A stretch of 47,637 bases of DNA from an uncultured Spirochaetales bacterium (GTDB lineage: Bacteria; Spirochaetota; Spirochaetia; JABEVK01), in NCBI GenBank assembly GCA_964624355.1, contig CAZUXL010000001.1, positions 28,816 to 76,452 of the forward strand, in the 5' to 3' direction. Numbering within the stretch: the stretch's first letter is position 1; each line of letters begins with the position of its first letter. Both the position numbers and the translations under genes were made by a program. The notes under the pieces were generated by a model, which worked only from the letters and a program-made list of their open reading frames with translations, did not search any database and was not told where the DNA came from. Below, piece by piece: positions 1 through 47,637 of the stretch.

Positions 1-1511
1 CGGAGCTTTTCATTTTCACGGGGAATCAATACGAAATCTACGCCAATTATGAAAAGGATTTGAGTAAAAGTGCCAAGGTTTTAAGAGATAATTCCCTGCA
101 CAATCTGAAAAGGTCCCGTTCCAGTTCCTTTGCGGTATATCCCGATGGGAGCCTCTTGTTTTTCGCCAGTCCGGATTTGGATTGGAAGGTTTTTCCCGAT
201 TCAGAAGCCCTGGCAGGGATAAATCAGTTGAAATTGGAAAAGGTAAATGAAGGTAAATTTAACTTTACCGATGGAAAGTATCAATATAAAGCCATTTACA
301 AATACCAGGCCGGGTGGGATGTTTTCCTCGTGAGAGCCGAGGATCAGGATGTGTTCAATGAGGATTCCATGAGAGTTTTCTGGACCATCGCCCTGATTAT
401 TTTAATTTTCACCCTCATGGTGACTTTGGTGGCGGTATTGGTTCTCCGCCACATGTTCCGATTCGTGGATCGGATCACCGAGAGTCTCATGGCCATGCAG
501 AGAACTCAGGAATTGGATTTAATCGACCTGCCTAACGCCCCTAGCGATGATATTACCTACATGGCCATGAGTTTCAATTCCCTGTCGGTGACAGTGAAAA
601 ACCTTATGAGTATCTTTCGTCGCTTCGTTACCCAGGACGTGGCCACCAGAGCCTATAAGGATAGAACCATTAGATTGGAGGGGACTAAAAAGATTCTCAC
701 CATCCTTTTCACCGATATACGGGGTTTCACTTTCATGACCGAGACCCTGGGAAATGACATTATTAAACTTCTCAATCTCCATTACGATAAGGCCATTCGC
801 CACATCCAGGATAAAGATGGAATCGTGGGATCCATCATCGGAGATGCCCTTTTGGCCGTTTACGGGACCCTCGACGGGGCCTATGAAAAGAAGTCCCTGA
901 AGGCACTCCAGTCCGCCTACCTTATTCAAGATGTAGCTTCTGATTTAAGGGCGGCTATGAGAGCGAAAAAAGACAGCATTCTCCAAAACCGGGGGGAATT
1001 GACCCCCATGGAAGAGGATATTTACAAAGCCGTGTTATTGGAAGTGGGTGTGGGTATCGATGGGGGTGAGGTTTTTTACGGGAATATCGGCTCCTACGAA
1101 CGGATGACCAACACGGTGATTGGAGACAATGTGAACTCATCCAGTCGGCTGGAGGGTTTGACCAGGGTTTATCAGGTACCGGTGATTACCTCAGGGTTTG
1201 TAAAAAACGAGGTGGAGGCGGACTCCGGCGACTATTGGTTTGTGGAGCTGGATACGGTGCAGGTGAAAGGGAAAACGGAAGGTAAAAAAGTCTACTGGCC
1301 AGTGGAAAGAAAGAGTTTGACCCCGGAGTTGAAAGAACAACTTTTGGGACATATCGAGGGTCTCGAAGCCTACTACAGGGGTGATTGGCCCACGGCGGAA
1401 AAATTGATGAGTAAAGTTGGTCTGGAATTATCCCAGGTCTTTTTAGAGAGAATCGGGGGCCGCGCAGCACCCAGTAATTGGAACGGTATATGGGCAATGA
1501 CATCCAAGTAA
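1..1511 (+). CDS. Membrane-bound class III adenylate/guanylate cyclase (5' truncated by window edge)
   Basis: The frame is open from position 3, upstream of the TTG at 60. One TM helix and a HAMP-like linker precede the cyclase motifs ILFTDIRGFT, IGDALLAVYG, TVIGDNVNSSSRLEG and VKGK. Confidence 0.9.
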   Translation, partial: ELFIFTGNQYEIYANYEKDLSKSAKVLRDNSLHNLKRSRSSSFAVYPDGSLLFFASPDLDWKVFPDSEALAGINQLKLEKVNEGKFNFTDGKYQYKAIYKYQAGWDVFLVRAEDQDVFNEDSMRVFWTIALIILIFTLMVTLVAVLVLRHMFRFVDRITESLMAMQRTQELDLIDLPNAPSDDITYMAMSFNSLSVTVKNLMSIFRRFVTQDVATRAYKDRTIRLEGTKKILTILFTDIRGFTFMTETLGNDIIKLLNLHYDKAIRHIQDKDGIVGSIIGDALLAVYGTLDGAYEKKSLKALQSAYLIQDVASDLRAAMRAKKDSILQNRGELTPMEEDIYKAVLLEVGVGIDGGEVFYGNIGSYERMTNTVIGDNVNSSSRLEGLTRVYQVPVITSGFVKNEVEADSGDYWFVELDTVQVKGKTEGKKVYWPVERKSLTPELKEQLLGHIEGLEAYYRGDWPTAEKLMSKVGLELSQVFLERIGGRAAPSNWNGIWAMTSK

Positions 1512-2935
1512 ATCAATTGATCGATACGACAAAAGAAAGTTTTCTCAATGTACCCTTTTCCCACGAACCGGCTGGGGGGGAATTTTACAATCTGGAAACG
1601 GAGTTTGCAGGGACTAAAAAAAATCGAAGCTATTTCGTCACCCTGCTCATGCTGGGGTTTTTTGCCTTGGTGGGGGCTGGGGCCTGGATTCTTTATCTGG
1701 CCATTGAAGAGGGAAATAAAAAATTCGATGTCCAGGTGGTGGATTTTGAAGAATTAAAGATCCGAGAAGCCTTCGATGCACTTCAAAAAGACCGTGCCAC
1801 CTTGGCCACCCTCACACGGGAAATACAAAGACTTAGTGATGAATTTCGCCAGCAGGAACAACGGATTACCTTGGATATCTCCAGTAAAAAGGAGGCATTC
1901 CTCCAGTCCGGTCTAGTGGATGCTTCCACTTCCTCTGGTCAAATCGCCTCGGAGGGCTTGAAGCAGTTGGAAATACTTAGAAATCTCTACCTGCCTCAAC
2001 TGGAGACCAAAAAATTGGAATTGCAGGGCTTACAAGAAAAAGTGGCCACCCAGGAATCCGATTTGGCCCCTCTTCTGCAAGGACGAGAAGCTTTTACCAA
2101 CAATCAGCAGAAACTCTTCGACCGTCAGCGGGAAGACCTGGCTACTTTTTATGAAAACCGCCTCAACAGTCAAAAAAATGAGTGGACTCGAATTGTTCAG
2201 CAACAGGAAAGAGCCAGGGCTGTGCTCATAAAAACGCTTAACGATCGGCGGGAGAGAGAGTTGGCGGATCAAGAGATCAAGTACAATCCTCTCTTTGAAG
2301 ATCCAAAAATAGTAAGCTTGGTGGGAGAGGTTATTGCCCCCAATGGAACAAAATCCTTAACTGATCCGGGGATTCTCATCAGGGAGGGGGTACTTACCCA
2401 AGAGTATCTGGACTCTATTACCGCAGATTTCGATGATCTCCGGTTCCTCATGGCAGAGCTTAAAAAAATTCCCTATGTAAATTCCATCCCCGGTGTTTTA
2501 CAGGCCGTGGATAGTTTGGCTGCGGGGGCATTAACCAAAACCGACGCTCTTTTACCCCTGATCGACAAGGCGGTGGAGGGGAAAAATCAGATTATTACGG
2601 AAAAAGACCTCCTAATTGAGCAAAAGACCCAGGAGGTGCTTCGCCTACAGGATTATCTGTTGGGCTTGGCGGGAAAAATTGGCGGAGATGGGTACATCTT
2701 GGCTTTTTCCAGCGGTCGGGATTACAAGGTGGTTTTACGGAACTCCCAGGGTGCTAAAGCGGGGGATAAGTTTCGCATCACCCGGAACATTCCCAGTTTT
2801 GGGGGATCCATGGTAGAAATGGAAGTGGGGGAACTGGATCTGATAGAATTGCAGGATCAATGGATTGCCAGGTTAACTTCCCAGAAGCAGGCCACAGTTC
2901 TTCCGGAAATTCAGGACAGATTAATTAGAAAGTAA
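1490..2935 (+). CDS. Hypothetical single-pass membrane protein with long coiled coil
   Basis: Long ORF overlapping the cyclase stop; ATG at 1490; one hydrophobic helix (YFVTLLMLGFFALVGAGAWILYL) followed by a Q/E/L-rich helical region. Confidence 0.75.
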   Translation: MGNDIQVNQLIDTTKESFLNVPFSHEPAGGEFYNLETEFAGTKKNRSYFVTLLMLGFFALVGAGAWILYLAIEEGNKKFDVQVVDFEELKIREAFDALQKDRATLATLTREIQRLSDEFRQQEQRITLDISSKKEAFLQSGLVDASTSSGQIASEGLKQLEILRNLYLPQLETKKLELQGLQEKVATQESDLAPLLQGREAFTNNQQKLFDRQREDLATFYENRLNSQKNEWTRIVQQQERARAVLIKTLNDRRERELADQEIKYNPLFEDPKIVSLVGEVIAPNGTKSLTDPGILIREGVLTQEYLDSITADFDDLRFLMAELKKIPYVNSIPGVLQAVDSLAAGALTKTDALLPLIDKAVEGKNQIITEKDLLIEQKTQEVLRLQDYLLGLAGKIGGDGYILAFSSGRDYKVVLRNSQGAKAGDKFRITRNIPSFGGSMVEMEVGELDLIELQDQWIARLTSQKQATVLPEIQDRLIRK

Positions 2936-2958
2936 AAAAAAACAGACCTGCTTAGGAC

Positions 2959-2987
2959 TTGAATAGGACCCTTAGATTCCCTATAAT
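2959..2987 (+). promoter_or_regulatory. Sigma70-type promoter of fusA
   Basis: TTGAAT (2959-2964), 17-bp spacer, TATAAT (2982-2987). Confidence 0.75.
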
Positions 2988-3036
2988 GCGGGGAATCTAT
3001 TGGTTAATCAATTATTTTAGCGAGGTCTGTGCTTTT

Positions 3037-5127
3037 ATGAAAATGGACATTTCCAAGATGCGGAATATCGGTATTTCTGCCCATATCGATTCGGGAAAAA
3101 CAACTCTTACCGAACGTATTCTATTTTACGCAGGAAGAATCCATGCCATTCACGAAGTGAGAGGTAAGGATGGAGTGGGAGCCACTATGGACTCCATGGA
3201 GTTGGAAAGGGAGCGGGGAATCACCATTCAGTCCGCTGCCACCGCAGTTTCCTGGAAAGATTACTTTGTAAACGTTATCGATACCCCTGGTCACGTGGAC
3301 TTTACCATCGAAGTGGAAAGGTCACTTCGGGTTCTGGACGGGGCTATTCTGGTTCTTTGTTCCGTAGCCGGAGTTCAATCCCAGTCCATCACGGTGGATC
3401 GTCAGATGAAACGGTATTCCGTTCCTCGCCTAGCCTTCGTGAACAAGTGTGACCGTACCGGTGCCAATCCCTTTAAAGTAAAAGATCAACTTATTGAAAA
3501 ACTGAATCACAACGCAATTTTGATGCAGCTCCCTATTGGTCTTGAAGATAAGCACGAAGGAATCATCGATCTGGTAACCATGAAAGCCTACTACTTTGAA
3601 GGCGAGGATGGAATGGATATCATTGAAAAAGATATCCCCACCGAATACACCAAACAGGCTGAAGAATATCGGGAAAAGATGATCGATGCGGTTTCTATGT
3701 ACTCCGATGATCTGGCTGAGGCCTACCTGGAGGGCAAAGAAATGCCCCCAGCAATGATCTACGATGCGGTGAGAAAGGGTTGTATTTCTCTTACCCTCAC
3801 CCCAGTTTTCTTAGGTTCAGCTTATAAAAACAAGGGTGTTCAACTATTGTTGGATGCGGTGACCCGGTTCCTTCCCTCTCCCAAAGACCGACCAGTGACT
3901 TGTCTTGACCTGGACAATAACGAAACCGAAGTGACTCTCCAGGCTGTGGACAGCATGAAGACCGTCGCTCTGGCGTTTAAATTGGATGACGGACAGTACG
4001 GTCAATTGACTTACGTTCGAATTTACCAAGGGGAAGTGAAGAAGGGGATGGAGCTCTACAACATCCGAACCCAGAAGAAATTCAAGGTCGGCCGTCTGAT
4101 GAAGATGCACGCCAACCATACCGAGGATATCGAAGAAGCCGGAGCCGGGGACATCGTAGCCCTCTTTGGTGTGGAATGCGCCACCGGTGATACCTTCTGC
4201 GATCCTTCTTTGAACTACTCCATGACCTCCATGTATGTGCCAGCGGCTGTGATTTCCCTTTCTATCACCCCGGTGGATAAAAAATCTGGAGACCAATTAG
4301 CTAAAGCTCTCAATAGATTTACAAAAGAAGATCCTACTTTCAGAACCTTTGTGGACCAAGAATCCAATCAGACCATTATCCAGGGAATGGGTGAACTTCA
4401 CTTGGAAGTTTATGTGGAACGGATGAAACGGGAATATAAATGTGAAGTAACGACTGGTATGCCCCAAGTGGCTTATCGGGAAACCGTCACGGAAGTGGCC
4501 GACTTTAATTATACACACAAGAAGCAAACGGGTGGTTCCGGTCAATACGCCCGGGTAGCTGGTAGTATGGCTCCTTACGCTGAAGCCGATTATCTATTTG
4601 TGGACAATATTAAGGGTGGGTCTATTCCCAATGAATACATTCCTTCCTGTGATAAAGGCTTTCAGTCCTCCTTATACAAAGGATCTCTGATTGGATTCCC
4701 CATCGTGGGTGTGAAGATGACCATCAATGATGGTGCATGGCATCCCGTGGACTCTTCCGACCTGGCATTCCAACAAGCCGCTATTGGTGCATTCAGGGAA
4801 ACCTATCTAAAGGCAAAACCAATAATTTTGGAGCCCTTGATGAAAGTTGTGGTGGAAGGTCCTACTGAGTTCCAGGGAAACATTTTCGGTTCCATTAACC
4901 AACGCCGTGGTGTGATTTTGACTTCCACTGAAGATGGTCAATTTTGTCAGGTTGATGCGGAAGTACCCCTTTCTGAGATGTTCGGTTATTCCACAGTTCT
5001 CCGGTCCATGTCCCAGGGCAAGGCGGAGTTTACCATGGAATTCCTGAGATACGGCAAGGTTCCTAACAACGTGTCTGAAGACCTGAAAAAAGCCTACGAA
5101 GCCAAGCGAAAAGCTGACCAGAAATAA
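3037..5127 (+). CDS. fusA: Elongation factor G (spirochaete/mitochondrial EF-G1-like)
   Basis: Motifs [40 protein letters not shown] and GMGELHLE. The switch region [19 protein letters not shown] is typical of the EF-G1 subgroup. Start moved to ATG 3037, downstream of the promoter and a GAGG. Confidence 0.97.
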
Positions 5128-5137
5128 GGAGATCCCC

Positions 5138-5842
5138 ATGGTAAAATCTGAGTTAATCAAACAAAGCCCTTTAAGGATTCTGGATGACTCCACCCATGGT
5201 GGAGTCGGAATTGGAAATATTGGTGTTCTCGCCGCTCGTCAGGGGACAGGCAAAACTGCAGCATTAGTGCATTTGGCCATCGATAAGCTTTTTCAGGACA
5301 AGCATGTCATTCACGTGACATTTTCCCAGAGACCTGACCATATTTTGGCTTATTACGAAGAGATTTTCACGGAAATTTCCAAGTTAAAACACTTGGAAGG
5401 GGCTATGGCTGTCCACGATGATGTGATCAGAAATCGTACGATTATGAACTTCAACGATCAGAAAGCCTCCAGTACCACCCACGTGATTGAAAGTTTGAAT
5501 GCCCGGATTAAAGAAGGGGCGTTTAAAGCAAATACAGTCATCATCGATGAGTTTGACTTTGCCCACAGTACTCCTGCGGATATTAAGGCTTTTAAAGCCT
5601 TTGCCTTAGCGCAAAATCTGGAAATTTGGTTTTCCATATCTTTGGATAAGGAATCTGACGCCCAGCTGGCCCACGACGTGCCTGAAGTGCTGAAGAATTT
5701 TGTGGAAGAAGTGGCAGTCCTTATTAATCTCAAGCCTTCTAAGGGGCGAATTCACTTTGCACTGATTAAAGATCATGGACACAAACCTGCGGATCTTCAT
5801 CTGCTTTTGGATACAAAAACTCTGCTGATCGTTAAGGAATAA
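5138..5842 (+). CDS. RecA/KaiC-like P-loop ATPase domain protein
   Basis: Walker A-like ARQGTGKT and Walker B-like TVIIDE; RBS AGGAG; 10 bp downstream of fusA. Confidence 0.7.
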   Translation: MVKSELIKQSPLRILDDSTHGGVGIGNIGVLAARQGTGKTAALVHLAIDKLFQDKHVIHVTFSQRPDHILAYYEEIFTEISKLKHLEGAMAVHDDVIRNRTIMNFNDQKASSTTHVIESLNARIKEGAFKANTVIIDEFDFAHSTPADIKAFKAFALAQNLEIWFSISLDKESDAQLAHDVPEVLKNFVEEVAVLINLKPSKGRIHFALIKDHGHKPADLHLLLDTKTLLIVKE

Positions 5843-5856
5843 TTTCACTGGAAATT

Positions 5857-5888
5857 AAAAAACTGGCCCAAGAGGCCAGTTTTTTTTT
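5857..5888. terminator. Bidirectional intrinsic terminator
   Basis: AAAAAACTGGCC-CAAGA-GGCCAGTTTTTTTTT between convergent genes. Confidence 0.9.
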
Positions 5889-5912
5889 GCTCACAGGATG
5901 GAAATAGAAAAA

Positions 5913-6578
5913 CTATCTTACCGTCATGACGCCAATTTTTGGACAAAAGGAGAGAAACATACAAGCGGAACATCGCGGAGCTGCGGGAGTACAAACCTCT
6001 TGTCCAAAGGTGACGATCAGTTCGTTTGCTTCAATCCAGTACTCTTCTGGAAGGATTTTCATCAGTTCTTTTTCTGTCTCTTCAGGGGATTGGGTGCTCA
6101 CCCATCCTGCCCGATTGGAAAAGCGATGTACATGGGTATCCACGCAAATGGCTTTGAGATTAAAGGCCAGGTTGAGTACTAAATTGGCAGTTTTATTGCC
6201 AACACCGGGGAGCTTTAAAAGCTCAGACTGGGAACTGGGGACAACGGAGTTAAAATTCTTCCATAAATTTTCTGATATCTCCACAATTTGTTTTGCTTTT
6301 GTTTTATAGAATCCTGCTGGGAAAATCAGTTCTGATATTTCCTCTTCCGTGAGTTGTGCCATTTTTTCCGGAGTTGATGCTTTGGCGAATAATCGGTTAG
6401 AGGCAGCCAGGGTGATATTATCTTTAGTTCGCAGGGATATAAGGGTAGAAATTAGAATTTGAAAAGGACTAGCCCCTTCTTTGTGCAGCTTTATCAGGGT
6501 AGGTGATTCCCCTTCCTCCTGACAGTATTCTCGCAATGCGTGAAAAGCTGCTTTAATGGGAAGGGGCGTCGTGGTCAT
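5913..6578 (-). CDS. nth: Endonuclease III
   Basis: HhH motif LPGVGNKTAN, VDTHVHR, and 4Fe-4S motif C-x6-C-x2-C-x5-C. Confidence 0.95.
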   Translation of the reverse strand: MTTTPLPIKAAFHALREYCQEEGESPTLIKLHKEGASPFQILISTLISLRTKDNITLAASNRLFAKASTPEKMAQLTEEEISELIFPAGFYKTKAKQIVEISENLWKNFNSVVPSSQSELLKLPGVGNKTANLVLNLAFNLKAICVDTHVHRFSNRAGWVSTQSPEETEKELMKILPEEYWIEANELIVTFGQEVCTPAAPRCSACMFLSFCPKIGVMTVR

Positions 6579-7099
6579 TAGCTGCCTTCAATTTCCAGTT
6601 TGGAAAAAATTAGTTCTTCAACTTCGTTTTGAGGCTTTTCCAAGGAAAAAGTGATCTCATCCACAAGGATTTTTAGAGCGCTGTCGTAAAGTTTTCTTTC
6701 CAGAACGGGAAGTTCCTTCACTTTGCTGCGATGGTATAAATTTCTAACCACTAAGGCAATATCCGTGACAGCGCCGTGTTTTAACAGGTCCAAATTCATC
6801 TGATACCGGAGTTTCCAATCGGTGGTTAAGGGTTCGGATTCCATTCCAATGATGCGGAGGGCTTCTTGAGCCTCATCTTCTTCCACGATCTTACGGATAC
6901 CTATTTCTACGGCCTTATCCACAGGGACCATGACGGTCATGTCCGTTACTTTCAAATAAATTTGATAATAAAGTAAGGTTTTACCCCGGAAATCTCTTTT
7001 TTGGATTTCCTTAACATGACCTACGCCCTGGAGGGGGTAAACGATTTTTTGATTAACTCGAAATTGGGTTTCTGTCGTTCCCACTGTTAGTTCAGGCAT
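6578..7099 (-). CDS. carD: CarD family RNA polymerase-binding regulator
   Basis: FRVNQKIVYPLQGVG, VMVPV, DWKLRY (conserved Trp), ERKLY. Confidence 0.9.
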   Translation of the reverse strand: MPELTVGTTETQFRVNQKIVYPLQGVGHVKEIQKRDFRGKTLLYYQIYLKVTDMTVMVPVDKAVEIGIRKIVEEDEAQEALRIIGMESEPLTTDWKLRYQMNLDLLKHGAVTDIALVVRNLYHRSKVKELPVLERKLYDSALKILVDEITFSLEKPQNEVEELIFSKLEIEGS

Positions 7100-7105
7100 G
7101 AGCGT

Positions 7106-7134
7106 ATAATAACAGAAAAAAACACCATTGTCAA
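7106..7134 (-). promoter_or_regulatory. Sigma70 promoter of carD-nth, probably leaderless
   Basis: Minus strand: TTGACA, 17 bp, TATTAT, 6 nt, ATG; no Shine-Dalgarno. Confidence 0.7.
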
Positions 7135-7146
7135 AGCCTGGACAGA

Positions 7147-7959
7147 CTAGGGGTTAAGGATATTAATAATCCCGAAAATAAGCGCTGTCAAGCCCCCGAT
7201 TCCTAAAACGATAGCTCCTATGAGAAAACCAGTTTCTGCTCCCACGGCGGCCTTTATTATTTCCTCTTCCGATTTGGTGGTGATGAGAAACAAATTATTG
7301 GATTTTTCAGGTTTTTTTACTTTTACGGTGCCGGACTCGTCGGAGGCTTCACCCACAATGAATGCATCTTTATCCACGGGGAGGACAAATTCCTCAGAGC
7401 GATAACCCAAGGTGTGTCTTCCACCGGTAAGAAAACCCGCTGAAGGGTTTAACAGAAAATTACCAATACGAAAGCCTGAAGTAGGATCTCCCGGCTGAAA
7501 GCTGGAATGGGATTTAAGACTTTGGATGTCGGCCCCTTCTGGATCCACGGTAATACTGCCTGTATTATCAAGGATTTCAAAAGGCGTGGATCGAATGTTG
7601 GAGGCCACTACTTCACTTCCCCTGCGGGTTTGTTGTACTTGGCGACCTTCGGAATCCGGTTCAATAACGGTTTCCTCATATTCCCGAGAAACGGTATACG
7701 AGTACCAAACACAGGGTTGATTGGATAACTCAGACCGTAAGGGGTTGTTACAGGTGATTTTACCTTTTAACTCCACCATTTCGCGAAAACTTCCGGTACC
7801 CAGTTCTGCACCCACAGCGGCGGCAGTTGTTAGAAGCTCTTTAGCGTTGGATGTTTTTGTTGCTTTAATGGTTTCAATTTTTGATGCATTTTTTTTAAAT
7901 CCATAATAGAAGCCCCCTGAAAGGGCTAATCCTAAGATTCCACCAATAATAAGTATCAT
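7147..7959 (-). CDS. GIDE-domain-like membrane protein
   Basis: N- and C-terminal TM helices flank a soluble domain with VELKG...PLRSELS..PCVWY, PFEILDNTGSITVDP and EFVLPV, a pattern I associate with the GIDE family. Confidence 0.65.
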   Translation of the reverse strand: MILIIGGILGLALSGGFYYGFKKNASKIETIKATKTSNAKELLTTAAAVGAELGTGSFREMVELKGKITCNNPLRSELSNQPCVWYSYTVSREYEETVIEPDSEGRQVQQTRRGSEVVASNIRSTPFEILDNTGSITVDPEGADIQSLKSHSSFQPGDPTSGFRIGNFLLNPSAGFLTGGRHTLGYRSEEFVLPVDKDAFIVGEASDESGTVKVKKPEKSNNLFLITTKSEEEIIKAAVGAETGFLIGAIVLGIGGLTALIFGIINILNP

Positions 7960-8053
7960 TCAATCTCCTCTGCCGCCTGAATGACGGGTATGGGGTTTAT
8001 TATAGTTGATTGGAATGAAAGTGCAAGATTGAAAAGCGAAACAACTTCGGGTC

Positions 8054-8082
8054 TTGATTTAAAGTCCTTTGGTGGCTAGAAT
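8054..8082 (+). promoter_or_regulatory. Sigma70 promoter of pyk
   Basis: TTGATT, 17 bp, TAGAAT; GGAGG precedes the ATG at 8122. Confidence 0.65.
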
Positions 8083-8121
8083 ACGTACCGAATTGGCCCC
8101 TGTGGGCCCATCGGAGGAACC

Positions 8122-9549
8122 ATGGTCAAAAAACAGACTAAAATCGTGGCAACTATTTCGGACATGAATTGCGAAATAGAACATATCCGGGCTCTTCATG
8201 AAGCCGGGGTCAATGTGGTGCGGCTCAATACCGCTCATCAAAAAGAAGACGACACCTTAAAGGTGATCAACAACGTCCGGGCAATCAGCGATAAAATCGC
8301 CTTGCTCTTGGATACCAAAGGTCCTGAAGTCCGAACTGCGGGCATTGAGAACCCTATTGAAATCACAGAAGGCGAAATCATTAAGATTTTTGCCACTACT
8401 GTCCCTGCCGGAGTAAAAGGTTTCGCCACCAACTACGATGGATTTGTCCGCGAAGTGCCTCTGGGAGCCAAGGTTCTCATTGACGATGGTGAAACCGCCA
8501 TGGAAGTGGTGGAAAAGACCAAAGATTTCCTGGCTGTTAAAATTGGGAATTCTGGTAAAATCAAAAATAGAAAATCCGTGAACGTTCCTGGAGTTTCTTT
8601 GACTCTGGCTTCCATAACAGAAAAAGATCGGAACTACATTAAGTTCGCCGCAGATCACGATTTGGATTTTGTGGCTCACTCCTTCGTTCGCCATAAACAA
8701 GACGTTTTGGATGTTCAGGCGCTTTTGGATCAGTATGGTTCCAAAGCCAAGATCATTGCAAAAATTGAGAACCGCCAAGGTGTGGAAAATATTGATGAAA
8801 TTTTGGATGTGGCCTACGGTGTGATGGTTGCCCGTGGTGACCTAGGTATCGAAGTTCCTGCGGAAGAAGTGCCCATTATGCAGAAGATGATGATCCGAAA
8901 GTGCATCGAAAGAGCCAAACCCGTGATCACCGCCACTCAAATGCTGCACACCATGATTGAAAATCCCCGCCCCACCAGAGCGGAAGTCAGCGACGTGGCC
9001 AATGCCGTTTTTGACGGGACTGACGCTATTATGCTTTCCGGTGAGACTGCTTACGGTAAGTATGGACTGGAAGCTGTGCAGGTTATGACCAGAATTGCTC
9101 TCCAAGTGGAATCCACCAGAGAGAAATTCCGGAATCACCCTGTGTACAACAGTACCAACCAACTCCGGGATTATATGTCCAAATCAGCCATTTCTGCGGT
9201 GGAAAGTCTTCCCGTGAAAGCCTTGGTCATCGACTCCCTCACCGGCCGTTCTGCCCGGATCATTTCCACCTACCGAGCGGACATTCCTGTCTTCGTGAAA
9301 GCCCATGATCCTAAAGTTGTCCGTCAACTTTCCATGAGTTATGGTATTTATCCCGACTACCTGCCCCTGCCTAAGACCACCGCTCAGCTGGTGACTCAGT
9401 CTTTGGAAGACCTGCTCACCGACAACGATCTTAAAAAAGATGATTTGATTGTGGTACTTGCCGGAACTCCCGGGGACTTGGAAGGGTCTAACTTCCTGGA
9501 AATCAATACTGTGGAAAAAATCCTCGCTGGACACAAAGGTCAGAAGTAA
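8122..9549 (+). CDS. pyk: Pyruvate kinase
   Basis: Motifs TKIVAT, LDTKGPEVRT, IIAKIEN, MVARGDLG, ATQML, PTRAEVSDVANA and MLSGETA. Confidence 0.97.
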   Translation: MVKKQTKIVATISDMNCEIEHIRALHEAGVNVVRLNTAHQKEDDTLKVINNVRAISDKIALLLDTKGPEVRTAGIENPIEITEGEIIKIFATTVPAGVKGFATNYDGFVREVPLGAKVLIDDGETAMEVVEKTKDFLAVKIGNSGKIKNRKSVNVPGVSLTLASITEKDRNYIKFAADHDLDFVAHSFVRHKQDVLDVQALLDQYGSKAKIIAKIENRQGVENIDEILDVAYGVMVARGDLGIEVPAEEVPIMQKMMIRKCIERAKPVITATQMLHTMIENPRPTRAEVSDVANAVFDGTDAIMLSGETAYGKYGLEAVQVMTRIALQVESTREKFRNHPVYNSTNQLRDYMSKSAISAVESLPVKALVIDSLTGRSARIISTYRADIPVFVKAHDPKVVRQLSMSYGIYPDYLPLPKTTAQLVTQSLEDLLTDNDLKKDDLIVVLAGTPGDLEGSNFLEINTVEKILAGHKGQK

Positions 9550-9576
9550 GCATTTATTTCAACATGTTTAATTTGG

Positions 9577-9605
9577 AAGGACCCACTGAAAAGTGGGTCT
9601 TTTTT
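9577..9605. terminator. Intrinsic terminator after pyk
   Basis: GACCCACT-GAAA-AGTGGGTC followed by a T run. Confidence 0.85.
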
Positions 9606-11028
9606 ATATATGATTGGTTTTGGACTCGAAGGGGTCGCTGAGGGTGAAAAAGAAAGTGCTGCCCTTTCCTTCACCTGGGGATTCGGCCCAAATTCTCCCT
9701 CCATGGAGGTCCACTATCCTTTTAATTAAGGCCAATCCTAGACCCGAGCCTTCGGACTGGACGTTTAACTTTTCAAAAAGACCAAAAATAGACTCTAAGT
9801 AATTTGGATTGATTCCAGCACCATTATCCTTCACATAGTAAACGGTCTCATCGTTTTTAGTCACATGACCGATCTCTATGCAGAGATTTTTTTGGGTTCC
9901 TCTATATTTAATGGCATTTTCTATGAGGTTTTGCCATATTTCCCTGGTTCTAAGTTGGTCGCCTTTCACCTCCGGCCAGGATTGGGCGTTAATATTCAGA
10001 GTCACATTACTATCCCGAAGCCTCCCGTCTAGAAGTTCAACGGCTTCAATCATGGGCTCTTCCATGGAAAATATTTTGGTGGCGTCCACCACTCTTCCAA
10101 TCCTGGAAAGCTCTAAAAGACCTTCCAATAAACCGTTCATTTTATCCACCGAGGCAATAATTCTATCCACATCTTTTAGTGCTCTGGAGGATTCCCCACT
10201 TTCCAAGTCTTTTTTAATATATCCCGAGAAACCTTTGATTGTGATGAGAGGACTTTTTAGATCATGGCTCACGGTATAAGTAAATCGTTCCAGTTCCGCA
10301 TTTTTTGATTCTATTTCTTTAATCTTATCTTTAAGTAGTCTTTCGGCTTGTTTCTGCAATTTATAGGTTTGCTGAAGGTTTTGTCTCATGGTGTTCAATC
10401 TGTGGGTAATCACATCGAATTCATCCAAACTTCTTCTGTTTTTGCGCTGTAATATAAGAGCCTTATCCAAATTTTGTAAATCGAGAACTTCAATGTATTT
10501 GGTAATCTGTTCCAATGGTCTGTTGATCAAGCGGCTAAAAAGAATAAATAAAACCATGGCAGTCATTAAATTCTCCACGGTTTTTGTGGCTAAACCATTG
10601 AGAAATTGAAGAAAAAGTGTCTTATTGATCAGGGATAAGTCTGCTTTTAGGGTGAGAGTACCCACCAGTTCGGTGGAATCGGGGCCCCCGTATCGAAGTT
10701 CGCTGATTTTTTGGAGTGAGTTGCTGTCCTCAGGATCTCCGGCTTCAAGTTTATAATCCCTATAGGTGACACCGGCATATTTTATATAGGGAAGTTGTAT
10801 GATTCCTTTAAGTTGCAGTTCCACTTGGGTAAAATTTAAATCCCACATCCCCGCTGCTAAGGAATTTGCCTGGGTGATGACAATATCATCGAGGGTTTTT
10901 TTAATTTCATCTTGAATATCTCCCCGTCTATTCAATCCTACGATACTGGAAACCACCACAGCGGTTAAGAAACTTATCAAAACTATGGAAATGAGAAATT
11001 GAATTGAGACGGATCGTTTTGATTTCAA
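9604..11028 (-). CDS. Membrane sensor histidine kinase (orphan)
   Basis: Two TM helices, HAMP-like region, H-box SHDLKSPL, N-box NLIENAIKY, DNGAGI and GSGLGL. Confidence 0.93.
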   Translation of the reverse strand: MKSKRSVSIQFLISIVLISFLTAVVVSSIVGLNRRGDIQDEIKKTLDDIVITQANSLAAGMWDLNFTQVELQLKGIIQLPYIKYAGVTYRDYKLEAGDPEDSNSLQKISELRYGGPDSTELVGTLTLKADLSLINKTLFLQFLNGLATKTVENLMTAMVLFILFSRLINRPLEQITKYIEVLDLQNLDKALILQRKNRRSLDEFDVITHRLNTMRQNLQQTYKLQKQAERLLKDKIKEIESKNAELERFTYTVSHDLKSPLITIKGFSGYIKKDLESGESSRALKDVDRIIASVDKMNGLLEGLLELSRIGRVVDATKIFSMEEPMIEAVELLDGRLRDSNVTLNINAQSWPEVKGDQLRTREIWQNLIENAIKYRGTQKNLCIEIGHVTKNDETVYYVKDNGAGINPNYLESIFGLFEKLNVQSEGSGLGLALIKRIVDLHGGRIWAESPGEGKGSTFFFTLSDPFESKTNHI

Positions 11029-11125
11029 AGGATTACCCTACAAGATATCATGAGTCATTACATTTCAGTTGTCAAAGCATAAATTTTGAGAAATACTAAA
11101 CCAAACAGATCAACATGATCAACTA

Positions 11126-11154
11126 TTGACTTACGGTGGGCTCCCCTTTATATT
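11126..11154 (+). promoter_or_regulatory. Sigma70 promoter of cysK
   Basis: TTGACT, 17 bp, TATATT; AAGGAG RBS downstream. Confidence 0.65.
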
Positions 11155-11175
11155 TAAGCTCTAAAGGAGCTTGAA

Positions 11176-12090
11176 ATGAAAGTTGAAAATATTCTCTCCA
11201 CCATTGGAAATACACCCCATGTAAAAATAAATCGCCTCTTTGGTAATGCCCATGAGGTTTGGATCAAGTTGGAAAAGTCTAATCCCGGCGGCAGTATCAA
11301 GGATCGGATTGCCCTTGCCATGGTGGAAGACGCAGAAGCCCAGGGAATCTTGAAAAAGGATTCCGTTATTATTGAACCCACCAGTGGAAATACTGGAATA
11401 GGTCTGGCACTTGTGGCTGCGGTAAAAGGGTATAAGTTAATCTTAGTGATGCCTGAGTCCATGTCAGTGGAACGCCGACGACTTATGGGGGCTTATGGAG
11501 CAAGTTTCGATCTGACTCCCCGGGAAAAGGGAATGAAGGGCGCTATCGCTAGGGCTGTGGAATTGGCTGCCCAGACTCCTAATTCATGGATTCCCCAACA
11601 GTTTGAGAATCCTGCCAACATCAAAGTCCATCAGGAGACCACTGCTCAGGAAATTTTAAAGGATTTTCCCGAGGGGCTGGACTATCTTATCACCGGGGTC
11701 GGAACGGGGGGGCATATTACGGGAGTGGGGGAAGTTCTGAAAAAGAGGTTTCCTAAGTTAAAAGTCTTCGCAGTGGAACCGGAATTGTCTCCAGTGATTT
11801 CCGGCGGACAACCTGGGCCCCATCCACTTCAAGGAATAGGTGCCGGTTTTATCCCTGTGAATCTTCACAAAGAGGTTCTGGATGGAACTATTCAGGTGGG
11901 TAAGGATGAGTCCTATGAAATGGCAGTGAGGGCTGCAAAAGAAGAAGGTATATTTGCCGGGGTATCCACTGGGGCTACATTGGCGGCTTTAAGGAAAAAA
12001 CTTTCAGAAATTCCTTCCGGAAGTAGAGTTCTGTTATTCAACTACGATACCGGTGAACGTTATCTGTCCATAGACGGTTTGTACCAATAA
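11176..12090 (+). CDS. cysK: Cysteine synthase A
   Basis: NPGGSIKDR (PLP lysine), [34 protein letters not shown]. Confidence 0.96.
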
Positions 12091-12115
12091 AGGAGGCCCC
12101 GAAAGGGGCCTTTTT
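12089..12115. terminator. Intrinsic terminator after cysK
   Basis: AGGCCCC-GAAA-GGGGCCT followed by TTTT. Confidence 0.9.
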
Positions 12116-12136
12116 CTATAAATGAAGGTTTATAGG

Positions 12137-12205
12137 GGGGTCACACCTCTAAAAAAAGGGAGGTGTGACCCCAATTATAAGCCGAACTACTTGAGGTGTG
12201 ACCCC
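12137..12205. repeat. Cluster of three GAGGTGTGACCCC motifs (one inverted pair plus a third copy)
   Basis: GGGGTCACACCTC at 12137-12149; GAGGTGTGACCCC at 12160-12172 and 12193-12205. Confidence 0.95.
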
Positions 12206-12206
12206 C

Positions 12207-13670
12207 TTAAGCTTCTTTATAAGCCTTTACCAGATCTTCCATCCCTTTTTTCGCATCGGCAAAGTACATGAGCGAGTTATCAGCGGCGTAGAGGGGATTG
12301 GGGATCCCGGCAAACCCTGGGGAAAGGGATCGTTTCAAGTTGATAACAGTCTTGGCCTTGTCCACATCCAAAATAGGCATCCCAGCTATGGGGTTTCCTT
12401 TGGGTTCCCGGGCGATGGGATTCACCACATCGTTGGCACCGATCACAAGAACCACATCGGTATTTCCGAAAGTTCCGTTAATCGCATCCATTTCCCTCAG
12501 TTTATCGTAGGGAATGTTTTCTTCTGCCAAAAGCACGTTCATGTGACCGGGCATTCGACCGGCTACTGGATGGATGCCGAATTCCACTTCGATCCCATCG
12601 GCTTCCATGGCCTCAAAAAGTTGCCGAACGGGAGTCACAGCTCGACCAACGGCCATCCCATAACCAGGAACGATTACTACTCTCTGGGCAATTTTTAGGA
12701 GGCTGGCGATCTCGTCGGCGTTGGTTGATTTGACCTTGCCGGCGTAAATGTCATCTCCCTTTTCTGTTACAATAATTTCTCCCATCCCCCCGAAGAGGAC
12801 GTTGGCTAAAGATCGGTTCATGGCTTTACACATGAGCATGGTCAGGATGATTCCCGAGGCCCCGACTAGGGCGCCGGCGATTATCAGTACCCCGTTGGAA
12901 GGGCTGAGGACGAACCCTGTAGCCGCTGCGGCTATACCGGAATAGGAGTTCAAAAGGGCTATAACGATAGGCATGTCCGCCCCACCGATGGGTAAGGTCA
13001 GAAGGAGTCCTAAAATGGAAGAGATTCCCACGATTATCCAGAAGGCCATAGTAGGAGTAATAGTGCCACCGAGAATGTCGGGGTTGATATAGACGGCGGA
13101 AAAAAACAGGGCGACAAGGACCATGATAACTTTGACTATCTGTTCGCCTTGGTACCGCACGGGTTTTTCCGTGACCACGCCTTGAAGTTTTCCCGCAGCA
13201 ATGAGGGAGCCAAAAAACGTGATTGCACCGATGATGGCTGTGGCGGCGGTGGCGATTTTGGATACCAGGGATTCCTGTTCACCGGTTCCGGAGAGAATGA
13301 GGATCATTCCTCCGGCTACCAGAATGGAGGCAATGCCCCCGAAACCATTCAGTAGTCCCACAAGTTGGGGCATTTCTTTGAAATCTACAAAAAATGCGAG
13401 CAGAGCGCCGATGACAGCTCCGAGAACTAGGGCGGTGGCGAACCAGAGGAGGATTTCTGCGGATTGAAAACTGACCTGAGCTGCTAGAAGTTGTTTGTAA
13501 AGATCTACAAAGGCACCGGTGATGGCCAGGGTCATACCTACTGCTCCAGTGATGTTTCCTTTCACAGCGGTTTTAGGTGATCCCAAGCCCTTGAGTCCGA
13601 GAATAAAGAGAACAGAACCTGCCAGGTAGAGGACATCCACAAGCAGAGTTAGGATTTGTGATGTGTCCAT
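12207..13670 (-). CDS. pntB: NAD(P) transhydrogenase beta subunit
   Basis: Multi-TM N-terminus; motifs IGGADMP, LNSYSG, AMNRS, VPGYGMAV, HPVAGRMPGHMNVLLAE and GANDVVNP. Confidence 0.97.
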   Translation of the reverse strand: MDTSQILTLLVDVLYLAGSVLFILGLKGLGSPKTAVKGNITGAVGMTLAITGAFVDLYKQLLAAQVSFQSAEILLWFATALVLGAVIGALLAFFVDFKEMPQLVGLLNGFGGIASILVAGGMILILSGTGEQESLVSKIATAATAIIGAITFFGSLIAAGKLQGVVTEKPVRYQGEQIVKVIMVLVALFFSAVYINPDILGGTITPTMAFWIIVGISSILGLLLTLPIGGADMPIVIALLNSYSGIAAAATGFVLSPSNGVLIIAGALVGASGIILTMLMCKAMNRSLANVLFGGMGEIIVTEKGDDIYAGKVKSTNADEIASLLKIAQRVVIVPGYGMAVGRAVTPVRQLFEAMEADGIEVEFGIHPVAGRMPGHMNVLLAEENIPYDKLREMDAINGTFGNTDVVLVIGANDVVNPIAREPKGNPIAGMPILDVDKAKTVINLKRSLSPGFAGIPNPLYAADNSLMYFADAKKGMEDLVKAYKEA

Positions 13671-13671
13671 A

Positions 13672-13992
13672 TTATTTCTTCCTTGCTTTGAATTTTTCCA
13701 ACATGCGATGGGTTACCAAAAAGCCTCCCACCACATTGATCATGGCGAAGGAGATGGCAAAACCAGAGAATATCAGGGCTATGAGTTTGGTGGTGGGATC
13801 GGGGATGCGTTCAGCTAGACCCATGGAAAGGATGGCCCCCACCACCGTAATGCCGGAGATGGCGTTGGAACCGGACATGAGAGGGGTGTGGAGGAGGGAC
13901 GGAACTTTATTGATCAGTTCTACTCCGAGATAAATCGCCAGGATGAAGATGGTGATGATCTGGAGAAATAGGTGGATTTGGTCGGCGTTCAT
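13672..13992 (-). CDS. pntAB: NAD(P) transhydrogenase alpha subunit, membrane part
   Basis: LHTPLMSGSNAISG and INVVGGFLVTHRML. Confidence 0.95.
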   Translation of the reverse strand: MNADQIHLFLQIITIFILAIYLGVELINKVPSLLHTPLMSGSNAISGITVVGAILSMGLAERIPDPTTKLIALIFSGFAISFAMINVVGGFLVTHRMLEKFKARKK

Positions 13993-15152
13993 GAATTACC
14001 TCCTAAGCCGAGGGTGGTGGAAGCCCTTTCAGAACCTGGTAAGCCATTCATGGTAACCAAGGTTGCTGCCACGATATCGTCATCTTTATTTATGACTAAG
14101 GCTTTTTCCTTGTTTATGAGAAGTCCCAAGAAATTACAAATATTTTTTGAATACATTTGGGACGCATGGTAGGCCACGGTGGAAGGAACATTCAAAGGCC
14201 CGGCAATGGTCACATTATGTTTTACCACAGTTTTTCCCGGCTCGGTGAGTTCGCAGTTTCCACCTTTTTCACTGGCCAAGTCCACGATGACGCTGCCTGC
14301 GGGCATGGATTTCACCATTTCTTCGGTAATGAGTTTTGGACTGGGACGGCCAGGGATGGCGGCGGTGGTTACAATCACATCTATGTCTTTCACATACTCC
14401 GCCATGAGCTGTTTTTGTTTCACTTGCTGTTCGGGGGTTAATTCTTTTGCATAACCGCCAGCACCCGAGGCATCTCCGATGTCAAAGGAAACAAATTTCG
14501 CCCCCAGGGATTCCACTTGTTCTTTCACCGCAGATCGTACATCAAAGGCCGAGACCACGGCTCCCAATCTTCTGGCGGTGGCAATGGCCTGAAGTCCGGC
14601 TACACCGGCACCGAGGATGAAAACCTTGGCAGGTACTATGGTTCCCGCGGCCGTCATCATCATGGGAAACATTTTTGGAAGGAGGTCTGCCCCCATGAGG
14701 ACGCCACGGTAACCGGCTAGGTTGGCCTGGCTGGAGAGCACGTCCATGGCCTGTGCCCGGGTGGTCCGAGGTACCCATTCCATGGCAAAGACCGTCACTT
14801 TGTTCTTCTGAAGGTTATCAAATGCTTCATGGGGACCCCAGGGGTCCATGGTGCCGATGATTACCTGTTCTGGTTTTAAAGCCTGAGCATGAACCCGTCC
14901 CTGGGCATCTGCCGCACCAGAGCGAACGGTCAAAACAATCTGGGCTTGATCTGCAATGGTCTTAAAACTATCTACAATCTTGGCGCCTTTTTCCGAATAC
15001 TCTTCGTCCGGGTATCCAGATAAAAGCCCGGCTCCTGCTTCTACCCAAATTTCCAGACCGGCTTTTACCAGACTTGGAACATGGGCGGGAACCAAGGCCA
15101 CGCGCCGTTCCCCAGGGGTTGCTTCCTTGGGAACTCCAGCAATGATGGGCAT
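13989..15152 (-). CDS. pntAA: NAD(P) transhydrogenase alpha subunit, NAD(H)-binding part
   Basis: GERRVALVP, RAQAMDVLSS, GAGVAGLQAIATA, GGYAKE and GGNCE. Confidence 0.96.
   Translation of the reverse strand: MPIIAGVPKEATPGERRVALVPAHVPSLVKAGLEIWVEAGAGLLSGYPDEEYSEKGAKIVDSFKTIADQAQIVLTVRSGAADAQGRVHAQALKPEQVIIGTMDPWGPHEAFDNLQKNKVTVFAMEWVPRTTRAQAMDVLSSQANLAGYRGVLMGADLLPKMFPMMMTAAGTIVPAKVFILGAGVAGLQAIATARRLGAVVSAFDVRSAVKEQVESLGAKFVSFDIGDASGAGGYAKELTPEQQVKQKQLMAEYVKDIDVIVTTAAIPGRPSPKLITEEMVKSMPAGSVIVDLASEKGGNCELTEPGKTVVKHNVTIAGPLNVPSTVAYHASQMYSKNICNFLGLLINKEKALVINKDDDIVAATLVTMNGLPGSERASTTLGLGGNS
14682..14694 (+). repeat. Motif copy GAGGTCTGCCCCC inside pntAA
   Basis: Matches GAGGTSTGNCCCC. Confidence 0.7.
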
Positions 15153-15199
15153 GATTAATCCTCCAGAATTATTACTCTGACCAGTTTAATCATAATTAA

Positions 15200-16513
15200 C
15201 TAAGTGGCCAAGTCGTTTTTCAGCTTTCTTGTATGAGTTTCATTGTTTCTTTGAAGTTTTCGAGCTAATAATTTGGAAAGGAAGAGTCCGTACTGGGGAT
15301 ATTGTCTAATGGAGTTTACAAAAGACTTCCGAGCGATCTTTATTATTTTACCGGGAGTGTCGGCCACCACGGAGGCTGACCGTTGGTGATTTAGTAAAAA
15401 AGACATTTCTCCCATAAAAATATCCGCCGGGGTCAGAATGCCAACAGGTACATCGTCGTGGTACACCGTATATTGCCCGCTGGAGATATAAAAAATATAA
15501 TTGGAAATTTCACCCTGACGAAAAATGACAGTTCCTTTCTGGGGGAGGAGAACTTCCTCACCCACAAAGCCCACAGGTTCACTTTTAGTGGTCTTCTCAT
15601 GGGTTACGGTGAGCATGGCCACGTTCCCGGTTTTATTATAGGAAAGTTTCCCACCGAAGCTTTTTGCCAGCATGATTCCTCGGCCGTGGAGGGCGTCTTG
15701 CTTCCGAGTTTTCATTTTTTTCTGATACTCTTCCACATCGAACCCTGCTCCTTCGTCACGGACATAAAAAAATGTTTCATCCTGCCGCAGATCCCACTCC
15801 AGATGAACTTTTTTATTGGCCACCGAGGGATTTTTACACTTTTCAGCGATCAGATCCGGTAGGCTGCCCCCGGTCATCAAATGTTGGTTTTTTTCTTCAA
15901 AGCTGATATTACAATTTCCATGTTCAATCCCATTCAGGAGCAATTCCGCCAGGGAAATTTGAAGGTTTCGTTTATTTTCTTGACTAAGAAGGCCCCGTTG
16001 TACCAAGATTGTGGCTGCGAGACCGGCATAAACGGGGACAGACATCACATCATTATCAATAATAAAGCTCCCCGTGATCCTTTTGGACATGGTGTGACCC
16101 ATCTCGTACTGGAAGATTATCTGTCTATTTTTTTCCATAAGCTGAATATGGTTGAAGAGGGTTGAAACAATATTACTATGGTCGATGGTGGAAAGGAGGT
16201 TCAATTCCTTGAGTTTGTTGACTAGATCGGCTTCTTTCAGTTTATGTTTATCGTAGAGGGCAATGATGCCGAAGTTGTGAAGCCAGCTGTCTTCGTGAAT
16301 CTTTTTAATGAGGTTATCCACGTCTAAATTGGGATCCGTAGCGTTCAAAATGACGATTTCAGGAAGGTCAAAATTTAAAAGTTCCAGGCCATCTTCGATT
16401 TTTTCTGCGTAATGGAGGAAAAACGTTTTATCTTTGTCCCTGGAAAAAGCCTTTTCAATCTTGGATTTTACTTCCGCGTCAGAATTAATTACACCTATTA
16501 GACTCATAGACAT
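15200..16513 (-). CDS. Receiver-like + RsbW-type HATPase + cyclic nucleotide-binding protein
   Basis: Degenerate receiver N-terminus (LPEIVILN); ELLLNGIEHGN, VRDEGAGFD and GRGIML; C-terminal cNMP domain IFRQGE...GEMSFL...RSASV. Confidence 0.8.
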   Translation of the reverse strand: MSMSLIGVINSDAEVKSKIEKAFSRDKDKTFFLHYAEKIEDGLELLNFDLPEIVILNATDPNLDVDNLIKKIHEDSWLHNFGIIALYDKHKLKEADLVNKLKELNLLSTIDHSNIVSTLFNHIQLMEKNRQIIFQYEMGHTMSKRITGSFIIDNDVMSVPVYAGLAATILVQRGLLSQENKRNLQISLAELLLNGIEHGNCNISFEEKNQHLMTGGSLPDLIAEKCKNPSVANKKVHLEWDLRQDETFFYVRDEGAGFDVEEYQKKMKTRKQDALHGRGIMLAKSFGGKLSYNKTGNVAMLTVTHEKTTKSEPVGFVGEEVLLPQKGTVIFRQGEISNYIFYISSGQYTVYHDDVPVGILTPADIFMGEMSFLLNHQRSASVVADTPGKIIKIARKSFVNSIRQYPQYGLFLSKLLARKLQRNNETHTRKLKNDLAT

Positions 16514-16613
16514 TCTCCGTTGAAATCATCATATTAGCATTTGTTGTCTTTTGTCAAAAAATAACGTAAAAAAGTTCAATATCCTAACATTTAGAGATAC
16601 TTTAGAGATAATT

Positions 16614-17597
16614 ATGAAAACAAATATTTTTGCCCCTGAAAATGCGGCCTCTGCGGCTCCTTTAATACGAAAAGGGGGATTGGTGGTTTTTCCTACTGAA
16701 ACGGTTTATGGCCTGGGGGCCAATGCTTTGAATCCCGCAGCCTGTACAAAAATCTTCTCGGCCAAGGGCAGACCCAGTGACAATCCACTGATAGTTCACA
16801 TTTCAGGGAAAGAAATGCTCGGTTCCTTGGTGAGTGAAATCCCCCGGGAAGCAGAGATGCTTATGGAGGCTTTTTGGCCTGGACCTCTTTCTTTAGTTCT
16901 GCCCAAACTGCCGGAGGTTCCGGATTTGGTAACTTCCGGTTTGAAAACCGTGGGGATTCGTTGGCCTAGAGATCCCATCGCCCAGGAATTTTTGAAAGCC
17001 TGCGGGGTTCCCGTGGCTGCCCCCAGTGCCAATGTGTCTGGTTTTCCTTCCACTACCAATTTTGAAATGGCTCGTTTTGCCATGTTGGGGCGGGTGGATG
17101 GAATAATTCAGGGGTTGGATGCGGAAGTGGGTTTAGAGTCCACCATTGTGGGATTTGTGGATGGAAAGCCCAGGATTTACCGGTTGGGAGGCCTTCAAGC
17201 GGAAACCTTGGCTGAAGTTTTAGGACTTCCGGTGGAAATACTCTTGGAAGGACTTCCTTCCGGAGATGCCAAGCCCTTGGCCCCAGGGATGAAGTATCCC
17301 CATTACAAACCCTCCGCAGAGGTGATCCTTTTCCGGGATCCTAAGGAATTAAAGGACTGCTTTGAAGGAAATCCTAAAATAGGAGTTCTGTGCTACACCT
17401 ACCTGGGGACGGATTTCCCTCCAGAAACCGAGTACCAGGGTGTCACGAGTTTGGAAGAGTACGCCCATATACTCTATAAAGCCCTGCATGAATTGGATCA
17501 ACGAGGATGTACTAGAATTCTAGCTCAACTCCCTGAGGAAACGGGTTTGGGTAGGACCATAGCCAACAGGCTCAAAAAAGCTGCAGGATTGGAATAG
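16614..17597 (+). CDS. sua5: L-threonylcarbamoyladenylate synthase (Sua5/TsaC)
   Basis: FPTETVYGLGA, KGRPSDNPLIVH, FWPGPL, AAPSAN, GLEST, APGMKYPHY and the C-terminal Sua5 domain. Start moved to ATG 16614. Confidence 0.95.
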   Translation: MKTNIFAPENAASAAPLIRKGGLVVFPTETVYGLGANALNPAACTKIFSAKGRPSDNPLIVHISGKEMLGSLVSEIPREAEMLMEAFWPGPLSLVLPKLPEVPDLVTSGLKTVGIRWPRDPIAQEFLKACGVPVAAPSANVSGFPSTTNFEMARFAMLGRVDGIIQGLDAEVGLESTIVGFVDGKPRIYRLGGLQAETLAEVLGLPVEILLEGLPSGDAKPLAPGMKYPHYKPSAEVILFRDPKELKDCFEGNPKIGVLCYTYLGTDFPPETEYQGVTSLEEYAHILYKALHELDQRGCTRILAQLPEETGLGRTIANRLKKAAGLE

Positions 17598-17725
17598 GGC
17601 AAGCTGTTTTTTTTGAACTCCCATTCTGCCGATATATAAACCAACTCTTGCGAACCCAGGTGTTTCATGGTACTCTAGGTTTCAATAATTGAATACCGAA
17701 TATCGTCTAATTTTGGAGCTTTTCA

Positions 17726-18097
17726 ATGAAAATCCTAGTGGTGGATGATTCCAGAATTATGAGGAACATCATCAAGAACACCCTCACCGCCAGTAAAAAA
17801 TGGCACTTTGTGGACTATATAGAAGCCGGTGACGGGGAAGAAGCTTTTGAGCTCCTGTTAAAGGGCGGTGTGGACCTCCTTCTTTTGGATTGGAATATGC
17901 CAAAACTCAATGGAATAGATCTCGTGCGGAAACTTCGGGAAGATCTGAGATTTCATAAACTCCCCATCGTTATGATCACCTCCGAAGCGGCCAAGTACAG
18001 TGTTATTGAAGCCGTCAAGGCCGGTGTGAATGATTACCTTATCAAACCAGTCTCTGAAAGATCCCTATTGGATAAGCTGGAAAGGATTGGTGTTTAA
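17726..18097 (+). CDS. CheY-like single-domain response regulator
   Basis: ILVVDDS, LLDWNMP, MIT and YLIKP. Confidence 0.92.
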   Translation: MKILVVDDSRIMRNIIKNTLTASKKWHFVDYIEAGDGEEAFELLLKGGVDLLLLDWNMPKLNGIDLVRKLREDLRFHKLPIVMITSEAAKYSVIEAVKAGVNDYLIKPVSERSLLDKLERIGV

Positions 18098-18568
18098 GTG
18101 GATATAAAATATATTGAACCCTTTGTCCTGGCAACTCAGAATCTCTTTTTAGATTCTTTTAAAGAAGAGCCGGAGCCTCAAAATGCCTATCTCCTTTCAA
18201 AAGATGAAGACCATAACTGGGGAATTTCAGGAATTATTGGAATTGCTGGGGATACTCGAGGGGTCGTGGTGGTGAGCTTTCCCGAGGAAACAGCGAAGGA
18301 AATGGTGGGGAGATTGGTGGGACGAAAAATAACTGATCTGGATGAGGATGTGGTAGATTCCATTGGAGAGGTGGTCAATATCATCGCCGGAAATGCGAAG
18401 AAAGGCTTGGAGGACTACCGTTTGAGCATTTCCCTACCTACAGTCATTACCGGCCCAGCCCATCGGATTTCATGGCCTGCGGGAATTCCTATCATCGGCA
18501 TTCCCTTTAAAACTTCCGCCGGCAGGATTCATCTCTCAGTGGGTCTTGAAGACCTGATAAAGGTCTAA
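18098..18568 (+). CDS. cheX: CheX-type CheY-P phosphatase
   Basis: YIEPFV, ISGIIGIAG, catalytic EVVN (ExxN) followed by IIAG, and ISLPTVI. Confidence 0.9.
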   Translation: MDIKYIEPFVLATQNLFLDSFKEEPEPQNAYLLSKDEDHNWGISGIIGIAGDTRGVVVVSFPEETAKEMVGRLVGRKITDLDEDVVDSIGEVVNIIAGNAKKGLEDYRLSISLPTVITGPAHRISWPAGIPIIGIPFKTSAGRIHLSVGLEDLIKV

Positions 18569-18569
18569 A

Positions 18570-20558
18570 ATGGGTAAAAAAACAGGCCTTTTCTGGAATC
18601 TCTTTACCAGTGGCACTTTCGATACTTTTCCCACCCAGGTACGAAGTAGGATCATATTTTTAAATACCATTACGATTGTAGGTTTGGTGACTCTGATTGT
18701 GTTCTCCGCTCAAGCCTTTGCCACCGGAATATTTCCGCTGGGAATGTCCACGGCTATCGTTTCCGGGTTTGTCTTTTTCGTTTTTCTTTTCATTCGCATA
18801 ACTCGATTTTTTTCCTTCGGAGCCTATGCGATTGTAACCATAATAGGAAGTTTGTATTCCTACCTAATTTGGACCGGGGGGGCTGAGGGATCAGGTGTTC
18901 TGTGGGCCCAAACCTTTCCTTTAATTGCAGTTTTTCTCATAGGCTTTGCTCCTGGAATTCCTTTTTCTTTTTCGCTCTGGGTATTTCAGGGAATCGTACT
19001 TCTCTTGCCTCAATTAAATCCTGCTAATTTTAGCCTGTCCTATAGCCTGCGGGTTTTGGGTACTTATCTTTTCACCTTTATTTTCGCTCTTCTTTTTGAA
19101 GGAATTCGAAGCAGTACACAGAAAAATCTACTCAAAGCTAATGAAGAAATCCAATTGACGACCTTGGAATTGACTCATGAAAAAAACCAGATGGATTCCA
19201 TCATGTCCAGCGTTCAAGAAGGTATTTTCATTCTGGATAAAGAATTGATGATTCAGGCTCCCTACTCTCGGCATTTGGAAGTGATATTTGAACGCTCGGA
19301 TTTGGAAGGACTGAATTTCATCAATCTCCTAAGAGGTTCCATTTCTGAGAGGGACTTAAGTGCTTCACAGGATTTCTTGGAGTTGTTTTTTACAGACAAT
19401 CCCAACCTGCCACTTTTAAATGAAATCAACCCACTAAGCCTGATTCCCAGTAATATTTTATTGTTCGATGGATCCATGGTCATAAAGTATTTAAAATTTA
19501 CCTTCCATCTACTTAAAGATAAGGCTGAACCCCATGTTTTAGTGGTGGTTTATGATGTCACCGAAGAAACGCTTTTGGAGCAAAAGCTTGCCCAGGAGTC
19601 CGTGGTGAATCAGCGAAATATGGAAAGTCTCTTTCAGATCATCCATGTGGAGCCAGATATGCTCCAAGATTACTTAGCAGATACGGATGAAGAGCTCACG
19701 GCTCTAAATAATCTACTCAAAGCTGAAGATGGAGATCCTGCTCAAATTGTTTTGCAGATGTATCAATCCATCCATGCGATCAAAGGGAATTCTACCCTGT
19801 TAGGGCTCACAGAGTTTTCCATTAAACTCCACGAGTTGGAAGATAAACTGAAGGATTTATTGGGAACCAAACCCGGTTGGAAAATGCTTCTCCAGCTTAC
19901 CATTACCCTGGGAAATCTTCGGCAGCAACTGGATGAAATGGAAGAACTAGTACAGAAAATTATGACTTTCCAGAAAAGCGAGGCGGGAGTCCAGCCTGCG
20001 GGACTCCTTGGAAGAACTCTCCAGAGACTAGCTATCCGGGAGGCTGAAAGAGCCGGTAAAATTATTCAGCTGAATCTGGAAAACTTTAAGCCAGAGGCTT
20101 TACCTGAGACTCTGAAGAAATTGATCAAGGACGTTCTCATACAGTTTGTTAGAAATTCCATTGTACATGGTTTGGAAACCAGGGAAGAGCGGCTTAAATC
20201 GAACAAGGACCTCGTGGGTGAGATTAAAATTGACTTGCAAGAGGATTCTGGAAGTTTAAGTTTAATATACCGGGACGATGGCAGAGGTTTCGACTTGGAA
20301 GGCATTCGCCACAAGGCTTTGGAAAATCCAGCTTTTAAAGATATGAAGGTGGAAAACATGGATGAGGCCCATTTAGCTAAACTGGTGTTTCACCCGGGAT
20401 TCTCCACTTCAGATGTTTCCACCCTCAGTGCTGGTCGGGGAATTGGCTTATCGCTGGTAAAGCACAGGGTGGAAGAGTCCGGTGGGACCATCAAAGTCCG
20501 GTTTCTTCCTGGGAAGTTTACCGAGTTTATTGTTAAATTTCCCAAAATGTTGGCTTAA
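18570..20558 (+). CDS. Membrane-anchored CheA-like kinase (TM - PAS-like - HPt - HATPase; no CheW domain)
   Basis: About 5-6 TM helices; HPt motif IHAIKG; CheA-type ATPase VRNSIVHGLE...ER, DDGRG, PGFST and GRGIGL. The protein ends right after the ATPase domain. Confidence 0.85.
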   Translation: MGKKTGLFWNLFTSGTFDTFPTQVRSRIIFLNTITIVGLVTLIVFSAQAFATGIFPLGMSTAIVSGFVFFVFLFIRITRFFSFGAYAIVTIIGSLYSYLIWTGGAEGSGVLWAQTFPLIAVFLIGFAPGIPFSFSLWVFQGIVLLLPQLNPANFSLSYSLRVLGTYLFTFIFALLFEGIRSSTQKNLLKANEEIQLTTLELTHEKNQMDSIMSSVQEGIFILDKELMIQAPYSRHLEVIFERSDLEGLNFINLLRGSISERDLSASQDFLELFFTDNPNLPLLNEINPLSLIPSNILLFDGSMVIKYLKFTFHLLKDKAEPHVLVVVYDVTEETLLEQKLAQESVVNQRNMESLFQIIHVEPDMLQDYLADTDEELTALNNLLKAEDGDPAQIVLQMYQSIHAIKGNSTLLGLTEFSIKLHELEDKLKDLLGTKPGWKMLLQLTITLGNLRQQLDEMEELVQKIMTFQKSEAGVQPAGLLGRTLQRLAIREAERAGKIIQLNLENFKPEALPETLKKLIKDVLIQFVRNSIVHGLETREERLKSNKDLVGEIKIDLQEDSGSLSLIYRDDGRGFDLEGIRHKALENPAFKDMKVENMDEAHLAKLVFHPGFSTSDVSTLSAGRGIGLSLVKHRVEESGGTIKVRFLPGKFTEFIVKFPKMLA

Positions 20559-20603
20559 AGTGGTTCATAGAAGAGTGGTTGGTTGTAATTTTTAATTTTT
20601 TTT

Positions 20604-20662
20604 GAGGTGTGACCCCCATTTTAAATTTAGATAAGAAGGTTGTAGAGGGGGGGGCACACCTC
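20604..20662. repeat. Inverted pair of the GAGGTGTGNCCCC motif
   Basis: GAGGTGTGACCCC at 20604-20616 and GGGGGCACACCTC at 20650-20662. Confidence 0.9.
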
Positions 20663-20710
20663 CAACCGTGTCTTGAACTAATGGGATTGAAAATACTATT
20701 ATAGCCTTCT

Positions 20711-22300
20711 ATGGAAAAGCACCTAGATTCCGGCCATTGGGCCGATGTTTACGCCGAAAAAGTCCTACGGGAAAAAGGCGAAAAAGAAATTTACACCTGT
20801 GCCTCGGGTATTACACCCTCAGGGACCGTTCATATTGGGAATTTTCGGGAGATTATTTCCGTAGATTTAGTGGTTCGAGCACTACGGGATCGGGGTAAAC
20901 AGGTTCGCTTTATTTATTCCTGGGATGATTATGATGTTTTCCGAAAAGTACCTAAAAATATGCCTCAACCCGAGCTGCTGGCAAAATATCTCAGACAACC
21001 TATCGTAGACGTTCCAGATACTCGGGGAATCGCTGATAATTATGCTAGAGCAAATGAAATTGAAGTGGAAAAAACTCTTCCTTCTGTTGGTATTCATCCT
21101 GACTATCTTTATCAAGCTCAGAAATATAGAGCTAGTTCTTACGCACAAGGTATTCGAACAGCTTTAGAAAAAAAAGATTTGGTGAAGGAAATCTTAGACG
21201 AGCATCGATCTGAGGAGTTGGGAGAAAATTGGTGGCCTGTTTCTGTGTTTTCCAGTTTTAATAATAGGGATGAAACTGAAATCCTAGCTTGGGATGGAGA
21301 GTGGTCTCTGACTTACAAGGATGAAGACGGGAATCAGGAAACTATTGATCTCCGAAACTCTAAAGGCGCTAAACTGCCATGGCGTTTGGACTGGCCCATG
21401 AGGTGGTCAGTGGAAAAGGTTGATTTCGAGCCCGCAGGCAAGGATCATCACTCCGATGGGGGAAGTTGGACCACCGCTCAAAGAATGGTAAAGGAAGTAT
21501 TTAACTGGGAAGCTCCGGTTACTTTCCAATATGACTTTATTTCGATCAAGGGTAGGGGGGGGAAAATCTCATCCTCCAGTGGCGAAGTGATTTCGCTACC
21601 AGATGTTCTGGAGGTATATACACCTGAGCTTACGAGGTACTTATTTGCGGGGACTCGGCCAAACGCCGAATTTGCCATTTCCTTTGATCTGGATGTTCTA
21701 AAAATTTATGAAGATTATGATAAATGTGAGAGGATCTACTACGGTGCCCAGGCAGCAAATGAAAAAGAGACCGCAAAGCAAAGTAGAATTTACGAGTTAT
21801 CCCAACCTGAGGCACCCGCAGCAGAGATGCCCTACCAGGTGACAATTCGCCACTTATCCACTTTTCTCCAGGCTTATGATGGTGATATAGAGAGGACTCT
21901 GAAAGCTCTACCAGAAGTTAAAGACTACCAGTTAGATAAACTCCGGGTAAGAGCTAACTGTGCTTGGGCTTGGGTGACATCGTTTGCCCCTGAGGATTTT
22001 CGTTTTAGTATTCGTAAAGAGGGCCAGACCTCCGCGAAACTGGAAGGAAAAGATAGAGCCGCTGCTGCTTCACTCTACAAGGAAGTGTTGAACAACTTTG
22101 ACACTCACGACGAGAAGACCCTTCACAACCGTATTTATGACATTGCCCGGGACCTGGAGATGGATACAAAAGATTTATTTCGGGCGGCATATCAGGCGTT
22201 GATTGGAAAAGACCAGGGGCCTAGGCTAGCCAGCTTCTTGATGATAATTGGAAAAGAGACTTTGTTACGACTTCTTTCAGCATACAAGGATGAGTTATGA
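20711..22300 (+). CDS. lysS: Class I lysyl-tRNA synthetase
   Basis: HWAD, SGITPSGTVHIGNFRE (HIGH-like), DWPMRW, EPAGKDH, KISSS (KMSKS-like) and GPRL. Confidence 0.96.
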   Translation: MEKHLDSGHWADVYAEKVLREKGEKEIYTCASGITPSGTVHIGNFREIISVDLVVRALRDRGKQVRFIYSWDDYDVFRKVPKNMPQPELLAKYLRQPIVDVPDTRGIADNYARANEIEVEKTLPSVGIHPDYLYQAQKYRASSYAQGIRTALEKKDLVKEILDEHRSEELGENWWPVSVFSSFNNRDETEILAWDGEWSLTYKDEDGNQETIDLRNSKGAKLPWRLDWPMRWSVEKVDFEPAGKDHHSDGGSWTTAQRMVKEVFNWEAPVTFQYDFISIKGRGGKISSSSGEVISLPDVLEVYTPELTRYLFAGTRPNAEFAISFDLDVLKIYEDYDKCERIYYGAQAANEKETAKQSRIYELSQPEAPAAEMPYQVTIRHLSTFLQAYDGDIERTLKALPEVKDYQLDKLRVRANCAWAWVTSFAPEDFRFSIRKEGQTSAKLEGKDRAAAASLYKEVLNNFDTHDEKTLHNRIYDIARDLEMDTKDLFRAAYQALIGKDQGPRLASFLMIIGKETLLRLLSAYKDEL

Positions 22301-23007
22301 CTGATAATGAGCGGGCTAAACAGGCAGCAGGCTGGGCTGCTGTGGACCAATTGGTTAAACCGGGAATGAAGTTGGGTCTTGGCTCTGGGTCTACGGCGAT
22401 TCATTGCGTGCATAGGACTTCCGAACTCTACAAATCAGGTAAACTTCCAGGACTCGTCGTTGTTGCCACTAGTTTTGATACTGAAATTGCTTGTCGGGAG
22501 GGAGGTCTGGCCCTTAAGACCTTAAATGATCCTGAAATCGCAGGGCACCTTGATCTTGCGATTGATGGTGCTGATGAGATTGATCCTCACCTAAATTTAA
22601 TCAAAGGTGGAGGGGCAGCCCATCTTTGGGAAAAAATCGTTGCTCAAGCAGCTGATGACTTTGTAGTAGTTGCTGATGAGTCCAAATTAGTTGATTCACT
22701 ATGTCGGAAATTTTTTCTCCCAGTAGAAATAATTCCAACTGCCATGACTTTTGTCGAACGGAAAATTCGATCTTTAGGAGGTCTGCCCCAACTCCGTAGA
22801 GGTTCAGGAAAGCTTGGTCCTGTAGTGACTGACATGGGAAATTTTATTTTTGATGTGAAATTTTCCAGGGATTTTAACTTATTAAAAATGGGGGCAGACC
22901 TCAACACTATAGCAGGAGTCGTTGAGACAGGACTATTTTTAGGAATGGCTTCTCAGGCTTTTATAGCTCAAAGTGACGGGAGTGTTAGGATTCTCGTGGC
23001 CAACTAA
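22297..23007 (+). CDS. rpiA: Ribose-5-phosphate isomerase A
   Basis: GLGSGST, DGADEID, IKGGGAA, EKIVA and GVVETGLF. Confidence 0.96.
   Translation: MTDNERAKQAAGWAAVDQLVKPGMKLGLGSGSTAIHCVHRTSELYKSGKLPGLVVVATSFDTEIACREGGLALKTLNDPEIAGHLDLAIDGADEIDPHLNLIKGGGAAHLWEKIVAQAADDFVVVADESKLVDSLCRKFFLPVEIIPTAMTFVERKIRSLGGLPQLRRGSGKLGPVVTDMGNFIFDVKFSRDFNLLKMGADLNTIAGVVETGLFLGMASQAFIAQSDGSVRILVAN
22890..22902 (-). repeat. Motif copy GAGGTCTGCCCCC inside rpiA
   Basis: Plus strand reads GGGGGCAGACCTC. One-mismatch copies lie nearby at 22020-22032 and 22778-22790. Confidence 0.7.
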
Positions 23008-23191
23008 TGTACTGAATGCACGGTATTTAATAATGTTTTTTCAGGGACGTTTTCTATAAATCGAATTAATCGTATCGATTTAAGGTTCGTGCAGATCTCC
23101 ACGGTTTTACGTTTTTTGAATATAACCCTTATTTCGTCGTTTTTTTCAAAAACACTCAAGCAGGACTATAAGTAAATCCCTTCCGTATGGT

Positions 23192-23710
23192 ATGAGAAAG
23201 TTGAGAAAAATACAGGAACTTGCTGTTTATCACGTAACTGCTAGGGCTGTTCACCGTAGGACCCTTTTAGATCCCAGACCAGTTAAAGAGATGTTTTTAA
23301 AGGTATTAGCTCGTGCAAAGCTAAAGTTTAATTTTAAAATAGAAAATTTTGTTCTGATGGACAATCATTTTCATTTTATTATTAGACCTGGGATGGGTGA
23401 AAATCTATCGAATATAATGAAATGGATTCTTCAGACCTTTGCTATCCGATATAATAAAATCCACGGACTCTGGGGTCATTTTTGGGGTGGTCGATTTTCA
23501 TCTAGTATAATTCCTAGTTTTAGAGAATTCATAAGAATATTTGAGTATATAGACAACAACCCTGTGAATGCTGGATTAGTTAAAGATTCGATCGATTGGC
23601 CTTGGGGTGGTTCTGCTTTTCGCAGATCGGGACAAACGGGCATAATAGAGGAATTATCTGCGTGGTTGAGAGTCCTATTCCCGGGACATTTACCGGATTC
23701 AAATTTGTAA
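23192..23710 (+). mobile_element. HUH Y1 tyrosine transposase/nuclease, RAYT (TnpA-REP)/IS200-like
   Basis: YHVTAR, VLMDNHFHF (HUH), RYN...GHFWGGRF, catalytic YIDNNPVNAGLV and WPW. No tnpB adjacent. Confidence 0.88.
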
Positions 23711-23717
23711 AGTAAAT

Positions 23718-24431
23718 TTATAGATCCTTAAGAATGTAATCTATAGTTCCCATTTGATTACTCTGAAAGCTCCATGATTTCTCAAGAGAAAAGTAATTAT
23801 TAACCCCATATGGAACGGTCTTTTCTACCAAATCAGGACCTCGAAGGGGTTCAGAAAAAGGATCCACATTTAACCAAATGCCCTCGGGGATTTGCAGTTT
23901 TACATGTATCTCTGCCTTTTGAAATGAATAATAGTTCGCTTTTAAACCTGCCAATTCTAAAAGAAAAAACTCCTGGTCGAAATTCCATGGCGATGTGGAA
24001 TCCCGTTTCTTGAATAATGAAGATTCTAATTTTTTAATATTTAGGTATTCTAAATTACCTCCGGATTTCAATACACGATCTAGAACCTGAGCAAGCCAGC
24101 CATTTTCCCATGAAATATAAACAATATCTTTCTCCTCACTAGACAGAAGGAATCCCCCGGCGGGCTTTAACTCTAAACTATGAAATTGTGGTGTTAGTAA
24201 AAAGACAGCTGTAAGGCCTTTTGGAAATGTCAAATCTATTAACTTACTATGGATTTGCTCCCTAATTAATATATTCGTGTGGATTCTATAGGATAATTCC
24301 CAATTCAAGTCCAAATCCTGCCAGGTTGACGGTACTTCGGGCATGATAATACGAATGGTTCTATCAAAGGAAAAGAACTCACATCCCGTTAAAACTAAAA
24401 GAAGAAAGGCTTCCGCCCAGATTTGTTTCAT
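23718..24431 (-). CDS. Hypothetical lipoprotein
   Basis: Signal peptide ending in lipobox LLVLTG-C; 237 aa. Confidence 0.7.
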   Translation of the reverse strand: MKQIWAEAFLLLVLTGCEFFSFDRTIRIIMPEVPSTWQDLDLNWELSYRIHTNILIREQIHSKLIDLTFPKGLTAVFLLTPQFHSLELKPAGGFLLSSEEKDIVYISWENGWLAQVLDRVLKSGGNLEYLNIKKLESSLFKKRDSTSPWNFDQEFFLLELAGLKANYYSFQKAEIHVKLQIPEGIWLNVDPFSEPLRGPDLVEKTVPYGVNNYFSLEKSWSFQSNQMGTIDYILKDL

Positions 24432-24470
24432 CTCTGATACGGAAGCCTTAAATTAACTCTGTGCTTTGGA

Positions 24471-27182
24471 TTATTCGAATTTTTTTGATTTTATTATATC
24501 TTGAAGTACGTTTTTACCTTCTAACATGGGAAAGGTTAAGGGGTCATACCTCCGTGGAGTAGCCAGTTTCAAATCACCAATAATAGTCTCGTAAGATTCT
24601 TGATCTGGTGCAGCGGGAAGTCCTTTTCCATCTAGTGATGCAGCGACTCCATTCCAAGAAAGGATTTGTGGAGAACCGGTGAGAATAAATTCTACCCTTT
24701 TCCGACTTTTATCATTTGCAAGGAAATTAATGGAGACCTTTCGACCATTCTTAACGGAGGGAGAAAAACGCCAAGTCCAAGTGGGGCCAGACCTCTCCAA
24801 AGAAATTTCTAAAATCTCATCTTTCCCATAGGGCAAACGAGCTTGAACGGTGGTCCAGGCTGTCGGTAAAGCTGGTTCAAAGGTAAGGGTATTATTCAGT
24901 AAGTTGGGCCTAAATCCTAGATAGTCCTGATAACCATTCCGAGCAAATTCAGCCACACTCCAAGATTGTGCATAGGTGCCGGTAAGTTTCAATTCATCTT
25001 TTTCATTTGGCAGTGCATTCATATTTTCACTCATGCTGCCCCGGGTTCCCATATAGAGAATTTGGTCGCCAAGATTTTTAGTAACTTGCCAAGCCAGATC
25101 CTGGTATCCGAATTTGTTCAAAGCGGTAATGGTGAAACCCGCATTCCATCCCCAGATTGTACCGTTGTGATATGCCGCATCCTTATGGTGGTACCGAGTA
25201 TTTTCATGGAGGGGATGAAAATACGGGTGATTTTGATCCAGTGAAGCAATTCCATAGGGGAACAGGAGTGTAGAAACCGCAGATTTTGTCACCTGCGCTT
25301 CGACGTCCTCTGGTATGAAAGGGGAAAAGGGGATGGATACTAGCATAAGCTGGTTTGGTCTAACTTTAATGTCTCGAGAGTTGTCGATTCGCACACGGTC
25401 AGCCATAACACTACCGTCCCAAAAGCGGGTTAAGAAAGATGCCTTCACTTGTTGTGCGAGTTTTTCATATTCCAATGCTTGTGAGGTCTGGCCCTCTTGG
25501 CGACTAAGTAGTCCCCCCACCTGGAGTGCCGAATACCAAAGCGCTTGGATTTCAACGGCACGGCTTCCCCGGGCTGACCAAGGATCTTTTCCACTGATAC
25601 GGGCATCCATCCAGGTATCTGCGTCGTCATGGGTAAGTAAGCCTTCAGCATCCACATAATTTTGCCGTGCACCTTTCACATACTCTTTAATGAGGGGTAG
25701 AATTACTTTAGCGTAATCCTTGTCACCCGTGTACATTATATATTCCAATGCTTCACGGATCATCCAGGGCGTTCCATCTACCGTGTTATAGATGATGCTG
25801 TCCCCTGCAGCGACACGATTTGGCACGCGGCCATAATCCTTGTCATTCACCAAATCCACAGAGATTGCCGCCCCAGGGAAGGCCAGTGTCATCTCAGATT
25901 TAAGGGTTAATCTGTTATTTTCATCCTGGGCGTATTCAAAGGGAAGTGGAATTGTCAAAGATAAACCGGCCCGAATTACTTTTGAGCCCCTGAACTTTTG
26001 AGTGAGCCAAGTTCTAATAGCTCCCGCTTGCGGTTCATCCACTGCTTGGGCTTTCACTGAAACCGCCCCGAGGTTTTGGTATCGGGCAAAGTTGTTTAGT
26101 ACTTCCTTGGCATCTTGGAAGAGTCCGGAGACTAACAGTGTCCCTGGAAGGGCGATAAAAGTATCCCGACCCCAATTGTCTCGGAACCAGGGTAGACCAG
26201 CCCAAATGCCTTTTCCGAATTCCTGAACGACAAAGGACCAGGCACTTGCTTTAGCCCAGACTAGAGCTTTATTGTATTCCTTATCCGAGGTCCATAAATG
26301 ACTGGTGGTGAGCCGGTTATAGACATCTTGGAGTTCTTGATTCCAGATATCTACCGAAATCAGACTTTTTGATTTATTTATTGCATCCTCTTTGGTAAAT
26401 CCAAAGGCAATGTGGACTGTAAGACTCGTTGTGGGGGCTTCTGAGGCGATGATAAGTTTTAAGTCTGAAGGATTCAGTCCTAATGCGTCTAGACCAGAAT
26501 AAGTCTTGTCACCTAAATCCATTCGAAAACTTTGATTTGCCGTAACGGCAATAAAATCTGGAATAATTCCCGATGGTCCAACCTTCGGGGAGAGTAGAAC
26601 AGTTTGATCTAAAACTTCCACGTCATAATCATCCGGGCGGATTTCCCAGAGACCCATGGCTGCCAGTTCCACGGGGACATCGCTGGTGACCTTCAGAGAA
26701 ACCGCATTCTTTCCGGAATGAACCATAAGTTCCTCAGATGCTCCAGGGTACTGGGCTAGATGTCCATAAGGGAGAACGGTGTCAGACATCGCTTCTGAAG
26801 AACGATTCAAGAGCAAACCGGCCTTAAAAGAAGCATGTCCCTCTAAAAGAACCTTATTTTTCATCATATAACCCAGGCCTTTACGGAAAATGTGGGTATA
26901 TCCTTCAAAATAACCGGAAATGTTATCTCCTACGATGAATTGTTCTTTTTTTCCCGGGGGTAATTCGATCCCCATATCGTTGTAGAACTCCTCTACCCCA
27001 GGTCTGACCCCCTGAGCCTTTGAAAGAGAAATTGGAGCCGGGGGAGTCAATTCTACAACGGTGCTCATGGATACTCCTTTTTCTGCAGTGATGTCTTGTT
27101 CGTTGGCCTCATCAGGGACTCCAGCGCACCCAGTCCATAATACTGTTAGGGTAGCAATCGTGGCGATCCAATTACGTAGCAT
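24471..27182 (-). CDS. Amylo-alpha-1,6-glucosidase (GDE-like) glycoside hydrolase lipoprotein
   Basis: Lipobox LWTG-C; motifs AGLPWF...WGRDTFIALPG, GRVPN, YNTVDGTPW, TWMDA, VEIQALWY, RPNQL, YHNGTIWGW and QSWSVAE. Confidence 0.85.
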   Translation of the reverse strand: MLRNWIATIATLTVLWTGCAGVPDEANEQDITAEKGVSMSTVVELTPPAPISLSKAQGVRPGVEEFYNDMGIELPPGKKEQFIVGDNISGYFEGYTHIFRKGLGYMMKNKVLLEGHASFKAGLLLNRSSEAMSDTVLPYGHLAQYPGASEELMVHSGKNAVSLKVTSDVPVELAAMGLWEIRPDDYDVEVLDQTVLLSPKVGPSGIIPDFIAVTANQSFRMDLGDKTYSGLDALGLNPSDLKLIIASEAPTTSLTVHIAFGFTKEDAINKSKSLISVDIWNQELQDVYNRLTTSHLWTSDKEYNKALVWAKASAWSFVVQEFGKGIWAGLPWFRDNWGRDTFIALPGTLLVSGLFQDAKEVLNNFARYQNLGAVSVKAQAVDEPQAGAIRTWLTQKFRGSKVIRAGLSLTIPLPFEYAQDENNRLTLKSEMTLAFPGAAISVDLVNDKDYGRVPNRVAAGDSIIYNTVDGTPWMIREALEYIMYTGDKDYAKVILPLIKEYVKGARQNYVDAEGLLTHDDADTWMDARISGKDPWSARGSRAVEIQALWYSALQVGGLLSRQEGQTSQALEYEKLAQQVKASFLTRFWDGSVMADRVRIDNSRDIKVRPNQLMLVSIPFSPFIPEDVEAQVTKSAVSTLLFPYGIASLDQNHPYFHPLHENTRYHHKDAAYHNGTIWGWNAGFTITALNKFGYQDLAWQVTKNLGDQILYMGTRGSMSENMNALPNEKDELKLTGTYAQSWSVAEFARNGYQDYLGFRPNLLNNTLTFEPALPTAWTTVQARLPYGKDEILEISLERSGPTWTWRFSPSVKNGRKVSINFLANDKSRKRVEFILTGSPQILSWNGVAASLDGKGLPAAPDQESYETIIGDLKLATPRRYDPLTFPMLEGKNVLQDIIKSKKFE
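24783..24795 (-). repeat. Motif copy GAGGTCTGGCCCC inside the glycoside hydrolase gene
   Basis: Plus strand reads GGGGCCAGACCTC. One-mismatch copies lie in the same gene at 24540-24552 and 26999-27011. Confidence 0.7.
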
Positions 27183-27263
27183 AATGATACCTCGCTTCGA
27201 ATTTGAAATAATTCTGGATCAGAAGTTGATCCACAGGATATTTTACACCATAATGAGAATAGT

Positions 27264-28679
27264 ATGGAAGAAGAAAAAGCGGACTTTTTAGCAGAACTAG
27301 GAAAGGCAGTCAACCAGTATGCATCCCACTTAGACAAAAATATTATTCCAAGTCTAAGATCCGATCTTCGGAGTATGCAGTCTCTATTTTCCACTTTAAT
27401 GAAGATTCTAGCTAAAAAAAGCCTTGTGGTGGAAGATCCTTACCAATACGACCAGAAATTTTCCGAGGTGAGTGGAATTCCCTCAGATTCTTTCACGGAA
27501 GGAGAAAAAGTAACAGTAATAAGCATTCGAATGGGTCAATTTGAATCTCAGATGGAATACATGAACAACTATTATCAATTCAGTCTGGATTTTCTTACTT
27601 TACCTCGATTAAAAAATATAACTGCTTTAGTGAAATTTGTAAAATGGGACGGGATGAGTCCCAATTCTAATGATATTAATACCCGTGTAGTAGCGGAACT
27701 TCTAAATAAGGGTAAGGGTGGGGACGATCCCATGACTACCGCTCTTTTTAATGATGCCTTGAAACAGATGGGAACTATACAGAATAAAGTTTTAGAATCC
27801 ATAAAAAAAATATTTTTATACAAGCGTGAAGAATACAAGCTTTTGATCCGATCCACCATTCTTACTTCCCTTAAATTAGCCCCTGAGGAGTACCAGGGAA
27901 ACCAAGAAAACGTGATTCGAAAGATCAAAAGGGAATTTAGCGAGCATATGAAAGGCCATCCCTTTGTTCCCGAGCTCATTACTGAAGTTTTAGATGAAGA
28001 GTATACCAATTCCAGTGATCGCTTAAAAAAAGAATTGCTTTTGAAACTCAATGTGGGACAGTCCTTAGCGCCTAAAAAAAAGGAAATCCGGGATCATAAA
28101 CAAGCAATTTTAGAAGCTTTGAGGTTGTTGTCCTTAGCCCATACTAATTTGGATGGAGCTTTGAGAAAGTTGAAAGAGTCCAGTAGTGTACTCGAGGATA
28201 GGGCAATACCCATGGGAGAGAAGGTAAGGACCTGGTTATTTTCCCTCATAGGGAGAAAACGGGAACCTCTCATTTATTACGTGGATATTTTAGATCCTTC
28301 CACCGGAGCCATGCGCCAGGAGCGTCTGAATTTTGAAGATTTTATGACCTCCACCCTTCAAAAAAGTCGTGTTTTATCAGGATTGACGATTAAATCCAGC
28401 ACAGGGTTTGTGAAAATTTCTCAAAAACCAGAGGAAGATATTTTAGAATTTTACGAAAGATCCTTCATTGAACTCTCAAAAATCATAGAACGATTAAATT
28501 CCCTCGACGTCTACTTTAAATCTGAGGTTCCCAAAGAGCGTAGACCGTTGATCAAGGGTGTAAAGACAGAAATAGGGGCCATAAAAAGCTGCCTTGCCGT
28601 AGCAAGTAAGGCAAAACACGAGTACGTGGCGGCCAAAGAGGAAGAGGATCAGTTAAAACGTCTGGGAATCCAGCATTAA
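27264..28679 (+). CDS. Hypothetical cytoplasmic helical protein
   Basis: 471-aa ORF with no TM helix and no motif I can assign. Confidence 0.75.
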   Translation: MEEEKADFLAELGKAVNQYASHLDKNIIPSLRSDLRSMQSLFSTLMKILAKKSLVVEDPYQYDQKFSEVSGIPSDSFTEGEKVTVISIRMGQFESQMEYMNNYYQFSLDFLTLPRLKNITALVKFVKWDGMSPNSNDINTRVVAELLNKGKGGDDPMTTALFNDALKQMGTIQNKVLESIKKIFLYKREEYKLLIRSTILTSLKLAPEEYQGNQENVIRKIKREFSEHMKGHPFVPELITEVLDEEYTNSSDRLKKELLLKLNVGQSLAPKKKEIRDHKQAILEALRLLSLAHTNLDGALRKLKESSSVLEDRAIPMGEKVRTWLFSLIGRKREPLIYYVDILDPSTGAMRQERLNFEDFMTSTLQKSRVLSGLTIKSSTGFVKISQKPEEDILEFYERSFIELSKIIERLNSLDVYFKSEVPKERRPLIKGVKTEIGAIKSCLAVASKAKHEYVAAKEEEDQLKRLGIQH

Positions 28680-28686
28680 AAATGCC

Positions 28687-30108
28687 TCACCGCGAAGGAT
28701 AGGCACCTAATAGTCTGAATTCTGAGGCCTTTTCCGTTAATGCTTTTCTGGCCGCATCAAAAAGAGCCATATCCGCCGGTACTTCCACATCCACATAGAA
28801 CATATATGACCATGGCTTCCCATGAATAGGCCGACTTTCAATTTTTCTCATGTTCAACTGATGCTGGGAGAGGATCGATAAACAATCCGATAGGGCTCCT
28901 GGGGAATGGGCTGTGGAAAAAACCAGGGAGGCTTTGTTCACTAGCCCTAGAGGTGTGACCCCCAAAGGGGCAATGAGGGCAAATCGTGTAAAGTTTCTAG
29001 GATTGGTTTCCACACCGGATTTTAGAATTTCCATACCGTAAAATTTGGCTGCTACAGCACTGGCTATCCCCGCAAGAGTGGGATCCTTTTGCTCTGCCAC
29101 ATAAGCCACGCTTCCAGCAGTATCATAAAAGGGAACACGCTCCCACTCGGGATGTTGATCCAGGAAGGCCGCCGACTGAGCCAGACCCTGGGGATGGGAG
29201 TAAACTTTTTTTATATCCTGGAGGGTCGCACCTGGGAGCCCTATTAAATTATGTTCAATCCTAATTTGGGTCTCTGCAACGATATGAAGATCGGGATATT
29301 GGAGTAAAAGGTCGAAATTATCGTGAATCGAACCCGCTAGGGCATTTTCCAAAGGGAGGAGACCATAATCCACCTCTCCTTTAAGCACCGCCTCATACAC
29401 ATCCCTGAAGGCCTTCATGGGAATGGCTGACGTATCCTTAGGGTCAAAGAGGGAAAAAACAGCCAGTTCTGAATAGGCTCCCCGCTCACCCTGAAATGCC
29501 ACGGTTCTTGAATTCCCCGGGTTTTGGGTTTGTTCCGGAATGTGGACAATTTTTTTCAAGGGAGGCCTAATTAATTCTTTTTCCAAACTGAAGACCAGAG
29601 ACTTCAACTGTGGGTAGAGTTCTTCCCAGGTTTCCAGATTAGTGAAGGGAGCCAAAACACCTTCTACCCCGCATGCCAGGGCACCCATGATCACAGAACT
29701 CACGTTTTCATGGGTGTTTTCCACTTGAAGGATGATCGGAAGTCTGATCTGGTTCTGTAAACCGGTTAAAAATTCCAAGTCGGTTGAATGACAGATGAGA
29801 GCCAGGTTCCTCCATCCTTGTGTCCAAAGATTTTGAGCCTTCTCCAGCCATACCTCCGGGGACGATTTTCCTTGATCTAAAAACAAGGGGTTTTCTTTTT
29901 CTTGCGCGGGCTGTTTTTGATCGGGGGTGATGATTTGATATTCTGGTTTCCACAGGAGGGTTTCGGTCCAGGGGCTTTTGCCCCGGGGGATGTTAAAATT
30001 TTCGGGAGTCTGGAGGAACACCCCGGCACGGGATTCCCCTAAGATCAAATCATTGAGATGAAGCTCGGTCCGGGGGCCTGGACCCCATATTCCCTGTTGT
30101 TCCGTCAT
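28687..30108 (-). CDS. pheA: Prephenate dehydratase with an N-terminal extra domain
   Basis: VAFQGERGAYSE, PLENALAG, SHPQGLAQ, NFTRF and ACT domain IESRP, preceded by about 200 extra N-terminal residues. Confidence 0.9.
   Translation of the reverse strand: MTEQQGIWGPGPRTELHLNDLILGESRAGVFLQTPENFNIPRGKSPWTETLLWKPEYQIITPDQKQPAQEKENPLFLDQGKSSPEVWLEKAQNLWTQGWRNLALICHSTDLEFLTGLQNQIRLPIILQVENTHENVSSVIMGALACGVEGVLAPFTNLETWEELYPQLKSLVFSLEKELIRPPLKKIVHIPEQTQNPGNSRTVAFQGERGAYSELAVFSLFDPKDTSAIPMKAFRDVYEAVLKGEVDYGLLPLENALAGSIHDNFDLLLQYPDLHIVAETQIRIEHNLIGLPGATLQDIKKVYSHPQGLAQSAAFLDQHPEWERVPFYDTAGSVAYVAEQKDPTLAGIASAVAAKFYGMEILKSGVETNPRNFTRFALIAPLGVTPLGLVNKASLVFSTAHSPGALSDCLSILSQHQLNMRKIESRPIHGKPWSYMFYVDVEVPADMALFDAARKALTEKASEFRLLGAYPSR
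28950..28962 (+). repeat. Exact GAGGTGTGACCCC inside pheA
   Basis: Encodes G-V-T-P-L in the linker before the ACT domain. Confidence 0.9.
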
Positions 30109-30121
30109 AGCCCTAGGCTAA

Positions 30122-30790
30122 TTAGAAGGGGCTAGCCGTGTCAAGCAAGGATCCGGGAGCTTTGGAAGATTTTATTCCCTGGGCCAGGAGCTTTTCTGAA
30201 AACATAAGATCCATAAATTGGGTTTCATATTCATTCTTCAAGGAAATAATTTTCTTCACATAAGTTCGAGTGGAGTGGGGAATGAGCCCCTGCTGAACTC
30301 TTTTTGGACCTGCATTGTAAATTGCCAGGGCTTCGGCAGGATTTGTTGACATTTCCAAGGATGCCCGTAAGTGAGAGGCTCCGTATTGGGCGTTCACGAA
30401 AGGATTGAACGCTTGTTCTGGTTTCAGTTTTGGATAAGTTCGGGAGTTGAGTTGAAAGAGCCCGTAGTCCCGGGAGTTGGAATTATAGCCCAGAGCCTTG
30501 GGATTAAACTCGCTTTCGGTGGATACGAGGGCAAAAGCGAGGCTTGGGGGGACATCATTGGTATCACAGGCCTGAAGAATAGCCTTGGTCACGAGGGAAT
30601 CCCCCGTAAGAGCTGTGTAAAAATCTTCCACTTCGCTTCGATGTTCTGGTTGTCGATAAAGATTGAGGCTCCAGTCATTGGCCCATAGAGCGTCATTTCC
30701 GGAGTTGTCAGAAAATCCACTTTGCACCAGGGTGTTAGGGGACTGACAGGAACTTAGAAAACCGAGAACCAGAAACATTTTCAAAAACAA
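30122..30790 (-). CDS. Lytic transglycosylase (SLT domain) lipoprotein
   Basis: Catalytic ESEFNPKA, DYGLFQLN, ALAIYNAG and TRTYVKKI; lipobox FLSS-C. Start uncertain. Confidence 0.88.
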   Translation of the reverse strand: MFLKMFLVLGFLSSCQSPNTLVQSGFSDNSGNDALWANDWSLNLYRQPEHRSEVEDFYTALTGDSLVTKAILQACDTNDVPPSLAFALVSTESEFNPKALGYNSNSRDYGLFQLNSRTYPKLKPEQAFNPFVNAQYGASHLRASLEMSTNPAEALAIYNAGPKRVQQGLIPHSTRTYVKKIISLKNEYETQFMDLMFSEKLLAQGIKSSKAPGSLLDTASPF

Positions 30791-30931
30791 TATTAGATAG
30801 ACCGAAAAAAAATTATGGGTTCGAATAAGTCGACCTCTTTTTTAAAGATGGTCTTAAAAAAACAGAATTCCCCATAATATTCAAGTGTTTCATCCTGAAA
30901 TTCGGTAAAATAACGAGTATTATTGGAGATT

Positions 30932-33088
30932 TTAACTATTTATGGATTGAAAATGAAGATCGAGAACTTCCCGAACTTGCTTTAGCAGGATTTGAGACTT
31001 GAAAGGTTTATGAACAAAATTCACCTTTTTTGTGAAAACTCCGTGCCGAACAATCTCATCATCGGTGTATCCGGAGAAGAAAATAACCGGGAGATTAATC
31101 CCTCTGGTTTGGAGTGCCTCTACAAGTTCTTGGCCTGTCATGACTGGCATGACCACATCGGTGAGAATGAGCTGGCCTTCATTGGGATTGTTAATTAAAA
31201 AGTTCAAGGCTTCTTGACCGTTGTGGAAGGCTTGCACCCGATATCCGTATCTACTGAGGATTCTGAGGGCGTATTCCCTCACCATATCCTCGTCTTCCAC
31301 GAGAATTATCTTTTCCCGGTCACCCCTGGGGGCGGACAATTCCTCCACTTGGAGATTCCCCTCCTGGACCAGGGGACTATTTCCCGGAAAGAGAATGGAA
31401 AAACTAGTGCCCTTGCCCAAGGTGGAGGTGAGGCGTAATGTCCCTCCACTTTGTTGCACGATTCCGTAGACCATGGCCAATCCTAAACCCGTTCCCTTGC
31501 CCTGTTTTTTAGTGGTGAAAAAGGGTTCAAAAATCATCTTTTGGGTCTCTTCATCCATCCCTCCACCGGTGTCGGAGACCACCAATTCGGCATAGATTCC
31601 CGGTAGAATGAGTTCCTGGGTAGTGTAATAGGATGTTTCCACCAGCACCACCCGGGTTTTTACCGTAAGAAGGCCCCCTTCCGCCATGGCATCCCGGGCA
31701 TTGAGAACCAGGTTCATGATAACCTGTTCCAACTGCCCCTTATCCGCTGTAAGGGTGGGAAGGGCTGGATCCAGATCTAAAACCAATTTGACCCGCTCGT
31801 TTAATAGTCTTTGGAGCATGGTTTCCATGGACGAAACCACCTTATTCAGTTCCAGAACTTTCGGGGAAATGACTTGCCGCCGGGAGAAGGCCAGAAGTTG
31901 GGAGGTAAGCTCCGATGCCCGGAGTCCCGCATGGAGAATCTCCCTCACATCGGTCTGAAAACTGGAATTCTGGGGGAGTTCAGCCATGAGCAGTTCGGAA
32001 TATCCGTTGATCACCGTGAGAAGATTGTTGAAATCGTGGGCAACACCCCCGGCCAACCGTCCCAATCCTTCCATTTTTTGGCTTTCCCGGAGCTGAATTT
32101 CAAGATTTTTACGGGGTGTGTTATCAAAAAGAAATCCGCGAATTTGAACCAATTGTCCTTCATCATTCTTTATCCCGAGAATGTTGGCGATGACCCAAAC
32201 TTGGTGTCCATCGGGCCTGACCAGCTCCATTTCATAATAATCCAAGGTTTGCAGGACCCTGAACTGTTTAAAAGCTTTTTGCCTATCGGCCTTACTGGTG
32301 AATAATTGCCGTCCATCGTATCCCAAGGCATAGTCCACCGAAGGGAAGCCGAAAATCCGGGCAAAGGATCGGTTGCAATCAATAATTCTCCAGTCCAGAC
32401 CCATCACAAAGTCCCCGGTGATGTCGTCTTCAAAAAATTTACGATAACGTTTTTCCGACCTGGAGAGCCGGCGGATGGTGATTTCCTGCTCTTGAATCAG
32501 ATTCTGAAGCTTGGTGAGATCTTCGGTCACCTCCTGTTTCAGGGGGAGAATGGAAATTTCCGGTTGTGACGGGGTGAGGGGAACTCCCAAGGCGTCCAGG
32601 AGGGTGGGAACCGTATCTAAGGCGTCGGGGGTTCCCGGGAGGCGAATCCAACGGCCAAAATGCTGGTCTATTTGTTGAGAGGGCACTAAGTAGAGATGGA
32701 TAATTTCCTCTTCCCAATCTTCCGGAGCCACCATGGTACTTCGAAGTTCCATGTAGTTTCTCAAACTCTCCAAAGCACGGGGATTTCGAGGTCCTCCGGG
32801 AAAGACGGAGAAATCGAAAACCGGAAATGGTTCATCCGGGGGGCGGGAGGCGAACCCCTCCGTTCTAGTTCTATTCCAATAAATCAGACCAAAGAATTTT
32901 TTTTCCCAAGCCCACCGGGCCCATCGGGTTCGGGACCAAATTTTCAAAGGATCTGTAAAAACCATGAAAAGTTTGATATGTATAAGGTATTCACGGCAAA
33001 GCGAGAGGAGGGGTTTAATATCACTGATATAAGTCTCATCCCGGGGGCCCTGAACAACCACGGCCAGGGATAGTTCCTGGGTTCCCAT
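30932..33088 (-). CDS. Cytoplasmic hybrid sensor kinase (PAS - HisKA - HATPase - receiver)
   Basis: PAS domain, [35 protein letters not shown] and receiver LTDVVMP. Confidence 0.93.
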
Positions 33089-33137
33089 TTTTTAAATATT
33101 CCTTCCAAAAGATATCTTTATTATATACAATATTTTT

Positions 33138-33500
33138 ATGATGCGAAACCTGGCCTGCACAAAATGTGCGAAGTATTGTCAAATCGAGGTCTCCTGGTCC
33201 GGTGATCAGATTACCTTTGTCCGTGGCCATCAGTGCCCCATCGGGCTGGAATGGGCTTCTTCACAAGTGGTGGATACCAAACGAGTCGTCACCACGTCGG
33301 TTCGCGTGGAAAACGCCCCTTATCCTATGATTCCCGTTAGAACCTCCAGACCAGTGGAAAAAGCCAAGTCTTTGGAGGTGATTCGAGAAGCTGGTAAGTT
33401 ATCCTTGAAAGCACCTATCCGCTGCGGACAGGTGATAGCCCGAAACATCGCCGGAACTAATGCGGATTTGATTGCCGTGAAGGAAGCCCAGGTTCTCTAA
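33138..33500 (+). CDS. DUF1667-like small Cys-rich metal-binding protein
   Basis: CxxCxxxC...CPxG, RVVTTSV, PVRT, APIxxGxVI and GTNAD. Confidence 0.75.
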   Translation: MMRNLACTKCAKYCQIEVSWSGDQITFVRGHQCPIGLEWASSQVVDTKRVVTTSVRVENAPYPMIPVRTSRPVEKAKSLEVIREAGKLSLKAPIRCGQVIARNIAGTNADLIAVKEAQVL

Positions 33501-33563
33501 AAAAATATTTCAAATCTTCCACAAACCTTTGCAATTTGTTTTTTCTTTCCTTAGAATAAAAGA

Positions 33564-34295
33564 GTGAACCAGGAATACGTAACAGAATTTGATATCCACA
33601 CCTTCGTCCTCCGTTTTTTTGAGGACCTCTCACTGACACTCCCTTCATTGGGTTGTAAATTTCAGGGAGACACGGAGGTTTTTAACTTAGCAGCCGTCGG
33701 AGATCCGAATTGGTTGAAAAATAAACTTTTTTTAATCTTCTTTGATTTGGCAAATATTCATAAAGAGATGAATTTTAAATTTGCCATATCCCATAGGGAG
33801 TCCCGGGTTCACTTCTTTTTCCGTTCAACCCTCCCACTGTCGGCTTTAGATCATCCAGAATCATTAAACAGTTGGGATTCGACCTTTTTTCGGGTGGAAT
33901 CCCAGGACGGCTGGGCCAATGTATTAACCTTCGATCTCCCCGTGGGGAAAGCCATTTTTGATGCCTCCCTTCCTTTTGATCGTAGAAAAGCCTTAGAGCT
34001 CTATCTCCAACCGGAAACAGTGGAGCAGGTTCTGAAAACATTCCTTTCCAAGGTGGAAGAATGGATGACTAACTTGGATATCGCCATTGAAAAGGGTGAT
34101 CATTGGGAAGTGTTTAGATTAAGTCATAGTCTCAAGGGGGGGGCGCGGAATATTTTTGCCCTACCATTGGCTGCAGAGGCTGGAATACTTGAAAGTCGAG
34201 CACGAATTCAGGATTTAACGGAAGCTCCTCAGATGTACGCAAAAATCCGTCGTCAATATCAAGAACTCATGAATTTCCTCCATGCCGCCAGTTGA
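33564..34295 (+). CDS. HPt domain protein
   Basis: C-terminal HPt motif SHSLKGGA. Confidence 0.8.
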   Translation: MNQEYVTEFDIHTFVLRFFEDLSLTLPSLGCKFQGDTEVFNLAAVGDPNWLKNKLFLIFFDLANIHKEMNFKFAISHRESRVHFFFRSTLPLSALDHPESLNSWDSTFFRVESQDGWANVLTFDLPVGKAIFDASLPFDRRKALELYLQPETVEQVLKTFLSKVEEWMTNLDIAIEKGDHWEVFRLSHSLKGGARNIFALPLAAEAGILESRARIQDLTEAPQMYAKIRRQYQELMNFLHAAS

Positions 34296-34653
34296 AAATC
34301 TGGGAAAGATCCTTTATGCGGAAGATGATTACGCTAATAGGAAACTCATTGAGTTGCAGCTGAGGAGAAGAGGATTTTTGTGTGTCACCGTGGAAGACGG
34401 AGTCCAAGCCCTGGAATCCTATGCTAAGGATACTTTTTCCCTGGTGATTTTGGATTATAACATGCCAGGATTATCCGGAACACAAACCCTGGTCAAAATA
34501 CGCGAAATCAACCCGAAACAAAAAATACTAGCCCTTACCAGCGATGACTCCGTATCTACGGACTTATTAGAACAAGGGTTTGATAGGGTTGTCATCAAAC
34601 CTATTTTGGATGATAGCCTCTTAGAGGCTGTGCTGGATGTCCTTAATAGCTAG
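34282..34653 (+). CDS. Single-domain response regulator
   Basis: YAEDD, ILDYNMPG, ALT and IKP; overlaps the HPt gene. Confidence 0.9.
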   Translation: MPPVENLGKILYAEDDYANRKLIELQLRRRGFLCVTVEDGVQALESYAKDTFSLVILDYNMPGLSGTQTLVKIREINPKQKILALTSDDSVSTDLLEQGFDRVVIKPILDDSLLEAVLDVLNS

Positions 34654-34683
34654 GAAAAATAGGAACTTCTGGTCTGAAATGGT

Positions 34684-35421
34684 TTATTTATCATGAAAGT
34701 TGTATTTATCCAAAAATGTCCACTGTCCAGAATTTAACTCCAGGGACTCCAAATTGAGATTGCCTTCCGCCGTTCTCCGCAGTGTTTCGCAGAAGTTTCC
34801 TGTGGCTGCAATCATTCGCCGGACTTGATGGTATTTTCCCTGGTCAATTTTCATTTCCATGAGGAATTCCCCTAAGATTTTTACCTCTAGAGCCTTATCT
34901 GGACCAGGTTCCCCCCGGAGTTGCACTCCATTTAATAGGAGATTTTTTTGGTCCTGGGTAATAGGATCACGAGTTCCCACCTCGTAGGTTTTATGGATAT
35001 GATGTTTTGGACTGGTCATATGGTGAATAAACTCCCCATCATCGCTTAAAAGAAGGAGTCCGGTGGTATTTTGATCAAGACGGCCCGCACTTTGAATCCC
35101 TCTATTTACCAGGTAATCGGGGAGGAGATCGAAAACACTTAAATGGTGTTGGGGTGATGCGGAACATTCATAACCGGAGGGTTTGTTTAAAGCCAGGTAC
35201 ACTTTTTCCCTAAAAAAGTAGGTGTGACCCCCGATGGAGAATTCCAAACCCACTTCAGACTGGTTCAGAGGATTCAATTCACGCTTAAGATCGACAATTA
35301 TTTCTCCCTCAAAACTAAAGAGTCCAGCTAGCACCAATTTTTGGCATTCTTTGCGGGAACCAAAACCTTGAGACTGTAGAAACCTGTCGGGAGTTAAGGA
35401 TTTCATAGTTATTGATAACAT
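34684..35421 (-). CDS. rsuA: RsuA-family rRNA pseudouridine synthase
   Basis: S4-like N-terminus, LNKPSGY, GRLD, TTGLLLL and GKYHQVRRM. Confidence 0.88.
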   Translation of the reverse strand: MLSITMKSLTPDRFLQSQGFGSRKECQKLVLAGLFSFEGEIIVDLKRELNPLNQSEVGLEFSIGGHTYFFREKVYLALNKPSGYECSASPQHHLSVFDLLPDYLVNRGIQSAGRLDQNTTGLLLLSDDGEFIHHMTSPKHHIHKTYEVGTRDPITQDQKNLLLNGVQLRGEPGPDKALEVKILGEFLMEMKIDQGKYHQVRRMIAATGNFCETLRRTAEGNLNLESLELNSGQWTFLDKYNFHDK

Positions 35422-35429
35422 AATTTTAT

Positions 35430-35442
35430 GAGGTCTGTCCCC
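35430..35442 (+). repeat. Motif copy GAGGTCTGTCCCC, intergenic
   Basis: Matches GAGGTSTGNCCCC. TAGGTGTGACCCC (one mismatch) lies at 35219-35231 inside rsuA. Confidence 0.75.
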
Positions 35443-35493
35443 AAAATTAGTAGTATCTATCTTACATATTCCGGTCTATAATCTGTATATAAA

Positions 35494-36609
35494 TTGAAGT
35501 CATTGGGGTCGGGAATGAATAGAATAATAGTTGGCGCTGAAGATAGTTTTTGGGCAAACACTTTGAGACTTTCAGCGTCCTTAGAGGTGCTTGAATGGGA
35601 TCCCACATTGGAAGTGACCTTGGCAGAACTTTGTTCTAATCATTGTTTTGTTCTCCTGGATTTAAAGACTTACACCTCCCTTTGTGACTCTCTTCATGTG
35701 TTTCTACACCGGATGAGACTTTTATTAATCCTTCCCACAGGACTCGCCGCTACAGAATTGTCAAATTTTCGCCACCGGTCCTTAAGTGTTTTTACTTATG
35801 AAGAGGGGCGGCCCAAGGATGTGGTTCAAATACAGAATCTACTGACCTTTGTGGATAACTGTTTTCACATTCAGGTACTCACAAAGCGCTTGGAGAACTA
35901 CATCAGCGACTCTTTTAAAGATATTGTGGATACCAATCTCCTTCAGGCACAAAAGAAAGAAATTGAGGTCCTAAATAAAAGACTGGAAGACCTTAGCCGC
36001 ACAGACTCCTTAACTCATTTACTTAATCGCAGGGCTTTGATGGAAGCCTTTGAAATGGAAAAAAAGAGGGCCCTCCGCAATAGATGGCGGATGGAGCATA
36101 GTACAGATGGTCAGAAAATGCCCTCCGACTACTTCTCACCGGATCATGGAACCCTGGGTCGGGGATCCTTTAGCGACCATGTGGGAAATTTTTCCTGCCT
36201 CATGGTGGATATCGATCATTTTAAGAGGGTCAATGATTTTCATGGACATCTATCAGGGGACGATGTCTTGAAGTGTTTTGGGGAAATAATTCAAACCGGA
36301 GGGCTATTCAGGGATAGCGATATCCTTGGTCGGTACGGAGGCGAAGAATTCATAATTCTCCTTCCTGAAACCAATGCCATTAACGCGATGATTCCTGCAC
36401 AGCGGCTTCGGGAGGCGATCAAAGAGGTGGTTTTCACCGATGAAGCCGGAAATAATTTTTCCATAACAATCAGTATCGGGGTGGCAGAATTTTTACCGGA
36501 AGAAGTGGAAGTTCGAGAGCTTATCAGCCGTGCGGATAAGGCTTTGTATTATGCAAAAGACCATGGTCGAGATCAAGTTTGTATTTATACCTCAGAATTA
36601 TTGAAATAG
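35494..36609 (+). CDS. Diguanylate cyclase
   Basis: DSLT, MVDIDHFKRVND, I-site RDSD, GRYGGEEF and ADKALY. The true start may be ATG 35515. Confidence 0.92.
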   Translation: MKSLGSGMNRIIVGAEDSFWANTLRLSASLEVLEWDPTLEVTLAELCSNHCFVLLDLKTYTSLCDSLHVFLHRMRLLLILPTGLAATELSNFRHRSLSVFTYEEGRPKDVVQIQNLLTFVDNCFHIQVLTKRLENYISDSFKDIVDTNLLQAQKKEIEVLNKRLEDLSRTDSLTHLLNRRALMEAFEMEKKRALRNRWRMEHSTDGQKMPSDYFSPDHGTLGRGSFSDHVGNFSCLMVDIDHFKRVNDFHGHLSGDDVLKCFGEIIQTGGLFRDSDILGRYGGEEFIILLPETNAINAMIPAQRLREAIKEVVFTDEAGNNFSITISIGVAEFLPEEVEVRELISRADKALYYAKDHGRDQVCIYTSELLK

Positions 36610-36638
36610 TTGACGTAAGGAATCTATTTCAGTAACGT
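36610..36638 (+). promoter_or_regulatory. Sigma70 promoter of aroA, probably leaderless
   Basis: TTGACG, 17 bp, TAACGT, 6 nt, ATG. Confidence 0.6.
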
Positions 36639-36644
36639 GGCTGA

Positions 36645-37907
36645 ATGAAGAATATCCCTCAAGCCAAACCCCGTCATATCATTGTTTCCGCACCTCCCGC
36701 AAAGGCCTACACTTTGCGGGCTCTACTTTTAGGCGCTCTGGCGGAAGGAAAAACTAAACTTAGACATCCTTTGCTCGCAGAAGATCAAGTGAACATGATT
36801 GCTTGTTTGGAAGGCCTAGGGGTAAAAATAAAAACTACCCCCGACTTGGTCGAAATTGAGGGGTGTGGCGGCCGCTTCCTTCCCGTGAAAGAAGAACTTT
36901 TTGTCGGGGACTCCGGGGTGACGATGAATTTTCTAATTTCTGCTCTGAGTTTTGCCCACCGACCTGTGATTTTGGGCGGGACTCCTCGGTTGAACGAGCG
37001 TCCGGTGGGGGAGGTTGTGGAGGGTATTCGTCAGCTTGGCGCTCGTGTGGAGTATTTAGGTAAGGAAGGATTCCCTCCTTTAAAAGTACATCCTCTTGGT
37101 TTAAATGGGGGTCACACCTCCCTTCACGGCGCCGTGACCTCCCAATATTTCAGTAGTTTGGTGATTTCTAGTGCTCTAGCCCGGGGGTCTGTGACTCTGG
37201 AGTGTCTCGATACCATGACCGAGCGCCCTTATTTTGATATCTCCACTTCCATGATGAGTACCTTTGGTGTCTCATGTACCAATAAGGACTACACCCAAAT
37301 AGAAATTCCCGCACCTCAGAAATACCTGGCTCGGGATCTGGAAATTGAAGGGGACTTTTCCAGTGCCTCATTTCTTTTTTTAGTCGCAGCGGTTCTAAAA
37401 AGCTCTGTAACTGTGGTGGGTCTGAATCGAAACAGTGTTCAAGGGGACAAGCGATTTCTTGATCTTCTGGAACTCATGGGTTGTAGGGTATCCTGGGATA
37501 ATGACACTGTCACTGTCACAGGTGGCGAATTGAGAGGGATTGAAGCCGACATGGGTGATGTTCCAGATTTGGTCCCCCCCTTGGCTATAGCCGCTGCATT
37601 TGCCACAGGTGAGAGCCAGTTTACCCGCATTGGTCATCTGGTTCATAAAGAATCCAATCGGGTCGTGGCTATGGAAACAGAATTGGCCAAAATGGGATGT
37701 ATTTCCCACCATGACACCCAAACTTATACCATTGTGGGGAATCCTTCTGGCTTAAAGGGTGCCGTGATCCATCCTTATAATGATCATAGAATTGCCATGA
37801 GTTTTGCAGTGGCTGGATTGGCCACAGGGGGCCAGACCTTGGAGAATCCCGAGTGTGTGGCTAAAAGTTTCCCAGACTTTTGGGAAAAATTGGAACTATT
37901 TTACTAA
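36645..37907 (+). CDS. aroA: EPSP synthase
   Basis: RP, TSQYFSS, EGDFSSASF, QGD, HKESNR, DHRIAM and KSFPDF. Confidence 0.93.
   Translation: MKNIPQAKPRHIIVSAPPAKAYTLRALLLGALAEGKTKLRHPLLAEDQVNMIACLEGLGVKIKTTPDLVEIEGCGGRFLPVKEELFVGDSGVTMNFLISALSFAHRPVILGGTPRLNERPVGEVVEGIRQLGARVEYLGKEGFPPLKVHPLGLNGGHTSLHGAVTSQYFSSLVISSALARGSVTLECLDTMTERPYFDISTSMMSTFGVSCTNKDYTQIEIPAPQKYLARDLEIEGDFSSASFLFLVAAVLKSSVTVVGLNRNSVQGDKRFLDLLELMGCRVSWDNDTVTVTGGELRGIEADMGDVPDLVPPLAIAAAFATGESQFTRIGHLVHKESNRVVAMETELAKMGCISHHDTQTYTIVGNPSGLKGAVIHPYNDHRIAMSFAVAGLATGGQTLENPECVAKSFPDFWEKLELFY
37108..37120 (-). repeat. Exact GAGGTGTGACCCC inside aroA
   Basis: Plus strand reads GGGGTCACACCTC, encoding G-G-H-T-S. A one-mismatch copy lies at 37828-37840. 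Confidence 0.9.
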
Positions 37908-37968
37908 ACATGGAAAATTGCAGAAAGGTCGGGGTTTGGGGCGAAGTCCCAGGCGAAGGGGTAGTGGA

Positions 37969-38000
37969 ATAAAAAAGCCGGAGTTACCCGGCTTTTTTAT
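37969..38000. terminator. Bidirectional intrinsic terminator between aroA and aspS
   Basis: ATAAAAAAGCCGG-AGTTAC-CCGGCTTTTTTAT, a perfect 13-bp inverted repeat. Confidence 0.9.
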
Positions 38001-38108
38001 GAAGCGAGGGGGCTGGACGCCGACGAGGCGTACTAGCTGATGTCAGGGGCCATGCGTGGCCCCGGTTCCCAGAGGGAAGACAGAAATTCTCCCCCCCCCA
38101 TAAAAAAC

Positions 38109-39875
38109 TTAGACCTTAATTATCAAACCTAAATCCGCTACCTGTTTGGCATCCACTTCGCTGGGACTTTCGTCCATGGGGCTGGCCGCTTGGGTGTTTT
38201 TTGGGAAGGCGATGACTTCCCGGATGGTTTCCTGTCCGGTCATGATCATGACGAGGCGGTCCAGTCCTGGAGCGAAGCCTCCATGCGGGGGAGGTCCGTA
38301 CTTGAAGGACTCAAGGAGGAATCCGAACCGTTGTTTGGCCAGTTCCTCGGGGAAGCCCACAATATTGAATACTCTCTGCTGTAAGGCCGGGTCGTGGATT
38401 CGGATGGAGCCGGAGGCAAGCTCGAGTCCGTTGCATACCATATCATAGAGGTCTCCTTTCACTGAGCCGGGGTCGGATTCGAGGGTGGGAATGTATTGGG
38501 CTTGGGGCATGGAGAACATGTGATGGGCGGGTTCCCAGGCTTTTTCTTCTTCGTTGTATTCAAAGAGGGGGAAGTCCACGACCCAGAGGAAGTTGAAGGC
38601 CTTGGGGTCCGCCATTCCCAGTTCCCGACCGGCTTTTAGGCGGACGGCTCCCAGGGAGGTGACGGCGGTTTTGTACTTGTCGGCCACGAAGAATACCACG
38701 TCGGTGGGTTTGAGTCCGAGGGAAGTTATGAGGTGTGACCCCTGATCGGCAAAAAACTTGGCTATGCCGCCGTCGATCCCCGATTCGGTGACCTTGAGCC
38801 AGGCTAGGCCTTTGGCGCCATAGGTTTTTGCGGCTTCTTCCAGCTCGCCGATTTTTTTACGGCTGGCCCATTCGGCTTGTCCGGGGAGGACCCAGGCTTT
38901 CACCGTGCCTCCGGCGGCCACTACACCTTTGAAGGCGTCGAAGGAGGATTTTTCCACGAAGGGGGTGAAATCCTGCATGGGGAGGTCGAACCGGAGTTCT
39001 GGCTTGTCGGAGCCGTAGAGATCTAGGGCGGTGTCGTAGGCCATCCGGGGGAAGGGGATGGGGAGGTCGTAGTTCATGGATTGTTTGAAGATATGTTTCA
39101 TCATCCCTTCGGCCACGGCAAGGACATCGTCCCGGGTAACATAGGACATTTCCACGTCGATCTGGGTGAATTCGGGCTGGCGGTCACCTCTAGCGTCTTC
39201 GTCCCGGTAGCATCGGGCGATTTGATAGTACCGGTCCATTCCCCCCACCATAAGCAGCTGTTTGTAGAGCTGGGGTGACTGGGGAAGGGCGTAGAATTTA
39301 CCCTTGTTGATCCGGCTGGGGACCAAGAAGTCCCGGGCGCCTTCGGGGGTGGATTTGATGAGGGTCGGTGTTTCGATTTCCAGGAAGGACTGGGAATTCA
39401 AATACTCCCGGGCAGCGAAGGCGACTTTGTGGCGAAGGACCAGTCGGCTTTGCATTCCAGAATTGCGGAGGTCCAAGTACCGGTACTGGAGACGGAGGTT
39501 TTCGTTGGCTTTATTTTCATCTTCGATCTGGAAGGGTAGGGTGGGAGACGTGGAATAAATAAGGATATCCGTGGCCACCACTTCGATTTCACCGGTGGGC
39601 ATATCTTTGTTGATCATATCCGTGGGACGGGCTCGGACTTTGCCCTTGATGGCTACGCTAAACTCTGGCTTGAGGGATTCTGCTTTGGCTTTGAGTTCGG
39701 TGGGGACATTTTCATCAAAGACCACCTGGGTCATGCCGTACCGGTCCCGGAGGGTGAAAAATACGATGCCGCCGAAATTTCGGAGCCTGTGGACCCAGCC
39801 GTTAAGGATCACGTCCTGGCCAGCTTGAGGAGTGCGGAGATCTCCGCAGGTATGAGTTCTTTTTAGGGCTTGCAT
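38109..39875 (-). CDS. aspS: Aspartyl-tRNA synthetase
   Basis: RTHTCG, RLQYRYLDLR, STPEGARDFLVPSR, LPQSPQ, RDED, GSIRIH and PPHGG. Start moved to ATG 39875. Confidence 0.97.
   Translation of the reverse strand: MQALKRTHTCGDLRTPQAGQDVILNGWVHRLRNFGGIVFFTLRDRYGMTQVVFDENVPTELKAKAESLKPEFSVAIKGKVRARPTDMINKDMPTGEIEVVATDILIYSTSPTLPFQIEDENKANENLRLQYRYLDLRNSGMQSRLVLRHKVAFAAREYLNSQSFLEIETPTLIKSTPEGARDFLVPSRINKGKFYALPQSPQLYKQLLMVGGMDRYYQIARCYRDEDARGDRQPEFTQIDVEMSYVTRDDVLAVAEGMMKHIFKQSMNYDLPIPFPRMAYDTALDLYGSDKPELRFDLPMQDFTPFVEKSSFDAFKGVVAAGGTVKAWVLPGQAEWASRKKIGELEEAAKTYGAKGLAWLKVTESGIDGGIAKFFADQGSHLITSLGLKPTDVVFFVADKYKTAVTSLGAVRLKAGRELGMADPKAFNFLWVVDFPLFEYNEEEKAWEPAHHMFSMPQAQYIPTLESDPGSVKGDLYDMVCNGLELASGSIRIHDPALQQRVFNIVGFPEELAKQRFGFLLESFKYGPPPHGGFAPGLDRLVMIMTGQETIREVIAFPKNTQAASPMDESPSEVDAKQVADLGLIIKV
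38730..38742 (+). repeat. Exact GAGGTGTGACCCC inside aspS
   Basis: Encodes Q-G-S-H-L on the coding strand. Confidence 0.9.
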
Positions 39876-39929
39876 AATGGGATCTATGTTAAAGGAAAAT
39901 TGTGGGTTTAACAAGATCGGGGAAAATTG

Positions 39930-39942
39930 GAGGTGTGACCCC
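39930..39942 (+). repeat. Exact GAGGTGTGACCCC, intergenic upstream of aspS
   Basis: Read directly from the sequence. Confidence 0.9.
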
Positions 39943-39953
39943 GGTTTAAAAAA

Positions 39954-40487
39954 TCAGTCCTTGGAAGATCCTATTTTTTTTCGTCCGAACAACATCCAGA
40001 AAGAGATTTTAATGAAGGCAAACAACCCAGCCATTAAAAGGAGCAGTCGATCTATGGAACCAAAAAAGCCCACAAAGATTCGGGTTTTATCCACGGCTAA
40101 AGCCAGGGCGAAGCTCACAGCCAACAGAGCCATAAGAGCTGATAGGCGTCCGAATCCCGGAATATCATTAAAATTGAGTCTTCTTCGAATGAGAGAGAGG
40201 GTGAGAACCATGGAAACCAAAGGCAGTAGGTAGACGTAGAAATTCACATCCAGAAGGTTTTCCTTGGTAAAAAAAAGAGTATAAGCGACTAGAACGCTGG
40301 AAATAATCCCGGGGAGGCAACTGAGATATACAAGAAATCCATAAATATATTTCCAAGGGCACTGAGTGCTGGATTCACCTTTGTGAAGAATCCCCAAGAT
40401 AAGAACACCCAGGGGTAGTCCAAGAAAAACTGCCAAATATACCAGGGGCTGCTGCCCCGAATAGGTAATCAAATCTCTTATGCTCAA
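39954..40487 (-). CDS. Hypothetical multi-pass membrane protein
   Basis: About 5 hydrophobic helices; AGGAGGT RBS precedes TTG at 40487, so the start was shortened from 40559. Confidence 0.75.
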   Translation of the reverse strand: MSIRDLITYSGQQPLVYLAVFLGLPLGVLILGILHKGESSTQCPWKYIYGFLVYLSCLPGIISSVLVAYTLFFTKENLLDVNFYVYLLPLVSMVLTLSLIRRRLNFNDIPGFGRLSALMALLAVSFALALAVDKTRIFVGFFGSIDRLLLLMAGLFAFIKISFWMLFGRKKIGSSKD

Positions 40488-40501
40488 GGGTTCACCTCCT
40501 T

Positions 40502-41308
40502 TCAGGGCGTCAACAGATTTTGGTCCTCTAAACCCCGTTCCGCGAGAAATTGTGTCCAATGGCCGGACTTATAAAATTCTACCAAGAGAGTTCGGAAGGC
40601 TTCGGGGGTGAGGGGTGACCGGGGTGAGATGATTCCACAGAGGGTATATTCCTGGTCTTTTTCCTGGCTAAGAATGTAAGTTCGGGCTGTTACAGGGTTT
40701 TGGTTACTCCAATTCTTAAAAAAGGAGGTGGTTATGAGTGCCAACTCACCCCGTTTATAGGTGAGGGCCTCCAGGAGCTTATACTGATCCGAAACCAAGG
40801 AAATTTTAAAATTGTTTTTTAACCAGGTCTCATCGGCGTTAAAGCCAGCGATAGCGTAATGATAGCCCTTTACAGCGACCAATGATTTTAACCCAGGGTT
40901 CTTAAAAAAGTCCTGGGATTTTTCTCCCTCCTGGAGGGTGAGAAAACTTTCGCTATCCTTTAAAAGGGGCTGGGAAAAGAGAACTTGCTTATTCTCCCAT
41001 TCCCAATTTTTATCTTCAAAGAGAAGCAGATCCACGTACCCCTCTTCCAGTAGAATATATCTTCGTTTTGATGGAATTTCTTTGAGATCAAAATGATATT
41101 GTGATTGAAAATGATTCAATAAGACCACTAAGTCCGCAGAAATCCCCCTTGGGTTACCTTCCTCCATGGAAAAGTAGGGCAGAAAATCATACCCGCCCAC
41201 TTTGACTAAAACGGGTTGTTGGGCAAGGACTCCGATGGTCCCCAAACTCACCCAGAGGGCGAAAATAAAATATCTTCTGTTGTGGAAAAACATACATATA
41301 GTGTACAA
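40502..41308 (-). CDS. Periplasmic substrate-binding-like protein (family 3-like)
   Basis: Signal peptide, YDFLPY, GISADL, PSKR and GYHY. Confidence 0.7.
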   Translation of the reverse strand: MYTICMFFHNRRYFIFALWVSLGTIGVLAQQPVLVKVGGYDFLPYFSMEEGNPRGISADLVVLLNHFQSQYHFDLKEIPSKRRYILLEEGYVDLLLFEDKNWEWENKQVLFSQPLLKDSESFLTLQEGEKSQDFFKNPGLKSLVAVKGYHYAIAGFNADETWLKNNFKISLVSDQYKLLEALTYKRGELALITTSFFKNWSNQNPVTARTYILSQEKDQEYTLCGIISPRSPLTPEAFRTLLVEFYKSGHWTQFLAERGLEDQNLLTP

Positions 41309-41335
41309 GGTTTTTAAAAAAAGTGAAGCTGTTTT

Positions 41336-41659
41336 TTACTCCCCCAGGGGGAGTGCCCGTTCTATTTCATTTTTTAAATTTCCATAGGGATGTGCCCCGG
41401 AGAGACGCATGAGAACTCGTCCCTTATGAAATAGCATGATGGTGGGCACTGTTTTAATATCGTAGGCGAGGGCGAGGGACTGTTTTTTATCCGTATCTAT
41501 TTTTATGGTTAGTAGACGGTCTTTGTATTCCTGGGCAATTTGTTTTATGACAGGAGACAGTACTTTACAGGGACCGCACCATTCGGCATAAAAATCCACT
41601 AAAACAGGAAGCTTGCTTTCTTTTATGAGAGTATCGAATTGGGGGGGAAGTTGTGTCAT
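41336..41659 (-). CDS. trxA: Thioredoxin
   Basis: VLVDFYAEWCGPCK and cis-Pro loop VPT. Confidence 0.95.
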   Translation of the reverse strand: MTQLPPQFDTLIKESKLPVLVDFYAEWCGPCKVLSPVIKQIAQEYKDRLLTIKIDTDKKQSLALAYDIKTVPTIMLFHKGRVLMRLSGAHPYGNLKNEIERALPLGE

Positions 41660-41743
41660 CGTTTTTCCACCTGAAGGTTATTTAACATTACCTATAAGAT
41701 ACTTTAATTGTACCGCCCCGACTACAGTATCCAGGTGTGGGAG

Positions 41744-41774
41744 AATATTAATTAGAATAATTCTAATTAATATT
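41744..41774. promoter_or_regulatory. Perfect 15-1-15 palindrome, Per/Fur-box-like operator
   Basis: AATATTAATTAGAAT-A-ATTCTAATTAATATT between the divergent trxA and ferritin genes. Confidence 0.75.
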
Positions 41775-41850
41775 TACTTTACGGTCCATTTCTATTAGAA
41801 TTATAAAAGGATCATGGTTTGGTCCGATATAATGTGGCAAGGGGAGTATT

Positions 41851-42384
41851 ATGTTAAGTAAAAAGATGGCAGATGGTTTGCAAGCTCAGATCAATAAGGA
41901 AATGGCTTCAGCGTATATTTATTTGGGGATGTCAGCCCAATGTTCCGAATTGAATTGGCCAGGATTTTCTAAATGGTTCATGGTTCAGTACCACGAAGAG
42001 ATGTTTCATTCCATGAAAATCTATAATTATCTTCTGGAACAAGGGGTCAGACCTACTTTGGGGGCCATCCCAGCACCCAAATCTGAATATTCCGGTTTGA
42101 AGGATATGTTTGAGGCCACCTATGCCCACGAGCAGGGGGTGACCAAGTCTATTTGGAACCTCATGTCCCTGGCTAAAGAAGACAAGGATTATGCCACCGA
42201 GGGTTTTCTTGCTTGGTATGTGAAAGAACAAGTGGAAGAAGAGGCTAACGACCAAGAAATCCTGACCTGGTTGGGACGAATCGGGGAATCCGCCGGGGGG
42301 CTGTTTCAACTGGATCACAAATTGGGTAAACGGGGCGTCGGTGTTCCCACGGACTTTACGAATCTCCTGGGAGATGAGTCCTAA
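41851..42384 (+). CDS. ftnA: Non-heme ferritin
   Basis: QINKEMASAYIY, QYHEEMFH, HEQ and WYVKEQVEEE (ferroxidase ligands). Contains a one-mismatch motif copy at 42043-42055. Confidence 0.93.
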   Translation: MLSKKMADGLQAQINKEMASAYIYLGMSAQCSELNWPGFSKWFMVQYHEEMFHSMKIYNYLLEQGVRPTLGAIPAPKSEYSGLKDMFEATYAHEQGVTKSIWNLMSLAKEDKDYATEGFLAWYVKEQVEEEANDQEILTWLGRIGESAGGLFQLDHKLGKRGVGVPTDFTNLLGDES

Positions 42385-42447
42385 ACTCCTGGAATTACCC
42401 CGATGGGAATTCTTCTCCCTGAATTTACGAGAGGAAAGGAGGCTGAA

Positions 42448-42792
42448 ATGTGGGACACGACCACCCTTTGGTTTGATGTTTTTATATTTACCGGATTCAT
42501 GCTTTTGGGACATATTCTCTTCGGTCATTTTGAAGAAAGAACCCCCAGGTGGAGAAAACTGGTTAAGGCCTTGGGGATCATAGTGATTTTTACAAGTCTA
42601 TCGGCTTTATGGGGAAGATGGATTTCCTTTTCTATCCTGGGAATTTCGTTGATTCCAGTGGCTATAATACACGGGGTCCTCCTTCCACGGAAAGGGATCA
42701 ACGGCTGGACCGGGGAACCAAAGGCCCTATACTACGAATTTAGGGGTTGGGATAAGGATATTTTCAAAACTAAAGAGGATGCTCGTGCCTGA
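42448..42792 (+). CDS. Small hypothetical membrane protein (paralog 1)
   Basis: AGGAGG RBS precedes ATG 42448; about 3 TM helices; motifs HFEE and GINGWTGEP. Confidence 0.75.
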   Translation: MWDTTTLWFDVFIFTGFMLLGHILFGHFEERTPRWRKLVKALGIIVIFTSLSALWGRWISFSILGISLIPVAIIHGVLLPRKGINGWTGEPKALYYEFRGWDKDIFKTKEDARA

Positions 42793-43126
42793 CAAAGCGG
42801 TATTTCTACCAGGGTTAGATGCTGTGGGCTTCTGGGAAATAGGGACTGTGTTCTTTTTGGCCGTCAGCGGATATGTGCTCTTCAACAACTTTGAAAAGCA
42901 TCTATCCCTGGGTTACCGCATCATGAAATTGATGATCTTGGTGGGACTTTTGACGTCCTTGGGAATTCTTCTTGGAAGGTGGGTTTTTTGGGGTGCTATC
43001 CTTCTCATGACCCTGGGTCAACTAATACTCCATCTTTGGTACTTTCCCAAAAATGGAATTAATGGACTTACAGCAGAACCTCGGAAGGAATACCTGGCTT
43101 TGATTGAAAAAATGAAGGGTAAGTAA
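42779..43126 (+). CDS. Small hypothetical membrane protein (paralog 2)
   Basis: Overlaps the previous gene; motifs NFEK and GINGLTAEP. Confidence 0.75.
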   Translation: MLVPDKAVFLPGLDAVGFWEIGTVFFLAVSGYVLFNNFEKHLSLGYRIMKLMILVGLLTSLGILLGRWVFWGAILLMTLGQLILHLWYFPKNGINGLTAEPRKEYLALIEKMKGK

Positions 43127-43178
43127 AGGATTTCATTCATCCCTTGATTATTTTTCCCATAAAAATGATAGTTCCCGG

Positions 43179-43889
43179 GTGAATGAACTTAAAACACTTT
43201 TTGAAGACGGCTATTTTTTAGTTATGGACAAGCCCATAGGCCTGCCTGTCCAGGGGAATAAACCCGGAGAAGACTCTCTAGTGGAGAGACTCGGGGGAAT
43301 GGAGAAATGGAATGGGATCCTCCATCGCCTGGATACTCCCGTTTCTGGTTTGGTGCTCTGGGCTAAGTCCCCGGTGGCCTTGGAGCGGGGAATGGAACTC
43401 TTTCGTCACAGAAAGGTGGAAAAAACCTACTGGGCTGTGACAGAAAAACCTTTGCCGGGTGAATCCGGACGATTGATCCATTTTCTCAAACATATTCAAG
43501 CGGGAAACAAGACCCTGATCTCGAAAGAAGAGAAGAAAGAATACCAAAGGGCTGCTTTGGACTACACTCTTCTAAAAAAATCAGACCGGTATTTTCTCTA
43601 CGAGGTTCACCTGCTCACGGGGCGCACTCACCAGATCCGAGCCCAGTTGTCCGCAGCGGGAGCTTGTATCAAGGGGGATGTGAAATATGGGGCCCGACGA
43701 TCCAACACGGGTGGGGGAATTCATCTTTTATCCCGGAAGATGGAGTTCACCCACCCCTTTACCAAAGCTAAAATGGCCTTTATAGCCGAACCTCCAGCGG
43801 GCGATAGTTTGTGGGAATATTTTAATAAACTTGACGGGACAAAAAATCGAGGCGATTATGAAATGTCCCAAGAAAAGTCTGTGCCGTAA
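43179..43889 (+). CDS. RluA-family RNA pseudouridine synthase
   Basis: DKPIGLPVQ, HRLD, KTYWA, TGRTHQIRAQL and GDVKYG. Confidence 0.92.
   Translation: MNELKTLFEDGYFLVMDKPIGLPVQGNKPGEDSLVERLGGMEKWNGILHRLDTPVSGLVLWAKSPVALERGMELFRHRKVEKTYWAVTEKPLPGESGRLIHFLKHIQAGNKTLISKEEKKEYQRAALDYTLLKKSDRYFLYEVHLLTGRTHQIRAQLSAAGACIKGDVKYGARRSNTGGGIHLLSRKMEFTHPFTKAKMAFIAEPPAGDSLWEYFNKLDGTKNRGDYEMSQEKSVP
43785..43821 (+). repeat. Left copy of a degenerate direct repeat (rluA 3' end)
   Basis: GCCGAACCTCCAGCGGG is identical to 45430-45446, and similarity continues for about 20 bp. Confidence 0.8.
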
Positions 43890-43929
43890 TGGAAGGATTT
43901 TTTTGGGTGTTTAAAAATTGGGAAACAAT

Positions 43930-45345
43930 ATGAATAAAACAACGAAGATAATAGGACTATTTATTTAAGTAAGCGTTTTGACCTTCTCCTGCGGTTCCCC
44001 CATGGAACCTGGAGTGAATTCGAAGCCAACCTCTATACAGATTCGCATAGATGGATTGACCCAGAACGGTAGGGGTCTGTTTAATGATGTAAATGTATCT
44101 CAAATAAAAATTCGGGTTTCCAATACCTCCCGGGTAGTAGCAGGCGAGGGTTCCTTAACCAAAGGAACTTCCCACTGGAGTGGTAACCTTGTTCTTTCCT
44201 CTGTGGGTAGTTTAAGATTTTCCATGGTGGCATTGGATGTTAATGGTAATGTGCTTTATGCGGGAACTGCATCCACTACGGTCGTTGATGGGGCTATTGT
44301 TACAATACCGGCGGCTCCTGCCTCCCAGAGTATTACGGCGGCATCCATTATCAATCCCCTTACCATAAGAAATATAGGGGCTGGTGGTTCTATTCCCATT
44401 ACTTCCAGTTTCTTGGCCACGGGCATTACTGAGGTTTTCCTGGTGGACTCCACCTATGCCGGTGTGGATGTCGGACTGAGCACCGTGAATGAAAATCCAG
44501 CCCTTTGGGAGGAAACCTTATGGACGCCATTGTCCTTCAAGACTCCTGTTTTGGATAATTCCGAGCATGAATTTTCAGGAAATATCGGATCAGATAAAGC
44601 TATTGGAACCTACTATTATGCCACAAGAGTTAAGCTGAAAGGAGGCGCCTATGTTTATGGAGCCAATGGGGGAATCTGGAACGGCACTTCAAATAACAAT
44701 GGTGTTTTTAACGTCGTTAATGTTCCCACGTCTTTAGCCATTATAGGTGATGCTGTGGGAGGCTGGGCCAATGATAAATTTACCCTAGCTAAAGATTCAG
44801 ACTCCAGCTTTACGGCGATTACTTATTTTTCTGTGGGTGAATTTAAGCTGCGAACCCCCGGCACCTGGGGCGGCGATATTTGCGGTAAAATTGGACTTAT
44901 AGGTAACACCCCCATGGCAGGTGGGATTACAGCTTTTCCAGCGTTCAATTTGTATCAATCTAGTAGTCCTGATAACATACCCATCACCACTGCTGGAACG
45001 TATATCCTGCGAATTGATTTCCTTAAAGGTTTGATTTTTGTCATTCCGGTGACTTCCTTTGGTCTCATCGGCTCCGGTATACCTTCAGGTTGGGCTGCAC
45101 AGACCAATATGACATCCGATACTTTAACCGATACCTTTACTTTTACAGGTCCCCTAAGTTTGGGTGAGTTTTTATTTCGAGCCAGTGATGATTGGGACCT
45201 TGCATGGGGTAGTAATCACTTAATTGCTCAAGCCGCAGCCGGAATTGCCGGATTCTCAAATAATAAAGACAATATAGCAATCGGTATCGCGGGAACGGGA
45301 ACTATTACTTTTAACGGACGAACAATGACCTTTACCCATCCTTAG
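43930..45345 (+). pseudogene. SusE/SusF-like carbohydrate-binding lipoprotein with an in-frame stop in the signal peptide
   Basis: ATG 43930 reads MNKTTKIIGLFI*VSVLTFS-C (TAA at 43966-43968), in frame with the 455-aa ORF. Two C-terminal repeats carry IIGDAVGGW/LIGSGIPSGW and FKLR..W/FLFR..WD..WG. Confidence 0.65.
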
Positions 45346-45378
45346 AATAATAAAAGAAACCCAGCCGTTCTTATGAAT

Positions 45379-45417
45379 GGAGGCATCCATCATCTTTCCG
45401 AGCAGATGGATGCCTCC
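45379..45417. terminator. 13-bp perfect inverted repeat (terminator-like hairpin)
   Basis: GGAGGCATCCATC, 13-nt loop, GATGGATGCCTCC, between convergent genes; no strong T tail. Confidence 0.55.
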
Positions 45418-45429
45418 TATCCCTTCACT

Positions 45430-45468
45430 GCCGAACCTCCAGCGGGAAGTAGCTTGTGGTAAATATTC
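45430..45468 (+). repeat. Right copy of the degenerate direct repeat (rluA 3' remnant)
   Basis: Translates FTAEPPAGSSLW*, versus FIAEPPAGDSLWE in RluA. Confidence 0.8.
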
Positions 45469-45492
45469 AGTTTCTTGAAAACACCTAGAGTT

Positions 45493-46632
45493 TTATTGAT
45501 TGGTTAAATGAAAACCCCTTACTATTCCATCTTCTGTCAAGGTGATTAGCAAGTTATCTTTTCTCTGGGGTGGACTCCAGAAGCGGCTTTTTAATATGAG
45601 TTTATTCACCAGATCACCTGTTTTTTTATTAAGAAGATAGAGGGACTTGGAATCCGATCCACCCACCCAGAGCCAATCCCCATCAAGGGCAATAACATTC
45701 ATCCAGGAGCCACCGGAAAGGGGCATGGTTTCATTCCACAATAATTTATTCCCATTGAGATCCCATGCTAGAACGTGTTTACCTGGAGCTCTGAGTGGCA
45801 GGTAAAGTATGGAATTTTCGAAAGTGAAATCCGTTCCTAGAGGCCTAGGAAGGGTAAATCTATCTAAAAGTCCACCGTTCAGGGAGTTCAGTCGGACCCC
45901 TTCCCGGCGGTTAAGAAAGCCCACAAGACCGTTTTCAGTCATCTTCAGGGTCCAAAGTCCTGGAGTCCTGGATCCCGTGGTCTTCCAGGGCCCGCTGGTC
46001 CACTTCAGCTCTCCCGTATCCACGTCCCAAGCTCTGACCGTGCTGGATCCATCCATGAGATAAACCAAGTTCTGGTAGATTGCTACACCCCCATTGCGAA
46101 AGGTCCAGGGTTCAGGCTGAGGGGAGGGGCCGGCATCTACACTCCAAAGGACTGTACCGTTCAATAAGTTCAAGGCTACGAGCTGCCCCTCCAAGGTGGG
46201 CAGAATTACCTTTCCATCCCCCGCCCAGAGAATTGTGGACATTTTTCCTGGGGCGGCTTCCCACAGCTTTTTCCCTGTGGAGCCTTCGTAGGCCGAAAGG
46301 ATTGATTCAGTGGCCACTAAAAGTGTTTCCCCAGACCAAAGAGGGTCCGCACAGGGTGATTTACCCAAATTAACCGTCCAAAGGCGATGACCCGCATAAT
46401 CCAGAACATGGAGGGTGCCTTCCTCATTTAAGAGGGCTATCTTGTCTTCCCCGCATGCCAAGGTGCCAAAGGAGGGAGATTCAAGGGAATACTTCCAAGC
46501 TTCAGCCCAGGATCCCCGTGTCTGGTTTGGGGTCATGGGTTCATCCGCCATGGTTAGATGGGGAATGGGAAACCGTGTGGACGAACAAGAGGTCCACACA
46601 AGAGCCAGTATCAGGAAAAAGTTGATCTTCAT
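45493..46632 (-). CDS. PQQ-like/BamB-like beta-propeller lipoprotein
   Basis: Signal peptide with lipobox VWTS-C and repeated G-x-x-x-W blades (TGKKLW, NGTVLW, TGELKW). GAGG RBS precedes ATG 46632. Confidence 0.8.
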   Translation of the reverse strand: MKINFFLILALVWTSCSSTRFPIPHLTMADEPMTPNQTRGSWAEAWKYSLESPSFGTLACGEDKIALLNEEGTLHVLDYAGHRLWTVNLGKSPCADPLWSGETLLVATESILSAYEGSTGKKLWEAAPGKMSTILWAGDGKVILPTLEGQLVALNLLNGTVLWSVDAGPSPQPEPWTFRNGGVAIYQNLVYLMDGSSTVRAWDVDTGELKWTSGPWKTTGSRTPGLWTLKMTENGLVGFLNRREGVRLNSLNGGLLDRFTLPRPLGTDFTFENSILYLPLRAPGKHVLAWDLNGNKLLWNETMPLSGGSWMNVIALDGDWLWVGGSDSKSLYLLNKKTGDLVNKLILKSRFWSPPQRKDNLLITLTEDGIVRGFHLTNQ

Positions 46633-46649
46633 AATTACCTCTGCAATCC

Positions 46650-46680
46650 AGTCTCCACCTTCAAGCAGCTTGAAGGTCAA
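46650..46680 (-). promoter_or_regulatory. MerR-type promoter/operator
   Basis: Minus strand: TTGACC, 19-bp spacer, GAGACT. A perfect palindrome ACCTTCAAGC-A-GCTTGAAGGT (46657-46677) overlaps the -35 and the spacer. Confidence 0.85.
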
Positions 46681-46697
46681 TGCATTATTCTATTTTT

Positions 46698-47513
46698 ATG
46701 AGTGGTGAAAATCTGACGGTGGGTGAAATTGCAAAACTCCTGGGACTGAATGCCAGTGCCCTGAGATACTATGAATCCTTGGGACTCGTGTACCCTGAAA
46801 AAATTGATCCCTGGACCGGCTACAGGAAATTTTCCCCAAAACAGCTTTATCTGCTCAATTTCATCAAAGCCATGGCCGATTTGGATCTTCCCCTTAAAGC
46901 CCTGAAAAAACTCACTGTGACCGAGGATTCCCAAGAGACCAAGAGGCAGTTGAAAATCCATCAAACCTTTTTAGAAAAAAAGATAGCTGAGTTCCAACGG
47001 AAGTTAGGCTACACCCGGGGAGCTTTGCAGAATTTGACTTGGGAATCGGTAGAGGTTCCAGGCTGGAAAGAGGAGCCAGAGTCTTGGTTCCTAGAGTACC
47101 GGGAATCTCTGGGATATTCTTTTTCCGGTTATGCCTTAGCCCGTACAAAGATCATGAAGGCTGCGGATACATTGGAATTGGAACTTCGGGATGAACAGAC
47201 CGCCGGGTTTTCACTGGATGCGGGGCCAGACATCTGGAAGAACTTTCTCTACTACAGGTTTCCCCTGGCCAGGAAGCCCCCTGAGACGAAATATCCCGTG
47301 GGGGTTACGTTGGTTCAGGAATCAGCTTGCCGGATATGGGATGTCCTGGTGGAAGGTCCGGTACCCCAAATGTTTCAGTCCGCTGAGGAATGGAGAGAAA
47401 AGCTGGGGGCAATACTCCCTAATCCTGTTAGGGTGGAATTAATTCATCTACGGGGTACCAATGTTACTCCCCGGGAGCGGGAATTCCTGACACTTCTGAG
47501 GTTCCGGTGGTAG
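46698..47513 (+). CDS. MerR-family transcriptional regulator (BmrR-like size)
   Basis: LTVGEIAKLLG...ALRYYE.LGL..P..ID..TGYR HTH, coiled coil and C-terminal effector domain. Confidence 0.92.
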   Translation: MSGENLTVGEIAKLLGLNASALRYYESLGLVYPEKIDPWTGYRKFSPKQLYLLNFIKAMADLDLPLKALKKLTVTEDSQETKRQLKIHQTFLEKKIAEFQRKLGYTRGALQNLTWESVEVPGWKEEPESWFLEYRESLGYSFSGYALARTKIMKAADTLELELRDEQTAGFSLDAGPDIWKNFLYYRFPLARKPPETKYPVGVTLVQESACRIWDVLVEGPVPQMFQSAEEWREKLGAILPNPVRVELIHLRGTNVTPREREFLTLLRFRW

Positions 47514-47637
47514 CCACCGTATCCCATCCCTTCACTCCAAAAACCTTTTCCAGGACCTCGCTCACCCGGTCCACAAAGTGGAAGGTGAGCTGGGATTTCA
47601 CTTCCTCGGGCACATCTTTCAGGTCCTTTTCATTCTT
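47464..47637 (-). CDS. lon: C-terminus of a Lon protease (truncated by window edge)
   Basis: My translation KNEKDLKDVPEEVKSQLTFHFVDRVSEVLEKVF...* resembles the Lon C-terminal end. Not in the supplied ORF track; overlaps the merR 3' end by 50 bp. Confidence 0.75.
   Translation of the reverse strand, partial: KNEKDLKDVPEEVKSQLTFHFVDRVSEVLEKVFGVKGWDTVATTGTSEVSGIPAPGE

Follow-up and report, generated by a model that had tools for sequence, protein, structure and literature searches.

The locus raises the question why one 13-bp word recurs both between and inside the genes that surround a HUH nuclease gene. The window, i.e. the whole stretch of 47,637 nucleotides analysed here, derives from an uncultured Spirochaetales bacterium, and its first-pass annotation had proposed a new uptake-like sequence, a site recognised by the nuclease or a nucleoid-protein site. 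We consider it likely that a clade of spirochaete HUH tyrosine nucleases, RAYT-like in type, has the 13-mer as its cognate word, which accumulates as a local halo.

All eight exact copies of GAGGTGTGACCCC in the window were confirmed at the starts and on the strands listed by the first-pass annotation, and its five relaxed and eight one-mismatch copies were all recovered with GAGGTSTGNCCCC allowing one mismatch, together with three copies beyond that by-eye list (Table 1). Exact GAGGTGTGACCCC did not occur in 100 dinucleotide-preserving shuffles of the window, and the 24 matches to GAGGTSTGNCCCC with ≤1 mismatch compare with 0.62 expected and a maximum of 3 in any shuffle. On the opposite strand the 13-mer reads GGGG[AT]CA[GC]ACCTC. 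The genome (G000), a 242-contig draft of 3.51 Mb with 3.58% contamination, contains 21 exact 13-mers, 8 of them inside the 47.6-kb window, so that the motif, described before as dispersed, is indeed over-represented but not evenly spread. GAGGTSTGWCCCY is present in 101 copies genome-wide, and the three most frequent N-free 13-mers are all members of the word family. With 101-201 copies in 3.5 Mb the density is ~0.03-0.06 per kb, and contigs lacking any copy make up half of the assembly bases. Near-miss copies are scarce, ~44 with one mismatch at the invariant positions versus 101 perfect ones, and the repeat unit is the bare 12-13-mer, the flanks of the copies not being conserved.

Table 1. 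Word copies and the nuclease gene in the window, with the class under which the first-pass annotation had listed each copy.
Feature	Position	Strand	First-pass class	Context
exact copy	12137..12149	-	exact	intergenic, between convergent genes 11176-12090(+) and 12207-13670(-)
exact copy	12160..12172	+	exact	intergenic; inverted partner of 12137
exact copy	12193..12205	+	exact	intergenic; ends 2 nt before pntB stop codon
GAGGTCTGCCCCC	14682..14694	+	relaxed	within gene 13989-15152(-)
GATGTCTGTCCCC, 1 mismatch	16034..16046	-	absent	within gene 15200-16513(-)
exact copy	20604..20616	+	exact	intergenic, upstream of lysS
GAGGTGTGCCCCC	20650..20662	-	relaxed	inverted partner of 20604
GAGGTCTGGCCCT	22020..22032	-	one mismatch	within lysS; member of tight cluster around nuclease gene
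GAGGTCTGGCCCT	22502..22514	+	absent	within rpiA, reads GGLAL; no indel vs RpiA 1lk5
GAGGTCTGCCCCA	22778..22790	+	one mismatch	within rpiA, reads GGLPQ
GAGGTCTGCCCCC	22890..22902	-	relaxed	within rpiA; closest copy on nuclease-gene sense strand, 290 nt before gene start
intact gene for a RAYT-like HUH/Y1 nuclease of 172 aa	23192..23710	+		profile matches
GAGGTATGACCCC	24540..24552	-	one mismatch	within GDE_C glycosidase gene 24471-27182(-)
GAGGTCTGGCCCC	24783..24795	-	relaxed	within GDE_C glycosidase gene 24471-27182(-)
GAGGTCTGGCCCT	25483..25495	+	absent	within GDE_C glycosidase gene 24471-27182(-)
CAGGTCTGACCCC	26999..27011	+	one mismatch	within GDE_C glycosidase gene 24471-27182(-)
exact copy	28950..28962	+	exact	within pheA(-), reads GVTPL, phase 0; no indel
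TAGGTGTGACCCC	35219..35231	+	one mismatch	within gene 34684-35421(-)
GAGGTCTGTCCCC	35430..35442	+	relaxed	intergenic
exact copy	37108..37120	-	exact	within aroA(+), reads GGHTS, phase 1; no indel
AAGGTCTGGCCCC	37828..37840	-	one mismatch	within aroA
exact copy	38730..38742	+	exact	within aspS(-), reads QGSHL, phase 2; no indel vs 10 orthologues
exact copy	39930..39942	+	exact	immediately upstream of aspS
TAGGTCTGACCCC	42043..42055	-	one mismatch	
GATGTCTGGCCCC	47222..47234	-	one mismatch	within ORF 46680-47513(+)

About 81% of the copies are intragenic, the host genes being mostly ordinary housekeeping ones. In the codon-preserving check suggested by the first-pass annotation, genes contain 78 copies of GAGGTSTGWCCCY, as compared to means of 3.1 in 20 synonymous shuffles that kept the protein and 0.75 in 20 shuffles of the codon order. 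The exact copies in pheA, aroA and aspS are read in three different frames, as had been stated, and alignment with orthologues revealed substitution rather than insertion in all three genes. No indel was found at any of six window copies checked or seven alignable copies of the related genome G001, where existing letters had been replaced; empty sites are near-matches, e.g. AGGTCGGGGCCT against AGGTCTGTCCCT, and copies were kept at 3 of 7 alignable positions between two species with 75% DNA identity. Copies thus arise where near-matching sequence already present is altered by substitution, and no mobile unit is inserted.

The intergenic inverted pairs form hairpins, as proposed: 12137/12160 gives a 14-bp stem with -17.9 kcal/mol (z -4.42 versus shuffles) and 20604/20650 folds with -13.3 kcal/mol (z -3.19). 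Single copies showed no folding beyond shuffles (z 0.15, -0.71 and 0.81). The suggested test of orientation against the replication strand showed no bias, the copies being distributed 77 v 77, in contrast to IS200/IS605 elements, for which a lagging-strand bias has been reported.

The protein encoded by 23192-23710 matched Pfam Y1_Tnp with 50.9 bits and NCBIfam REP_Tyr_transpos with 76.3 bits, slightly below the cut-off of 80. His59, His61 and Tyr119 are conserved in an alignment of 12 sequences, the protein has a YIDNNP motif and a C-terminal HTH is absent. The same genome has paralogues on contigs C40 and C46, and identity among the paralogues is just 49-64%. The sole relative in the PDB is E. 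coli TnpA-REP 4ER8 (E 2.9e-11, 46 bits); the enzymology considered below is borrowed from this relative, to which the likeness in sequence is weak.

Six genes of this family, G000:C40, G000:C46, G007:C3, G001:C5, G001:C19 and G004:C131, carry the word 40-135 nt upstream on the sense strand. The first four have a second copy 0-45 nt downstream, all flanks being in direct orientation, and G001:C19 and G004:C131 have the upstream copy only. In a survey of spirochaete flanks (72 loci examined of 80 fetched) GGGNNCNGA was located ≤200 nt upstream in 50 of the 72 loci. The window's own gene has no word copy within 220 nt. The proposal of a HUH-nuclease site is supported for the gene family, by flanks, co-occurrence, clade-linked dialects and halos; for the gene in the window, the closest copy on the sense strand is found in rpiA, at a distance of 290 nt upstream.

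Co-occurrence with this RAYT clade, which the first-pass annotation had suggested to look for, was assessed across 31 genomes. One dialect of the word was enriched over a reversed-word control in 11 of 11 genomes with an intact nuclease gene (G000 101 v 0, G001 61 v 0, G004 32 v 0, G007 104 v 0, G009 51 v 19, G011 109 v 16, G014 104 v 19, G025 122 v 13, G026 76 v 19, G028 41 v 8, G029 61 v 14) and in 0 of 18 without a match; these counts are not independent, because the relatives are kin. G020, where the nuclease copy has an in-frame TGA, gave 21 v 16. In the 18 genomes without a nuclease match GGGGACRGAG reached at most 19 copies, with a maximum excess of 9 over the control, and the other word at most 3. 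The nuclease genes are patchy (13 of 31 genomes), and a related word is common to a neighbouring genus. Dialects also follow the protein: all 16 GGGGACGGAGG loci fall into one half of the protein tree (support 99), and the opposite half holds 23 of the 25 GGGGACAGAGC loci as well as all 6 ACC loci. On a quick tree the dialect required 20 label changes, as compared to a mean of 35.9 after shuffling, and none of 200 shuffles was as low.

Copies gather mainly within tens of kb of a nuclease gene, in both orientations. In the complete 3.2-Mb chromosome of G031 the gene occupies 466.3-466.8 kb and the interval 446-476 kb holds 14 of 34 copies, and in G028 contig C3 holds 33 of 41 copies, 21 of those at 125-157 kb and the gene at 140.5 kb. 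G033:C1 has two separate halos 117 kb apart, one with 35 copies at 412-486 kb around a gene at 448.4 kb, the other with 9 copies in the 10.6 kb surrounding a second gene at 565.3 kb. The two gene-bearing contigs of G001 contain 36 of 78 copies, ..CCCT around one gene and ..CCCC around the other. The 17-kb neighbourhood of the G001:C5 gene has 9 copies, whereas the syntenic stretch of G007 without such a gene has 2. Clumping by contig in G000 gave a chi-square of 779 (simulated maximum 358), same-contig copy pairs shared a variant at a rate of 0.315 (permuted maximum 0.215), 17 of 36 GTGACCC copies are on C1, and in the window six CTG[GC]CCC copies lie inside 22020-25495; the size of the halo is not measurable in G000 because the assembly is a 242-contig draft. 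No halo was seen at G033:C7, with 3 copies within ~20 kb of the gene, one directly upstream, or in G032 (57 v 40), where the copies are restricted to the flanks. The copy-dense G000 contigs C43, C55, C68, C96 and C98 gave no nuclease match.

In the model we favour, every nuclease gene would have a word copy shortly before its start and, in many cases, another shortly after its end, both on the sense strand of the gene, and each paralogue would have a dialect of its own. E. coli TnpA-REP acts on single-stranded DNA at REP hairpins and, by analogy, the enzyme would bind the word in single-stranded DNA and probably nick and reseal it. Against this it can be said that, to our knowledge, the Y1 enzymes so far characterised all recognise hairpins, whereas single copies of the word do not fold, and that we know of no HUH reaction that rewrites a word without changing its length. 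The halo might reflect an enzyme that works for the most part close to the gene encoding it, perhaps together with a fixation bias for perfect words over near-matches. Hairpins from intergenic inverted pairs would be a by-product that may serve as terminators.

The nuclease-like protein might instead be a domesticated factor that organises the chromosome or handles forks, with the halo as a selected array of its binding sites. Clustering within a single region of the chromosome is known for parS and matS sites, and the sites studied here cluster around the gene of the presumed binder, lie inside genes without disrupting them, are partly kept between species and include few degenerate copies. 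We nevertheless regard such a host function as unlikely, since several paralogues have separate halos in one genome, the gene position varies among species of one genus with the halo moving along, the word is asymmetric, the catalytic His-x-His and Tyr of the protein are intact and it shows no DNA-binding fold in their place, and the genes are patchy. A nucleoid-protein site fits poorly for the same multiplicity of halos per genome.

Causality might also be reversed, with a mobile nuclease cassette inserting at the word in pre-existing word-rich regions and hence being flanked and surrounded by it. Some insertion sequences target REP sequences, direct flanks are expected after insertion beside a target copy, and the gene position differs between G001 and G007. 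However, none of the 31 genomes is enriched without the gene, the dialect co-varies with protein clade and paralogue, and the gene-less G007 stretch is poor in copies, which makes this order of events improbable.

Even less credible is a DNA uptake sequence favoured by the transformation machinery and spread by uptake bias, as the first-pass annotation had envisaged. Both orientations, three frames, variable protein positions, the lack of indels, inverted pairs between genes, a ComEC encoded in the genome and the related word of the neighbouring genus would suit it. DUS and USS occur at roughly 1 per kb, and the low density, the copy-free half of the assembly and the contig clumping argue against uptake, as do copies centred on the nuclease gene with a different variant around each paralogue, since a local halo cannot come from uptake bias. 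ComEC, recommended as a check, was detected in all 31 genomes, word-bearing or not, whereas enrichment is confined to nuclease-gene carriers. Finally, a bin mixing two organisms or a word made by assembly, for which the draft state, the contamination and the restriction of copies to a subset of contigs might speak, can be dismissed with near certainty, as aspS is single-copy in the bin, the pattern recurs in assemblies of other records, among them a complete chromosome, the stretch is covered by contigs of four public runs (two full-length, mostly at least 99%) and in-gene copies leave reading frames open.

Among known systems, DUS of Neisseriaceae and USS of Pasteurellaceae resemble the word in being short, asymmetric, present in both orientations and all reading frames, built up in genes by substitution and paired in inverted fashion between genes; the word is at least 10 times sparser by the above DUS/USS figure, strongly local, tied to the nuclease and, judged by ComEC, not linked to uptake machinery. 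IS200/IS605 elements share the HUH/Y1 catalytic core and have ends that likewise lie on a single strand in direct orientation. They differ from the present system in that the IS200 model gave the protein 21.8 bits, where 55 is the cut-off, and in the Tyr motif, which is Y---NP here instead of Y---Q; the paralogues are divergent (49-64% identical) rather than near-identical, and subterminal hairpins were not observed.

Closer are the REP/REPIN-RAYT systems (REPtrons), with a single- or few-copy HUH/Y1 gene that has a short, over-represented repeat of its own in its flanks, co-variation of protein and repeat, and a patchy distribution among genomes. REPs are described as 20-40-bp palindromes tagged GTAG or CGTC, mostly intergenic with some in genes (PMC3733652, in the parts considered), whereas the word is no palindrome, has no such tag, does not fold alone, is 81% intragenic and clusters around its gene.

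We found no published account of the halo, of the preference for gene interiors or of an origin in place; the sections considered here of the TIRYT paper by Di Nocera, De Gregorio & Rocco 2013 (PMC3733652) mention none of these, nor the host phylum. According to these sections, TIRYT are RAYT-like genes flanked at near-constant distance by repeats with GGGGWSAS, which in some species form moderately abundant families; the parts of Quentin et al. 2018 considered (PMC6006769) equate them with TnpAY1 subclass 2.1, with a median of 238 aa and YIELNP or Y[IV]HLNP. The present protein differs from that subclass in its 172 aa, its YIDNNP and the absent C-terminal HTH, and the word in its bare 12-13-mer unit without conserved flanks and in direct flanks wherever paired (G000:C40, C46, G007:C3, G001:C5), those of TIRYT being inverted. 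The claim that the motif was undescribed is half right, as its 8-nt core GGGG[AT]CA[GC] fits exactly the TIRtron/TIRYT consensus GGGGWSAS already given in the consulted part of PMC3733652.

The over-represented 13-nt word reported by the first-pass annotation is confirmed. All eight exact copies of GAGGTGTGACCCC lie at the positions that had been listed, with none in 100 shuffles, and a search of the window for sites with at most one mismatch to GAGGTSTGNCCCC recovered the 21 copies of the earlier list plus three more, resulting in 24 copies versus 0.62 expected. In the source genome, a Spirochaetales draft assembly (G000; 3.51 Mb, 242 contigs, GC 47.7%, completeness 96.1%, contamination 3.6%), the top N-free 13-mers are GAGGTCTGTCCCC (23 copies), GAGGTGTGACCCC (21) and GAGGTCTGACCCC (19). 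Relaxing the positions singly gave the consensus [G>N][A>G]GGT[C/G]TG[A/T]CCC[C/T] for this genome, which contains 101 strict copies (54 on the plus and 47 on the minus strand) and 201 copies if the first two positions are relaxed. The sequence flanking the copies is not conserved, and thus the repeat unit is the bare word. Single copies form no hairpin, as judged from three that were folded (z 0.15, -0.71 and 0.81 versus shuffles).

Counted against ORF-based gene calls of G000, 163 of the 201 copies (81%) are located inside genes, the coding fraction being 0.87, and all three frames are used. The strict in-gene copies number 78, compared with a mean of 3.1 (maximum 7) in 20 synonymous shuffles and of 0.75 (maximum 2) in 20 shuffles of codon order. 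As this is far above both codon-shuffled backgrounds, a frequency at background level, the objection raised in the first-pass annotation itself, can be dismissed. The sole orientation bias is relative to the coding strand, 108 in-gene copies reading GGGG... in the forward and 55 in the reverse direction, which may stem from codon constraints, e.g. a TGA in one frame. Replication-strand polarity is absent in G000 (77 sites on the G-rich and 77 on the C-rich strand, counted on contigs of at least 10 kb after setting aside 21 low-skew sites), and this split argues against a KOPS- or Chi-like or lagging-strand reading of the word.

The window encodes an intact RAYT-like HUH/Y1 protein, recognized by the Pfam model Y1_Tnp with 50.9 bits (cut-off 23); the NCBIfam model REP_Tyr_transpos gives a score of 76.3, slightly below the cut-off of 80. 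His59, His61 and Tyr119 are conserved, the motifs NHFH and YIDNNPV are retained, and no further Pfam domain is present in the 172 residues. Its sole relative in the PDB is E. coli TnpA-REP (4ER8, E 2.9e-11). The ORF failed a codon-usage gene caller and sits in the 2-kb bin with the lowest GC of the window (0.407), suggesting a foreign or atypical composition. The ORF on the opposite strand next to it has no match in Pfam or NCBIfam. Of the fetched loci L027-L105, 69 extend 120 nt or more upstream of the nuclease gene, and 18 of these 69 have a GAAGCA box ahead of the start codon. Its position is exactly -35 in 12 loci and falls between -34 and -36 in 15, always 3' of the word; a reversed-word control occurs in 4 of the 69. 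The box may be a promoter or leader element. The coordinates of these and other features are compiled in the table.

Table. Positions of word copies, nuclease genes and neighbouring features in the window, in the source genome (G000) and in comparison genomes (G001-G033; C, contig; L, fetched locus)
Feature	Sequence	Position	Strand	Remark
Nuclease gene	window	23192-23710	+	172 aa
ORF beside nuclease gene	window	23718-24431	-	237 aa; ends 8 nt past nuclease gene
CAAGCA	window	23150-23160		at the place matching the GAAGCA box
CTG[G/C]CCC copies	window	22020-25495		six copies, close round nuclease gene
Additional word copy	window	16034	-	
Additional word copy	window	22502	+	
Additional word copy	window	25483	+	
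Word copy in pheA	window	28950		indel-free versus 5 orthologues
Word copy in aroA	window	37108		indel-free versus 5 orthologues
Word copy in aspS	window	38730		indel-free versus 10 orthologues
Nuclease paralogue	G000:C46	9929-10426		64% identical to window nuclease
Nuclease paralogue	G000:C40	3725-4189		49% identical to window nuclease
Stretch with nuclease gene	G001:C5	138.6-155 kb		aligns to G007:C10
Nuclease cassette of G001	L119	9355-10369		
Counterpart of cassette	G007:C10	75440-76426		~1 kb unrelated sequence
Nuclease gene	G031 chromosome	466,301-466,795		only one in this complete chromosome
Tandem array	G032:C4	603400-603511		7 x GGGGACGGAG, 17-nt period

Copies of the word adjoin nuclease genes. 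Both paralogues in G000 are bracketed by the sense-strand word GGGG[AT]CAGACCTC, the two flanks being in direct orientation, and direct word flanks likewise occur at G007:C3 and G001:C5, whereas G001:C19 and G004:C131 have only an upstream word. The window's own gene, with its nearest copy 290 nt upstream, is flanked only loosely. A scan for relatives with one genome per species yielded at least 599 pattern-matching stretches, at least 527 of them encoding a relative, and the best 80 of these at least 527 loci are nearly all labelled Spirochaetota. One related gene, at L078, belongs to the record of a Treponema isolate. Seventy-two of the best 80 were examined, the match starting at residue 1 (8 starting later were dropped), and 50 of the 72 carry GGGNNCNGA no more than 200 nt upstream, with GGGGACAGAGC., GGGGACGGAGG. 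and GGGGACAGACC.. as main dialects, i.e. variants of the word. The dialect tracks the two main halves of the protein tree (support 99 each; quick maximum-likelihood tree of 76 proteins), its label changing 20 times as compared to a shuffled mean of 35.9 and none of 200 shuffles being as low; in this labelling the pattern missed flanks starting with AGGG, and G000_C46 and G001_C5 are marked 'none' despite their adjoining word. The tandem array in G032 is followed by two reverse copies ~800 nt on and lies 200 kb from the nuclease gene of that contig.

Co-occurrence of the word with this RAYT clade across genomes, proposed earlier as a check, was borne out. An intact nuclease gene is present in 11 of 31 genomes (G000 and 30 relatives), and in each of these a dialect is over-represented relative to a reversed-word control: 101 v 0 (G000), 61 v 0 (G001), 32 v 0 (G004), 104 v 0 (G007), 51 v 19 (G009), 109 v 16 (G011), 104 v 19 (G014), 122 v 13 (G025), 76 v 19 (G026), 41 v 8 (G028) and 61 v 14 (G029). 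No enrichment was observed in G020, where the nuclease copy has an in-frame TGA (21 v 16), or in G018, which has only a weak nuclease match (E 1.3e-8). In the 18 genomes without a nuclease match GGGGACRGAG reached at most 19 copies, at most 9 above control, and the other word at most 3. As the genomes are kin, this co-occurrence is given as a descriptive pattern, without the weight of a statistical test. ComEC (PF03772) was detected in 31 of 31 genomes, in 30 above the cut-off and independently of the word, and therefore does not discriminate word carriers.

Within genomes the copies are clumped. In G000 they fall mainly on contigs C1 (26), which includes the window at 28816-76452, C40 (18), C68 (10), C43 (9) and C46 (9), with 0-1 on most large contigs and none on contigs totalling 1.76 Mb. 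The chi-square over contigs is 779, where 2000 simulated draws averaged 241 and did not exceed 358. DNA uptake sequences (DUS/USS) have a density of ~1 per kb and are spread fairly evenly genome-wide. The word, present in 3.51 Mb as 101 copies by the strict and 201 by the loose pattern and unevenly distributed over contigs, lacks this high and even density and tracks the nuclease gene; the earlier proposal of an uptake sequence is not supported.

The clumps form halos, local build-ups of copies round a nuclease gene. In the complete chromosome of G031, 14 of 34 copies lie at 446-476 kb, the rest thinning out; in G028, 33 of 41 are on the contig of the gene, 21 within ~16 kb of it; and on G033:C1 the gene at 448 kb is surrounded by 35 copies and that at 565 kb by 9 within 10.6 kb. 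Halos also differ in dialect. Copies end in ..CCCT round the C5 gene of G001 and in ..CCCC round its C19 gene, and the GTGACCCC dialect of G000 extends on C1 from 49 kb before to 40 kb after the gene, accounting for 17 of the genome's 36 copies; a further dialect is CTG[AT]CCC[CT]. Same-contig copy pairs in G000 share their variant in a fraction of 0.315, the permuted maximum being 0.215. No halo is seen at G033:C7 and in G032 (57 v 40), which have flank copies only and, in G032, the tandem array. Five G000 contigs (C43, C55, C68, C96, C98) are copy-dense (6-10 each) and have no RAYT-like match; comparison of copy-dense G000 contigs with 80 kb of G001 by tblastx revealed no synteny and no placement beside gene-bearing contigs.

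A locus with and without the gene can be compared between G001 and G007 (75% identity over 16,087 columns). The G001 stretch with the nuclease gene has 9 copies and the G007 counterpart without it 2, both common to G001. The cassette and its counterpart share the same conserved neighbours; as the G007 sequence at that spot is unrelated, the cassette boundaries at G001:C5 are not definable from this comparison. Seven of seven copies alignable between the two genomes are gap-free, three being kept as word or near-word in both, and the sites that lack a word are occupied by equally long unrelated sequence or by near-matches (AGGTCGGGGCCT, AGGGCCAAGCCC). Similar near-matches are present at copy sites in the outgroups G004 and G009. 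The orthologue alignments proposed earlier for the aspS, aroA and pheA copies contain no indels (table), and neither do three rpiA copies aligned to RpiA 1lk5; in all four genes the word lies over a variable stretch flanked by conserved residues. Gap-free copies over near-matches or sequence of equal length indicate that the copies were recruited from pre-existing sequence, and the codon alignments rule out insertion. Among the differences listed for contigs of four public sequencing runs (X1, X3, X5, X6) over 20200-40199 of the window none falls on a motif copy; a further 105 differences lie outside this list, and as contigs drop rare variants the comparison is uninformative about polymorphism. 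One X3 contig, at a depth of 3.2, joins 37042 to 37120, its right side coinciding with the final base of the aroA copy; this lone low-depth junction may be an assembly jump and is treated as unreliable.

In summary, the word is associated with the nuclease gene, varies in dialects, forms halos and originates in place, and its flanking position, co-occurrence, dialects and halos support the earlier suggestion of a site recognized by the HUH nuclease. By analogy with 4ER8 and the enzymes covered in the available text of PMC6006769 and PMC8266576, the nuclease would bind single-stranded DNA at the word and nick or reseal it. It might conceivably act mainly near its own gene, perfect words being fixed over near-matches. 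HUH strand exchange as known relocates entire flanks, by which length or order would change. We regard it as possible, but doubtful, that this RAYT-like clade propagates its own 12-13-nt word round its gene without insertion ('word drive'), turning near-matches in neighbouring housekeeping genes into the perfect word, changing the encoded amino acids and creating halo dialects specific to each paralogue. If true, selfish DNA would here spread in cis, or local sequence would evolve under the direction of an enzyme, by a route other than transposition, uptake bias or long-repeat gene conversion. Were the enzyme the cause, a protein would shape the surrounding genes in their sequence and in the residues they encode, and cause and effect could be read from position alone, a moved gene having a new halo or none. 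Such words mimic DNA uptake sequences in k-mer scans, halo position separating the two, and the paralogue dialects offer naturally occurring variants in the specificity of an HUH enzyme; enzymes of this class find use in covalent protein-DNA tagging.

Among known systems IS200/IS605 elements have multiple near-identical transposase copies, whereas the three G000 paralogues are 49-64% identical and the IS200 model NF033573 scores the nuclease with 21.8 bits (cut-off 55). REP/RAYT (REPtron) is the classic example of a domesticated transposase accompanied by a short-repeat population, the spread of which is unsettled. It resembles the present system in its RAYT-type HUH/Y1 gene with catalytic His-x-His and Tyr and in the genome-enriched repeat flanking this gene (here at G000:C40 and C46, G007:C3, G001:C5 and C19, and G004:C131). 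The REP unit, however, is a palindrome with a GTAG or CGTC tag and is mostly found outside genes, whereas the word is asymmetric, untagged, non-folding as a single copy and mostly inside genes. The available text of Di Nocera et al. (PMC3733652) describes a GGGGWSAS consensus in inverted repeats flanking TIRYT genes, some forming moderately abundant families, and that of Quentin et al. (PMC6006769) assigns TIRYT genes to TnpAY1 subclass 2.1. The core GGGG[AT]CA[GC], present at every position-relaxed count, fits this consensus (PMC3733652). TIRYT flanks are terminal inverted repeats in the text available, whereas the flanks here are same-strand at 4/4 two-flank loci. Subclass 2.1 proteins comprise ~238 aa with a C-terminal HTH and YIELNP or Y[IV]HLNP, in contrast to 172 aa and YIDNNP here (PMC6006769, available text); judged by key motifs alone, the nuclease looks nearer to subclass 2.4 or 2.6-2.7. 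In the literature searched, supplements aside, there is no description of this system; its available text does not contain the three 13-mers, and the 10-mer matches listed point, by title and abstract, to unrelated subjects. The direct flanks, the bare word as unit, the shorter YIDNNP protein, the host phylum, the in-gene majority, the in-place origin and the halo have no counterpart in the text available for TIRYT or in the literature searched, with Figure 9 and the supplements of PMC3733652 and PMC6006769 possibly bearing on orientation and host range. The word system is of the REP/RAYT-TIRYT kind, with the repeat cut down to a bare word that lies mostly in essential genes, originates in place and falls in density with distance from the gene.
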